Positions 1 to 64,000 of a stretch of DNA of 64,000 nucleotides are shown here, in pieces. Under the pieces are notes generated by a model that saw only the letters and a program-made list of their open reading frames with translations, was not told where the DNA came from and did no database searches. A program made the position numbers and the translations under genes. Source of the stretch: Bilabrum cf. latius (lineage: Eukaryota); contig OZ237739.1 of assembly GCA_965178125.1 (NCBI GenBank), positions 620,001-684,000 of the forward strand, in the 5' to 3' direction. Positions within the stretch are counted from its first letter, which is position 1, and the number at the start of each line of letters is the position of its first letter.

Positions 1-822
1 TCGCCTGAAATCCAAATCGCCCCGCCAAACATCTCTCTCTCTCCCCGTCCTCCTACTATCCACGTCGACCCGAAGACCGTGCCTCGCATCTTGCCTCGCA
101 TCGCGCTGATCGTAGTGCCATGGCTACCGGGAAGGTGGACCATACGGCCCCCAGGATTCGCCAACGTAACCCCCCTTGCGGCCCGCTTCGGACGACGCAG
201 AGGCGCCAAGTTGTGCAGGCGGGAGCGGTCGTCCGTGTCCCGCTTCTTGCACTGACCAGGCCTGACCGGTGGCAGAGCTTGAAGTAGAGGGCTGTACAGC
301 GGCTGTTTGCTGCTGGGCCTGCCCCGTGAGAAAGGCCATCGGCTGCTGGCGGCGAAGGGACGTGGCACCTGCGGGCACGCCAAGAAAGTCTGTGACGAGG
401 CGCGGTGGAGCGCGCGTGATCGCGCCTGCGCCGCCTCCTAGGACCCACGTGGCTGTAGAAAATGCAGACGCTTCCCTCGGTGGGGCACGCTGCGAGTCGG
501 AATGGTTCGCAGCTCGCTGCGTAACAGCAGACGTCGCAGATGACGCGACGGAAGGTGGCGACGAATCTCGCGATTCCGAAGCGACTGGTACCGACCCAAC
601 TGTTTCCGGTAGGTTTTGCTTCGATCTGGCAGTTGCACGATCACTTCTGGAGACGATTGAGGCTTGAGGATTTGGCACGACCACGGAGTCAACCTGCATA
701 TTCGTCGAATCATCTGATCCCGCCCGGTCCCGGTCACGGGACTACGTCTTTAACCTTTCCCGTGCAGCAGCACCCGAGCTCCCTGCTCCCAACTCGCCTT
801 GAGTTAATGCTGTGCCGGACAT
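1..822 (-). CDS. Hypothetical Ser/Ala/Arg-rich low-complexity protein, 3' end runs off the window
   Basis: ATG at 822, open to the window edge when TAGs (~742 and 124) are read as Gln; includes ORF 124..699. No recognisable domain. Confidence 0.45.
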
Positions 823-1254
823 CGTCGACTGATGCACGCCTGCGGTATGGCGGGTGCCCAGAACACATCAAGTCAAGCCGCTGAATGCAAATGGATCCAT
901 TTCGAATTCGAGCACATGTTCGATCAATAACAAACCCAACTGCTCGCGCGAAACAATTACACTAGGAGCGGCCAGTGTAGGACTCCTATGGGAGTAGGAA
1001 CTGTCTCACGCTTCGCCGCTTGAGCTCCAAGCAGTCTGACGGCTGATTAAGTGAGTATTTAAAACAGTTAGGCGATAATCTGAGGGCGAGAGGGCCTCTA
1101 GGCGATAGATTTCGTATAAGGTGAGAGGAAGAAGTCATCAGATCCGATCGAATCATTGTGAGCATGAGGCATTATTTGCTGTCGCCCATGAAGAAATTTG
1201 ATTGACTCAGATACTAAGTATTGCAGCAGGCATCATTGCTTTACGCCAGCCGCT

Positions 1255-2811
1255 ATGCCCAGGAAAAGTAGGTCTTCAATTGCTTCGGAAGATGAAAGCG
1301 ACAATGATTCTGGCGACAGTTTGAGTGACGTGATAGAAGATGTGGAAGATATTACCAGCGCAAGCCGGGGAGCCTTGCGGAAGGGTGGAGCCGACGGCGT
1401 TCAAATAGGCTCAATCCTGCAGAGAGAGCAAGCGTTAGCATCGCGAGAGGCCGGCCTAACACATCGCGAAAAGGCGCTGGCATCTCGTGAAGCCGCCCTG
1501 GCTCGCGCCCAGGCTGCCATGAAGCTGCGGGAGAAATCACTGCTTGAGCTATTGCAACAGAAGGACCTGGTTCTGTCACCTTCCAGAAAGCGTAAGCTGG
1601 TGGATGATGTTGAACTTGTCGACGGGACTGCCTTATTCGGTACGGATGATGAGGATAGCAGCTACGGTGCGGTGTCGTCGCCAAGTGCAGCCTCAGCAGC
1701 AGCCCGCGGTGGCAGCGGGAGAGGTCGAGGGCGAGGTCGAGGCCGAGGGCGAGGTCGCGGTAGGGGAAGAGGGCGTGGTGGAGCAATTGCACCCACCGCC
1801 AGCCTTGGTAGCAGCGAGGGTAGCCCGCAGCCAGCTGAAGCCAGCACCAAGCTGGGCAGCAGCCGGGGACGAGGGAGGGGCAGGGGCAGAGGCAGGGGTC
1901 GCGGGCGAGGAGTCGCATCTAGTGCGTCTAGCGGGTCCACGAAATCGGCAACACCCATGTCGCCCAGGGCCAAGAGCCCTGGCCAGGCCAAGGGTGGGCC
2001 GAGGTCGCCTGCGGCAGTCGCAGGCAGGAAACGAAGCCGGGGCACGAGCTCAGCCTCCGCATCAACGAAAGCAGTTGCGCAGTAGCAGTCGTTCCAAGAG
2101 GCATCGTCCCAGCCCAGCACTAGGCGTCGGAGGGGGGAGGCAGGCGCGATCGATGCCGCGGCCAAGTCAGCACCACCTCCTGCAGTCCTCACAGCCATTC
2201 AGGGCTATGTGCCCACCAAGTACTCCATGATGCTCCTCGAGCAGGTGCTCCGGGGCGAGCCCGTGTACTGGCTCTCCGACCACGACAACCGAGTAGTGGT
2301 TGAGGTGCCTCGCAAATCCACGAACAGTCTGGACCGGAAGAACAAGGCAGTTGCATGCAGGGAGGCCTCGGGAGACGGGTGGCTGGTGAGCACGTTTAGC
2401 CGCATGTACCAGCTGGGTAAGAACGAGGGCGACGGCATGGCCACCCGGGAACAAACGGACCAACTGAAAGAAATGTTCTGGAAGGGTCGCAAGGGCAAGA
2501 CCGACTTCGGCTCTATGCTGCAGCATTACTCCACAAGCGAGCCGAATGCACTCACTGCATCAGCGGCTGCGTCGGCCAGTAGCAGCAGCAGCTCGTCCTC
2601 TTCTGCGAAGAAGACGAAGTCTGCTTCTGTCGCCAAGGCTGCCAGGGCCGCCAAGGCCTCCAAGAGTCCATCTCGGGCCAAGTCGGGCAGGGCTACTAGT
2701 GCAGCAGATCATGAGACGGGGAGGGCGGGGCAGTTCTCTCCAGCAGCCGCCATGGAGGCGGCCGTGCAGGCGGTCAAAGAGGCAGCTGCAAGCACCCCGT
2801 TGAGCAGCTGA
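1255..2811 (+). CDS. Novel-domain family protein 1 (~518 aa): acidic N-terminus, coiled coil, KRK motif, GR dipeptide tracts, one C-terminal copy of the GxPVYW...ACR...WLVSTF domain
   Basis: ORFs 1198..2085 and 2209..2811 are in one frame joined by a single TAG in CAG-TAG-CAG context; ATG at 1255 (MPRKSR), ends TGA. Confidence 0.85.
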
Positions 2812-2930
2812 ATCTGAGGGGCGGCATGATTGCTATCGCGAGTCATTTTCCTTGGTCAAGACTAGTCATTTCAACTTGCAAGTTGGTCACTTCAACATCC
2901 ATATTCAACTCACTGATTAGAATGCTGGCT

Positions 2931-5900
2931 TCAAAACTCCAGACTGGCTGAATCGGGCCGCGCACCTGATTCACTAGCACCCTCGGCAATCGAACCTAGG
3001 CAGGGCTCAAGAGCAGCACCAGGGTCAGAGGCGTTGCTGCTGCGTGCTGGTGAGCCGGCTCTAACATTAGTAGCTTCCCAGCATGCTGCTCCCAGTGATT
3101 GTAGCGCAGACTGCCCGCCTGCCATCTCAAACGCCGCAACGCTTCCCGGTGATGAAGAAGAGGCCGATGAAGATGATGATTGCAGTGGTGATACATTCCA
3201 GTACAGACCTCTCTCAGAGGCCTTGGAGCGGCCCAGATCTCGAGTCGCGGCCCCACCAGCGGTCGCTGTGCTGGTGGTACTCTGCTTTCCCACCACCGGA
3301 GTGGCAGCTCCATGCCCACCTGCTGCATGCGCAGCATCTTTCACTTCATCGCTAGCAAGGTCAGGGCTATCACTCGTGACAGCAGCCCTCATAGGTTCGG
3401 TATCCTTCACAAACATGCGCTCCAGGATCATCGCGGTGACCCGGCTGCCGCCACTCGCGCGGTTGGCCCACAGAAGATGCCGCATGCTTGTCACGAGGAC
3501 CAGCAACTTCTTTCCTTCTGGATTTGAATGATAGCACGCCAGCGGTTGGCCGAGCTGCGTGCGCGTCAACTCCTTAACCCTCCGTCGAGCCTTGCTCTGT
3601 TCAGAGACGTGCCAGAACACGGGGGTACCCTGTATCATCTGGTCAGCCACATGTATGCACCTCTACTGCAAGTCATGCGTCAGGTTGAATGCAGGGGGGC
3701 CGCTATCGAGGACTCGTGCTATCTCGAGTAAAGAGCGCCTTCTTTTCCTGCCGACAATCCAGTTGAATCCCCTTGTGCGGCCACGGCTGTCCACGCTTGC
3801 TGTGCGGCGGGCTGTGGTAGTCCTGGTCGATTGAACCCCCTTTGCTCCAACGACTGACGTTGGAGACCTGGGAATTTCGCTGCCTGGAAATTTCAGAGCG
3901 GCAGCAGGTCGACCTCCACCTTCGTTGCCAGAGAGGGCTGGTGGGCGACGCTGCTGTGTTTCGATTACGACGCTCTCGCATGACTCTCGAGGCCGCACGC
4001 TCGAACTGCAGTCATCTCCTGTAGCAAGCTTCTTCTCTGTGAAACAGATCGGGTCTGATACTTCCGTAGTTTGTCGGGTATACTTGAATCGAACGCTTCC
4101 AAACCTGGGACGGCTAGGGCTAAAGTAGTCGTGATAAGGCTCGTTGCTGGTAGCCCAGAAGCGCTTCTCTATGATGGCCCATGGAACAACTGACTCGCCC
4201 TTCAGCTCATTTATGTTGCGAAACATCTCAGTGAATGTACCGACGACCCACTCGTCAGATATTTCGCACCAGCATGCGATGGGACTGACCACCGCATCGT
4301 TCCACCAGTGCAGCGAGCGGGGTCGGACGGTGGCAACGTCTCCAGTATCGGGGTCCATTGCAACACAGGGTGCACCGTCCGCAATAAGTGCTGCAAGGAC
4401 ATCGGGCAGCTTTGAGCTTCCTTGGGATAGGGTCTCTCGCAGCCCACTGGTGGTGCCGGCAGTGCTGCTGCAGCCCACTGTCAGCACCTCCTTCCGCAGC
4501 CTGGACTACAAGGAGCCCGGCTGTCCAATATTGCTCGCTGGAGATACCAGCTGCACGACCCGCTTAAACGTAGGCAAGTCGATGCGTTCGTCCCCAAACG
4601 CGGCACAGATAGAGCCCACTGTGCTTACCAGCCAGTGCTGTCTCTGCTCACTCAAGCAAGCGAACCGAACGGGAGCTTCGCCTTCAGCAACTTTGGAAAA
4701 CCACGCAGCTTCCCCATTCCGCAAGCACACCAGCGGAGCACCATGCAGGATAGACTTCGCGGTTGCGGCGGAATTTATGTGTAGATCGTTCATGTCTGCA
4801 CAGACCATCGCATATGCCGTCAACGTTGGCTGCCCGTGCGGCAGGCCTGCAGTGACACTGCCTCTTGGTTCGATGGGATCTCTGTAGTAAATCTTACGAA
4901 TGCGATCAAGGCCACGTGAAACACATGAACTCATCAGCTGAAGGTTGGACAGCCGTTCAAGCTCAGGGAAGCTGCTGACGACCCAGCGGTGCGTGATCGG
5001 GCACCGGCAAGCGACCGGAGCCGACTCGGTCATCAGGGCACATGACTCATCGATCGAATTCGCAGGAACTTCAGCCCAGCTTCGGATGCTTGCGTGATAT
5101 TGCATCAGCTTGCAGCCTCGTCCGGCACGTGCCGCCGTTTCTACTGCTGCCAACACTGCGTTGCTGCTGGTGGTCCTTGCGGTGGCCGCCCACTGCCAGC
5201 TCGTGACCAGCCCTCTGATCTGTGTAAACTTGAGTGACACCGGCTCACCTTTGGGGGCTGAGTACAGCCGATGAATGTGCGTGGCAACGAGGAGGGTTCC
5301 TTCCGCAGACGTGATGTGCGTGCCGCTCTCGAAGATGGTCGACAGCGGACCGCGGACCCACTCGTGCTCGTCCTGGTCGGATGGAATGCGGCACGCCACC
5401 ACAAGGCCTGGCGGCAGTGGGAAGTCCAGCTGCCCGAACCGAACAACCTCTAAGCCTCCATCCGGCAGGCACGCAAAGCAGCGCTCCCCCCGCGCTATCG
5501 CTGCCCCCATCGAGAGGATGTCCTCTCGCGACTGCACGGCTCTTGCTTCGTCTGGAGGAGGGGGGAGTGCGCCGGGGCCGATGGGCTTGAGAGCAGACTC
5601 GAGCAGATTGAATGCAGCGGACGGAACGAACGCTTCGTCTGGCCACTCGGGCTTGCATTTCCCGTAGAGATCCACCACTGTGTTCCAGGCTTGGTGGCAG
5701 TCCGTCTTTGAAGCAGCCTCGCCCATGCTGGCAAACGAGGAGACGATCCACGCAGCGGTCTCGTGGGAAAAACAAGCAATTCGTCGAAGCAGCTTGGCGG
5801 GAGCTATGCCCCACTCGATGGAGAATTTTGGCACCATCTTCGCCACGGGCGGGCCTGCTTGGTCCCCCCCGCCAGCACCAGAGGCGGCCGCGGATGAGCC

Positions 5901-6059
5901 ACCGGCCGAGGCGTCCCGAGCAGGCTCCAGCCAATAGGCTGGGCGCCCTTGTGCAAGTAATGCCATGCATAGTTTCGCCCTTTCGCAAGATACTTCCGGG
6001 TGCTCTTCTGTAACCGAGGGCTAGGCACGCAGCAGTGCGCGGGTTGCTCGATCTTGCAT
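2931..6059 (-). CDS. Novel-domain family protein 2 (>=1042 aa) with six tandem divergent domain copies; 5' end uncertain
   Basis: ORFs 6021..6224, 4506..5966, 3663..4487 and 2931..3650 share a frame and are separated only by TAG (6021, 4506, 3663); ends TGA at 2931. The frame is open to 6242; first ATG at 6059, and an upstream exon is possible. Confidence 0.8.
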
Positions 6060-7244
6060 GCCAGCTTGCTTGCTTCTTGCCTGCTTCCATGAACTTCCTG
6101 GCTGAACAGGGCTTTCTACAGTCGCATAAAAATCACTGCAATCGTCTCCACAGCCTGCTAAGGTGATTTTCCGGGGTTCGTCAACAGACGAGCTGCTCGG
6201 GGTGGACGCACCTGCGATGCGCAATACCAGGCAATCACGTGTTCAGATCACGTTTTTAACCCAGTCATCGAGTTTAAATCGGATGAAATATGCAGGGAAT
6301 GGTTTCATCAAAGGTAGAACTTGCTGTTCAAGTCGGCTCTGCCGGCCTGAAAATATTGGAGCAGCTGCTCGCCCTGAGCGACGGGTACTCATGGCGAATC
6401 CAGGTATCGCTACAGACGCAATGCTCACCGTTCGGTTGCTTCTCCTTGTATCGGAAAGTGGTTCTTTGCTGCTTACTCCCGGTTCCGGCTCGCGTCATGA
6501 CATCAGTCGAGCTGTTCCTGGCGCTCACGCTCTCGCTTCGATCCTGCTCATATTCCGAAAAATGAGCCGTAGGCGCGGGAAGCAGCGAAGTGATCTGTTG
6601 AATCGATGAATCATCTAATAGATTGTGGAGCTTTCGCTACGTTGAAGCTCGGGTAGTTGTTGTTGAGGCGCTTGAAGACTTCATTTGCAGCCGTAGATCT
6701 GGAAAGTGTCAAATTATCGGGGTTAGCCCTCTATTTCCGTCGATTTTAGCGAGCTATCCGACTTGTGTATATTGTAACGCAAGAAATATGACAAGGGGTG
6801 ATTAAGCCGAGCAATGTTGTGCCAGCAGCCGCTCTGAACTGTGCGTCGTTGCGACCAATCCATTTGGATTGTGATGAAACGAAGTTGAAGAATGAAATTG
6901 CTCTCTTTACAATTCTTGCTTCTGCCGAGCATAGTAGAGCTAATCGAGGGCTTCTCTCTGTAGATCCCTGTAATAATATCGTGCAAATATTTCTTCGACA
7001 AGCAGACGCATGCAAATAGTCGCATGTGTGGCGCTTGCGGCAATGCTAGCGGAAGTTTGTGGTAATGCTGTGTAGAGAGGAGTATCATCTAACCTTTTCC
7101 CCTAGTCTCGGAACAATGCTCAGTACTACCGAAAGTTGCAGCATGTGAGACGTGGAAGTGTGGTCATGAGTCGTTCAGGCTGAGTATCTCACGGCGTATT
7201 CGTGGCTTCAAGCCCAATCAGCCTCTGTTACACACGCCCAACAC

Positions 7245-10200
7245 TTGATTCAATGTGATGTATCTATTTTTATACCGCAGACTTGTCCATTGCCCTTTGA
7301 GGTTGTTGGCGCCGCGAGGATAGCTAATTCTATCGCTGGCTTGCCTGGAAACGCTTTCCGTGCAGGAGATGCCGCCGGACGGACTGTTTCTGCAATCGGT
7401 GACATTAGTGGCGATGGCATCGGCGACATTGCAATCGGCGTCCCGTATTTTGACGGGCTCGAAGTCGACGAAGGAGCTGTATATCTTTTTCGGATGCATA
7501 GTAATGCCTCGCTGGACAGTTTTGATGTGATTAAAGAGAACCATTTCGGCTTCAATAGGTCACTCCAGGCTGGAGAATTGTTTGGAAGATCTCTTGGGGT
7601 CCTGGCGCAGTCGCAAGGCGAGCAGCCGGACCTCCCGCGTCTTCTCGTTTGCAGCCGAAGCTTCACCGACACGTCTGGGTCTGTCACCGGCTCGGTGTAC
7701 GTGCTCCGCCTGAATCGGACAGAAACTGGGCGAGTTTCTTCCTACATTCAATGGAGCCATGGACAAGGAGGCATGCCCTGGGGCGCTCTTGAAGACGGTG
7801 GCTACTTCGGGTCTGCAGTGGCCCAGATCGGTGACGTAAACTCGGATGGGCTGCAAGACGTGGCAGTAGGGGCGGAGAAGAACCTCGGGAACGACGGTGC
7901 GGTTTTCATTGCGCTACTAGCAGCCAATGATACTATCGTTGGCTTTCGGTGGGTCTCTAGGGCAGCCGGCGGCGGGCTGTCTGTGCCCTTCACCACGATC
8001 TCTAACCTCGGCAGTGCAATCTCAGGGGCGCCACGTTCGCCGTGTCTGGGCGGAACTTCCCCGTGCAGCCAGCTGATCGTTGGAGCAGAGGAATCTGGCA
8101 TCGGTGGGCACAACCGTGGTGCCATCGTGCTGGTCCAGCTGGGTCACACGGGCTCGATGCAGGACAGCTTCAGCGGCATCCAGGTGCTGAATTCGTCCGT
8201 GGTGGCGTCAGGCACAGGGGGTCTGCCTGGTGACATTCTCTCGAATGAGGACCGGTTTGGAGGCGCTGTTTCATTCGCAGGGGATTTGGATGGCGATGGC
8301 ACACAAGAGGTGCTTGTGGGCGCACACCTTGCCGCCGTTGACAGCCCCTTCGACGGCGTTGTTTTCATCCTTAGCGTGCACATGAACAACTTTACCGTAC
8401 ACTCCACGCGCCAGCTAGATCGTTCTGTCATCAACGCGTCGACGGGTGTTTCGTTTCCGCCTGGAATACGCTTCGGACGGTCGCTGGACATACTTGCGGT
8501 GCCGGCCCCAAGCGGAGGAGACCCTGCGTGCCAGGTCGTGGTTGTGGCCGGGACACCAAAGACAAACGACAACGGTGTCGACTCTGGTGGCCTAGTTCTT
8601 GTTTCAATCACTGCAGACCAAGGTACTGTGTACCCGTCGCCATCTCCCTCACAAAGCCCCAGCCCGAGTCCCTCCCCTGCCGCAGCCGGGCAGCCTGTCC
8701 GAATCGTCAAGCCGGGCACTGGAGCCACGGGGGACAACTCGCCCAATCTGGACTCTGATGACGGATATGGCAGAGATGTTGCTGGTCTGGGCGACGTGGA
8801 TATGGACGGGATCCCTGATATCGCGGTAGGGGCTGCAGATGACGACGATGGCGCTGAGAATCAGGGTGCAGTATACGTGCTGTTCATGAGAACGAACGGA
8901 ACTGTCAAAGGGTAGCAGAAGATAAGCGCTCTGGAGGGAGGTATTCGAATGGAGAATCAGAGCGATGCCAAATTTGGCATGGCGCTGTCTTCTTTTCGAT
9001 AGCCGCGTGGTGATGCACCTGACGAGCCTAGGCTGATTGTTGGCGCCAGCGAGATGCTGGACGGTGGAGTCAGCACGGGTAGATTCTGGGTTCTTCGGAT
9101 CTCACAAAGTGGCGCAGTTTCCAACCAAGTGCTCAGCGAGCCTGGTGTTTATGATCTTGAGCAGGATGATGGGTTTGGCATCGGGGTGTGTGGCGACCTC
9201 GGCGACATCGACGGTGACGGTCTGAAAGACATAGTTGTTGGAGCGAATGGTGTAAGCGATCGCGTGGACCGAGGAGGCGAAGTTTTCCTGGTTTTCTTGC
9301 GGGCAAACGACACTGCAAAGGGGCACACGAGCCTTCTTGAAGCCGCTGGGTGGGCTGACCACTCCGTCTTTCGGATCGGCGGTGGCTTGGCTGCTCTGCC
9401 AAGCAAACGAGCTGGGTCGGCTGCTCGTATTGCTTTTGGCTCAGGAAACATCAAGTCCATTTTCATCCACCATCTTACCGTGAACGGCGGCTTCTCGGAC
9501 CCTGCGTCTAGAGTTGGTGTGAGCTATGGGATTGCGCCGGAACGAGGAGCAGACGCTAATCGGTTTGGCCGGTCGATCGCAAATGGGGGTGATCTAGACG
9601 GGGACGGTGAGGAGGATCTCATTGTTGGCGCGCGGCGTGATAAAGTTAGCGTTCAATACGCAGGGGCGGTCTTTGTCCTCTTCTTGGAAGCAAATGCTAC
9701 CATGACAAGGATCAAGTAGTATTGCGTGATTGATGCGACACACCCACTGTTTGGTGTCCACGTTGACGTCAACAGCGAGTTTGGCTTTGTTGCGTCTGCG
9801 GGGGACTTGGATCAAGATGGAAGGAACGACTTGGTGGTAGGCGGCTCATTGGATGCGCCAAGAAACCATACTTCAACAGGTTCTATCTTGGTTGTCTTCA
9901 TGGGTGGCCCGGGAGCGAGCGCCTCACCAAGCCCAAGCCCGAGCCCGACGCCAAGCCCCACAGCGTCAATTACTCCATCTTCATCTCCCTCCAGCTCTCC
10001 AGCACTAGCCGGTACCATAACAAAGGCCCGTCATGTTGTTGTGAACGGGACGAGCAGCTCTGGGCTTAACATCGAGTCCGGTGATCATTTCGGATACAGC
10101 ATGCAGGCCCTTGGTGACCTGAACGGCGATGGGTGGCTTGACGTGGCAGTCGGGGCTCCGAACGATGACGATGGGGGCAGTAAGGTGGGTGCTATTTACG

Positions 10201-13200
10201 TCCTGTTCATGCAAGCGGGCGGCACGGTCGCGATGTCGCAGAAGATCAGCTCCAGCGAGGGTGGCCTTGCTAGACCCAACGATGCAAGTGGAAGCTCCTT
10301 TGGGATCTCTGTTGGGATCCTGCGGCAGCCTGCTGGAGCTCAAGGAAATTTAGTCCGTTTAATCGTCGGAGAATATCGCGGCAAGGTGAACGGTGATAGC
10401 GATTCAGGTCGTGTCTGGGTGCTTCGGCTGCACGGGAACGGCACTGTAGCACACCAAACCGACTTGAACAAGGATACGATTCCGAATCCGTCAGAATTGT
10501 TCCTTGCGGACAAAGACCAATTCGGTGAAGGGCTCACTGGGGATATAGGAGACATCGATGGCGACGGCTTGAACGACATGGCAGCAAGTGCGACATTGGC
10601 CGATTTCGGGAAATCTAATGGAGGGGTTCTGCTGTTGCTTTTCATGAACAGAAACGACACGGTCAAGGGCGTCATATCTTTGACTCAGGCTAGCGGTGGT
10701 GGTTTGGACGTGTTCGACTCGTTCGTCAACAGCATTGGTGAGTCATTGTGTGTACTGCCGCCCTCTCCAGGCAGGTCCGAGCCGCGTCTAGTAGTAGGTG
10801 CTCCTGATTCAAATGCAGCTGCAGTCATTCAGCTCACCGGAAATGGTAGTAGCTCGTATCCAGTAGCAATATGGAGCGGCAATCACGGTGGGTCGAATCC
10901 GATTGGGAGCTTTTGGTCAGGGGCCGATCGATTCGCTCGCTCTGTTGCTGCAATTGGCGACATGGACTCGGATGGGTTTTACGACCTTGCGGTGGGTGCA
11001 GAGCTAGACAGCTGGTCCTCATCTGATGGAGGTGCTGTGTATCTACTGTTCTTGCGCAGCAACGTCACAAACACTTGGGTCAACAGCTTCGAGCGCATCG
11101 CTACAGAGACGCAGAACTTGAACGAGCTTGTAGACGCAGGGGCAATGCTGTGTGCGAGCACTTTGCTCAGCGACTTGGACGGAGATGGTCGGAATGAGCT
11201 GATGATAGGGTCGCATGCAACGGATGCTGTCGGTTCCTATTCGGGTGCCGCCATAGTTGTCTTCTTGGGAGGAGGCGTGCCCAGTGCGACGCCGTCACCA
11301 TCTCCGGCGTACGCGTCTGCCACGCCGTCAGCAGCCCCTGAAGGAACAATCTTGTCAGCAACACGCGTCACTGCCGATGGATCAGACGCTTCTGGGCTGA
11401 TCGTTGAGGAGGATGACGGCTTTGGTGTTTCGATACAGGATCTGGGGGACTTGGACTCGGATGGAACTACCGACGTCGCAGTTGGTGCGTTTCGTGACAC
11501 AGAGGCTGGTGTGACTGGGGTAGGCTCCGTGTGGGTCATGCGGATGCGACCCAATGGAACAGTGAAAGCAGCTCAAAAAATCAGCCCTACGGAAGGAGGC
11601 CTTGTTCGACCAATCGGCGAGCTTGTTGCGTCTAGCTCCTTCGGTATATCCATCGGTTTGCTCAGGTAGCCCCACGGCGAAGAGGGTCAGCTCCCGCGTC
11701 TGCTGGTGGGTGAGCACCAGCAGACGGTCGAAGAGAGCGTATAGTCTGGTCGAGTGTGGGTGCTTCGACTTGCGCCAAATGGTACGGTCGCAGGGTAGGC
11801 AATCATCGACAGATCCACGACTCTGAACCCAGGCGACAGCGTACTGATGCAATAGGCAGATAGTCTCGGCGAGGGGCTCACCGGTGACCTGGGAGACTTG
11901 AACGGGGACTTGCTGAACGATATCGCTGTGGGAGCTCCGAACGCAGACTTTGGCACTGCGAATGGTGGCGCTGTCTTGATCCTGTTCATGGGCGGAGACG
12001 ATGCCGTCATTGCAGTGCTGGCCTTATCTCAGGCCACTGGACAGGGTCTTGACATAGCATCACCATTCGCAAGGAAGCTTGGTTAGTCCCTGTGCTCACT
12101 CCCTCCATCTATTGGGCATTCCGCACCGCGACTGGTAGTCAGTTCGCCCGACGACAAGTTTGTTGCGATCTTGTAGTTGAGGCAGTTCGGGCATGTTGAG
12201 CGAGTCGTAGCTAGCTTTGGACCGGCGCAAGGTGGCTCCAATCCGATTGGGGCGTTCTACAGCAACGCTGGATAGTTTGGTAGGTCTACTGCGCCACTCG
12301 GTGACATGAATGGTGACGGACACGATGATCTTGCGGTTGGTGCTCGATTGGATTCAAACGATAATGCAGATGGAGGAGCAGTGTACTTGCTCTACCTCGT
12401 AAGCAATTCAACGCGAACTTGGGTGATTGGATTTGATCGGATAGGCGGCAGTCACCCCATGATCGACCCTCTGATTGGTTCCAGCGATCGCTTGGGCAAC
12501 GTTGCCATGATAAATGATATCAACGGAGATTTTCGCAACGACTTGATGGTAGGCGCTCATTGGAATGACGAGTTTGCGAACAACGGGGGCGCTGTGCTTG
12601 TCCTGTTCATGGGAGGCGTCGCGCCTAGCACGAGTCCATCGCCGGCAGGCAGTCCAACCCCATCCATGTCGCCGTCAGTAACGAGTTCAATCAGTGCAAG
12701 CCCGAGCTCCAGCTTTAGCGCCAGCCCAAGCTCCAGCGCCAGCCCGAGCACCAGCGCCAGCCCGAGCTCCAGCTCCAGCTCCAGCACCAGCCCGAGCTCC
12801 AGCTCCAGCCCGAGCTTCAGCTCCAGCATCATCCCGAGCTCCAGCGCCAGCACCAGCACCAGCCCGAGCTCCAGCTCCAGCTCCAGCACCAGCCCGAGCA
12901 CCAGCGCCAGCCCGAGCACCAGCACCAGCCCGAGCACCAGCACCAGCCCGAGCTCCAGCACCAGCCCGAGCTCCAGCGCCAGCTCCAGCCCGAGCTCCAG
13001 CGCCAGCACCAGCTCCAGCTTCAGCCCGGACACGTTGCCATCTGGGTTGCAAGACGCCATGCGACCTGTTTCCCTTGTAGGTGCGAGCCTGGTCAGCTTG
13101 GACTTGACATTGAGTGGCTCGTCAGTTTTTCATCTCACTGGTACCAACGCTACTACTATTATTTCTGGTGTGGGGTAGCTTCAATCGCGCCGAGCTCGGC

Positions 13201-16200
13201 TTGTTGGCATGCCTTCCGTTCTATAGCATGGTGCCATTGCCGTGCTTGCACAGACAAGCTCAACTAGCGACAACACGCCAACATTTAACCAAGTGAGCAC
13301 ACTCAGTGAATCAAGCGGGGCAGTAGGAGATGCCCTGCTTAATGGTGTGCTCGTGAGTCCTCTCCGATTTGGAGCTGCTCTATCATTCGCTGGTGATGTC
13401 GACGGCGATCTAGTTGCTGACATTGCTGTCGGGGCTCCTGGTGCCTTCGCACAAGAGGGGGCTGTGTATCTAATTCGACTAAACGGCACGGATAGCACTG
13501 CAGTGTCTGTGACGACGATTGGGTCTTTTTTGGGTGGTCTAGAACGAGGCATTTCCGTGGCATCACAGTTCGGTGCAGCGGTCTTGGGTGGTCCTGAGAT
13601 TGACTTGAATGCCGATGGGGTGCCTGACTTGCTCATCGGAGCCCCAGGATCCCCGGCCGGCTGGATCGGCATAGCATTATTGTCTCGATCAATGCGGGTC
13701 GTGGACTTCCATACGATTGAGTCGGCTGGAGGTTACGGCAGCGGCTCGCGATTCGGTGCCAGTATCGCTAGACTAAGCCCCTCGAGCTGCGTTGCGGCCG
13801 ATGACGCCTAGGCTGCTCTGGCCGCTGGAGACCATTCGGCATGGCGATCATACTCCCCCCTTCTTGGTCGATCATGCCAGATTAATATTGCAGTCGGCAG
13901 TCCAGGTAGCGGCAGCGTTCTTGCGACGCCTGGGTACGGCGGATCTGTCGAGCTACTGACGGTCGATGGATCGGGTGGCGTTTCCGATCGCGCCGTGGTT
14001 GCGTCGCTTCAGGGCGGCATGCCTGTCACCCTTCCGATTGGTGGTCGCTTCGGTGAATCAGTTGCATCTCTTTCTACGGCTACCACGTTTGGTGGTGCCT
14101 CTGTGCTTGCAGTGGTCGGCGCCCCGCCTGTGGCAACCACAGCATCAAATCTATCTACTATTGCAGTTGGCACAGGCGGTGGCTAGCCCGTCGTGCAGTA
14201 GCACGGGCCACCTCCCAGTGAAATATTCGTGCTTGAGCTCGAAGCTAGTAGAAGAGTCAGTGAAGCTCACTGGCTCCAACCGGCCTATGCATTACGACTC
14301 CATGGTGGCAATTCAACTGACCGGCAAGAGCTAGCAGACTTGGTACCATCAGCCCCGGAATATGAATAGGGAGCACTAGGGTCAATAACGCTCGGTGACA
14401 GCATTGATCGTCTGTACATTGGATCTGCGTCGGGCTCACTGCGGGGCGGTGCTGTGATTCAGTTGCACCTAAACGGGAGCGCGTGGGCTTTGGCAGCGCC
14501 ATCACCGTCAAGCTCTGCAATCTCGATGGCACCCGTGTTGCCGCTGCCATCCAGCCTTCCAATGCTATCCGCGAGTCCGACTCCGAGCGCGTTGTCTACG
14601 CCTCTACCAGACGTGTCTGGGACGATCCGCGATGCACCGCCTCCAGCCCCAGTCACTGTGCCGGGCTTGAGCTGGGTCGAGTCCAGCTTGAACGGTTCTG
14701 TGTCTATCCGCGTGCATGGTCAGGCTCCCATGCTTTTGGCACAACCTTTAGAGAGCATTGAGTTCAAGCAAATTCGAGCTCGGATTGAAGCTATTGTGAG
14801 CGGGAGCATGGTGAGGTCGCTGGGCGGCGATGTTGTGTGGGGTGTTGTTGATGGACCTGTGGGCTACGGTGGATTTGAGAATGAACCAGGCCTATGGGTG
14901 GCTTCCAGCACTCAATGGCATGAAATGCCTGGTTCAAGAGAGGTTGTGTTCCATGATGGTGGCAATGCAGCTGCTTCGCAAGAAGGAACGTCGAGCGTTC
15001 TCACGATAGGTGATCAACAGGCTCGTCGAGCAGCAGGAGTGCCTCCAGCCAAGTAGCCCGGAAGATGTCGAAAGGCGAGTTGTGTCTCAAAATCATCACG
15101 CCAGTGTAACAATGGTTGTCACTCACGCACCCTGCAGACGTCTTCAGCTGGCAACGGCAGCTTGAACGGAACAGCTATGAGCAGCGCTGTAAACGAGACC
15201 TTCTCCGTTGGTGATCCCTCCCTGGGGGACCGCTTCGATTTGAGTGCAATTGATTCGGCTAGAGTCTCGATTGGATTCGTGATCACCTCGCACTTGCTAG
15301 TAGACGAGACAGATGCTTCACGGCTTGGTGTCTCCGGGCCTGACCAGCCCGAATCACTCGGGGAAAGGCTGTCAGCTGGTCTACTCGACAATCTCACAAG
15401 CGCGTTTTAGGACCGAACTTTTTCGAGGCAGTTGATTTCAAGCGATCGTGACTTGTTTGAGCCTAGACAAGAGACATTTGGGGCTGCCACAGATGCCGTG
15501 CTTGTAGGTGTGACAGCTGCGGTTAGGCTGATCGATTCGGTCGACCCTGACCCTGGGAATGCAACGGAGGGTTAGGATCCACTTCGAATGGGAGAGTAGA
15601 TCAATATCTCAACCCGGGAGCTTTTCGTTGGCATCATCTCTTTTATTGCTGTCACATTTGTGTGTGTTGGAGGTGCATTTGGAGTTCTGTGGTTAATCAA
15701 CGCAAGGCAATCCGAAGCCATCCAGGCAGAAGACGACGAGGCACAACGGATCGTGAGGCAGCTGGATGACGAGGATGCCTTCGATGGCGACGAGGAACGC
15801 ATCAATACCAACAATTACATTGGGAGAGACCGTGCAAACCGTAAGAAATACGACCTTCAGCACGGCTCGGAGGTCGGACCCGGCAAGCCGCACAGCGGCG
15901 TGATTGCCCATTCCAGATACTCGTCACTCGACTCGAAAGAGGACATCCCCTCGATCGTTGGAGGCGCCTTAGGCAGTAGGGGTAGGCTTCGAGCTGGGTA
16001 GTTTGGCTGCAGGGCTCCTGGTCCTGTCGCGAAGGTGAGCAGGGGACGATTTGGCAAGACCACAAGCCGGATGAGTGCGCTGTGGCAGAGCGGGGCGCAG
16101 GTGTCGATGAGCACGCGACACTCGAGCATGACCCGCGGCGAATCCGCTGACTCTGAAGGCGATCGAGCTCAATTCTAGCCTGCCAGCTCGCCGCAAGGCA

Positions 16201-17462
16201 CGCGAGAGGCTAAGGCAATAGCCTCTACCCGACCACCTGAGCAGCTTCCTCGCACCTTGCAGCGCCGGTCTAGCCGCCGGCAGCTTCGAGATGCCGGCTT
16301 TGACACTCACATGACTGCTGCAGAACGGCGCTCTATGCTCGGACAGTATGGTGCATCGGCTAGCCTCCTCTAGCGCGGCTTGCAGGCAGCTAATACGAAG
16401 ACTCGAGGCAGTGTGGCATCCCCTCCTTCCCGGGCTCCGTACGCCAAGCGACAAGGAGTGCAGAGGTCAGCAACCCAATCGCCTCGCACGAGACGGCGTT
16501 CTCAGCCTGCCTTCTTTCTTGACGCTGCTGGTTCCGACGATGCCAGCCCAGTGGGTGTCAATGTCGCTGATCTTGCATCGTGGAAGAATACCAAGCAAGG
16601 AAGTGTCTTGAGCGGCGAAACTTCCTGCCCTGCGGTCAATCATACCGGCCTAGTCAGGACAGCCTCCAGCAATCCTTCCAATGAAGAGTCTGGCGATACA
16701 ATTGGTGATAACGTTGGCGTGGCAGTGACGCGGTCAAGTTCAGAACATGATTTCGAAGACCCGAATGATGGAGATTCAGCCCAGGACGACCGGCAGTTCG
16801 CAGGGGCCATCGATATGACCGGCAGCAGGGACTACCGTTCCAATGCCGACTAGTATCAGTCTAGCAGTGATGGTTCTAGTAGCATCTCTGGACATTACCA
16901 TGCAGAGCAGGGCTCGAGACAGTCCAGTGCCCGGAGGTCTAGAGCTGGGTCTGACCCAGGCTTCATGATCGACACGGTGGCATGTGGGTCGGAGGAGCTT
17001 GTCGTTGGTGGCTCGTTGCATCGGTCGCCACGAGTGGTCCTCATGGAGAGCCCGCGCGATGACATGACAACTACAACGAGGAGCGAGTGGATGTGTGAGC
17101 CTGACTAGACCGGCGTTGCTGCGCCATATGGCGCTGTGGCTTCAAGTGCATCGCCGGGTTTGGCCTCGACTCGGTCTGGCACAAGCAGATCCAAGCCAGT
17201 ATCCGAGGTGTAGGAGTAGAGCGATTCCAGTGGGATGGTAGCCAATCACTCGGGCCCTAGAGGCAGTGCTGCCCTTGCTGCGATACGCAAGGCTGCCGAG
17301 GTGGGTCACGACACAGAATCAGTGGCTGGTTCTGACGGCGGCTCTGGAGCACACCAAGCTGTGGCTGCTGGTTCTTTGGAGGGGATAGATGATGATGAGG
17401 TCGCTCAACTGATATTGGCGGCTGCAGCGGCGGGCGTTTCGCTTGACGAAGACAGTAGCTGA
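7245..17462 (+). CDS. Giant FG-GAP repeat (integrin-alpha beta-propeller-like) type I membrane protein, ~3,400 aa; true start probably in an upstream exon
   Basis: One continuous frame with ~27 TAG and no TAA/TGA until TGA at 17460-17462. Many FG..GDLDGDG..D.AVGA motifs, Ser-Pro linkers, TM helix LFVGIISFIAVTFVCVGGAFGVLWLI (~15621-15698) and a long Ser/Arg-rich tail. Possible splice acceptor at 7280 (ttttataccgcag). Confidence 0.88.
12686..13028 (+). repeat. Coding hexamer-based low-complexity repeat (AGC-CCG / AGC-TCC / AGC-ACC) encoding a Ser/Pro/Thr mucin-like linker
   Basis: Directly visible ccagc/ccgagc runs; translates as SPSSSASPSTSASPSS in the FG-GAP frame. Confidence 0.9.
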
Positions 17463-17622
17463 ACCCCCACTTTGCAACGGCTTACCTCAACACACCAAGC
17501 CTTACCACATCCAATAGGATCCTGGGGGATAAGGGATTTTGAGATCCATGGAACAGATTAGTACACTGCGTGTCTTTGAACGGAAAACTGTATGGAAATC
17601 ACCACAGACCTTCTGCACTGAG

Positions 17623-20600
17623 TCACTGCTATCCACCGCCAGTCGTGGCGCCCTGGCCCAGGCTGGAGCTGGCCGGGCTGCCCCCTCTTGCACCCCCCTT
17701 CGAGCCCGACTTGCTCACACTCCGCTTCAAGAGGCTGTTTGGCTCCCCACCTGGTGGGGCCGCAGGCGATGCAGACGCGTCCCTAGCGGCGAAGCCAGAC
17801 ACCTTCACCGAAGAAACCGCCAAGCTACCGGCGGCGACCGTCTGACTGGCTGCATCGCTGTCCTTGCTGCTACCAGTCGCGCTGCTAGAAGCAGCAGCGA
17901 CAGAAATGTGTGAGGACATAGCATCCGCGTCTCCTTTCGTCATGGCTCCTTTCTCAATTTCACTCGAATTGCCTCCACTCGCTGTACCACTGCTGAAACC
18001 AGCCGCTGCAGAATCTTTCCAGCTTGGTCTTGTCATGTACGTGGATCGAACCGTTTGCACGACATGCTCTGGCAATTTCCCCGAAGCTAGGCGATTGAAA
18101 ACTTTGTGGAACGTTGTGCGCACCCAATTGCTTCCGTCAGCACTCCGGCATGCGATTGGGTCACCCTGCATGGAGTCAGGAACGAACTCGCGAGGGACAG
18201 GACTCACGGAGTCACCGCTGCGAGAGCTGCGGAAGCATGCTCCTCCTGTTGCCAGCTAGCTAGCCACTTCATCCGTGTCTGACTCGGACTCAGAGACTCG
18301 ACTCGCCGTCAAGAGGCTGGCAGGCGGTACATCAGGGTTGGACTGCTCGCCACCAGCGGATGCAGCGGCACCGCTGCCACCATTTGCCTGCCTGCTGGGT
18401 CCGTACCTCTCGTAGATGGCATTGAAGTACTTCTGGGCCAGCTTGCCTGCCTACAGTGCTGCGGGAATTCGGGTGAAAGCTGATACAAGCCACGCGCTCC
18501 CGGCAGCCGATCGGCACGCCATCGGCTTCCTTCGCAAGCGAGACACCAGCCCATTGGGTCCCAGGCGCTCGACAGAATCTGAAGCGTCCTCATAGAAGTA
18601 GACGGGCAATCCAGCTGCTACCTGCTGCGCAAACTAGACCGTGACATCGATGGGTATACTGCTTGGCATGCTGCGGATGATGCCAGCTGGAGGCATGTCC
18701 TCCCTTTCCGGGTTGGGCGGCTCAGAACTCGTGCGAGACTACTTGGAAGATGCGGCTTCAAGGGCCGCAGATTCTCGTTGCGCTGATGATGTTTCGCCAG
18801 GACTTGGTGCAGAGGACTTCAATGCAGCTGATGGCTTTGATCCGATGGAAGAATCACGGCTTCGTTTAGTTCCTAGCGCTGGGCTGCGTGCGATGTACTC
18901 ACTGTCATCCTCGGCACCAGACCCACCTACTGGCTCGATGTCGCTGTCAAGCTCTTCGAAGGAGCCCACCCGAGCTGAAGAGGCCCGCTTGCTCTGCCGA
19001 GTTGGCTATAATTGCGTTCGGCTAGCCGACGCTCCCTTGCGCCGCTTCGTGGAATCGGCACGACTGGATGGTGGCTGCTTTGGGCCAGAAACACTCTCTC
19101 GGGAACGCGATCTAGCCGTGTACATCTGTACAAGGCGAGCCAGCTATTCGCGTTCCTCGTCGGAAGCCGTTGCTCGCTTGAACTTAGAGTACACCTTGCT
19201 CAATGTGGTTACGATCCAAGCCTTCATAGACGGGCTCCAGCAGCACAAAGGAACATCGCGAGTGCTACTGACAGTCCTCAAACTGCCTGGTGCTAGCTGG
19301 GCAACACTTTTCTTGTCCTTTGACAGGCAATACACAGGCGATCCTCCAACGGACAGGGCCAAGAATTCCTTCTACACCTCTGATGCCACCACTTTGGGCG
19401 CTTCAATCAAGAGAGATAAGCACGGAAGCTTTTTAGATGCGCCTCGGGATGCCTTGGAGTCTCTCGTCGAGCCCCTCGTCCCTCCGTCGACTGAAGGATC
19501 GGATCCTGCATACGGCGACATCCCCACCTTCTGACGATTCTAGCTGACGCTGTGGCTACCACTCGCAGCAGCAGGTCTATGAATACAAGTCTACCGGAAC
19601 CGTCTCATCGTTGCCCTGGCGTCCTCTGTCGGAAGGGAGAGCTTCAGCATTTTGATGGGAGTAGACACCAGGATCCTTTTCTGGTCAAGTGATGGGCCAG
19701 CAATCGCGCGATGGTTGTCACGAGGGACATTGATTCTAAAGACCGGCGCGACCTAGCCGTCGGGCGCTGTCGGGTCTCTCCAGTACGTGCAGATACCGCT
19801 GACCATGCTCTCGAGCAGCTCTCTCGAGTCGCTTTGCTTAACAACTCTAGGCATGCTGTCGAGAGCAGCTGTAATGCCGTCTAGCATGCTCTGGCTCACG
19901 TGAAGTCGGGAGTGGAGGGGTGCCGACTTGTCGTTCGCATCGCTGCTGCTGCTGCTGCCGCTTGTACTGGTAGGCCTTGCGCTTGTACTGGTGGTGCTGC
20001 CGCCTGTCTCGCCGGCAACACCAATCTCATATACGCCCCTCACAGCCGGCGAGTCGCTTGCTCGCGGCGACAGCTAGTTCCGAGTCGTCGCAGCATCTTC
20101 TGTGCCTTGAATAGGGGCAGAATAACGAGAGGAAGAAGACGCAGAAGAAGAAACGGAGGACTTTCGAAGCCCTGCCTTGGGCTGTTCTGGTCTTGCCGTT
20201 GAATGGCTCGCCGCCTACGAGTGGCCTCGTCGCGGCGGCTCCACCCTGCGACGTTTGCCAGCACGACCAGTATCACCCAGTGAAGATGCATCCGAGGCAC
20301 TCTTCAGCATGCTTGCACGGCCTTCGCTCGGACTTGCACCTGCTCTCTGGGACGGAACTGCTAGGCCTGAGCTCGCGCTGGCAGAGCTGGACGAGGCAGC
20401 CTACCCGCGCCTCGCCAAGCTTGCATCGCCGTATTGCTCGGCCAAGTCTAGCTAAGATTGCTCTAGACGAGCGATAGCTCGATGATGAGCTCGTATCTCC
20501 TGCGTCCACTGCTACTCCAAGGCGATCGCCTAGCGACCAGCAGCCAGCTAGTCCTCTAGAAGCCGAAGGTGCTCTTGCATCCGTGCCGCGGATGCACTCT

Positions 20601-20880
20601 ATGAAATATCACCGCTATTCTAGCCAAATGACCTCGGGTTTGCACCCATAGGACTGGTCTGATCGTCAGCAGGTTGCATCATGTTAGAAGCACGCAAATT
20701 GGACCCAGCGCTTGAACTGCTCTGACGCACTCCAGATCCAAGCGGAGCCGAATGCAACGATTCTGCTACAGCTTCTCCATCATTTTGCGGCGATTCACCC
20801 TCAATCACGTCATCTCTGTCCGTGTAACGACTTAGTACGGCGTTTATCTCGGCATCCTCATCAAAATTACAGCCATCCAT
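17623..20880 (-). CDS. Novel-domain family protein 3 (~1085 aa): N-terminal coiled coil, KRRR motif, four domain copies
   Basis: ATG at 20880 (MDGCNFDEDAE); ~20 in-frame TAGs join ORFs 20620..20880, 19753..20043, 19144..19362, 18739..18969 and 17629..18207; ends GGG-Q-Q-TGA at 17623. Confidence 0.85.
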
Positions 20881-21129
20881 TTTTCGCCGCAGTCTTCAGC
20901 TTAAACCAGATGTCATCTCAATACATTGATACAAGTAAATTAGGATGACAGCATTCTGCTCAATGCAGCATGGGTCGCTCAAGGAGTAGAGCAAGGTTGC
21001 ACTACAGTTCGATGCCCCATTCAGAATTTATAACGAGTGATTAGTGATATACAGCGACAGCTTGCGACCAAGCCGAGACCAACGGATCTGGCGCTCCTAA
21101 ATACAAGTTGGCGCTGGAGAAGCGCGAGT

Positions 21130-23472
21130 ATGCATGCATCTGGATCTATGTCAGCACGAGGTGGGGGATCTCGTCGTCGTGCAGTTGAGGAAGCTTTGAA
21201 TGCGGCGCTGATTGGTAAATTTGGAGACAAGTGAGCTATCGGATCCCTGGTTCGACTGCAACTGGCGCCATCAAGTGGTACCGGCATCATGAGAACGACA
21301 AAGTTTCAGCCGATGCGAAGGAAATTTGATTTGTTATAGTGCTTATGTAAGCTAGTGCTTACACCGAGAGCCGATTCCATGTGTCTCTCTCGCAGCCCAC
21401 AAGCCGAGGCTGTTGTGCGCCACGAGGTGCGTCAGTTTGTCGCTGCTGGTGGACGAATGAGCAGCGGTGCCATAAAGCATCTGCAGCAGAAAGTCCACGA
21501 CCGCGTGAGCCGCTCCCGATCCAAGCCTTTAGCCCTTGGACTACCGGGAGAGAAGCTGAGCACTTCGGTTCGTTCGCCGCGCGTGCACTCCGCACGCGGG
21601 CACTTCCAGCGGTCCGGCGCTCTCGGCCGGAACTCACCACGCGCCGCCGCTGCGCTAGCCAGTGGTACCCTCCGCCTGGCAGGATCCAATACCATGGGAA
21701 GAGGAGGAGGGGGTCGCATGTCACCTCGCGCAGGGGTCGGCATGCACCTCGGCGGAACCTCCACTTCTAGCAGGATCCGAGGGACGCGGGCTCCTTCCCA
21801 GATGGGCCGGTCCGGTGCCCTGTCGGCCCGTGGGCCGATCTCTGTGGACCGTGTGCGAGCTGCGGGCATCCCAGCCGGCCCGGATTCCATGCTCCGGTCC
21901 GGCGGAGGCGGACGGCTGAGGCCGGCCCTATCTGCAACCGGCGGAGTCCCGCCCGACGACGGATCTGCGCGCGCCCGCGTCATGAGGATGCGGGCCACCG
22001 GCCGTCTCGACGGCGCCGAGCCTTCGCCGCGCAGCAGCACCCGGCGCCGCGGTGGGGGTGCAGGGCACGGTGGTGAGGGCCGCCGCAGTCCCAGGGGCGT
22101 GCGCATCGCTGACGGGTACGGCGAGGAGGAGCAGAAGGACTACACCGTGGGTGCTCCTGGGGGGGAGCAGGAAGCAGGTGCTCCGTACGGGGGGGAAGGG
22201 GAAGGGGAGGGTGAAATGCCTCCCGCCAGCAAGGACCCCATCGTCGAACGATCGGAGCGCGTGAGGCATCGGGTGATGGCGGATCCGACGCCCGATCGAG
22301 TGGACGAGGTGATCGAGGAGGTGCTGCAGCGCCGCGAGAAGGAGGAGGAGAGACGCACCCGCATGGCCGAGCAGAAGGCCTTCCGCGCCGAGCTACGGAA
22401 GCAAGAAGAGGAGAAGGCCAGGAGGATGGAGGCAGAGAAGGAGGAGGAAATGGCCTTCATGGACATGATGCAGGCGAGGGAGAAGGCAGAGGCAGAGGCA
22501 GAAAAGCGCGAGCAGGAGCGGACTATGGAACAGGACCGGACCTAGAAGCAGGCCCGAAAGCGGCAGGCCGAGCGCCAGGCCGAGCGGAAGAGGGCCGAGC
22601 AGGAGGAGCGGATCGCCTGGGAGAGGTACGTGCAGGCTCTCGGGCACCAGAAGGACGCAGAAGACAAGGCGAAGGAGAAGCGCAACGTGCTCGAGAACCG
22701 CGCCAAGATGCGGGCGCTGATGGACGACAACGACAAGAGCCAAGCTTAGAGGCGGGCGGAAGAGCGCGCGAGGAGGGAGACGGAGAGGCAACAGATGCTC
22801 CGGGATACGGAGGCGCTAGCCAAGGAGGACAGCGACAGGAAGGCCCTGATGCAGCAGAGGTACGGCAAGCCGGCTGACATGGTGCTGGCTGCCAAGCTGA
22901 GGCGGGAGGCCCGCAAGGAGGAGGAAGAGAAGGAGAAGGAGAGGCAGAGAATGGAGTTCCAGTCCATGAAGGAGAGGGTGGAGGCGGCCGAGAGGGCCGA
23001 CCGCGAGGCGAAAAAGCTTGCCCAGCAGGAGGAGAGGGCGGCCCTCCTCGAGCAAGCCGCTGAGAAGAGGCGGGAGCAGGCGGCGGTCAAGGAGAACGAG
23101 AGAAAGATCGCCGATCTGCTGAAGCAGAGATCCCATGCGGAGCAGCTGGAGGTCAAGGAGGAGGAGGAGGCACTCGCCGCGAAGCGCAGGCTGTACCAGA
23201 GGCAGCTGGACCGCCAGAAGGACATGCAGAAGCGGCTGGCAGACCGCAAGAGGAAGGAGGAGCTGGAGGCGATCGCCGATCGCCTCAAGGCGGTGGAAGG
23301 AGACGACGAGCTCATGGATGCCATTGATTCTGCTCTGCAGAAGCGCGCAGAGGAGCGGGATGTTGCTCGGCACAAGGGTGAGGCGGCTCGCGCAGGCGAC
23401 GCTGCCATGCTGAGGAAAGCGGCGGCAGAGGCCGAGGCTGCGGCTGCTCGGGCCGAGGCAGGGGACTACTGA
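21130..23472 (+). CDS. Glu/Arg/Lys-rich long coiled-coil protein (trichohyalin-like composition, possibly cytoskeletal or flagellar); exons 21130-21230 and 21396-23472
   Basis: A GTGAGC...CTCTCTCGCAG intron joins MHASGSM...GKFGDN to PQAEAVV in frame; TAGs at 22543 and 22747 lie inside an uninterrupted coiled coil; ends TGA. Confidence 0.8.
21231..21395 (+). other. Spliceosomal intron (165 nt)
   Basis: GTGAGC donor, pyrimidine-rich CGCAG acceptor, in-frame join, AT-richer than the flanking exons. Confidence 0.7.
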
Positions 23473-23687
23473 TCTTGTGGACCCGCTGGGGTTATTTCTT
23501 CTAAGAATCGCGCTGGGCAACATGCACATTTGATGCAATGACCATTAATCCACAATTTTCTGGGGGTGGATCCGCCGATCCGGAGCGCAGAAGCGGGCGA
23601 CCATCCGGTGCAGAGGGCTACTAAAGGGAAACCCCTCTTCATTCTACTGATTCCTTTTGATGCCATTGGGCGTACCAAGTCTTTGAA

Positions 23688-24416
23688 ATGGATTTGAGGC
23701 CCAAGCTCTAGTAGCTCGTGGAGATTCGAAAGCGCCACATAGCTATGCGCCAAGCGACTCTGCAGAAACGGAGAGAAGCCCTCGATGCAAGGCGCGCCAT
23801 GTTGCAGAAAGATAAGGAAACGGTACTGGGTCTGGTACGCCAGCGCGTCCCCGATGCCAGTTCTCAAGAGTCTTCAAAAGAGCGAGGCGAAGTGCAACTC
23901 GAGCAGGCTATAGAACGCGGCGAAGCCCTAGCAAAACGTGCCAGAACAGTCCCACTTCAGGTTGATCTACATTAGACGAATCCTGTGCAGTAGAAGTCTG
24001 GCGAGGAGAAGCCTGGACCGGCCTTGTTTCGGACGATTCCGCGGCTCGTGTCGAAGGACGTGTCTGCCTCAATGGTTCGACTGATTGCAGCAGGGCAGCC
24101 TGTTTATTTTTGTCCAAAGCAAGGCGGCCCAGTGGAACATGCGGACGGGAGAGTGTCTTCAGAGCAGGTTGCCTCTGCATTGGCGTGCAGGTCGGCCTCC
24201 AAATGGCTGCTGAGCACGTACGATAGAATCCGGAGACACAGGGATTCAGGCGCGTTTACTGAAGAACAGTGGCAGAAGTTCGGCGCGAGATTGCGTCCAA
24301 AAGGCGCAGCTGTCCGACGGCGGGCCAAGAAGTCGATGCAGAGCGTGGCTGGTACAGCCAGCAAGGACCCGTCCAAAAGCAGACACAGCGAGAAATCTGG
24401 CAAAGAAGTGACTTGA
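23688..24416 (+). CDS. Novel-domain family protein 4 (~242 aa), minimal member: coiled coil plus one domain copy
   Basis: ATG at 23688, MDLRPKL**LVEIRKR (tandem TAG TAG = QQ); TAGs at 23973 and ~23991 join ORFs 23718..23975 and 24024..24416; ends TGA. Confidence 0.82.
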
Positions 24417-24485
24417 AATCGCGGCAAAGCGACCATCTTATCTCACACAGCAATCAACCTGAAGTGAAGTCCCCAAATGCTCGTC

Positions 24486-26771
24486 TCACGACCGCTTCGC
24501 GGCTGCGCTCTTCGCGCTCTTCCAGTACCTCGCGACCACCTGTCTCATGTCTGCCTTGGAAATCATCCCGGCCTGCTGGGCGCGCCGTATGCACCGAAAC
24601 GAAGTCTTGATCCAGAGACCTTCGCTGCTTTTGCAGGCAATGGGGCGCTCCCTGGCCGCCTTGCTCGCTCCGAACTAGGGTACCTCAACCACTGCGTCCT
24701 CGCCCACCACACTTGGGCCGCTACTAGCAGTAGAAGGACCCGCTTTTCGCAGCCAGAAACATGGATACCCGGCCACCAATCGCTCAGCTACTGCCACGCT
24801 GTCTTCCATTGGGACGTGGTCCGGCAAGTCTGCTAACAGCTGTGCCGCTGGAAGGTCTGGGCCCTTGGCTTTGGCAGCCCCGCGGCCCTGCAGTGGCGTG
24901 CTGGTCTGCTGCTTCACAGCAGCTAACTCTGGCGCAGCAGCTGCGAGCGGCATAGACCCTGCACTGCCAGCTGCTTCTTTCCTGCTGGACGCATCAGCAC
25001 CAATGCCTGATCCGTCCAGGGTAGACACGGCTGAGCTTGGGCGCTGGCCTTCGTTTCTAGTGGTCCCGACCGCCATGCCGGCACCGATCGAGCTGTCCTG
25101 CTACTGCCCCGCGCTGGTGCGCACGACAGGGTGAGCATAAAATCGCAAGCGCACTCGATTCATGAGCTCGGTGGTGATTCTACCATCACTGGCTGCATTT
25201 GCTAGCCGGCGTAGGCTGCAGAGCATCCAGCCAGGCGACCCCAGAGGAACCCCAAAGTGTTTGGTATGCATGCTACCAGACACGGAGTGCTCTGGGACCT
25301 CCTCGAGCGTCCCATCGGAATCGCTCAGCCAATAGCACTTGCCTCCATTCGCAAGATATGAAGCAATCGCGTCATACTGAGCCGAGAATATCCTTGTCCT
25401 CTTGCCAGCCAAAAGCACTTCCTTGAGCCCCTCCAAGTCGCCCAAGGTATCGGGCACAATTGACTCTTGCACAATTTCGCTGCTTGGTATCGCGTCAACG
25501 TCGATATCAACATCGTCAGACGCCGCATCAGACTGAGCCTATTGTCCATCTGCCGCTGCATCGAGCGCTGGAACCCGTTCGTCTTGCTGGGCATCCGCTG
25601 CTGCAGAGCCTCCGAGAGACCGAACTGGAGCGCTTGCGCCGTATATGTTCCTGATTCTTTGCAAGGTGTCATTATCGATAACTTGTCTACTATGGAGTCC
25701 CTTAATTCGCTAGTAAGAGCTCACGAGCCAGGTGCCCACTGAGCTGCGGCAAGCCAGCGGCGCTGACCTAATCCGTGTCAAGCCTTGCTTCGGCTGCACC
25801 TAGTGCACCTCGCCGGACTTCTCGTCCAAGTAAAAGACGGGACGTCCAGAGGCCAGACAAAGAGCCACCTGTCGAGTCGTCTCCCGGGGCACATGCACTA
25901 CGTCCTTGCCGGATTGTCCTCCAGACGGCAGGCTCGCAAGCACGCGGGGGTCGGGCCGTTCCCTTGCTGCTGCAAGCTGGTGCTGTGGCTGCACGACTTC
26001 GATTGCATGTACAGCAAGAGCAGAGGATTTCGGGCCGGTTGCATGTCTCGGTCTCCTCGCGATCGTTTTATTTCTTGGCTTGCCTCTGCTGGACCCGGTG
26101 GGCGAAACTTGCTGCTTGGCTCGTCGGCTGGCTGACACTGGAGAGCCTGAGCTTGGCTAATCATGTGCGGGGGAATGCATCATAATAACACTTTCAGAAG
26201 AATCGCTATCAATATTTTCGACCAATTCATGGTCGATGATTTCGATGTCAGAGTCGTCAGAGCCGGTCTATTTGCGAAACTCAACGCGCCGCCGCCTAGC
26301 GGCAGGCCCTGATGTGGCCAACTGAAATTGGTCTTGTTGCTATTGGTGTGAAATTACACCGTGGCTAGCGCCAACCTGCTTCAGACTATCTCGCTTGCGC
26401 TTTTCTCCAACCTTCTTTGAAGGCAAATATTTCCTAGGAAATGAGCCTTGATCTATCGACGACTGCAGCAAATGCTAGTGCTTGCCTGTCATTATTTCAC
26501 TATCGTGGGAGTGAGGCAGTGGCTGTGCAGACTGCCCGGAGGATGAGCTCGATGCGATTGGAGCCCTACCGACTGGCAGGCCAACCTGAGCTAGCAGCGA
26601 AGCCCGAAGCTTTTGCCATCTTTGCAACTCGGCCTCAAAAGAGTCCTCATGTTGCTTCTGCACACTCTCCTCCTCCTCGAGAATCCGGGCCTGCGCTGAG
26701 TATATTGCCTCGTCTTGCTTAGCCTTTAGCTCAAGTTCTCGTAATTGCTTCAAAGTAATCATGCCTGCCAT
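24486..26771 (-). CDS. Novel-domain family protein 5 (~761 aa): coiled coil, KRKR motif, acidic tract, three domain copies
   Basis: ATG at 26771 after an upstream TAA; 9 in-frame TAGs (one in HQ*QQDQFQ) join ORFs 26475..26783, 25800..26138, 25101..25472 and 24675..25076; ends TGA at 24486. Confidence 0.85.
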
Positions 26772-26937
26772 GCTCGGGGACAAAAAAGATATGTGAAGTT
26801 ATCCTCAAACCTGATAGGCTTTGAAACTGCGGCTCGTGTTGTTTGCGCCAACCACTTGTTGAGGGGCGACAGTGCAGTGCCACTACGGGCGTGCGACATA
26901 GGGAAGTTGCCGCGATTCATGCGTACTGACAGAAACA

Positions 26938-26978
26938 TCAATCTTCATGCTTATCGTTTTCAATCAAGACGACTTCGC

Positions 26979-27009
<31 letters not shown>

Positions 27010-27646
27010 GGAAGCTGGCTACGACGCAGCACCTTGTTCCGACTCAGGCGAACTTGGTGTAGGCATTCCAGCCGGGCTCTAGCTAGCCTGCCTTGTAGTC
27101 TGTATACGAGCCCTCCCTGAGCGACGAGGACGGGTGGATGCCGAGGACTGCGGCCGTGTAAGCAGCGCAGCAGCCTGAGGCACTCCAGCTACGTGCTTGC
27201 CTATTGCTGCCACGGCCTCTTTGGCTTGTTTCTCGAAATCCATTCGACCAGCCGTCTGTTGGAACCTCTTTGACCTCCAGTACAACTTCTTAACAGTTTC
27301 ATGCGCTTCTTTATACTCTTTGCGGACCAACCTCGAGTTCTACAGCCTGCGAAATGTGACAGTGACCCACCTATCGTTGGCTCGCGACCGGACAGCGATG
27401 GGCCTTTCTTTGTCTTCCGCGCTCACACTTCCCCAAGGAACAACCTGCACAGACTCTGTACCCCCCCCTGATACTACTTGCCAGTATGCGGGAACTCCGG
27501 CAGCCAACTAATCTATTGCTTCCCGAGTGTCGGTTGGGACGGAGGGTTTGGGGATATGCGACAGCACATCCAGACCTGGCACCTCATCTGAGCGTGAAAC
27601 GCGGGGGACGGAGGTCATTGCTACGCTGTATGCACTCGATGATGAT

Positions 27647-27678
<32 letters not shown>

Positions 27679-30624
27679 TGATGATGTTGGCGCAGAAGCG
27701 CCGGCAGTCGGGGTCTTCAAAGCCGATTCGGACTAGGATCGCGCTTGTCTAGGCGATGCAGCGGAGACCGCACCCTGCCCGCGAGGCTCTGCCTGGTAGC
27801 TCATTCCATGAGAGGTCGCTGTCAAACTGCTACTGCTGCTGCTGCTGCTTTTATTGCTGCTGCCACTGCCGGCACTCGCTGTACACTACTACGAGTCCTG
27901 CTGGGCTCTGGCCAGCCGAATTCCGCGGGAGTCTGGTCCAGGACTGCTACTGTTTGCCGGCATAAGTCTGCCGCTGCTACCGCGTGCAGCAGGCTTTGAA
28001 ACATTTCGTCGCGAGGATGATTTCCGTGGAGGCATAACCTTGCTCCAGTACATGTGCCGCAACTCGTCGAACTCTGCAGCATCGACGTGATTGGCGTGTG
28101 CACCGAAGCAGATCCTCGAGAAAGTGGAAGCCAACCAGCCACCGCTTCTGTTCGGATCTCTACAAACGATAGTCTTGGTGTCACGCATAAGTCTGCTAGT
28201 GCTGTGAAGTGGCACGCGGGTCGGCCTCTTGGTGCTGTCGTCTAGCCAGTAGCAAGGCGCGCCATTCGCAAGTTCATGGCACATGGTCTTGTTGATGCCT
28301 TTGGGTACCTGTCGATCCAGATTCTCGAAAACAACCGCAAGCGGTAGGTCATGCTCATTGTTGCTGTCCTCTGCACCGCCGGAAGCTGTGCTTCGCTCAG
28401 ATGAATGGCGAATGTTTCGTGCTAAGCCAACACGAGATCGATCATTAATGCAGCCCCCATCTTCGTCGTCGTCGTCGTCATCATAATCATCATCGTTGTC
28501 GTGTTCCTCCTCACTGCCACTTGACCGGCCGCCAAGCACGGCGTCGGTCTGCTCGTGCTCAGTAGTGCTCCGACTCGGGCCCAATTCCATGTCCTCGGGC
28601 ACAGCCGAGCTTGGGAGAGAGCGAGCATTCGTACCAATCGAATTCTAAGGTGATGGGGCAGAAGAGGCGCTTCGACCTGGAGATATTGATCGCCTTGAAG
28701 ACCTGGCCCGTGCCACGCTGGCACGAGCTTCTGCATTGATGGCGCTGGCACCGGGGTCCAGATTCTCCCTTTCCGAGCCAAGCAATGCGGCAGCAATCTC
28801 TGACCTTTTACGCTCAGTGCTTTGCGCTGCAACAGTCAGATGCGACTCACTGCTGCTCGCAGATTCTTCTACTGAAGTCTTCGATGCTAAGAGAGCGCAG
28901 GTCGCTGGATCCTAAGTCGGACTCGGGCCCAAGCTGCCTTCTTCCTGCCCCTGCCGTGGAGCAGACCCACCCGATGCAACGCCAGACCCTGTCCCAGATC
29001 CAGTCACAGTCGCTGTCGACTGGCCACTCGCTGCCTGCCCCTGCCGTGGAGCAGACCCACCCGATGCAACGCCAGACCCTGTCCCAGATCCAGTCACAGT
29101 CGCTGTCGACTGGCCACTGGCTGCCTGCCCCTGCCGTGGAGCAGACCCACCCGATGCAACGCCAGACCCTGTCCCAGATCCAGTCACAGTCGCTGTCGAC
29201 TGGCCACTCGCTGCCTGCCCCTGCCGTGGAGCAGACCCACCCGATGCAACGCCAGACCCTGTCCCAGATCCAGTCACAGTCGCAGTCGACTGGCCACTGG
29301 CTGCCTGCCCCTGCCGTGGAGCACACCCACCCGATACAACGCCAGACCCTGTCCCAGATCCAGTCACAGTCGCAGTCGACTGGCCACTGGCTGCCTGCCC
29401 CTGCCGTGGAGCAGACCCACCCGATGCAACGCCAGACCCTGTCCCAGATCCAGTCACAGTCGCAGTCGACTGGCCACTCGCTGCCTGCCCCTGCCGTGGA
29501 GCAGACCCACCCGATGCAACGCCAGACCCTGTCCCAGATCCAGTCACAGTCGCTGTCGACTGGCCACTCGCTGCCTGCCCCTGCCGTGGAGCAGACCCAC
29601 CCGATGCTACGCCAGACCCTGTCCCAGATCCAGTCACAGTCACTGTCGACTGGCCACTGGCTGCCTGCCCCACAGGTCCCTAGGCCTCCACTTGAGCCGG
29701 CTAAGAAATAGGCAGCCTTTTGTTTCTGACGAAATCTAAAGTGCCAGTGCTGCTAGGCCTCAATGCAGAACCAGGTTGATGAGCTGGCCAGGGAGAATCG
29801 CGCTTCGCTTCGATTCCCAGCACGGGAATCGCAGCGCCCGGAAACTCGCGCCTAGGGCGCTTTGCAGCAGGACCAGTACTGTCTAAGATGGTGCCACCTT
29901 CTCTGTCAGCATGATTGTTAACCGGTTTGGATTGGTTTGGATGGCCGGTTGGCTTGGCTTCCGGGTAGTCGGCCGTTGCATCTCGGGTCGCAGCCACATG
30001 CTTTGCCGACTGTGTCAATGTGCTCACAACCTTGTCTCCAGCTGAAAGGGGCAAGCCATCCTGATTGGGTGCTGGATCCTCGCTGCTCTGGCGCTTCCTT
30101 TTCCCCCCGAGCCTGAGCTCATCCGTGTCGACAACAGCGAGCCCGATCTCCGCGTGGGATCCTTGAACAGGCAGCGATGCTGCCGCTTGTTGTGCAAAAG
30201 CTACGATTTCCATGTTCTGTACGGATAAGTTTGGCAATTTGGCGCTTCTCTTGCTCCCCAATCTCTGCGCTAGTGGTTGCAAGCCTTTGGCACCTGCAAG
30301 GTCCATTTCTACGCTTTGCGCTGAACTCTAAGGAAAGCCACTTCCAGATGAATCCACAAGATTCGAACCCACAGAATCAGATATACCTCGAATCGCCATA
30401 GTGTCCCTCTGTGACGCCCATGTTGCGAGACGAGCAGAAAAGAGTTTCTCTCGTTCTAGTAGACTCCTCTCCCTCTCCATTATTGCCTCCTCTCTGCTGA
30501 GCAGTGCCCTCTCTCTCATTTCTATTGCCTTATATCGCGCATCGGCGGCACTGTCCCTTGCTGGTACGTGTGCAGTGCCCTGGTCGACTCGCAATAATTT
30601 ATTAGTTGCTTCATGATGCTGCAT
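26938..30624 (-). CDS. Novel-domain family protein 6 (~1228 aa): coiled coil, KRKR motif, 8x30-aa repeat, poly-Asp/poly-Ser tracts, two domain copies
   Basis: ATG at 30624; ~12 TAGs join ORFs 30328..30639, 29701..30306, 28912..29673, 27889..28602, 27508..27720 and 27079..27330; ends DDDDDDDDDGEVVLIENDKHED-TGA. Confidence 0.85.
28944..29671. repeat. Coding minisatellite, 8 copies of a 90-bp unit (GQAASGQSTATVTGSGTGSGVASGGSAPRQ on the minus strand)
   Basis: ctgccgtggagca recurs at 28951, 29041, 29131, 29221, 29311, 29401, 29491 and 29581; few substitutions between units. Confidence 0.95.
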
Positions 30625-30744
30625 TATAGAAGTCGTCAAATTTGTTGGACGAGCAGGAAAACTGGTAGCAGCTGTCGCAAAAGAACAAAAGTTCAGCTCT
30701 TTAGGTTCAACAAAGGATTATGTCGGTATGAAAAGCAGGTCAAT

Positions 30745-32486
30745 ACCGGTCACTCACCGGCAAGGCAAAAAGACACGCAACCTTCGAGTCTGGTCCGGGT
30801 GGAGGGCTTGGGCTCACTCGGCCCAGTCTCCCCCAACCAGACGCACTATCCCAGCCTACTACTCCCGCCCCTTCACTTCTCACCAACTCCGTGTGGCAGC
30901 CGGCTGACCCTCTAGCCGCCCAGCTAGTGGTCCTGCGAATCTCCTCCGGTGCCTCCACCGCCGGCCGTCCGGTCCCTACTCATCGTCATCGCCCTTCCCT
31001 CTGACGTCCCACTCGGTGTCTGAATGATTCCCTTTTCGAGGCGCAATTGGTATATCCGGCGCCTGGGAGCAGTGATTGCTGGCAGGGGTCAGGCTCGACC
31101 CTGCCCAGCACTTGTTCCCTCGGGCCCCCAACCTGATGGTCAGGTACCCTCAGGACTCCCCACGCCGGGACTCGACCTAGAGTCGGCAATCCCCCAAAAG
31201 GAAAAAAAATCAAACTGAGCTAGCCCACCCCCACGATCGCTCCCATCGCCTACCTCCTCGGCTAGGGCCTGCGTCGTGACAGAGGCTGGCGCGGTCGTCA
31301 CCCAGCTACCATTGAGGGCCAATCGCCCCACCACCCCAGTACCAGGTATAGCTGCTTTACCGCTCTTCCGCCCCACCGTGGGGGCATCAGAGCAGTGGTT
31401 AGCCGCGCAGGAATCGTCCCGCCCATGCTATGGCATTGGCTCCCTGCTGCCGCCACAGCTCCAGACTCTCCTCTCTAGCTGTGCAGACCCACACTCTGAG
31501 GCTTCGCCGTCCGGGCGTCGCTCCCAGTCCCCGCGCAATACGCCACCCCATTGGACGGGGCTCGCCAGCGCACGCGAAGGGCAGTGTGTGTTCTGGGCCC
31601 GGCCACCGCCGATCATTGGCCTCACCCCTCCCCACAGCGCAGGTACCAGGCATCCGGATGTACGTTCTGCCGTTTCGGCCCGTGCCATCGTTCAACGTAG
31701 GTCCTGCGAGTGTACGAGGACAGAGCGACCAGGTGTGTGCGTTCCGGTGTAAGACCAACGCGCCACCCTGGCTGACATTCATCAACCGCACTATTGCGGC
31801 CGCCCTGCCTTCCGGTGGCTAGCATTGCGCTGCCACCGGCGGGTTCTCGCTGTTACTGCAGGCCCTCTGCAGCTCCAGCATTAGCTTCCGATCGTCGAGT
31901 CGCCTCCCTGGCTCGCACGTTCAAGTGCGTTGCGCGGATGTAAGATCTCTCCCATTCCGTGCGAGCCTCGCCTTTACTCAGCTTTTACACGAGAACCTGC
32001 CCCGGGGCTGGTATGGCACGATTGTCAATGTAAGTATACTCTCCTACAGGTCAAGTCCGGGTCTGCCCAACCGTGGGTGACGTTCCAGTCCCGAGCTGCA
32101 AGACTCAGCGCTTGCTGTTATTGAGCAACGGAGGGGCACATAGCGGCTAGCTGGCGTGCGCCCTCTCGGAGTATACCTAGTTGTCAGTCGTACCACACAC
32201 CTCCCGGTGCAGGCCGCCGTGTCTGCAGTCAATGTGGCTCCTGCCATACTTTCCATCTGGTCGCCTGCTAGCTTCACCTTGCTGCTGGCCTCCAACCGAA
32301 CAGGGCTGTCGCACCACAGCCCCTCTTCCTCCTTCACCCTCCGCGCCCGCATGCACTGATGTGCTTCCGCCTCCCGTTGCCTTCGTCTTCGGCCTTCCCC
32401 TCCCGGTCCGTTAGCGCACTGACGCGGGATGGGAATAAAAAGAAAGAAAAAATCCTCTGGTAATCCTCTTGAAGTGAATGACCGGT
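30745..32486. mobile_element. Possible non-autonomous or degenerate insertion bounded by imperfect 13-bp inverted repeats
   Basis: accggtcactcac (30745-30757) versus gtgaatgaccggt (32474-32486), a 12/13 inverted match, in an unusually long intergenic gap with no credible ORF. No transposase and no clear target-site duplication. Confidence 0.25.
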
Positions 32487-32847
32487 CATGCTGTCTGGTA
32501 TACGCCGCGCATGATTGGTGCAGCGGATCCTCCCAGCCCACTCGTCACGGTCGCGGTCTGATCAATTCACCAGTAGACGCTACCGTAGTCCAATGGGGGC
32601 TTTAAGTCGCTTGGGCTTGCTTAGGGGACTCAGGGCCGGGCTAGCCGAGTTTGGATTTTACTTGCATGCCGTGTACGGTACTAGCTATGGGTCATATTCA
32701 GAGCTATAGTTGAGCAAGTCAAGTCGCTATCACGCTGGAGCAGGAACTGAAGCAGGACGCACCCAATCAAATGTGAGCAGCTCGAACAAACTACCTTTTT
32801 GCCTATTAATGCTCAACCATCGGGCAATTGCAGGCAGTAGGAATAGC

Positions 32848-35800
32848 TCAGACAATCAACTCTGGCAGGCCCTCAATTGCACTCGCCTCAACACTGTCGA
32901 TGCTCTGCGTGCCTGGCCAAGAGAGCGGCTCCACCGGAACAGTCAGGTCCTCTATCTCCTACACCTCATCGTCAATCTAGCCCGTAGATGAGCCGCCGCT
33001 CCAAACCCCCCTGCCCTGCCTAGCTGCGGCTTCCCGTGGGGCCTCCCAGCCAACCGAAGCAGACGCAAGCCCGTCTTCAAGCCTCCGGCTCGGCCTGCGG
33101 TCCCGCCGCGGCCGGCGCACCGACTCGACCCCATTGCCAACACCAACACGGAGGCCCATATCTGGCGCGGTGCTGCCAGCCATGAAGGCATTCGGCGCGC
33201 CAGCAGGCTCCAGTTGTGCACTTCTTGCGCGGGCCGCACCAGATCCTGCAGAAGAACTGGAGACTGCAGATGAGCTCGGGGCCGATAACGAGCTCCAACG
33301 GTGGGCTGGGGCCGACGCATGCGAGTTGAAGAAGGGGGACTACCTGGATGCGGGCGCAATGGCGGAAGCTGACACTCCTTGCGGTGGGCCCGCAGCAAAC
33401 GGAGAAGCGCCCCCAGCATTTTGCAGAGACGGCTACTTGCTGAGGAGGGCGGGACCATCGCCCGTGACTGAGGCATCCCATCCTGCCGAAGACCCATCTC
33501 CACGTGAACTGCTCGACCCAGACGAGTGGAATGGCAGGCTGCGACCAGCGGCTCTAGGAGGCGGATGGACGCTGGAAAGAGTCGCAGTTGCTTCTTGCTG
33601 CGTCGTGCTGCTCGTGCTGGCAGCGACTGGAAGCGATGACTGCGTGCGAGCTCTGCCGCTGCTGCCTGCTGCAATTCGAGCCACCGAGCTGATGCGCTTC
33701 ATTCGCCAGTATCTCCTCTTGATTGAATGGAACACTTCCTTAGATAGGTTGCCCTTGTTGCTCTACTGCTCAATGCGGGAGAACGACGATGCCACCCACC
33801 GAGACTCGGCAGAACTCCAAGCCACGACGCAGCCGCGATAGTTCGAACTTGTCAGGCTGTTCTCTTCTACCGGCAGTACTGACATTCCGGGGTCCTCGTC
33901 ACCAGAACCTTTGCAAGCGTGGTATGCAACCCCTCCTTGCGCCAGTTCCTACGCCAGAGCCAGGCTATCGGCACGACATACGCTCCTTGGCAATTCCTGC
34001 AACAAAGCAAGAGGTGGAACTTTGCAGCCTCGATCAGCACACTGTGTGCTGAAGGAATCGCCTCTTGGTCTGGATGGAAGGTGGCCTCCCTGGCCCATGG
34101 ATGCTTGCGGGCTTGCTTGGTGTCTTTGGCCGATAGCCTTGCCTCTAGCTGGATTGAGTGCGTTAGCACTGCCTCCACGTGGTCTCTCAGACCGCCCTTT
34201 TCTGTGTGGGCGATGATGCTTGCGCTGACCGGCACGCACCCACGCTGACAAAGCAGCTTGCTGCGCAATAGGCAGCGCCCCGTTCTTGAAGAGACCTCGG
34301 AGTCGAGACAGGCTTGACACGAGCCAAGTTGTACCAGACTGAGAGCGACAAGCGATTGGTGCGCTACATCTAGCCATGTTGGAAAAATAAGATCCATCAA
34401 TCTGCTTAACAGTGTTGCCGTCAGCAGACATGCCGAACACGGGCTGCCCGGCAACGAGCTGGCGATATATTCCAATCGACACCGACCCTGGGATGCGCAC
34501 ACCTGCTAAATTGCGCTGCAAAATTGATGCAGGTGGCAAGTAGCCAGGTGTATTATTCGTAGCACCGGCTGTGGAGCAGGCACCTTGGCGCGTGCTCTCA
34601 TCCTATGAGAGCTCCGCCTCAGTCTCGGCCTGGATGGCTCGCCGCCTCACCTGGAAAGTGCTACCCGTCCGTCGAATCTTGCTCGGAGGTTCGGACTAAT
34701 CTGCCTCATGATCTGACTGATAGGCATCTGCCCCGACTAGCCAGGAGCAGTAGTGTCTCACAACAGCTTCGCACTTGCGCCGCGAGGCCTCGTCCACCGA
34801 CCCATGCTTTGAGGCACGACAGAGATGGTAAAACGAGGTGACCAGCCAAGCTTCGCGGCTGGCACTGATGCAACAGACAGGCCTTCTTTCATGAAAGCGA
34901 GACACGCCCCTGATTGGGACCTCAACAACTTGGCTGCTAGTTGGGTCAATCCAGAGGCACGGTGCCCGGTTGCAGCAATGCTCGGCAAACTTGATAGACA
35001 CTGCGGGGTTTGATAACTTGATCGGTCGCTCAAGCATGAATTTTGGTGGCATGCTCGACGTTTTTCTTGAGCAGACCCACTCTACGGGGATCTCGGCACA
35101 AGATTGATGCTGCCAAAGCCTCGACCGAGCCAAGTATAGCAGCTTCTTCCCATCGGCCTGGTCCGAGTAGCATGCCAGTTCTATTCGATGCATTGATGTT
35201 ACCATCCATCCTGACCCAAGCTCTACAGCTAAAAGATCATGGGCTGTAGACCTAGAGAGGTTGTTTGGGGGTACCGGCACGACTGCTTGTTGCCCACGAT
35301 CTGATTCACGAAGGCAGTAAACCTGCGCTCCATCTGCAATCCTGCGTGCTGCAGCGCAAACCATTCCAAGTGATGTACCTTGCTGCTTATCTTTGAATAC
35401 ACTCATGGGAGGAGCCTAGTGGTCAACCTGGCTGTGCTGCTGCTCTCGTGAGGCTGTTGGCGAGGCCAGGGAGTGCACTGGGTTGGCCGGAGAGGAGGGC
35501 AGGGAACTGCTGGCATGGTGCCTTGCCTGGTCCCTCGACCCAGCTTCGCCGGACATTCGAACCAGACCACGAGATTTTTGCGCTTTTCGAAACCGTTCAA
35601 GCTTAGCTCGATAGTCCTGCCACCATTCGGGACTTCCTTCATCACGGGCACGAGCGCGAGGCACACGCGGGCTGGAAGAGTTGACCAAGAGCCTACGATG
35701 ACTGCGGCGTCTGGACCGTGGCAACTTCCACGCTTCTGTGCCATCCTCAATTTCACTGTCTTCGTCTGAGTGCGCCACCCCAGTAGACCCCTCCTCATCC

Positions 35801-37296
35801 TCATCCGCATCATCAAGATCACTAAGCATGAAAGACGCTGCTGGTGGCAGTGAGACGAGCCCGCTAGTGCTCCTGCGCTGCGATGAAGTCGTCAATGCAG
35901 CTAATGAATTTGGTGGGCTTAGTGGCGCGAACGACACTGGCGATGGCGCACCGCTGCGATTGCTCTCATTTCGCAGTAATCGAGAATCCTAGTCCACTCT
36001 AACACCCCCGGATTCGCCCCGCATGGCGACCTGCGGCGAGCCTGTAGTCTGTGTAGGACTGCGTGATCCCGACTGAGCCCCAGGAGGAACTGTCGAGGGA
36101 CTGCGTGATCCCGACTGAGCCCCAGGAGGAACTGTCGAGGATTGGTCTAGCTCCAGCTCGCAGGCGAGCTTTGCGATTTCTGACAGCGGGGAGGGCAGTG
36201 TCGGTGGCGAGCCCGAGCCAGACGTCCCTTCGCGACTCGACCTCGGGTGTCTCACTCCCGCCAGGGCCAACGAAGCCGCAATACCGAGCTGCTTCTGCAG
36301 ATTGCGGAGCGCTTCATCCCTACCCGCACCGCTTGCAGCACTTGCCGTCGCCTGCGAGCCACCACTTGCAGCCCTTGCCGTCGCCTGCGAAGGGGTGTCT
36401 CTGGTGTTGAGCTCACCCTCTCGCCTGTCCGTGCCCCTCTTGCTGCCCATGTCGTGGACACTGGCCCTGGCGGTTGGAGGCAGAGCTGCCCGTGTGGATT
36501 CGGCGAAGTCTGCAACAAGACCCTATGAACCAACTTGCTAAAGTTTCTTTGGACTGTGGCGGAGCCGCGCCGCCTAGACCTGCACTTCAGGCGGTTCTTG
36601 GCTGCGCACATTATGGCCAACAGCGCCACCACTGGCTACGGCTGACCGCTTCCTTGGATCGCCCAGCTTGTCACTGTCTGGAATATCAGGGCCTGGCGAT
36701 TTTCTGTAAATCATGTACTCCATTTCTTTTGGTTTACCAACACGATGCCTCTTTCGTCCCCTTATTGTCGCGTTGGACGAATCCTGCGCACGGGAGCTGC
36801 TTGACATGCAATCCGAGCCCAGACTTCTTCCCGATTGGTGCTGGGTATGTGCAATAACAGTTAAGGCGTCCTACTGCTCCGGTGACGCCCGACTCAATGA
36901 TCCAGCCCCCTGGTGCGTGGCGATCGATGACAGCTATAGCGCTACTTGCTCAATTGCGGTCTCCCGGGCGCTCACAGCTCGCTCTCTGGCTGCCAGGCTG
37001 CGTCGCATGTGAATAAGCGCTTTTTCCTACAGATCAAGCGCCTTCTATCGCAATGATAATGACGTGAGAAGTCCGGTCCGAAACGTATCAAGCAGTCCCT
37101 GCGGTGCAGTGTCCCCACTCTCGCTCTATTTTACATATTTCTGAGCAGTAGCTCCACGGCTGATATCAACTCTCTTCTATAAGGAGTCAGTTATGCTTAT
37201 GCGCCTACCATTCCGGGAAAGTAGACCTCTTTGCTCGGGTGCATCGCAAACCTGCTGACCTGACTCGGAGTGAGGGGGTTTATAGGGCACAGACAT
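32848..37296 (-). CDS. Novel-domain family protein 7 (~1482 aa): coiled coil, RGRKRHR motif, long disordered region, four domain copies
   Basis: ATG at 37296 (MSVPYKPP); ~19 TAGs join ORFs 36574..36807, 35989..36450, 35416..35937, 34696..35406, 33949..34539, 33433..33735 and 32977..33183; ends TGA at 32848. Confidence 0.85.
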
Positions 37297-37551
37297 GCGC
37301 TTCGCTAATCCACTTCAACCACCAAATATTATGCTTATACGAGCACCTAAGCACAACCGTTGAGTGGTTCGACTGGGGCTGCCTTCGGTGAAAGACGATC
37401 GACTTAGATATTTATGTTATTCTAACTGCACGCTACCCTGGCTACGAAGTCATTCGAAAAAATATCAGATCCCCCCCAGTCACCCGAAGGCTACTTCGAC
37501 CGGGAGGGTACATCTCACTGACCAGCTCAAGGTGCGTCAGCTGCTAGCTCC

Positions 37552-38205
37552 ATGGAGGTTCTGCACACATCTGGAGCTCCAACTGCAAGTGCTAGACCAG
37601 GGGATGTAATAGGCCAGCAAGGTCAGGGCCAAGGCCGCCTGCCTTGTCCCAAACACTCCCAGATCCATCATATGGTAGTGCTCCTGCCGGATTCGCAGCC
37701 TGCACTATCCCCACTTGTGCTGCTGCTTGCGCCGCCTCGGGGGTGCCAGCTCCGGTTGGAGATAGAAGAAATCCTTGGATATATGTTTGAGTCAAAGCAC
37801 ACACTACCTGACTACAACGACCACCCCGGGGGTAGAACGCACTGGGCAGGTCGAACGGATCAGCAAGCTGACGCCATGGGCTCCGCAAGCTGGGCTGCTC
37901 GTCCGCGGAGAATTAGTGCTGCTTGCGGTCCATCCGCGTTCGCGATGCCTTCGTGCTCGATTGCATTCGGACCAGCCACCTCGTCCAGTGCTGTACCTCC
38001 AGCTCCTACTGCAGCTACAGCAGATACTGCGGGCAGAGCTGGCGCTTCAGCTGCATCCAAACACCACCAGCTCCACCAACATGCTGCGGTGCCGCTCCTG
38101 GCTGCGCAGCTCCCGCTGCCAGCTCTCCCTCTTGACCGCCAAGAGAGAAAGAGAGAGCGCAAATAGATTATCAGCACGCATGTAGCTGCTGCGCTGCGAT
38201 TTTAA
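37552..38205 (+). CDS. Possible small hypothetical protein (~217 aa)
   Basis: ATG-initiated ORF 37552..38166 extends through TAG to TAA at 38203-38205; no recognisable motif and competing frames exist. Confidence 0.25.
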
Positions 38206-38651
38206 TCCTCTTGCGCTGTGGAGCGGTTGCAACTGCCAGTGAACTTTCAAGAAGAAGGAACCAAGTTGCGACCAACAGCAGACACCACTAAGCGAGCGCC
38301 GCAAGACTGTCTCCCGGGACACACTGTGCTTAAACCTGTGGAAATCACGTGCATTAACGTTGCAGCTAACCCAATTTTGACAGTACGTCCATCTGCTGCG
38401 CTTGTGAGATATGAATATTGCCAAATGATTGCATGTGATTGTGGAAAAGCGGGCTAGGGACGTAGACAACCTAAAAGATCATCGCACTGGGGCTTTAACT
38501 CACGAGTGGGCACCATTCTCAACTGAATTGAAGACGTGTCATTATCGTTTGCAATCCCCTACCTTATTCAAGGACAATTGACATCAAGAGCATAATAGCG
38601 CAGACGAACAGGAAATAACGAGTGCTTGGTTCGCAAACTAGGCCCATGTCC

Positions 38652-41600
38652 ATGAGTAACAAAGGAATTTGCATCTGCAATATTCTTTATTCGTTGTTTG
38701 CAATAGTTCTTAGCACACACACTGGAGCTTGGGCTAGTTCTTGTGCTCTCAGCGGAGGCCACGTGGTGATAAACAGCTCCTGCTCAATCCCATCAGGTAC
38801 GACTAGCTTGCAGTCGCTAACTGTAGAAGGCGGAGTAGTTGTCTCGCTCAGCCTTCCAGCTAATTTGATAGTTGAGCAGCAGCTAGTGGTAAATGGTACG
38901 CTAAGTGCTGGGACAGGATTCGCGAAATTGATCGTAGTGGCCGATGAGATCCACGTCGGCTCATCTGGTACCATCAGCGCATCTGGTGCAGGGTATGCAT
39001 CCAACACGCGGCATGCCAGCTGCGGCGCTGGTGATTCATACGATGGGGGCGTGCATGGCGGCGGCAGGACGGACCAGACGTGCGGCGACTTCGAGTGGCC
39101 TGTGCTGGCGGGGTCCGGCGGTCGGGTGGGCAGCAGCCCAGGCGGAGCAGGCGGCGGGAGTCTGATGCTGGTGGCCAACGCGACTTCGTCATCGGTGGTG
39201 CGCGTGGACGGCGTGGTGCAGGCGGACGGCCGCAACGGTCTTTCCAACACTGGCCACAACCAGTACGCGGGCGGTGGTGGCGCGGGCGGGTCTGTGCTGG
39301 TGGTGGTGTCTCGGCTGGAGGGGTCGGGCACGATCCGGGCGAATGGCGGGAATGGCGCAAACGGGCACAGTACGCGGGACAGCGGCGGTGGCTCCGGCGG
39401 CCGCGTGGCAGTGCACGTGACTGATAGCGAGCGGACGGACTTCATGGGGTCTGTGCAAGCTCGTGCAGGCCCCAAGTACGGATCGTTCTCGAGGCAGTCT
39501 GCGGCCGGCACAGTGTTCTGGTGCGAGGACGCAGGCAGCGTGACGGACGCAGACACGGAGACGAACCGGTGGGGCTGTGCTGTGCGTCGGCTGGAGGCGG
39601 ACAACAACGGGATGCAGGCCACCGACACACACCACACGCAGCTGGGCCTGCGCGATGGCCAGTCTCGGATCGAGCTGGACCAGGTGCATCTGGGGTCCGG
39701 CGTGCGCCTGTCGGTGCCAGCGCCGTCTGGCTTCCATGCGGTGTCATCTCCCGACGTGCGGTCGAGCCTGGTGGTAGGCAATCTGACGGGGTCCGGCGGC
39801 GCAACGTCTCGCGTGGTGGTGCGGGCCGGCACGACCGTGTCGCTGACTGGTCTGGAGCACGGGCTGCAGGCCATCGGGCGTCGCGGCATGGAGATGTGGA
39901 CGGGCCGCACGAGCGACGTGGAGGAGTCGTGGTGGCAGGAGGAGGTGCGTCGGTCGAGCGTGATGTCGCCGCTGCTGGTGTCGGCGGCGTCTGTGGATGT
40001 GCTGCAGCACGGGCGGCTGGTGACGCCATCGAGCGTGGTGGTGCGTGATGCGAGCCTGGATGTGTCTGGCGAGCTTGTGGGCGTGCGGGGTCTGGTGGTG
40101 GACGAGGGCGGGTCTGTGGGTCTGGGCGCGACGGGCGGCACGTGGTGGAACGACAGCGCGCTGGCATCGGACGAGCTGAGCTCGTGGAGCGACTGGGTGT
40201 GCGGCGTGTCAGTGCCTGGGGCTGTGCACGGTAGCGCATGCGAGTCTGTGTCAACGACTGGAGCATGGACTGGTCGGTACGGCTTCGGGTCTGTGCGTGT
40301 GGAGGGCAGTGGCACGATGAGGCTGGGCAGCGGCGTGCGATCGCTGGCAGCTGTGACGGTGGACCTGACGGACCAGTCGAAGCTCGTTCTGGATGGCGGG
40401 TCCACGTCTCAGGTGTATGTCGAAGTGCGGGATCGACTGGACGTTGGCATTGGAGCCACGCTCGATGCATCTGGTGCAGGGTATGCATCCAACACGCGGC
40501 ATGCCAGCTGCGGCGCTGGTGATTCATACGATGGGGGCGTGCATGGGGGCGGCAGGACGGACCAGACGTGCGGCGACTTCGAGTGGCCTGTGCTGGCGGG
40601 GTCCGGCGGTCGGGTGGGCAGCAGCCCAGGCGGAGCAGGCGGCGGGAGTCTGATGCTGGTGGCCAACGCGACTTCGTCATCGGTGGTGCGCGTGGACGGC
40701 GTGGTGCAGGCGGACGGCCGCAACGGTCTTTCCAACACTGGCCACAACCAGTACGCGGGCGGTGGCGGCGCGGGCGGGTCTGTGCTGGTGGTGGTGTCTC
40801 GGCTGGAGGGGTCGGGCACGATCCGGGCGAATGGCGGGAATGGCGCAAACGGGCACAGTACGCGGGACAGCGGCGGTGGCTCCGGCGGCCGCGTGGCAGT
40901 GCACGTGACTGATAGCGAGCGGACGGACTTCATGGGGTCTGTGCAAGCTCGTGCAGGCCCCAAGTACGGATCGTTCTCGAGGCAGTCTGCGGCCGGCACA
41001 GTGTTCTGGTGCGAGGACGCAGGCAGCGTGACGGACGCAGACACGGAGACGAACCGGTGGGGCTGTGCTGTGCGTCGGCTGGAGGCGGACAACAACGGGA
41101 TGCAGGCCACCGACACACACCACACGCAGCTGGGCCTGCGCGATGGCCAGTCTCGGATCGAGCTGGACCAGGTGCATCTGGGGTCCGGCGTGCGCCTGTC
41201 GGTGCCAGCGCCGTCTGGCTTCCATGCGGTGTCATCTCCCGACGTGCGGTCGAGCCTAGTGGTAGGCAATCTGACGGGGTCCGGCGGCGCAACGTCTCGC
41301 GTGGTGGTGCGGGCCGGCACGACCGTGTCGCTGACGGGCCTGGAGCACGGGCTGCAGGCCATCGGGCGTCGCGGCATGGAGATGTGGACGGGCCGCACGA
41401 GCGACGTGGAGGAGTCGTGGTGGCAGGAGGAGGTGCGTCGGTCGAGCGTGATGTCGCCGCTGCTGGTGTCGGCGGCGTCTGTGGATGTGCTGCAGCACGG
41501 GCGGCTGGTGACGCCATCGAGCGTGGTGGTGCGTGATGCGAGCCTGGATGTGTCTGGCGAGCTTGTGGGCGTGCGGGGTCTGGTGGTGGACGAGGGCGGG

Positions 41601-44600
41601 TCTGTGGGTCTGGGCGCGACGGGCGGCACGTGGTGGAACGACAGCGCGCTGGCATCGGACGAGCTGAGCTCGTGGAGCGACTGGGTGTGCGGCGTGTCAG
41701 TGCCTGGGGCTGTGCACGGTAGCGCGTGCGAGTCTGTGTCAACGACTGGAGCATGGACTGGTCGGTACGGCTTCGGGTCTGTGCGTGTGGAGGGCAGTGG
41801 CACGATGAGGCTGGGCAGCGGCGTGCGATCGCTGGCAGCTGTGACGGTGGACCTGACGGACCAGTCGAAGCTCGTTCTGGATGGCGGGTCCACGTCTCAG
41901 GTGTATGTCGAAGTGCGGGATCGACTGGACGTTGGCATTGGAGCCACGCTCGATGCATCTGGTGCAGGGTATGCATCCAACACGCGGCATGCCAGCTGCG
42001 GCGCTGGTGATTCATACGATGGGGGCGTGCATGGGGGCGGCAGGACGGACCAGACGTGCGGCGACTTCGAATGGCCTGTGCTGGCGGGGTCCGGCGGTCG
42101 GGTGGGCAGCAGCCCAGGCGGAGCAGGCGGCGGGAGTCTGATGCTGGTGGCCAACGCGACTTCGTCATCGGTGGTGCACGTGGACGGCGTGGTGCAGGCG
42201 GACGGCCGCAACGGTCTTTCCAACACTGGCCACAACCAGTACGCGGGCGGTGGTGGCGCGGGCGGGTCTGTGCTGGTGGTGGTGTCTCGGCTGGAGGGGT
42301 CGGGCACGATCCGGGCGAATGGCGGGAATGGCGCAAACGGGCACAGTACGCGGGACAGCGGCGGTGGCTCCGGCGGCCGCGTGGCAGTGCACGTGACTGA
42401 TAGCGAGCGGACGGACTTCATGGGGTCTGTGCAAGCTCGTGCAGGCCCCAAGTACGGATCGTTCTCGAGGCAGTCTGCGGCCGGCACAGTGTTCTGGTGC
42501 GAGGACGCAGGCAGCGTGACGGACGCAGACACGGAGACGAACCGGTGGGGCTGTGCTGTGCGTCGGCTGGAGGCGGACAACAACGGGATGCAGGCCACCG
42601 ACACACACCACACGCAGCTGGGCCTGCGCGATGGCCAGTCTCGGATCGAGCTGGACCAGGTGCATCTGGGGTCCGGCGTGCGCCTGTCGGTGCCAGCGCC
42701 GTCTGGCTTCCATGCGGTGTCATCTCCCGACGTGCGGTCGAGCCTGGTGGTAGGCAATCTGACGGGGTCCGGCGGCGCAACGTCTCGCGTGGTGGTGCGG
42801 GCCGGCACGACCGTGTCGCTGACGGGCCTGGAGCACGGGCTGCAGGCCATCGGGCGTCGCGGCATGGAGATGTGGACGGGCCGCACGAGCGACGTGGAGG
42901 AGTCGTGGTGGCAGGAGGAGGTGCGTCGGTCGAGCGTGATGTCGCCGCTGCTGGTGTCGGCGGCGTCTGTGGATGTGCTGCAGCACGGGCGGCTGGTGAC
43001 GCCATCGAGCGTGGTGGTGCGTGATGCGAGCCTGGATGTGTCTGGCGAGCTTGTGGGCGTGCGGGGTCTGGTGGTGGACGAGGGCGGGTCTGTGGGTCTG
43101 GGCGCGACGGGCGGCACGTGGTGGAACGACAGCGCGCTGGCATCGGACGAGCTGAGCTCGTGGAGCGACTGGGTGTGCGGCGTGTCAGTGCCTGGGGCTG
43201 TGCACGGTAGCGCGTGCGAGTCTGTGTCAACGACTGGAGCATGGACTGGTCGGTACGGCTTCGGGTCTGTGCGTGTGGAGGGCAGTGGCACGATGAGGCT
43301 GGGCAGCGGCGTGCGATCGCTGGCAGCTGTGACGGTGGACCTGACGGACCAGTCGAAGCTCGTTCTGGATGGCGGGTCCACGTCTCAGGTGTATGTCGAA
43401 GTGCGGGATCGACTGGACGTTGGCATTGGAGCCACGCTCGATGCATCTGGTGCAGGGTATGCATCCAACACGCGGCATGCCAGCTGCGGCGCTGGTGATT
43501 CATACGATGGGGGCGTGCATGGCGGCGGCAGGACGGACCAGACGTGCGGCGACTTCGAGTGGCCTGTGCTGGCGGGGTCCGGCGGTCGGGTGGGCAGCAG
43601 CCCAGGCGGAGCAGGCGGCGGGAGTCTGATGCTGGTGGCCAACGCGACTTCGTCATCGGTGGTGCGCGTGGACGGCGTGGTGCAGGCGGACGGCCGCAAC
43701 GGTCTTTCCAACACTGGCCACAACCAGTACGCGGGCGGTGGTGGCGCGGGCGGGTCTGTGCTGGTGGTGGTGTCTCGGCTGGAGGGGTCAGGCACGATCC
43801 GGGCGAACGGTGGGAATGGCGCAGATGGGCACAGTACGCGGGACAGCGGCGGTGGCTCCGGCGGCCGCGTGGCAGTGCACGTGACTGATAGCGAGCGGAC
43901 GGACTTCATGGGGTCTGTACAAGCTCGTGCAGGCCCCAAGTACGGATCGTTCTCGAGGCAGTCTGCGGCCGGCACAGTGTTCTGGTGCGAGGACGCAGGC
44001 AGCGTGACGGACGCAGACACGGAGACGAACCGGTGGGGCTGTGCTGTGCGTCGGCTGGAGGCGGACAACAACGGGATGCAGGCCACCGACACACACCACA
44101 CGCAGCTGGGCCTGCGCGATGGCCAGTCTCGGATCGAGCTGGACCAGGTGCATCTGGGGTCCGGCGTGCGCCTGTCGGTGCCAGCGCCGTCTGGCTTCCA
44201 TGCGGTGTCATCTCCCGACGTGCGGTCGAGCCTGGTGGTAGGCAATCTGACGGGGTCCGGCGGCGCAACGTCTCGCGTGGTGGTGCGGGCCGGCACGACC
44301 GTGTCGCTGACGGGCCTGGAGCACGGGCTGCAGGCCATCGGGCGTCGCGGCATGGAGATGTGGACGGGCCGCACGAGCGACGTGGAGGAGTCGTGGTGGC
44401 AGGAGGAGGTGCGTCGGTCGAGCGTGATGTCGCCGCTGCTGGTGTCGGCGGCGTCTGTGGATGTGCTGCAGCACGGGCGGCTGGTGACGCCATCGAGCGT
44501 GGTGGTGCGTGATGCGAGCCTGGATGTGTCTGGCGAGCTTGTGGGCGTGCGGGGTCTGGTGGTGGACGAGGGCGGGTCTGTGGGTCTGGGCGCGACGGGC

Positions 44601-47600
44601 GGCACGTGGTGGAACGACAGCGCGCTGGCATCGGACGAGCTGAGCTCGTGGAGCGACTGGGTGTGCGGCGTGTCAGTGCCTGGGGCTGTGCACGGTAGCG
44701 CGTGCGAGTCTGTGTCAACGACTGGAGCATGGACTGGTCGGTACGGCTTCGGGTCTGTGCGTGTGGAGGGCAGTGGCACGATGAGGCTGGGCAGCGGCGT
44801 GCGATCGCTGGCAGCTGTGACGGTGGACCTGACGGACCAGTCGAAGCTCGTTCTGGATGGCGGGTCCACGTCTCAGGTGTATGTCGAAGTGCGGGATCGA
44901 CTGGACGTTGGCATTGGAGCCACGCTCGATGCATCTGGTGCAGGGTATGCATCCAACACGCGGCATGCCAGCTGCGGCGCTGGTGATTCATACGATGGGG
45001 GCGTGCATGGGGGCGGCAGGACGGACCAGACGTGCGGCGACTTCGAGTGGCCTGTGCTGGCGGGGTCCGGCGGTCGGGTGGGCAGCAGCCCAGGCGGAGC
45101 AGGCGGCGGGAGTCTGATGCTGGTGGCCAACGCGACTTCGTCATCGGTGGTGCGCGTGGACGGCGTGGTGCAGGCGGACGGCCGCAACGGTCTTTCCAAC
45201 ACTGGCCACAACAAGTACGCGGGCGGTGGTGGCGCGGGCGGGTCTGTGCTGGTGGTGGTGTCTCGGCTGGAGGGGTCAGGCACGATCCGGGCGAACGGTG
45301 GGAATGGCGCAGATGGGCACAGTACGCGGGACAGCGGCGGTGGCTCCGGCGGCCGCGTGGCAGTGCACGTGACTGATAGCGAGCGGACGGACTTCATGGG
45401 GTCTGTACAAGCTCGTGCAGGCCCCAAGTACGGATCGTTCTCGAGGCAGTCTGCGGCCGGCACAGTGTTCTGGTGCGAGGACGCAGGCAGCGTGACGGAC
45501 GCAGACACGGAGACGAACCGGTGGGGCTGTGCTGTGCGTCGGCTGGAGGCGGACAACAACGGGATGCAGGCCACCGACACACACCACACGCAGCTGGGCC
45601 TGCGCGATGGCCAGTCTCGGATCGAGCTGGACCAGGTGCATCTGGGGTCCGGCGTGCGCCTGTCGGTGCCAGCGCCGTCTGGCTTCCATGCGGTGTCATC
45701 TCCCGACGTGCGGTCGAGCCTGGTGGTAGGCAATCTGACGGGGTCCGGCGGCGCAACGTCTCGCGTGGTGGTGCGGGCCGGCACGACCGTGTCGCTGACG
45801 GGCCTGGAGCACGGACTGCAGGCCATCGGGCGTCGCGGCATGGAGATGTGGACGGGCCGCACGAGCGACGTGGAGGAGTCGTGGTGGCAGGAGGAGGTGC
45901 GTCGGTCGAGCGTGATGTCGCCGCTGCTGGTGTCGGCGGCGTCTGTGGATGTGCTGCAGCACGGGCGGCTGGTGACGCCATCGAGCGTGGTGGTGCGTGA
46001 TGCGAGCCTGGATGTGTCTGGCGAGCTTGTGGGCGTGCGGGGTCTGGTGGTGGACGAGGGCGGGTCTGTGGGTCTGGGCGCGACGGGCGGCACGTGGTGG
46101 AACGACAGCGCGCTGGCATCGGACGAGCTGAGCTCGTGGAGCGACTGGGTGTGCGGCGTGTCAGTGCCTGGGGCTGTGCACGGTAGCGCGTGCGAGTCTG
46201 TGTCAACGACTGGAGCATGGACTGGTCGGTACGGCTTCGGGTCTGTGCGTGTGGAGGGCAGTGGCACGATGAGGCTGGGCAGCGGCGTGCGATCGCTGGC
46301 AGCTGTGACGGTGGACCTGACGGACCAGTCGAAGCTCGTTCTGGATGGCGGGTCCACGTCTCAGGTGTATGTCGAAGTGCGGGATCGACTGGACGTTGGC
46401 ATTGGAGCCACGCTCGATGCATCTGGTGCAGGGTATGCATCCAACACGCGGCATGCCAGCTGCGGCGCTGGTGATTCATACGATGGGGGCGTGCATGGGG
46501 GCGGCAGGACGGACCAGACGTGCGGCGACTTCGAGTGGCCTGTGCTGGCGGGGTCCGGCGGTCGGGTGGGCAGCAGCCCAGGCGGAGCAGGCGGCGGGAG
46601 TCTGATGCTGGTGGCCAACGCGACTTCGTCATCGGTGGTGCGCGTGGACGGCGTGGTGCAGGCGGACGGCCGCAACGGTCTTTCCAACACTGGCCACAAC
46701 AAGTACGCGGGCGGTGGTGGCGCGGGCGGGTCTGTGCTGGTGGTGGTGTCTCGGCTGGAGGGGTCAGGCACGATCCGGGCGAACGGTGGGAATGGCGCAG
46801 ATGGGCACAGTACGCGGGACAGCGGCGGTGGCTCCGGCGGCCGCGTGGCAGTGCACGTGACTGATAGCGAGCGGACGGACTTCATGGGGTCTGTACAAGC
46901 TCGTGCAGGCCCCAAGTACGGATCGTTCTCGAGGCAGTCTGCGGCCGGCACAGTGTTCTGGTGCGAGGACGCAGGCAGCGTGACGGACGCAGACACGGAG
47001 ACGAACCGGTGGGGCTGTGCTGTGCGTCGGCTGGAGGCGGACAACAACGGGATGCAGGCCACCGACACACACCACACGCAGCTGGGCCTGCGCGATGGCC
47101 AGTCTCGGATCGAGCTGGACCAGGTGCATCTGGGGTCCGGCGTGCGCCTGTCGGTGCCAGCGCCGTCTGGCTTCCATGCGGTGTCATCTCCCGACGTGCG
47201 GTCGAGCCTGGTGGTAGGCAATCTGACGGGGTCCGGCGGCGCAACGTCTCGCGTGGTGGTGCGGGCCGGCACGACCGTGTCGCTGACGGGCCTGGAGCAC
47301 GGACTGCAGGCCATCGGGCGTCGCGGCATGGAGATGTGGACGGGCCGCACGAGCGACGTGGAGGAGTCGTGGTGGCAGGAGGAGGTGCGTCGGTCGAGCG
47401 TGATGTCGCCGCTGCTGGTGTCGGCGGCGTCTGTGGATGTGCTGCAGCACGGGCGGCTGGTGACGCCATCGAGCGTGGTGGTGCGTGATGCGAGCCTGGA
47501 TGTGTCTGGCGAGCTTGTGGGCGTGCGGGGTCTGGTGGTGGACGAGGGCGGGTCTGTGGGTCTGGGCGCGACGGGCGGCACGTGGTGGAACGACAGCGCG

Positions 47601-50600
47601 CTGGCATCGGACGAGCTGAGCTCGTGGAGCGACTGGGTGTGCGGCGTGTCAGTGCCTGGGGCTGTGCACGGTAGCGCGTGCGAGTCTGTGTCAACGACTG
47701 GAGCATGGACTGGTCGGTACGGCTTCGGGTCTGTGCGTGTGGAGGGCAGTGGCACGATGAGGCTGGGCAGCGGCGTGCGATCGCTGGCAGCTGTGACGGT
47801 GGACCTGACGGACCAGTCGAAGCTCGTTCTGGATGGCGGGTCCACGTCTCAGGTGTATGTCGAAGTGCGGGATCGACTGGACGTTGGCATTGGAGCCACG
47901 CTCGATGCATCTGGTGCAGGGTATGCATCCAACACGCGGCATGCCAGCTGCGGCGCTGGTGATTCATACGATGGGGGCGTGCATGGGGGCGGCAGGACGG
48001 ACCAGACGTGCGGCGACTTCGAATGGCCTGTGCTGGCGGGGTCCGGCGGTCGGGTGGGCAGCAGCCCAGGCGGAGCAGGCGGCGGGAGTCTGATGCTGGT
48101 GGCCAACGCGACTTCGTCATCGGTGGTGCGCGTGGACGGCGTGGTGCAGGCGGACGGCCGCAACGGTCTTTCCAACACTGGCCACAACCGGTACGCGGGC
48201 GGTGGTGGCGCGGGCGGGTCTGTGCTGGTGGTGGTGTCTCGGCTGGAGGGGTCGGGCACGATCCGGGCGAACGGTGGGAATGGCGCAGATGGGCACAGTA
48301 CGCGGGACTCTTTCCCAGGTAGCGGCGGCCGTGTAGCTCTGTATGCTGGATACGATGCATTCGACGGAGTAGCAACAACATGCAGCGGTGCCCCCCTAAC
48401 AAGCAGTAAATTGGGGTCTCCAGGCACTGTGTTTGAGTGCGTTGGCATGGATTGTGGCCATCGCATTGGCAACGCGTCAGAGTCCAGATCTGCCGTCGTA
48501 TCTGTGCGAGTCGACAATTGCGATCATAGCAACAGGTATCCAGCGACTGTTGGAACCGGCTAGTCGCCTGTCGTTTCTGCGAGCAGATTAGAGCTGGTTC
48601 GCGAGGGTGCAGTGGCAGTGCGACGAACACGAGATTCGTCGGCCATTCCTTTCACCGAGCTGAAGGTTGGGGGGATCGAGGGCGATGGGACAGGACTTGT
48701 TCGCGTGTATTCTGGGACTCGGATCGTTCTCATTGGGACGGATGCTGGCTGGGCACCAGACGCAGCGTCCACATAGGTCCAGTTCGTGGACGCTGGCAAG
48801 CGCAGGCTCATCACCACCCAGGACGTGCTGACTGCCTCAGGCGAGCTGTACCACGCTGATGTGACTGTTGATGCTGGCGGGTCGCTGTACCTACCACCCA
48901 CGACTGCGATCTGCAACATATCCGTGAGCGTGCAAGGCGCTGTGTATGGCGCCGAGACTCTGCACGTGTGCTAGAACGCCCGGACATCTGCGTCGATCTC
49001 GACGACCGGATGCAAGGACCCGAGCGCGACCAACTTCAACCTTGGCGCCCTGTTTGGAGACAATTCGACGTGCTACTACGGGGGCCAGCGTGGGTGCACA
49101 TACAGCGTGGCATCGAACTACGACAGCATGGCTGAGGTGAACGACGGCTCGTGCGTGCTGCCGGCTGGACTGCACCTTGGTTGCTCGTACCGGTCAGCCA
49201 CGAACCATGACGGAGACGATCGGCTTGACGATGGGAGCTGTGAGTTCCCCAATTTCAGTCAGCTCGAGCAAGAGATCGATTACTTGAATAGCAGACTCGC
49301 GCCGCTGAGGAGCCAGCTGAACCAAAGCATGACTGAACGAGATGCCGCTCGGGTCGAGCTCGCTGGGTGCCGTGCGGATGCTGCGGCCGTGTAGGCCACC
49401 ATGCAGTCCACGATCGACGGCTTGATGTCCACTGTGGCTGCACTGAATGCCAGCTGCGGCCCTGGTGCACATCGTGTCGCAGCCCGACTCGCAGCGGCAG
49501 AGGCAAGGGTGGCTGAGCTGGAGGGTGAGCTCGCAGCTCTGAATAGGACGCTAGTCTCAACTGAAGGAGACCTTGCTGCCGCCGTGGCGAACTCGTCTGC
49601 TGCTGTTGCCGGTATGCAGTAGGCAATAGAGCACGTGAATCGTCTGAACTAGACTGCAGCCAGCCAGGCAGCCGTGATCAGAGAGATGCAGTCCAACGCG
49701 TCCAATCTGGCAGACTAGAACAGGCAGCTTCAGGCGGAATTGGATGCTGCTGAGGCAAGAGCTACCGATGCCGAGGCCAGAGCGAACACAGCTGATGCGC
49801 TCGCAGCGCAGCGCCAGACCATGATCACGAATCTGGAGGAGCGTATCCATCGACTTGAGGCAGCAGCGAATGCATCTGAGGGCGGTTCGGGCGTCGAGCC
49901 TGACGGGTCCGGGTCTGGCAGCAGCGGCGGTGGCCAGCAAGAGCAGCAGTGCAACTGCTCGCAGCAGGCCGTACCCACACCAAGCGCAGGCCCGACTGCC
50001 CCGGCATGCAATGCATCGTCCGACGGTGGATCCAACGAAGGATCTGGGTCAGGGTCAGGGTCAGGGTCAGGATCCGCCGGTGGATCATCGGAGGGCGCGA
50101 ACGGCAATGCCACCCAGTGCTCTTCGCTGGCGGTCTGTTAGGATGACGTCGACTGCAGCCAGGGCGACCTGTGCTGGGGCGGCCTGTGCTCCCCGGCTAC
50201 AACATGCGCGAATGAGGCTTGTAGCGACCAGGTACAGCTGCCCATGTCCAGCTTGACGGTGCAGGACGTTGCTGTGGAAGTAGAGGGTGGTAGTGGAAGC
50301 GGCGTAACATTCACCACAGTATGCGGATGCGCTTCCGGTCTGACCTACCGTCTGCTGCTGTTGCCCGCTGGGGGCATGCGCGGAAGCGATCTGGTGGTGG
50401 AGCGTCGGTATGGCAGCATGCTTGGGCCGGCGCTGTCCTCGGTATCAGCAAGCAGTGCAGGCGGCGCATCAACGAGCGAGTGCGATGTGAGTCCGTAGGG
50501 CGACCTCGTGTGTGACGTGCCTGCGATGCTGGAAGGCAGGTACGTGGCGGTGCCTCAGGTGCTGGTTCGGTTCGGAGGCGCCACATCATCGTTCACGTGG

Positions 50601-53600
50601 CGCTCGATCCCAGCCGTGGATGGGGCTCCGGCGGCTCGGGTGTATGTGGTGAGGTATCAGACAGGTGTGGCGCGTAGCTTGCGCGTGCGTTCTCAGCCCG
50701 CAGCAGGAATGGAGGGCCGTGCGCTGGGTGTGCAGCCTGTGGTGGAGCTGCTGGACGCTAGGGGCGTGCGTTGCGTGTCCGACAGCAGCACCGTGGTGCA
50801 CGTACTTGTGGCGCAGCGGGCGTCTGGCTCGTCCAAGGTGATCGATGCGCCGATCGGGGTGGGCGTGCGGCAGGCCGGGGCGCTGGACTCTGACCCTGTT
50901 GGCGCCCTGCCAGGTGCCGTGGCGGTTCGTGCTAATCGCGGCGTGGCGGTGTTCCGTGACGTGGTGGTGACGGGTGCTGCAGACAGCGTGGTGTTCGTGT
51001 TCGCGAGCGGCCCGATGCGCGTGAACTCCATGCCGTTCAGCGTGCTTGTGCCGCCGAGCAGCGGCGGAAGTGGATCTGACGGCAGTGGGTCTGGCTCGGG
51101 ATCCGGAGACGGGACCGACGATGCCGGGCAAGATCCTGTGTGCACGCTGTTTGACTCTGCTGGATCGTGCTGCGCGGCTGGGTCGGATGGTGCGGCTCCC
51201 GTGCTGGACGAGTGCGGTGTGTGCAACGGTGACGGGTCTTCGTGTGCTCTGTCGGTATAGCTGGGGCTTAGCGTGGGTGCAACAGTGTGCGAGCAGGCTC
51301 GTCAGTCTGCGTCTGGCTCGCCGAATGCCCGAGGGGATGCATTCCTGTCCGGGTATGTGTCAGACTTGGCGACAGCCCTTGGAGTATCTCCTGCTGACGT
51401 GGAAGTGGTGGGAGTGGACTGCAGCACGCCTGGTCTTGCGGTGGTGCGCACCGAAGTGAACCCGGAGGCTGTCAAGGCCGTGTTGCAGCCCGGCAGCGTC
51501 CCTGCCTCTGCCGGAAACACAACCTCACCAGGCACTGGCACGCCAGAAGGGTCTTCGGGGAGCAATGACGATGGGTCTAGCGGAGGAAGCACTGGTTCAG
51601 ACGACGACGAGCCTAGTAACGGGATCCCTTCACTTGCTCTGCTCGTTGAGGAGGCCATGGCAGGCCAGCTGTCAGATCCTGACAGCCCCCTTCGCTCCGG
51701 CAATACCACGGGCTCCGTGGATCCCTTCCAGAATGTCGAGGTCGCTCGTGATGGTGTCTGCGGCAACGATGTGTGCGAGGTGGGCGAGTCGCCGAACACG
51801 TGCCCCAGCGACTGTGTGGTGGACGAGGAGACTTCCGCCGGGTCTGTGCCTCCGCCTGCACGGGCTGTGAATGAGACGCAGCAAGGACTTGCGGATGCAT
51901 GCGAAGACGTTTTGGATGTTCGTGAGGATGAGCAGCTTAGGATCCAGCCTGGCGATGCTGGATCCAGCGGCGCGGCGGCATTCAACTGGGTGCTTACATC
52001 GACTGGTCTAGCAGCAGGCCTTGGTCAAATTGCCACGCAGCTGCATGGTGCAGTGGTGGGCGGCGCAGCTGCATCCATTCTTGCCGGGTCACCCGTCGGC
52101 ATTTTCGACGTGCTGTCCCAGGCGCAGATGATGGCCACGATGGGCATGCTGCGAACCAATGCTCCCGAAGTCATCACTAAGTCCGCGTCGTCCATGATGT
52201 CGATGGCAGGCGCGCTTCCACTCGGTTCCATCGTGAAACAGCTCAACGATGCGGTGGGGGCCGTGGACGAGGGCAGTGACAGGACCTACTTCCACGGCTC
52301 GCCTGCCCTGGCCAATGCCACGCTGACCGACAACGTGATGTACGATGCGCCGTTCGTGGTGCAAGACGAGGCCTGTGGTGACGATGCACCAGCATGGGCA
52401 GCAACAGGACTGGCTTATCCTATCCGTCTGCACCCTCGTGCGTTGCTTGCACTTCTGCTGATTGTGCTGGTGCTGTTGCAGGTGATTGTGGGTGTATTCT
52501 TTGGGGGGATGCGAGCATGGCTGGAGTGTGTGACGATCCCGGGCATGCAGAACAGGGAACAAAAGGTGAACGGCGGTCGCGGCGCATCGATTGCCTCGTC
52601 ATCTGCATCAGCCGAGACAAAGAGCATGAACCCGCTCAACCAAGGAGCTGCTGCCCCCGTATTCAGCCACCGCAATCCAGCAGCCAGGTCACCTGAAGAA
52701 AGCAAGCAGCATGCGGGACAGCCCGAACAGGGAGCCAGAGAGGGCGGCAGCAGTAGCAGCGCAAGCAAGGAGAAGGCCTCGGTAGACGAGCTGCGGCAAG
52801 CCCTCACGGCCATGTGGCTGCGTGCTGCCATCGGTGTCATCGTCCTGCTCGCCCTCGCCCTCTCCGTGGCAGCCGTCTTCGAGGCTGGAGGCGGTCCGTG
52901 CGAGGCGGGCGGGATGGCGGCGGCCGGCTACTTGTGGCTGCTGGCCGCCATTGTGGGTGCTGCTGCCGCTGTGGTGTATGCGGTGTTCGGGTCTGGCGGT
53001 TGGCTCCCATCGTGCGGGTGCTGCGGGTGCTCTGGCGCCGATGCGAACCGCAGCGCGTTCATGGTGAAGCTGGACGATACAGTGGCTCGATCCAGGCTGC
53101 TGTATGCCGTGCTGGGCGTGGACCGTGTGCTGACAGCAGTGGTGCTGGTGTTGATGCAGTCGGCGCCAGCACTGCAGCTGGGTGTGCTGCTGCTGAAGCA
53201 AGGCGCGCTTGTGAGCGTGCTGCTGGTGATGCCGAGCGCGCAGGGCCACGCAGCATTTGTGGCAGCGGAGTGCGGGCGGGCACTGCTGCTTGCGCTGATG
53301 CTGGGCTTCGTGCCAGGCGCTGGCGTGACGGACGCAGACACAGTGGAGGCCCTTGGATGGGTGGTATTCATCGTGCACGTGGTGATCATGCTGGCACTGC
53401 TGGCTGCGATCGCGCATTCGCTGTGCGTGGCATGCGGCGTCCTGGGAGCATCGGAGGATGAGGCCAGGGCTCGGAACCGCAAGCTGGCAGGTATGGCTGG
53501 CAAGCAGACGGCCAGTGGCGCAGAGGATGGGTCCGCAGGCCGTGGTGTGGGCGACGAGGGCGAGAGCAAGCTGCTCGGCTCCAGCGAGGAAATTACCGAT

Positions 53601-53798
53601 CAATCAGCTCGCAATCCGCTGTAGGCCGCGTCACCCTCTAACCGTGAGCAAGACAAGATGGCCTTCTTTGCTGCGGGTGGGAGGCCGAAGGGCCTGCGCA
53701 GGGCAGGGAGTGGCGCTGGAGGGTTCCGACACAAGTTCGGACCAAGCCGGGCAAGAGAGGTGGGCGAGACACCCAGCAAGAAGCCCGGTGTTATTTAA
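38652..53798 (+). CDS. Giant cell-surface protein (~5,048 aa): signal peptide, 6.3 x 496-aa Gly-rich repeats, GCxDxxAxNY..DDGSC repeats, coiled coil, Ig-like and Cys-rich modules, C-terminal multi-TM region
   Basis: ORF 38622..48563 continues in frame through 11 TAGs (48561 to 53622) via ORFs 48786, 49107, 49401, 49740, 50244, 50508 and 51273 to TAA at 53796-53798. Hydrophobic N-terminus (ILYSLFAIVLSTHTGAWA); motifs DECGVCNGDGSSC and CGNDVCEVGESPNTCPSDC; about 7-8 hydrophobic helices. Confidence 0.88.
38979..48308 (+). repeat. Tandem array of a 1,488-bp coding unit, six full copies plus ~400 bp
   Basis: gcatctggtgcagggtatgcatcc begins at 38979, 40467, 41955, 43443, 44931, 46419 and 47907; units differ at only a handful of bases. 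Confidence 0.97.
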
Positions 53799-54586
53799 GT
53801 TGCATGTTTGTGAATTTGGTATGAGATTGCTGCAGTAGTATCTTTCAGTAATGATCGGATGACATCATCCGGAAACTGGATGGGTCCGCCGGCGAGTCGT
53901 CACACGTTGAGAGCCACCAACTCTTGCCTTCTGCCTCTAGAACTTGGCCCTGTCACTGCCATTCTTCTACTGTGATTCGCCGGCATAAAATGCCAGCCGA
54001 GCCCCTGCCGATAGCGGGTTTTCAGGCTTGTCCATCGCGCTCAAATCTTCCAAGGCACCCGGTGCTGCAAGGCCAGCTTTGCCTGGCTTGATCAAGTCTT
54101 TGCTACGAGTCTGCTTATATATCATCATTGCAACAAAGAGGGTGACAGCAATACGACGTTTCGCTTCAACTTATTTGAGTATGTACCGTGAGATACGTAC
54201 TACTTTTGTCGACTAGACTTGTATTCTATTATTCTAGGACCCCGCAGAGCCTGCCTATCCGGATCCTTTGGAATCGGAGGCAAGCTCGGCTCGACGCAGA
54301 GAAATCGGATAACTTCCCACCACACGTCGAGTCGGTCTACCCCGGTCGAGTCGAAGCTTCAGGTGACCGGGAGCGCCAATCACACCGGTATAGAGGCCAG
54401 CACTGTTCTTGTGTATAGTGTGGCGGTACTTGCAGAATCAAAGGAGAGGGCAAGAACAGTCTACGTTGCCAAGGGCAGGGCCCATCATCATTGAGAACAA
54501 GGAACAGTTTTGCAAGCCGGCACTACAACGTCATGGCGTACAGGGCTGGAGTGCGTTTTGCGTTCTCCCCCGAGCGTATACCACAT

Positions 54587-56254
54587 TCACTCATAGGACA
54601 GCTTGGGCAAGTCCGCAAACGCAGGATTAGGCTTTTCGCAGCAGCTCCTCAGCGCCTGCTTGCCTGCCTCCTCGAGCCCCAGCCCGTAGAACGGCTTGAA
54701 CAGCTCTGTGGCGTGCGGGTGGGCCGGGCCGTACTTTCGCATGACTACGCGCATCACCAGTCGCCGGAGGGCCACCTCCAGCTCGTCTTCATCGATGGTA
54801 ATGGGCTTGTTCACGGCGGAACCCCGGCATTTCGGAGTGGGCTTCCCGTGCATGCTGAACCAGTCCGTGTACTTGCCGTAGTCGCAACCGTTCACGCGCC
54901 CCTTCGCTGCCCCTCTCTTGGCCTCTTGCGCGTTGCCAGGCGCTCCATGCAGCCCCTCGTACTCCAAATTAGAGCTCCCAGCGAAGCCCTGGAAGGCGAT
55001 CTGGTGAAAGTCCCGGGGGAAGACCTCCAGGACGCCAGAGCCCTTCTGCATGAAGATGCAGTTGGCGAGGCCGCTGCCGTGCGCGCCCACGAAAATGTCC
55101 GTATTTGCGAGCCATTCCACGCCAGTGGCAAGGCTCACCTGCTCGAACCTTCCGAACTCTGGGTGATCAATGTACTGCACGTCGAAGCCCAGCCGGTTGA
55201 AGACCTTCTCAATCGTGTGCTCGTTTTTGAAGACGCGCCCGTGCGATGACTTTTGTCTACGCCTAATGATCATGGCTCTGAGTGCCCTGGTAGGCGGGGG
55301 CAGCAGCCGCACGTTGAAATGCTTGTACGCAGCATCCCGGAAGATGTCGGCGTCTTCGAAATCAGAAAACACGCCGCCTTCTGTCGGTGACATGGACCGG
55401 CCCATCATGTATAGGCGCTCGAAGCAGACGCGGTTCTTGCCCTTCGGCATCACCAATCTGCGGAAGGATTCGCTCTGGCTCCCGCCCCAGGGCATGACAA
55501 AGGAGGGAGGGTCGGGCACGACAGTCTCTTCGCGCGGCGCCGTTCGGTTCCGCACGACGTCCAGGGAGTGCTTCAGTAGCGGGCCTGTGATGAACTTCCA
55601 CATGATCCCAAGATTCTGCATCTAATTGAATCCAAAGTTGGCACCGACGATAGAACGAACGGGAGGGTAGTCGCTTGGGTTTAGGGCTGAGTGAAGGTAG
55701 CCCATGTGCCCCTCGACGAAGTGGGCCAGGTGTCCCTCAAATGGACCCGCCGAAAGCCAGGTCCCGTCTCCATGAAGTGGCATTTTTTGGTTCGGTTCGT
55801 GATTTCTCGGAACGTAGGTAGCTTCGGGGGCCTTCATGTGTGCCTCGGGGTCGGGAACCGGTTGATCTATCCAGTTCCAAGCCCAGCCAAAGCCGTTGTA
55901 CTTCTCCGGCCTCTGGGGCCTCCAATTTTTAGGCATCACACGTGGACTTTCTGGTTTTCGAAGCAACATGATCTTTGTGCCGCCTCCCCAGCACACATTG
56001 TTGAGCATCGCCCACGTGGTCCCGGTGCCATTGAAGTATACAGACGTCCCATTGGCAGGATCAGGCTGGTTCTTGTAGAAGCGCCCAATCTCATGGGAAG
56101 TATCTGTCATGACGGATAACTTCCTGGAACCAGCTGCAGGTAGTACACCCCTTGAGGGTAGCAAGAATGCGCACAAGCATGTGAACCAGAGTACCCTTTC
56201 TCTCATCGTCCTGCTGCCATCTCGTCCAATTGTTCGGTACTGTTCAATTCCCAT
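54587..56254 (-). CDS. Glycosyltransferase family 61 (DUF563 / EOGT-like) protein, ~555 aa
   Basis: GT61 motif DIFVGAHGSGLANCIFMQKGSGVLEVFP and HLAHF; N-terminal hydrophobic segment; ORFs 55622..56254 and 54587..55621 abut across one TAG; ends TGA. Confidence 0.88.
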
Positions 56255-56503
56255 GTATCAAAATAGACACGCCCGTCACCCGGCTGTAAGAAGATATCTG
56301 GGAGTTCTTTATGTGTGAAGTCACAAATGCCGTTCCGACCGGTTTTTCTTGTTTTTCAACATTTTGTAATGTGCGATTAAAAACGGACCGAAAATAGCTC
56401 TACTGATGGACTACTGGAACGATACCAGGCTAGACGCTCCCTGTCAAACCAGGCAATTCAACCCTTGTAATTGTCTCATAATACTGGCAGCGACTTGTTG
56501 ATC

Positions 56504-58204
56504 ATGCCGCCGAAAAGCTAGACCGAGAAATCGAAAAAAGGAGAATTATCATAGCTTGTTACAATTGGACTCATAGCTGGCTTGACACTGACTTTATGCT
56601 GGGTGATTGGCGTCTTGATCCGTGGAAATACTTCAAACAGGCATCATCACCATTGGCCAACGGGTCTTGATCCATAGGACAAACCGAATGAGACTGAAGA
56701 CCAGCTCGGCGGCCTTACTTCAGTCCAAGACGAGCCGGGAGATGAATGGACATGGGACTTTTTGCTGCAGGAGTTTTGCAAGCACTATACTGGAATACAC
56801 TAGGGTGTGCAAGCCAGGTAGGATTGTGTTCAGATTACCCGACAGCAGGTGGAGCAGCTGCGATCGGAGGGCCATCGTGCAGGTGGGAAAGTCTCCAATG
56901 TTCACGGCAATCCCAGCGGTGGAAACAGTAATTCCAGGTCTAGCACTTCGGGCGAAAGAGTGGCAGCGATGCCCGGACAGGAACTGTCCTTTCTTCGCCC
57001 TGGTCGCTTCAGCGCCTTGCGGGACGAGCTGGAAAGGATCCTACTTGAAAATACCCTCTTGGAGAGCGCGCGGTTCACCGACAGGTCGGTTACGCAGCTA
57101 TTCGGAAGAATCCACCCCCTGTCGCTTGGCCTCTCGGTGGACCAGCGCACGAGGCGGCCGCTTGACGTTATCTATCAGCAGTAGCCATTCCACTGGCAGT
57201 GGCACATCGACCAGCACCTGCAGAAGGTGCAGCGTCCCATTCGGATAATTTTGGACCCCAACTCCCAGCGGTACCAGAACAACGCCATTATCGCCGTAAA
57301 TCACCTCACCTTCAAGCACTCGGATCGGTACTTCACGGAATAGGCCAAGCGAGGCAACACCAACATCGCGGCGCTGCACCAGGGGGATATCACGATATCG
57401 CAGTCGTACGGGTGGTACAAGAAGACCAAGTTTGTGCTGAGGAATCACTTCCCCTCTCGCTCCGTGGCGGTCAAGAAGGGTATGGCGCTAGACAGGATGT
57501 ACGTCCTCCCACTGGGATCTCCAACCCACGACTCTATGAGCTTCGTGAACCGGGGAGAGTTCGGCAGGGTCCTTCCAGCGAGCAAACGCAAGCACCTGTG
57601 CAATTTTATTGGTAGTTTGCTGCACCACGAAACCAGAATGGCGCTTGGCAAGTCCCTGCATGCGGCGGAGATGGGGCCTGACCCATCCAAGGCCAAGTAC
57701 GAGAAATGGGGGACTGATGGGGGCGTGAAATGCTTTACTTACTACTCGGGCGAATGGAAGAACAAGAAGCAGATGCAGCCGTGGGAGTACAGGGCCATGA
57801 TTTCCAATAGCGCATTCACGTTCGTGCCACCGGGGAGGGGCCCCTCGAGTTTCCGGTTGACCGAGGCATTGGAGCTGGGCTCCATCCCCATCATCAGTGA
57901 TATTGACAACTTCAATTTACCGTACGGGGAGCACCCGTTGCCCACCATCAAGGTCAGCGAGTGGGGCACCCTGCCGCCTGTACTTGTGAAGATGTATTCG
58001 GAGCACATGGAGGAGCTGGACGTCCTGCAGGAGAGAGTGTTCGCCTGGTGGCACGCATGGAAGCAAACTTACTAGTAGAATCTAGCTTGTCTCGTGGAAC
58101 GGGACATAATGGCTTCTCCAGGTGCTCGTCAGGACTGCCTGTCGCCCGGTCAGTTTGCAGGTTACTCACTTTCTCCAAAGGACCTGACCAAGTTCAAGAA
58201 ATAA
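56504..58204 (+). CDS. Exostosin / GT47-family glycosyltransferase, type II membrane protein, ~566 aa
   Basis: Motif YRAMISNSAFTFVPPGRGPSSFRLTEALELGSIPIISD. With TAG=Gln the frame opens from ATG 56504 with TM anchor LVTIGLIAGLTLTLCWVIGVLI; 9 TAGs; ends TAA at 58202-58204. Confidence 0.88.
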
Positions 58205-58766
58205 GCTAACGATTTCCTTTGTTCAACGTGTATGTTTCACGCATGGATTTAAAGCGGCCGAGTTGAACAGGCCTTCTGCCAAGTTGCGGTGCGGGTGTCG
58301 ACCAAATTGGCGTGCTCCAAACACCAAATTCTGTCTAGAGGTCTGGTACATGCAGAAGCCAACGCAGATTCTATGCTATGCAATCTCGTGGAATATTGAC
58401 GATGAGCGCTAGTCTCATTACCGGACTCATCGGACTGGTGTTGATGTTGGAGTGGGAGCGCTGGACGAGCTCGCGTGGGTTCCGCTGGCGGTCGCAACCG
58501 GCGGAGGGTGCGACCAACGGATTGCTGTGTTCAGGGTAAGGGTTGGGCTCGGGTCGTTTCGGAGGGCAGTGTGGTGCACGTGCTCTTTCCTGTCCCGGTC
58601 ACGCACTCCGGTCAAGGGATAGTGTGCGGTAGGACTGTAGAAACAAGACTGTGGCGACCACAGCCTGCGACGCTTCCAATCAGGAAGCTCCAAGGCAGTC
58701 GGAAGTGCTTCTGAATGTCGATTCAAAGTAAGCATCCATTCATCTGTTCAGTTTCAAATCGATTTG

Positions 58767-61076
58767 TCAGATCTCTGTCCCAGCAGCAGCAAACTCAGTA
58801 CCCGCGCCAGACATCGAAGCCAAGGTGTATGTTCGCCCGGTGAAGCCACCCGCGGCTTGGATAGCCTCTGAGGCTCCCCCACCCAGCACGCAGAGGGGTA
58901 AGCAATACAGAGTCTTCGCATTGGATCGAACTGGCAGCACAGCAACGAAGTCGCCAGCAGCAAAGCCGGGATGCTGGTCCTGGTCATGCCTGATTGTGGC
59001 TGAAGTCAGTGAGGACCACGCCCCGGAGCTGATGCCCGACCACAACTTCTCCTAACCCGACACCGTTTTTGCGGAAGCAGCTCCGGTAGCGCTTCCAACA
59101 CCGGCCATCGCCTCGAGGACGGCATTTTCTGCCTCCAGCAACCCAGCCTCCAGGGCAACCTCAGCCGGCGCCGCGCCAGCGGAACCTCCCGCGGGAGACG
59201 CTTCCCCCTGCTGTTGCCGCCGCAAGCCAGCAGGAAGGCCGGGCATGACCACCCTGCGGTTCGTGTCGGTGCGGCCCTGCCACAGGGGCGCCTGCCCGTC
59301 CGTGCCTCCACGCCGGCGGCTCTCGGATTCAACGAGCACAACCTGCACCTGGCCGATGCACTCGGCGAACCTTCGCGAAGACCCCTCAAGGAACGTTCGG
59401 ATAAGTTCCTCCAGCCTCCTGTTCTTCACGTCCTCGGGCACGTCGTCCTTGAGTTTCCTCGCGGCATGCGTCCTGTCCCGCAGGCTGTACGCGAATAGGA
59501 AGCCCTGGTCGAACCTCTCCCTCTGCATTACCTCCACCGTCTGCCGGTGGTCTGACTCGGATTCGCCGCAGAAGCCCGCGATGACGTCGGTGCTGAGAGC
59601 CACGCCCGGGATGGCCGCTCTGGCCTCGTCACACAGCTGCTGGAACGTCTCACGGGTGTAGAAGCGTCGCATCCTGTGCAGCACCTCCGAGCTGCCAGAC
59701 TGTAGAGGCATGTGCAGCGAGTTGCACACGTTGTCATTCTGTTTCACCGCCTCGAGCACCGCCCGTGGAAAGTCCTTCGGGTGCGGAGACGTGAAACGGA
59801 CTCGCATCTCGGGCGCCGCGCGAGCCACCCTGTCCAGCAGCTCAGCGAATCGCACGCCACCGCCGCCGCCGCGCAGCCGAAACATGTTCCCGAAGCCCTT
59901 CGCTGTCTCATACCCAGCCCCTGCACCTGCCACCGCTTCCCACTTTGCGTCCGAAGCCGCGCCAGAGTCGTGGTAGCTGTTCACGTTCTGACCCAGCAGC
60001 ACCACCTCCTTGTAGCCTCGCGCCGCCAGTGACCGAACCTCGCCCTCGATGGTTGCAACCGGCCGGCTGCGCTCCCTCCCTCGCGTGAACGGCACGACGC
60101 AGAAGGAACACATGTTGTTGCACCCCCGCGAAATGGACACGAATGACGAAACCGCGCCGTCGCCCGCCCTCACCGGCGCAATGTCCGCATATGTCTCAGA
60201 CAGGGACAGCTGCGTGTTGCTGGCACGTGGATCCTCGGCACCCTGCCTGCGGCCTTCACGAACCTTCTGCACCAGTGCAGGGAGGTCTCTATACGCGTCT
60301 GGCCCGGCAATCAAGTCAACGGCTCCCTCTTGCTCCAGCAGCTTGTCCTTCAGCCGTTCTGCCATGCAGCCGAGGACACCCACCACCGCCTCGTCTCCGC
60401 CCCGCGGAGGAGGCATTGGCGCCTTCTTTCCGCCGGACCTTGGAGCAGGGGCAGCGGATGCAGGTAGCCCTTGCTTGATCCCAATGCGCTGCCTTCGCTT
60501 GATGCCCTTGAAGTCCGCCAAACGAGCACGCACGCGCTGCTCTGCGTTCTCGCGAATGGCACACGTATTCACCAAAATTACATCTGCCTAAGACGGCTCA
60601 TCTACTTCCTCGTATCCTGCTCCAAGCAAAATCGATCTAACGATTTCAGAGTCGCTGACATTCATCTAGCACCCGTACGTCTAGATGTAAAATGCAAGCT
60701 ACTCGGCATTCATGTTTTGCTTCAAGGCATCCGGCGCTGACAGGGTTGCATCTGAAGCATCTATTGGATCGAGTAGAGCCTTAGCGGACGGTGACGGTGT
60801 TGTACTTGCTACCTGTGGCGAAGAGGCTGAGCCGCCGCTTCTTGTGCCTGGTTGAGAGAAATCTACAAGTGACATTCCATCCCTAGGGATTGTTCGTCGC
60901 TTCCGACGAGCCTTTTTAGTATTGCTATCTACAGGGCTGCTCGCACTACGGTCTCGCGTCATACTTGCCCCGCCAGATGCGTATCTTGTCATTCCCCCAA
61001 CACACACAAGGTGCCCACGCAGTCCTGCATACAGGCGTTTACAAGACCATTTCATGCGCTAGGATGCTGGTCTCAT
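58767..61076 (-). CDS. CDK5RAP1: MiaB/CDK5RAP1-type tRNA methylthiotransferase (radical SAM), probably mitochondrial, ~769 aa
   Basis: UPF0004 domain [16 protein letters not shown]...NTCAIRENAE...GCMAERL; radical SAM GCNNMCSFCVVPFTRGRERSR; EVVLLGQNVNSY; TRAM domain completed after the TAG at 59052 (AGDFVAV...TLYCLPL); Arg-rich N-terminal extension (start 61076 or 61055); ends TGA. Confidence 0.93.
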
Positions 61077-61232
61077 TCCTGAATATAGAGATAGTTGTAT
61101 TTAATTTGAGAGGATATGTCCCTGCCACCCGCTATAGCCTACACTAGAAGCATGGTGCAGGGAATCTGCAGTTGCAGTGCACGACTCTGCAATCGAGGCG
61201 GCCAAAATTATACTTTGAACAGTTGAACTAGA

Positions 61233-61924
61233 ATGTCGGAAGCCACAATTCAATCAGTATTGCTCGAATTTGTGGATGAGTAAGAGAATAAGACGACCGG
61301 TGCGTTCAATTCGCGAATCGGATCACTGTAGATTGTGAAACATGCACCAGTCACAATTTCGCAGGCTACCGGGGTGCCAAGGAATTGTTGTCGGGAATTG
61401 CTTCGGGTTGCCGCTTATCAGGGGTGTGTCACGAACTCGTTATTAGTGCTTGCAGTACGTTCGGGGTTTCATGGTGAAGCTGTGGTTGATGTCTCTAGTG
61501 ATTCCTTTCGCAGCCGTGAAGCCAACCAGCGATGAGGAGATTATCAAGTGTGTCGAGACAAGATTAGCGCATGCATTTTATCTGGCATCAGAGCTAGTGA
61601 GTTATTCCTTTGCCTAACGTTAGAGGGGCAACAATTGTTGAAACTGCTGTGTGTTGCACAACTTAATCGCTTCGCGGTTCGCAGAGCGAGCGATTGCCAA
61701 CTGGCTCGACAGAGGCGGCCGTCGCATTCTACGAGAAAGTGACAATTGTGTATGGTGCGCGGTCACCGCTAGTAATTGGAGTTGTGGCGTCGGTAGAGTC
61801 GGATGTTGGTGCAATCCTCGAGGCATTGCCGAAAATCAAGGCGGTGCTTGAGCCAGCCGGAGCCATGGTTGAATCGTCCGGAGAATAGCAGCAAGAGGAA
61901 ATTGGCATGGTAGCGGGGCCGTGA
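61233..61924 (+). CDS. LAMTOR3: Ragulator subunit LAMTOR3 (MP1)-like protein, ~142 aa; exons 61233-61279, 61365-61423, 61514-61596, 61685-61924
   Basis: Three GT..GCAG introns (85, 90, 88 nt) give MSEATIQSVLLEFVDELPGCQGIVVGNCFGLPLIRA...RLAHAFYLASELSERLPTGSTEAAVAFYEKVTIVYGARSPLVIGVVASVESDVGAILEALPKIKAVLEP, which matches the LAMTOR3 roadblock pattern as I recall it. One TAG in a Gln run before the TGA. Confidence 0.72.
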
Positions 61925-62011
61925 GTCATGCCGTTGTTGGGATGAACCGAGCTTGAAGCGGACCTGCGCTTGTTATCCAGAACATCTGTATCCATCACAC
62001 CACCAATCACT

Positions 62012-64000
62012 TCACTTTGAAAGCTTGGACTGCACTGCCAGTCCAGAAGGCTGTTCATTGCTCCACTTCCCTGTGCGTCGATTCACGAACACGACGGTGC
62101 CATCAGTGCCAGCCACCCGCTCCCACTCCGAGCCCTCCCCAGGGCCTGCACCGGCACCGGCACCTCCGCCGGCAGCCGTGCCACTGCCTCCAGCGGCACG
62201 TACCATACCGTCAACCCGCTGTACTTTGGGTGTACGACCTCCTTCTACCCCGCGGTCGCGCCGCTTTCCCGAACCTTTGCCGCCCCCATCGTCGTCCCCG
62301 CCTGCTCCACCTCGCCGTGCCACTATTCCTACTCCTGCTGCTCCCAGGTCAGCGTCCAGTCTGGCCTTAGCCTTGGCACCCGCCGCAAACTGGGCTTTCT
62401 TCTCCTATCGCAGTGCCCGAAGTCTCTTTTCCCTGGCCTGCGCCGCCGCTCTGCTGCTGCCCGTCTCCTGCTGCCGGCTCGCCTCTTCCGCTCGCCTGAG
62501 CCGAGCCGCCCTCTCCTCCTCCGCCAGCGTCCTTCTAGCTCCGAGGAGACGGCCGGAGCCTCCAAGTGCCATGCGAGAGTAGGTTTGGATGGTGCCACTG
62601 CCAGTGAACAATGGGCTGAACTTGTGCCTTGCTGCATGCCTGCGCGTGATGACGCCCATTTTGAGCAGCTTGCTGGCATCCGTGGTCCACCGGGGCATAG
62701 TCCATCGGCTTTCGCCAGTTTCTGCGCAGTAGTAGAAGTGCGACAGATGGTCCTCAGCTGTATCACCGGTATCGATGCCGGTGAACTGCTGCTATGAATC
62801 GTCCTCGGGCTGATGCGGAACGAGCTCCCAAGCACTCGGGTCCTTCTCTGCATCGTCGCCGCCGAACACGGGAGGCTCCTTGGAATACTCGGCCCGCTGC
62901 TCCCGCTTACCACGGAAGGAAGACGATGAAGCGGAAGACACATTCCGGTCAGACAGGGTCTGATCTGCCCCTGCTCCGCTGGCTGGCTCGGGCTCCAGGC
63001 GGTCCGTCTCACCAACCCTGGGATCGCTGCCATCATCAGCGTCCCCATCAAAGCCGCCCTCCTCGTCCTCGTCTTCGCCGCTACCCCCGTTGCCTGTTTC
63101 GTCCTCGAATCGAAGTCGAGCCAGCAGGAACTCGCCCCTTCGGTTGAACGCGCCGCCGGGCGGAGGGCGAGGCAAACGGCCTCGCCACACACCGGCACAC
63201 TCCCACCCTCCGCCAGTCACAGCTCCGTTCCCCGTGACCACACCCATGAGCCTAAGAGTGTCCCAGTACCTGCTAACCGATGGAAGCACCCATACCGTCC
63301 TCTTACTCCTCGGGTTGAAGAAGTACTCCTGCCCGTCCTTGGTGTACAGCTTGTCCCACTCCTCCGGTAGGCCTTCCTCCTCCACCGTGTGCGCAAGTCT
63401 GCGGATGGCGTCGCGAACGCGGTACCCTCGCCACACCCTCGCAAAATCTTTTGCGATGTTGCTGCGCCGGACTTCTTCGAATGCCTCCAGCGCCGCAGCA
63501 GAGTCATCCGCAGCGCGCTGCTCCTGCCTCTTGAGATACGCCTCAAACCCGTCATAGTCCTTCCCAGCGGCCTGCAAGACGTAAGACAGGAGGTTCACGG
63601 CATGCTGATTCCTCGGTTCTATATCGATGGCATCCAAGAGAACCCGCTCAGCCTGCCAGTGCTCCCCCTTGAGTGCAGATAGCAGCGCCCCCCAGCTCAT
63701 TAGCGCGACTTGGTCGTGCTTGTCGTGGTCATAGGCGTGCTGGAAGAAGCCCAGCTCAGCCATGGCAAAAACTGACAGATTGCGAGACACGCTCCGCTGG
63801 CCAGGTTTTTCCCTCAGGACATCTTCGGCGGACCGGGCACGCTCGATCATCACCTCGATTACGTCGAAGGACTCTTCCTGGGTCACCATGAGCAGGAGCG
63901 CAAAGCCGTACAGGATCACTGGTTCGTCTGGGCCTCGTCGGGTCATCCAGTCCAGCAGCCCCACGTACATCTGCCTTGCCCTAGCCAGGTCACGCTTGAT
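62012..64000 (-). CDS. WW-domain / IQ-motif / TPR-like protein, 5' end outside the window
   Basis: WW LPEEWDKLYTKDGQEYFFNPRSKRTVWVLP plus two degenerate WW-like segments; IQ-like FARVWRGYRVR; ORFs 62792..63970, 62405..62698 and 62012..62323 joined by TAGs; ends TGA. Confidence 0.82.

Follow-up and report, generated by a model that had tools for sequence, protein, structure and literature searches.

Nuclear genetic codes nearly always reassign UAA and UAG jointly, and both codons specify glutamine (NCBI table 6) in many ciliates, in hexamitin diplomonads and in some ulvophytes. To our knowledge, nuclear codes that turn UAG alone into glutamine have so far been known from no more than a single gut flagellate and a few ciliates; ciliates usually have AT-rich genomes and very short introns. 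Only a handful of UAG-only reassignments have been described (PMC5304391, PMC11687900). In Iotanema spirale (Fornicata), the nuclear code has UAG as glutamine and UAA and UGA as stops, UAA being found at 104 of 119 gene ends and UGA at 15 (PMC5304391). A second source adds UAG-only glutamine in the ciliate Protocruzia tuzeti and in two phyllopharyngean ciliate lineages, lists Scotinosphaera as reading UAG as serine and argues that a CUA anticodon frees the evolution of UAG from that of UAA (PMC11687900). A sequence-only reading previously made of the DNA studied here had listed Iotanema and a few ciliates, which was correct, but its list lacked Protocruzia, the two phyllopharyngean lineages and the serine code. 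Phages with TAG-to-glutamine recoding, termed 'code 15', have also been described (PMC9523058).

We analyzed a window of 64,000 nucleotides of a Bilabrum cf. latius contig (OZ237739.1, positions 620,001 to 684,000). With a probability of about 90%, it belongs to the nuclear genome of a GC-rich eukaryote with few introns, in which the cytoplasmic ribosomes translate UAG as glutamine and end translation mostly at UGA and also at UAA. The code is a further case of UAG-only glutamine reassignment, a type that is already known. As in Iotanema (PMC5304391), UAG alone is reassigned, the new meaning is glutamine, UAA and UGA terminate and UAG is not required as a terminator; the mechanism predicted there, a tRNA-Gln(CUA) together with an eRF1 that ignores UAG, would also be the same. 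The two differ in that UAA dominates the gene ends of Iotanema, whereas the ends here are TGA in 13 of 15 cases and TAA in 2, and in that the data on Iotanema, an anaerobic flagellate of the gut, come from a transcriptome, whereas the window is genomic DNA with a GC content of 0.55-0.68. In a further contrast to Iotanema, the window contains a CDK5RAP1-type enzyme, for which some homolog records say mitochondrial tRNA methylthiotransferase. The UAG-only ciliates have a code pattern identical to that of the window (PMC11687900), but the 64 kb studied here carry many genes on one contig, have a GC content of 0.58 and contain GT..AG introns of 85-90 nt. The UAR = Gln codes likewise turn a stop codon into glutamine, presumably by way of a mutated tRNA-Gln, but TAA is no sense codon in the window. 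'Code 15' phages have an identical codon table (PMC9523058), but spliceosomal introns and genes of eukaryotic type (LAMTOR3-like, WW domain and CDK5RAP1-type) are present in the window.

When TAG was read through, 13 long frames (518-5,050 codons, each started at its first ATG) comprised 17,757 codons with 123 in-frame TAG, 0 TAA and 0 TGA. Another 4 TAG in the frame at 23661-24416, 2 in the open frame at 1-867 and a single one in the LAMTOR3-like gene after splicing bring the total to 130, in agreement with the earlier hand count of about 130. TAG makes up about 0.7% of codons, as an ordinary sense codon would, and about 19% of all glutamine-type codons outside the repeat gene. An independent recount of the gene ends, a small sample of only 15, returned the 13 TGA and 2 TAA that had been claimed, and TAG is required as a stop at none of them. 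TGA, absent in frame and present at most ends, serves as a stop and has no sense meaning. Stop-free pieces alone were used to train a codon-usage model, and scoring windows were kept where the frame was the best of six with a score of at least 10; in-frame stops within these high-scoring windows were 37 TAG, 2 TGA and 0 TAA. Totals of the three triplets across all six frames were 1,712 for TGA, 984 for TAG and 425 for TAA.

The window contains a new-domain family of genes. Five members, all ending in TGA, lie at 1192..2811 on the plus strand (539 codons, 1 TAG) and, on the minus strand, at 17623..20895 (1,090 codons, 20 TAG), 24486..26798 (770 codons, 9 TAG), 26938..30717 (1,259 codons, 12 TAG) and 32848..37314 (1,488 codons, 19 TAG). 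In the gene at 2931..6242 (minus strand, 1,103 codons, 3 TAG) the new domain occurs five times, in the frame at 23661..24416 (plus strand, 251 codons) once; both end in TGA, as does a coiled-coil protein frame at 21235..23472 (plus strand, 745 codons, 3 TAG). A gene with seven tandem units of 1,488 bp extends over 38619..53798 (plus strand, 5,059 codons) and ends in TAA, with all of its 11 TAG beyond 48563. The claimed FG-GAP frame with 27 TAG and neither TAA nor TGA is indeed present, at 7170..17462 on the plus strand; it is open for 3,430 codons to a TGA and encodes an integrin-alpha-like membrane protein with a total of 14 Pfam FG-GAP repeats, which lie to both sides of the TAGs. Genes for a GT61 glycosyltransferase (54587..56257, minus strand, TGA end), with 1 TAG at 55622-55624 upstream of the catalytic domain, an RXYLT1_C/GT47-like glycosyltransferase (56471..58204, plus strand, 9 TAG, TAA end) and a MiaB/CDK5RAP1-type tRNA methylthiotransferase (58767..61100, minus strand, 6 TAG, TGA end) follow. 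In these homology-supported genes, FG-GAP included, Pfam domains flank the TAGs on both sides. The LAMTOR3/MAPKSP1-like gene at 61233..61924 (plus strand) has four exons, 61233-61279, 61365-61422, 61513-61596 and 61685-61924, as given by contig joints; exon 4 is matched by Pfam PF08923. A WW-domain protein gene (62012..64000, minus strand, 2 TAG, TGA end) is truncated by the end of the window.

The residue specified by TAG was examined in conserved columns, paralogs and relatives. As had been proposed, TAG occupies the glutamine position of the GCQMN motif of MiaB/CDK5RAP1, at codon 145 (60666-60668, minus strand); of the 120 homologs aligned at this column, 113 have Q, 5 have A, one has P and one has a gap. 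Alignment of four FG-GAP super-repeats reproduced the suggested pairing of TAG (x) with glutamine, namely, LRQP with FRxP and LRxP, GTVAHQ with GTVAGx, and VIQL with ILxL; Q is the commonest residue in the paralog columns at TAG (6 of 25 aligned cells). Both TAGs said to sit in glutamine runs were found, namely, the single TAG of the 539-codon gene within CAG-TAG-CAG at 2080-2088 and one TAG of the 770-codon gene within H-Q-TAG-Q-Q-D-Q (minus strand, 26348-26328). Strongly conserved columns contain only a handful of the TAGs. When 33 TAG columns were subjected to a BLOSUM62 column test, the call was Q, with scores of 31.8 for Q, 16.0 for E and 2.0 for S. The test recovered 59 of the 61 sense codons on calibration. 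With matched resampling, true glutamine codons were called Q in 989 of 1,000 draws, and a Q call was never obtained for codons of E, K, S, L, R, D, A, Y or W; Q exceeded E by 15.8 half-bits in the TAG columns, which matches the median of 15.7 for glutamine codons.

Near-orthologs that are 63-87% identical have Q, Q, Q, Q, W, L and K at seven TAG positions of the window. Within the RXYLT1-like gene, TAG 238 and TAG 291 align with Q in relatives at 85-87%, and TAG 535 aligns with Q in P0181, while the open reading frame of P0127 stops there. In P0143, an FG-GAP ortholog piece (84% identical) that ends directly ahead of TAG 3003, Q is aligned with TAG 2810 and L with TAG 2944. For the gene at 17623-20895, TAG 381 is aligned with K in a relative, and the fragments P0189 and P0188 end directly before TAG 435 and TAG 1089. 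The exchange is also seen between alleles: at codon 269 of the RXYLT1-like gene (57275-57277, plus strand), the window has CAG, whereas a variant contig present in runs of two studies has TAG; P0127, P0128 and P0129 all carry Q here. The variant contig differs at 12 of 144 nt: 9 of the changes are synonymous, and the others are L>M, I>M and CAG>TAG. This preponderance of synonymous changes indicates purifying selection on a frame that carries 9 TAGs. These data show that TAG and CAG are interchangeable between alleles and between relatives.

Sequence of the window was present in runs of four studies, and contigs from one run per study showed no difference at any TAG across 54000-64000. DNA-like contigs from an independent study (X5) likewise had no differences at TAGs. 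Contigs of two other runs (X6 and X7) are transcript-like, their RNA label being a program's guess and contigs in general losing rare variants; they coincide with gene units, and three GT..AG introns are spliced out of them. These introns are 85, 90 and 88 nt long in spliced contigs of two studies, at the lower end of the range of 85-165 nt claimed earlier. Transcript-like contigs at 54213-56166 over the GT61 gene, at 56433-58511 over the RXYLT1-like gene and at 58725-61134 over the MiaB gene had 0 differences, and all 16 TAGs of the three genes were unchanged in X6. The 16 unchanged TAGs in spliced transcript-like contigs exclude editing, splicing and sequencing error; provided that the RNA label is right, TAG is retained in mature mRNA without being edited or spliced out. 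The conserved columns, near-ortholog residues, CAG/TAG variant, calibrated column test, TAGs in spliced contigs and absence of TAA support the conclusion that TAG is a glutamine codon and that TGA and TAA are kept as terminators.

That TAA also encodes glutamine, as in table 6, and is merely rare at high GC with TGA as the sole stop, is very unlikely. Third positions do prefer G over A (CAA:CAG = 160:473 in the coding frames), TAA stands at only 2 of the 15 ends, and TGA comes 5 codons after TAA in the 5,059-codon gene. If the TAA:TAG ratio followed CAA:CAG, however, about 42 in-frame TAA would be expected in the 17,757 codons against 0 observed, which indicates that TAA is not a sense codon here, and TAA is likewise absent from the windows with high coding scores. 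Reading through TAA lengthens the frames only marginally (5,059 to 5,093 and 1,259 to 1,271 codons), and the C terminus of the TAA-ended RXYLT1-like protein coincides with that of P0181, a relative at 85%, with the homologs P0128 and P0129 ending 13 to 28 residues away. TAA is thus a terminator and not a sense codon, a conclusion drawn from 2 ends of a small sample and from the absence of TAA in frames that are themselves bounded by TAA or TGA. A context-dependent code of the Condylostoma/Blastocrithidia kind, with TAG as glutamine within genes and as a terminator near the mRNA end, is unlikely, if less so: the LAMTOR3-like TAG lies 5 residues past the end of the Pfam domain and 12 codons ahead of TGA and could equally terminate, and the gene at 17623-20895 has a TAG two codons ahead of its TGA, but TAG is needed as a stop at none of the 15 gene ends, and in Iotanema UAG is reported to terminate no transcript (PMC5304391).

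Another residue for TAG, whether glutamate (as in some ciliates), serine (Scotinosphaera) or leucine (the rhizarian exLh), is highly improbable. The MiaB-only column test does put E (7.8) slightly above Q (6.9); in MiaB, 101 of 120 homologs have E in column 140, and column 171 holds D, E or A; the 14 new-domain columns give a tie of S (1.1) and Q (0.9), and one near-ortholog cell holds L. Across the 33 columns, however, the lead of Q is 15.8 half-bits over E and 29.8 over S, resampling of true E, S and L codons gave no Q call in 1,000 draws each, the GCQMN column is overwhelmingly Q, and CAG and TAG exchange within the population and between relatives. The chance that the TAGs are untranslated under a standard code, as sequencing or assembly errors, edited sites, intron sequence or pseudogene decay (for example, by C-to-T bias), is close to nil. 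A CAG>TAG change is one C-to-T transition, the commonest type of error and mutation, but contigs of four studies agree at every TAG in 54000-64000, and the transcript-like contigs retain their 16 TAGs and lose only three GT..AG introns located elsewhere. Decay would also yield TAA and TGA, and neither occurs in frame; the variant contig points to purifying selection instead, and TAG positions are conserved in relatives.

Under the favored reading of UAG as glutamine with UAA and UGA as stops, decoding would involve a tRNA-Gln with the anticodon CUA, which probably arose by mutation in a copy of tRNA-Gln(CUG), and an eRF1 with no affinity for UAG that would still recognize UAA and UGA; both predictions follow the argument made for Iotanema (PMC5304391). 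The anticodon CUA would pair with UAG and not with UAA. No tRNA genes were found in the 64-kb window or in the metagenome locus L001, and the eRF1 gene is absent from the 64-kb window. In a tree of one gene, CDK5RAP1, the query groups with unnamed sequences and falls outside oomycetes, ochrophytes and green algae, and ciliate names are missing among the named hits of the 120 best CDK5RAP1 matches; the window contains no marker gene suited to phylogenetic placement. We infer, at roughly even odds, that UAG became glutamine independently in a clade of GC-rich protists that terminate with TGA and belong neither to the ciliates nor to the fornicates, the code being shared by at least three lineages (down to 60% protein identity), one of them from an environmental metagenome. 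If true, the predicted tRNA-Gln(CUA) and eRF1 change of a UAG-only code outside ciliates could for the first time be looked up in an assembly. UAG-only reassignments are natural experiments on how the ribosome and eRF1 distinguish UAG from UAA. An added, apparently unrelated lineage that is GC-rich, prefers TGA, has code-sharing relatives and is covered by genomic and transcript data would permit a direct test of both predictions.

Relatives with 63-87% protein identity share this code, as does the metagenome organism at 60%. In L001, the locus of that organism, three frames with Pfam support contain 22 in-frame TAG, and each of them ends in TGA. Taken with the fragments of relatives that stop at TAG, this locus shows that the code belongs to a clade and not to one strain. 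Gene callers set to the standard code fragment the genes of this organism and its relatives, and the correct translation table is needed to annotate such assemblies and metagenome bins. Database fragments end exactly at TAG: P0127, P0143, P0188 and P0189 all stop at TAG positions of the window.

Translated under the standard code, the long frames of the window (GC content, 0.55 to 0.68) were broken, and reading through TAG gave a set of very long frames. On the plus strand, these are 7170-17462 (3,430 codons, 27 in-frame TAGs) and 38619-53798 (5,059 codons, 11 TAGs); on the minus strand, they are 32848-37314 (1,488 codons, 19 TAGs), 26938-30717 (1,259 codons, 12 TAGs), 2931-6242 (1,103 codons, 3 TAGs), and 17623-20895 (1,090 codons, 20 TAGs). 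Pfam found 14 FG-GAP repeats in frame 7170-17462 and identified UPF0004 and Radical_SAM domains of the MiaB/CDK5RAP1 type (58767-61100, minus strand), RXYLT1_C/GT47 (56471-58204, plus strand), GT61 (54587-56257, minus strand), a WW domain (62012-64000, minus strand), and MAPKK1_Int (LAMTOR3), encoded by the final exon of a short spliced gene at 61233-61924. This LAMTOR3-like gene has three GT..AG introns (85, 90, and 88 nt), as spliced contigs revealed. Since the genes are eukaryotic and such introns are spliced, the DNA is nuclear. Neither a tRNA gene nor an Rfam match turned up in scans of the 64-kb window. The three LAMTOR3-like introns lie within less than 700 bp, whereas 13 long genes are single open frames, so introns seem to be concentrated in this short gene, which also had the highest contig depth in one run.

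The sequence-only reading had proposed that UAG encodes Gln while UAA and UGA remain stops. Counted from the first ATG, 13 frames comprise 17,757 codons with 123 TAGs and neither TAA nor TGA; with 7 TAGs in three smaller frames, this bears out the estimate of about 130. The FG-GAP frame indeed holds no stop triplet other than its TAGs, and the paralog columns LRQP/FRxP/LRxP, GTVAHQ/GTVAGx, and VIQL/ILxL were all found again. Likewise confirmed were CAG-TAG-CAG at 2080-2088, a Gln run with TAG inside it at 26348-26328, and a TAG at the Gln position of the conserved GCQMN motif of the MiaB gene. TGA outnumbers the other stop triplets when all six frames are counted (1,712, versus 984 TAG and 425 TAA). 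A codon-usage model trained on stop-free pieces only did discriminate; in windows where a frame was the best of six at a score of at least 10, the in-frame stops were 37 TAG, 2 TGA, and 0 TAA, from a model that is weak (64-codon windows, in-frame mean of 2.4 [sd, 6.1] versus off-frame mean of -8.3 [sd, 5.7]). Summed open reading frame length per single-stop reassignment did not discriminate; TGA read-through also yields long frames, because the antisense frames of GC-rich 1,488-bp repeats are open. Stops bridging two open stretches with a 60-codon flank did not discriminate either (TAG, 69; TGA, 79; TAA, 10; second-order Markov simulations, 50.65, 88.5, and 22.75, respectively). In both tests, the long open antisense frames of GC-rich DNA were the obstacle, and TAG dominated the bridging stops only at flanks of at least 100 codons outside repeats (22, versus 6 TGA and 1 TAA). 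Codons adjoining TAG were CAR in 7.9% of cases, compared with 3.6% overall and 5.3% adjoining CAR, which is weak support.

The residue at TAG was read by translating the genes with X at TAG and comparing them with homologs. At MiaB codon 145 (GCxMN), 113 of 120 CDK5RAP1 homologs have Q, the best homolog being 57% identical. In the same homologs, the residue at codon 140 is mostly E (101 homologs; K in 16, Q in 2), codon 171 varies among D, E, and A, and the other three MiaB TAGs fall in unaligned regions. Two database relatives of the RXYLT1-like protein, P0127 and P0181 (85 to 87% identity), have Q at TAGs 238 and 291; at TAG 535, P0181 has Q and the P0127 open reading frame stops exactly there, and at TAG 536, P0181 has W. 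More distant homologs have Q and S at TAG 238, L and A at 291, Q, Q, and L at 535, and A, L, and E at 536. In P0143, a piece of an FG-GAP ortholog (84% identity), the residue is Q at TAG 2810 and L at TAG 2944, and the piece ends directly before TAG 3003. Two fragments match gene 17623-20895: P0189, with K at TAG 381, breaks off directly before TAG 435, and P0188 directly before TAG 1089. Near-orthologs thus carry Q at four of seven TAG sites, and the W, L, and K at the others are each one base away from TAG.

Each window codon was then scored against its aligned column from five sources: MiaB, RXYLT1, the FG-GAP ortholog, the FG-GAP paralogs, and a new domain shared by window genes (19 copies). 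The test recovered 59 of 61 sense codons, and the 33 TAG columns scored 31.8 for Q, 16.0 for E, and 2.0 for S. When codons were resampled 1,000 times with the same mix of sources as the TAG columns, those for Gln came out as Q in 989 draws, whereas those for E, K, S, L, R, D, A, Y, and W never did. The observed Q-minus-E margin was 15.8, against a median of 15.7 for Gln. Taken alone, the MiaB subset put E (7.8) slightly ahead of Q (6.9), and the new-domain columns gave S 1.1 beside Q 0.9.

Natural variation bears on the same question. Among contigs from four runs covering 54000-64000, a 144-nt variant contig at 57188-57331 has 12 differences. Two studies have runs that contain it, at depths of 19.1 out of 55.5 and 2 out of 6. 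Nine of the changes are synonymous in the RXYLT1-like frame, two replace a residue (L>M and I>M), and the last turns codon 269 from CAG into TAG; this site is Q in P0127, P0128, and P0129. A conserved Gln site thus carries either TAG or CAG, and the frame around it is under purifying selection. The variant is a second haplotype or a close paralog, about half as deep as the main form, and its L>M and I>M changes agree with P0127/P0181.

TAGs could also be sequencing errors or sites that are edited or spliced out. The window sequence is present in eight runs of four studies. Long DNA-like contigs of runs X1 and X5 differ from it at no TAG. In runs X6 and X7, contig ends coincide with gene boundaries (54213-56166, 56433-58511, and 58725-61134), depth differs severalfold between genes, and the LAMTOR3-like introns are spliced; from splicing and contig shape we infer that both are RNA, no source run being on record as such. 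All 16 TAGs of the GT61, RXYLT1-like, and MiaB genes are unedited in the transcript-like X6 contigs, with no differences and no gaps, at the resolution of contigs, which can mask rare variants. DNA-like and transcript-like contigs together reject error, editing, and splicing. Separately, X1 and X7 contigs have a joint between 62164 and 63060 that omits 895 bases, with nonintron ends (TC..CC) and a short side of 22 letters; it is probably a repeat-induced misjoin in a low-complexity part of the WW-domain gene.

The commoner code with both UAA and UAG as Gln predicts about 42 in-frame TAAs at the window's CAA:CAG ratio (160:473), and none was seen. This absence, on the basis of 15 genes, is the main argument against that code. 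The recount of those gene ends again gave 13 TGA, a triplet never found in frame, and 2 TAA. TAA read-through barely lengthens the long frames, and the RXYLT1-like protein ends at the same residue as P0181; the 64 codons past its TAA (58202-58204) have a codon-usage score of -1.5, not decisive for coding. In the LAMTOR3-like gene, a TAG lies 5 residues beyond the Pfam domain and 12 codons ahead of TGA, and there it may also act as a terminator.

Where genes of relatives had been called with the standard code, four of the resulting fragments end precisely at TAG positions of the window; these relatives therefore have a standard stop triplet there, TAG being the simplest choice. A JGI metagenome contig (L001; 11.4 kb; GC content, 0.53 to 0.58) encodes an RXYLT1-like protein 60% identical to that of the window. 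Its Pfam-supported frames, RXYLT1_C, SQS_PSY, and beta-helix, contain 3, 10, and 9 TAGs, respectively, and all end in TGA. The code therefore belongs to a clade and not to one strain. At 1366-10011 of L001, the RXYLT1-like gene adjoins an SQS_PSY-family gene, not MiaB, and so L001 and the window, at 60% protein identity, do not share this gene order.

Named CDK5RAP1 matches (about 50% identity) come from oomycetes, diatoms, one chrysophyte, and green algae. In a FastTree phylogeny of 46 rows, the query fell outside all four groups and in no well-supported clade. The runs that contain the sequence bear four different organism labels. In two studies, sister runs contained next to none of the sampled sequence words, a weak hint, and no proof, that the organism accompanies the labeled sample material instead of being that material.

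Homolog columns, the column test, the CAG/TAG variant, and the missing in-frame TAA support TAG as Gln with TGA and TAA as stops, to which we assign a probability of about 0.9. The window code is then a further case of a known, rare type. UAG-only Gln is described in Iotanema spirale (PMC5304391) and in Protocruzia tuzeti and two phyllopharyngean ciliate lineages (PMC11687900), which also gives UAG as Leu in a rhizarian and as Ser in Scotinosphaera. Iotanema stops mainly at UAA (104 of 119 genes; PMC5304391), whereas the window organism uses mainly TGA. Literature searches found no GC-rich nonciliate with UAG as Gln in the papers covered. The odds are about even that the code arose independently in an unplaced lineage. 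Following the model for Iotanema (PMC5304391), a tRNA-Gln(CUA) derived from tRNA-Gln(CUG) would read UAG and could not read UAA, and eRF1 would no longer recognize UAG.

Seven clustered genes (1192-2811, 2931-6242, 17623-20895, 23661-24416, 24486-26798, 26938-30717, and 32848-37314) share the new domain of about 100 residues, which matches no Pfam entry. A window-derived HMM found 19 copies in six of them, and one further copy was found by eye. Foldseek returned no PDB match to the fold at an E value of ≤0.001, and the best VIA-align Z score was 3.1. The AlphaFold model from the 19-copy alignment is alpha/beta and confident (pLDDT, 92.5; pTM, 0.82). Most of these genes encode a coiled-coil-like N-terminal stretch and long linkers rich in Ser, Ala, and Gly. 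Gene 26938-30717 contains a 90-bp tandem repeat at 28944-29671 (eight copies, 97% matches) encoding a 30-residue unit rich in Gly, Ser, Thr, and Gln. In gene 38619-53798, seven tandem in-frame 1,488-bp units (38979-48206; 99 to 100% identity) push the GC content up to 0.68, and the C-terminal part weakly resembles a TRP channel and contains several membrane spans.

What the first reader, a model, noticed from the sequence alone, without database searches (positions are those of the whole stretch)
1255..37296. Unrecognised ~80-100 aa domain repeated ~21 times in seven clustered genes
The consensus seen by eye is PP..hL..hP..hs...h...h..G.P[VCA][YF][WFC].....V..VP.......Ph AC[RW]s....W[LV]V[ST][ST]F.Rh......G.h......h...[YF]W. 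Examples: VLRGEPVYW..VVEVP..VACREASGDGWLVSTFSRM (~2240); VAAGLPVYF..PMACRSAAGSAWLVSAFTRI (~18600); IAAGQPVYF..LACRSASKWLLSTYDRI (~24090); LASGRPVFY..PLACRSSVGTWLVSSY (~25840); LANGAPCYW..IVCRDPNRSGGWLASTFSRI (~28260); LVAGQPVFG..PIACRSQSGTTWLVSSLSRL (~34450). Copies per gene are 1, 6, 4, 1, 3, 2 and 4. Copies are highly diverged in DNA but keep the motif, implying selection on a folded helix-strands-helix module. Several copies are only complete when TAG is read as Gln, so standard-code annotation would fragment the family. I cannot match it to any family I know.
Basis: partly seen in the sequence, partly recalled or inferred. Interest (0 to 1): 0.85.

Follow-up and report, generated by a model that had tools for sequence, protein, structure and literature searches.

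The report
New repeated protein domain, TAG-recoded eukaryote
Seven neighbouring genes of an unidentified eukaryote that reads TAG as glutamine carry 21 very diverged copies of a roughly 100-residue folded protein module that matched no family or structure library searched here; what it does is unknown.

Summary
With TAG read as Gln, seven ATG-to-TGA genes between 1255 and 37296 carry 1, 6, 4, 1, 3, 2 and 4 copies of a ~100-aa module. Profiles built without a gene's own copies recover 20 of 21 copies at E <= 1.1e-3; one copy is seen only by eye. DNA of the copies is unrelated (0 of 210 pairs). Protein identity is 8-32%.

AlphaFold2 gives the same confident fold for two copies, helix-2 strands-short helix-2 strands-2 helices (pLDDT 88.6 and 84.5).

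Nothing known matches: Pfam, NCBIfam, PHROGs, PDB sequences, and Foldseek against PDB and BFVD (0 hits at E <= 1e-3, best TM 0.38). A scan of 1.84 billion representatives found 10 credible relatives. All are unnamed fragments of counterparts of these seven genes; one identical to the window ends exactly at a TAG.

TAG=Gln is supported: Gln in 116 of 120 MiaB homologues at one TAG column. TAA is never in frame.

The proteins are soluble, disordered, mostly basic and carry Lys/Arg clusters. I infer a multivalent nuclear binding module, possibly for nucleic acid or chromatin. This is weakly supported. AlphaFold DB, InterPro and HHpred were not available.

The parts
1255..2811 (+). g1: 518-aa protein, one domain copy, 1 in-frame TAG
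   Evidence: ORF under table 15, ATG..TGA; Pfam gives only two sub-threshold hits
2188..2508 (+). g1 domain copy 1
   Evidence: i-Evalue 1.3e-30; leave-one-gene-out 3.1e-20; AF2 model pLDDT 88.6
2931..6059 (-). g2: 1042-aa protein, six domain copies (five statistical, one by eye), 3 TAG
   Evidence: counterpart fragments P0001, P0004, P0007, P0019
5631..5975 (-). g2 copy 1 (long Gly/Ala-rich insert between the first two strands)
   Evidence: 3e-21; 1.6e-5
5238..5549 (-). g2 copy 2, marginal
   Evidence: E 2.4 and 49; accepted only from the motif seen by eye in the translation and the alignment
4857..5183 (-). g2 copy 3
   Evidence: 2.3e-24; 3.3e-5
4521..4778 (-). g2 copy 4 (weak)
   Evidence: 3.2e-4; 1.1e-3
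4125..4442 (-). g2 copy 5
   Evidence: 8e-28; 8.3e-8
3387..3677 (-). g2 copy 6 (weak; lacks the conserved Trp)
   Evidence: 0.12; 6.5e-4; alignment
17623..20880 (-). g3: 1085-aa protein, four copies, 20 TAG
19555..19863 (-). g3 copy 1 (weak)
   Evidence: 7.5e-4; 9.4e-4
19090..19410 (-). g3 copy 2
   Evidence: 4.2e-26; 5.4e-16
18379..18678 (-). g3 copy 3
   Evidence: 1.2e-19; 5.2e-18
18004..18312 (-). g3 copy 4
   Evidence: 5e-31; 3.9e-16
23688..24416 (+). g4: minimal 242-aa member: N-terminal helical stretch, a Lys/Arg cluster, one copy; 4 TAG
24027..24329 (+). g4 copy 1
   Evidence: 2.9e-25; 1.2e-12
24486..26771 (-). g5: 761-aa protein, three copies, 9 TAG
25608..25913 (-). g5 copy 1
   Evidence: 1e-27; 1.3e-14
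25107..25403 (-). g5 copy 2
   Evidence: 1.5e-12 (not a seed); 7.2e-13
24492..24836 (-). g5 copy 3
   Evidence: 4.3e-30; 5.5e-21
26938..30624 (-). g6: 1228-aa protein, two copies, 12 TAG; also holds a 90-nt x 8.1 tandem repeat at 28944-29671
28018..28329 (-). g6 copy 1
   Evidence: 3e-15 (not a seed); 3.6e-16
27247..27564 (-). g6 copy 2
   Evidence: 1.2e-29; 1.6e-13; AF2 model pLDDT 84.5
32848..37296 (-). g7: 1482-aa protein, four copies, 19 TAG
35083..35397 (-). g7 copy 1
   Evidence: 1.7e-23; 3.7e-8
34720..35034 (-). g7 copy 2
   Evidence: 7e-30; 6.2e-14
34198..34515 (-). g7 copy 3
   Evidence: 1.1e-27; 2.8e-14
33676..34002 (-). g7 copy 4
   Evidence: 4.6e-29; 9.7e-17

Best explanation
SHOWN. 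This is a genuine protein domain family of about 100 residues that matches nothing in the libraries available here. It folds as alpha-beta-beta-(short alpha)-beta-beta-alpha-alpha. It has a conserved hydrophobic core: a Gly after helix 1, then a Pro-x-Tyr/Phe-Trp strand, a Val-x-x-Val-Pro strand, a Pro-h-Ala-Cys-Arg-Ser strand, a Trp-Leu-Val-Ser/Thr-Ser/Thr-Phe strand, and a Tyr/Phe-Trp at the end of the last helix. A few polar positions are also conserved: Arg56, Ser57, Ser/Thr66-67 and Arg/Lys70 of the profile. The family is old. It was expanded both by gene duplication, since copy types are shared between genes, and by duplication inside g2. It sits in seven clustered genes of a eukaryote that reads TAG, but apparently not TAA, as Gln. 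Detectable relatives are only counterparts of these same genes in a few related, unnamed organisms.

INFERRED. The seven proteins are soluble intracellular proteins, probably nuclear. They are long Ser/Ala/Gly-rich disordered chains with Lys/Arg clusters and acidic patches. Several have an N-terminal helical, heptad-like stretch that may pair chains. The module would be the only folded unit, strung 1-6 times, so it would act as a multivalent binding module. My best guess for the ligand is nucleic acid or chromatin.

CONFIDENCE BY PART. About 0.9 that it is a real folded family absent from Pfam and PDB. About 0.35 that the ligand is nucleic acid or chromatin.
For: Reality of the family.
- 19 of 21 copies at i-Evalue < 1e-3 with the seed HMM.
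- 20 of 21 at <= 1.1e-3 in leave-one-gene-out searches; best reversed control 0.064.

Fold.
- Two AF2 models from different copies and alignments: pLDDT 88.6 / pTM 0.78 and pLDDT 84.5 / pTM 0.71, with the same order of elements.

No known match.
- Pfam, NCBIfam, PHROGs.
- PDB sequence profiles, best E 0.053, to a coiled coil.
- Foldseek PDB: 0 matches at E <= 1e-3 for both models, best TM 0.33.
- Foldseek BFVD: 0 at E <= 1e-3, best TM 0.38.
- ESM Atlas feature search: no usable hit.

Narrow distribution.
- 16 hits at E <= 1e-3 among 1,835,955,588 representatives.
- 10 are credible. They align at 63-100% identity to one of the seven genes, or at about 43% to g1 for P0005 and P0008.
- The other 6 are sums of partial matches of <= 12.7 bits to internal repeats, shown in the visible part of the output for P0012, P0013, P0015 and P0016.

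Age and history.
- 0 of 210 DNA pairs are similar; protein identity 8-32%.
- In a copy tree, clades {g7c3, g5c1, g4c1, g3c3} (support 0.94) and {g7c1, g5c2} (0.88) cross genes. g2 copies 1, 2, 4 and 5 group together with g3c2 (0.81).

Protein character.
- No hydrophobic 19-mer above 1.28 on the Kyte-Doolittle scale and polar N-termini, against 2.42 for the FG-GAP membrane protein next door.
- Lys/Arg clusters in all 7 proteins; 17 of 21 copies have pI >= 8; linkers are rich in Ser, Ala and Gly.
Against: Function is not shown by anything.
- The conserved positions are mostly core residues.
- Basic pI is not special to the module. Linker pI is 9.0-10.9 in 5 of 7 proteins, and 4 of 21 copies are neutral or acidic.
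- No DNA- or RNA-binding fold was recognised.
- The shared N-terminal helices are seen by eye only. blastp on domain-masked proteins and phmmer on N-terminal parts found no significant similarity between the seven.
- The nuclear-signal reading is a crude regular expression.

Identity to the counterparts is barely higher inside the module than outside: P0001 338/412 against 81/103, P0002 81/106 against 50/66, P0009 57/90 against 37/55. So stronger constraint on the module than on the linkers is not demonstrated.

Confidence: 0.6

Rival explanations
1. The module is a protein-protein interaction or scaffold unit. It might bind a peptide motif or another copy of itself, inside disordered coiled-coil proteins of a cytoplasmic or nuclear structure, with no nucleic-acid role.
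For: Conserved positions are mainly hydrophobic. The proteins have helical N-termini and long disordered linkers. 4 of 21 copies are not basic. The weak Foldseek neighbours include peptide-binding small barrels such as Tudor, SH3, SspB and EVH1.
Against: Those Foldseek hits are all non-significant (E >= 0.25, TM <= 0.33). No partner is known. Lys/Arg clusters and mostly basic modules fit a nuclear nucleic-acid role at least as well.
Confidence: 0.3
2. The module is a very diverged, unrecognised member of a known small beta-barrel superfamily (Sm/WYL, Tudor/chromo-barrel, SH3-like) decorated with extra helices. It would then be new as a family but not as a fold.
For: Both models give weak hits to this type. 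WYL proteins (DriD, BrxR, PafBC), Tudor domains (TDRD3, SGF29) and retroviral integrase C-terminal domains recur in the top 50; SspB appears in both lists and Hfq in the second. A WYL protein also appears in the BFVD list.
Against: Every such hit has E >= 0.25, probability <= 0.23 and TM <= 0.28. The module has four strands, not five. No copy gave a weak Pfam hit to WYL, Tudor or SH3 at E <= 10.
Confidence: 0.2
3. The cluster descends from a mobile element or virus, and the module is a mobile-element protein domain.
For: Seven paralogues in both orientations lie within 36 kb. The family is absent from named proteins of other eukaryotes.
Against: There are no transposase, integrase, reverse-transcriptase or capsid matches in the proteins. 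BFVD and PHROGs gave no match. There is no DNA similarity between copies. Terminal repeats flanking the genes were not searched for. Counterparts of all seven genes exist in related organisms. The in-frame TAG use is the same as in the housekeeping MiaB gene.
Confidence: 0.04
4. Artefact: the similarity reflects compositional bias or non-coding sequence, and the ORFs are not genes.
For: Low-complexity linkers make up about half of each protein. There are no expression data.
Against: ORFs of 0.7-4.4 kb are open only in one frame once TAG is sense. Reversed-sequence controls score >= 0.064, against 1e-8 to 1e-21 for most copies. The AF2 models are confident. Counterparts are conserved at 63-85% identity elsewhere.
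Confidence: 0.02

Closest known systems
Arrays of a small DNA-binding domain in long low-complexity nuclear proteins, e.g. apicomplexan ApiAP2 factors (comparison recalled from general knowledge, not from a call)
   Same: The architecture is alike: 1-6 copies of a small, mostly basic folded module separated by long disordered Ser/Ala/Gly-rich linkers, in a lineage-restricted expanded gene family.
   Different: There is no sequence relation. AP2 is not among the Pfam hits of any of the 20 copies scanned, even at E <= 10. The predicted fold, a helix plus four strands plus helices, is not the three-strand-plus-helix AP2 fold, and no AP2 structure is in the top 50 Foldseek hits. DNA binding is not shown here.
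Small beta-barrel ligand-binding domains: WYL (Sm-like), Tudor/chromo-barrel, SH3-like integrase C-terminal domain
   Same: They are the only recurring theme among the weak Foldseek neighbours of both models. Size is similar, and they also occur in arrays, as Tudor domains do.
   Different: All matches are non-significant (E >= 0.25, TM <= 0.28). This module has four strands and three flanking helices. It lacks an aromatic cage or a WYL motif detectable by Pfam.
NCBI genetic code 15 (TAG = Gln, TAA and TGA stop). It is reported for Protocruzia tuzeti, some phyllopharyngean ciliates and the fornicate Iotanema spirale (PMC11687900, Discussion passages read).
   Same: The window has 127 in-frame TAG and 0 in-frame TAA in 15 ORFs, which end in TGA (11) or TAA (4). 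A TAG lies at the column that is Gln in 116 of 120 MiaB homologues.
   Different: The window is GC-rich (55-68%). It is a 64-kb stretch with large genes that show no sign of introns. It encodes a MiaB/CDK5RAP1-type enzyme whose best named relatives are stramenopiles and green algae at about 50-57% identity. None of this suggests a ciliate or a fornicate, but the organism was not identified.

Membership tests
Any Pfam-A family (24,736 models) | hmmscan score at or above the family's gathering threshold | tested here: not met
   Seven whole proteins at E <= 0.01: none above threshold. g1 has two sub-threshold hits (17.5 bits against a cutoff of 32, and 16.9 against 35) outside or across low-complexity sequence. 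20 copies scanned singly at E <= 10: 5 families, each hit by 1 copy, best E 0.023.
Any protein with a solved structure (PDB), by sequence | Profile hmmsearch E <= 1e-3 | tested here: not met
   Best E 0.053 (A1) and 0.16 (A2), both to a bicaudal-D coiled coil.
Any fold in PDB or BFVD, by structure | Foldseek E <= 1e-3 or TM >= 0.5 | tested here: not met
   0 matches at E <= 1e-3 in all three searches. Best TM 0.33 (PDB) and 0.38 (BFVD). AlphaFold DB was not available.
WYL / Sm-like barrel | Five-stranded bent barrel after an N-terminal helix; match to the Pfam WYL model | tested here: not met
   DriD, BrxR and PafBC hits have E 0.44-2.3 and TM 0.20-0.25. No WYL hit in Pfam. The models have four strands.
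Tudor / SH3-like barrels | Five-stranded barrel, aromatic cage | tested here: not met
   TDRD3, SGF29 and integrase C-terminal-domain hits have E 0.36-2.3 and TM 0.17-0.23. No Pfam hit.
AP2/ERF (ApiAP2-like) | Match to the Pfam AP2 model; three-stranded sheet packed on one helix | tested here: not met
   AP2 is absent from the Pfam hits at E <= 10 and from the top 50 Foldseek hits.
The new family itself | A profile built from the other genes recovers a gene's copies above controls | tested here: met
   20 of 21 copies at <= 1.1e-3. Best reversed control 0.064; best off-family ORF 4.6e-4.
NCBI genetic code 15 | TAG read as Gln | tested here: met
   TAG at residue 137 of the MiaB-like protein lies in a column that is Q in 116 of 120 homologues. 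A second TAG column is E 97, K 20, Q 3. Two further TAG columns are variable and two lie in gapped regions. The PDB alignment shows the same Q.
NCBI genetic code 15 | TAA and TGA remain stops | tested here: inconclusive
   0 in-frame TAA against 127 TAG and 172 CAA in 15 ORFs. 11 ORFs end in TGA and 4 in TAA. Two of the four TAA-ended ORFs are doubtful genes. There is no tRNA gene in the window and no release-factor or proteome data.

The most novel reading that the evidence does not exclude
The module is a new fold that serves as the sequence-specific DNA- or chromatin-binding domain of a lineage-specific regulator family. That would be an independent invention comparable to ApiAP2 in apicomplexans, in a eukaryotic lineage with a TAG-only (TAA retained) Gln reassignment that has escaped standard-code annotation.
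Probability: 0.12. Interest if true: 0.75.

Novelty: categorically new. Interest (0 to 1): 0.5.

Why it matters
If the negative searches hold up against AlphaFold DB and HHpred, this is a confidently folding domain with no recognisable relative. It is confined to one poorly sampled eukaryotic lineage and is invisible to standard pipelines, because every gene carrying it contains in-frame TAG codons.

It is a concrete example of protein 'dark matter' hidden by a variant genetic code. In the public protein sets searched it exists only as unnamed fragments broken at TAG.

It gives a small, tractable target. The 242-aa g4 protein, or a single 100-aa module, could be used for structure determination and ligand discovery.

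Orphan lineage-specific domains are common in protists, however. Without a function the general significance is moderate.

Tried and rejected
1. Taxonomic placement.
- No tRNA or Rfam family lies in the window.
I did not resend it in another form.
- MiaB homologues gave only a long-branched, poorly supported position. The nearest named relatives are a brown alga and oomycetes; support is 0.15-0.71.
- The organism stays unidentified.
- Amoebophrya sp. ex K. veneficum was considered and rejected. The passages read in PMC12005148 call it AT-rich with all three stops ambiguous.

2. A second shared module in the seven proteins. blastp on domain-masked proteins gave no hit at E <= 1e-2. phmmer on the N-terminal parts gave only low-complexity self and reversed hits. 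The 'REKAL..SRE.A' helices are therefore a by-eye observation only.

3. The six weak hits of the big search (P0011-P0016). They were rejected as sums of partial matches to internal repeats. One is a named hypothetical protein of Entomortierella parvispora.

4. The word-indexed search with the alignment found only 1 protein (P0006) among 891 candidates. It added nothing.

5. ORF 48814-49035 (-) scores 4.6e-4 to 1.1e-2 with the profiles. It is a 74-aa ORF antisense to the giant + strand gene. I treated it as chance and did not test it further.

7. Literature. No search for the domain itself was possible, since it has no name to search for. I therefore make no claim that it is absent from print.

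8. Supplementary files were not consulted.
Full report
CONTEXT AND CODE.

The window is GC-rich, 55-68% in 4-kb windows. Under the standard code it is a patchwork of short ORFs. With TAG read as sense it resolves into large ORFs with no sign of introns, on both strands. These include ORFs of 3405 and 5058 codons.

In 15 such ORFs there are 127 in-frame TAG and no in-frame TAA, compared with 172 CAA and 493 CAG. 11 ORFs end in TGA and 4 in TAA.

The content is eukaryotic: a WW domain, GT61, an RXYLT1/GT47-like transferase, an FG-GAP giant protein and a MiaB/CDK5RAP1-type radical-SAM enzyme.

In the MiaB-like gene one TAG sits in a motif column that is Gln in the solved bacterial enzyme and in 116 of 120 homologues. 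A second TAG column is Glu in 97, Lys in 20 and Gln in 3. The other four TAG positions lie in variable or gapped columns.

So TAG = Gln is well supported, and TAA seems to remain a stop.

No tRNA or Rfam family is in the window. The organism was not identified. The best named MiaB relatives are stramenopiles and some green algae at about 50-57% identity, and a quick tree gave no supported position.

THE OBSERVATION.

Seven ORFs that start with ATG and end with TGA carry the module:
- g1 1255-2811 (+)
- g2 2931-6059 (-)
- g3 17623-20880 (-)
- g4 23688-24416 (+)
- g5 24486-26771 (-)
- g6 26938-30624 (-)
- g7 32848-37296 (-)

A profile built from 14 seeds picked by a loose regular expression was searched against all 703 ORFs of 50 aa or more. 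It found 19 copies at i-Evalue < 1e-3 and two weaker ones, all in these seven ORFs. Several of the copies found were not seeds.

In leave-one-gene-out tests against the ORFs plus their reversed versions (1406 sequences), 20 of 21 copies were recovered at <= 1.1e-3, most of them at 1e-8 to 1e-21. The best reversed sequence scored 0.064.

One copy, g2 copy 2, fails statistically (E = 49) and is accepted by eye only. Three others (g2 copies 4 and 6, g3 copy 1) score no better than the best off-family ORF. That ORF is a 74-aa antisense ORF at 48814-49035, at 4.6e-4 to 1.1e-2, which I regard as chance.

The DNA of the copies is unrelated: 0 of 210 pairs match by blastn at E < 1e-3. Protein identity over the match columns is 8-32%, median 19%. 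Nine of 21 copies contain in-frame TAG.

ANATOMY OF THE MODULE.

The 103-column profile has these conserved positions:
- Gly in 20 of 21 copies after the first helix.
- Pro (14), then Val/Cys, then Tyr/Phe (17 together) and Trp (9).
- Val (17) followed by Pro (10).
- Pro (13), an aliphatic residue, Ala (16), Cys (16), Arg (10), Ser (13).
- Trp in 19 of 21, followed by Leu/Val/Ile, Val, Ser/Thr, Ser/Thr (19) and Phe (11).
- Arg/Lys (13).
- Near the end, Tyr/Phe (16) and Trp (7), followed by a basic tail.

AlphaFold2 on the 20-copy alignment gave pLDDT 88.6 and pTM 0.78 for the g1 copy. A 27-row alignment that includes counterpart fragments gave pLDDT 84.5 and pTM 0.71 for g6 copy 2.

Both models have the same order of elements: a helix, two strands, a short helix, two strands and two helices.

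WHAT IT IS NOT.

- Pfam finds nothing in the seven proteins except two sub-threshold low-complexity hits in g1.
- Pfam finds nothing recurrent in 20 single copies at E <= 10.
- NCBIfam and PHROGs are negative.
- Profile searches of PDB sequences give only a coiled-coil at E 0.053 or worse.
- Foldseek gives 0 matches at E <= 1e-3 for model 1 against PDB and BFVD, and for model 2 against PDB. The best TM-scores are 0.33 and 0.38.
- The only recurring theme among the weak hits is small barrels: WYL proteins, Tudor domains and integrase C-terminal domains, with SspB in both PDB lists and Hfq in the second. All are far from significance.
- The ESM Atlas feature search gave no usable hit.
- AlphaFold DB, InterPro beyond Pfam, and HHpred could not be run.

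DISTRIBUTION.

An exhaustive HMMER scan of 1.84 billion cluster representatives gave 16 hits at E <= 1e-3. That set also holds NCBI, UniRef, EukProt and MMETSP proteins, as one search shows.

Ten hits are credible, and each aligns best to one of the seven genes:
- g2: P0001, P0004, P0007
- g6: P0002
- g5: P0003 (117 of 118 aligned positions identical)
- g4: P0010 (93 of 94 aligned positions identical)
- g7: P0006
- g3: P0009
- g1: P0005 and P0008, at about 43% identity

All are unnamed records. They are fragments. P0003 ends exactly at a window TAG. Several pieces of the g2 counterpart come from a contig of 7254 bases.

The other six hits are additive partial matches to internal repeats of unrelated proteins.

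So the family is visible only in this organism and a few relatives. No extra paralogue beyond the seven was seen. The fragmentation and the 50% clustering of the library limit that statement.

HISTORY.

A tree of the 21 copies is short and weakly resolved. It puts copies of different genes together: {g7c3, g5c1, g4c1, g3c3} with support 0.94, and {g7c1, g5c2} with 0.88. Four g2 copies cluster with each other and with g3c2 (0.81).

This fits duplication of multi-module genes, together with expansion inside g2, long ago.

THE PROTEINS AND THE LIKELY MECHANISM.

None of the seven has a hydrophobic segment typical of a signal peptide or membrane span. The maximum 19-residue Kyte-Doolittle mean is 1.28, against 2.42 in the neighbouring FG-GAP protein.

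All seven have Lys/Arg clusters. Linkers are 13-20% Ser and 12-18% Ala, except in the short g4 protein. 17 of 21 modules have pI >= 8.

By eye, g1, g4, g6 and g7 start with heptad-like Arg/Glu/Ala/Leu helices. This similarity is not statistically detectable.

From this I infer soluble, probably nuclear, largely disordered proteins in which the module is the only folded unit. It would act as a multivalent binder. Nucleic acid or chromatin is my preferred ligand (about 0.35) and a protein or peptide ligand is the main rival (about 0.3).

The evidence is weak:
- basic charge is shared by the linkers;
- conserved positions are mostly core;
- conservation against counterparts is only slightly higher inside the module than outside.

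COMPARISON AND VERDICT.

In architecture the family resembles arrays of small DNA-binding or reader domains in low-complexity nuclear proteins. ApiAP2 is the analogy I recall. Every membership test run here failed, so I file it under no known family.

On the available evidence it is a new domain family. It may be a new fold, pending AlphaFold DB and HHpred searches, and its function is unknown.

The interest is moderate. Orphan domains are common in protists. This one folds confidently, is repeated 21 times in one cluster, and is hidden from standard annotation by the code change.

Papers. PMC11687900 and PMC12005148 were read as passages in find mode. All other papers were seen as search listings only.

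Noticed in passing
whole window; e.g. 58767-61076 (-): The code looks like TAG-only reassignment to Gln with TAA kept as a stop. There are 127 in-frame TAG against 0 in-frame TAA in 15 ORFs, and Gln in 116 of 120 homologues at one TAG column. This is in a GC-rich eukaryote whose large genes show no sign of introns. The passages read in PMC11687900 list this code only for some ciliates and Iotanema. Whether this organism's code is already described is unknown.
   Followed up: partly
38622-53798 (+): A giant 5058-codon ORF holds a 1488-nt tandem repeat, 7 copies at 99-100% identity between 38979 and 48206. Pfam found nothing in the first 1000 residues. The C-terminal part is hydrophobic and gives a weak, sub-threshold TRP-channel hit.
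   Followed up: partly
7245-17462 (+): A 3405-codon ORF with 27 in-frame TAG lies between g2 and g3. It has 14 FG-GAP stretches, Ser-Pro linkers and a hydrophobic segment near residue 2797.
   Followed up: no
28944-29671 (inside g6): A 90-nt tandem repeat, 8.1 copies at 97% identity, encodes a Gly/Ser/Thr/Ala-rich 30-residue unit.
   Followed up: no
48814-49035 (-): A 74-aa ORF antisense to the giant gene scores 4.6e-4 to 1.1e-2 with the domain profiles. It is probably chance, but it is the best off-family hit and comparable to the weakest accepted copies.
   Followed up: no
21289-23472 (+): An ORF for a Glu/Lys/Arg-rich helical protein of 727 aa, with no Pfam match, lies inside the cluster just upstream of g4 on the same strand. 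It is in a different frame and 216 nt away, so a spliced fusion with g4 cannot be excluded.
   Followed up: no
N-terminal parts of g1, g4, g6, g7; acidic patches in g1, g5, g6, g7: By eye there are heptad-like 'RE.AL..RE.A' helices near the N-termini, and short hydrophobic runs flanked by Asp/Glu/Ser, reminiscent of SUMO-interaction motifs (a resemblance recalled, not tested). They are not detectable statistically.
   Followed up: partly
30625-32847: A 2.2-kb stretch between g6 and g7 has only short overlapping ORFs of 158-216 aa. Two of them were scanned and have no Pfam match.
   Followed up: no
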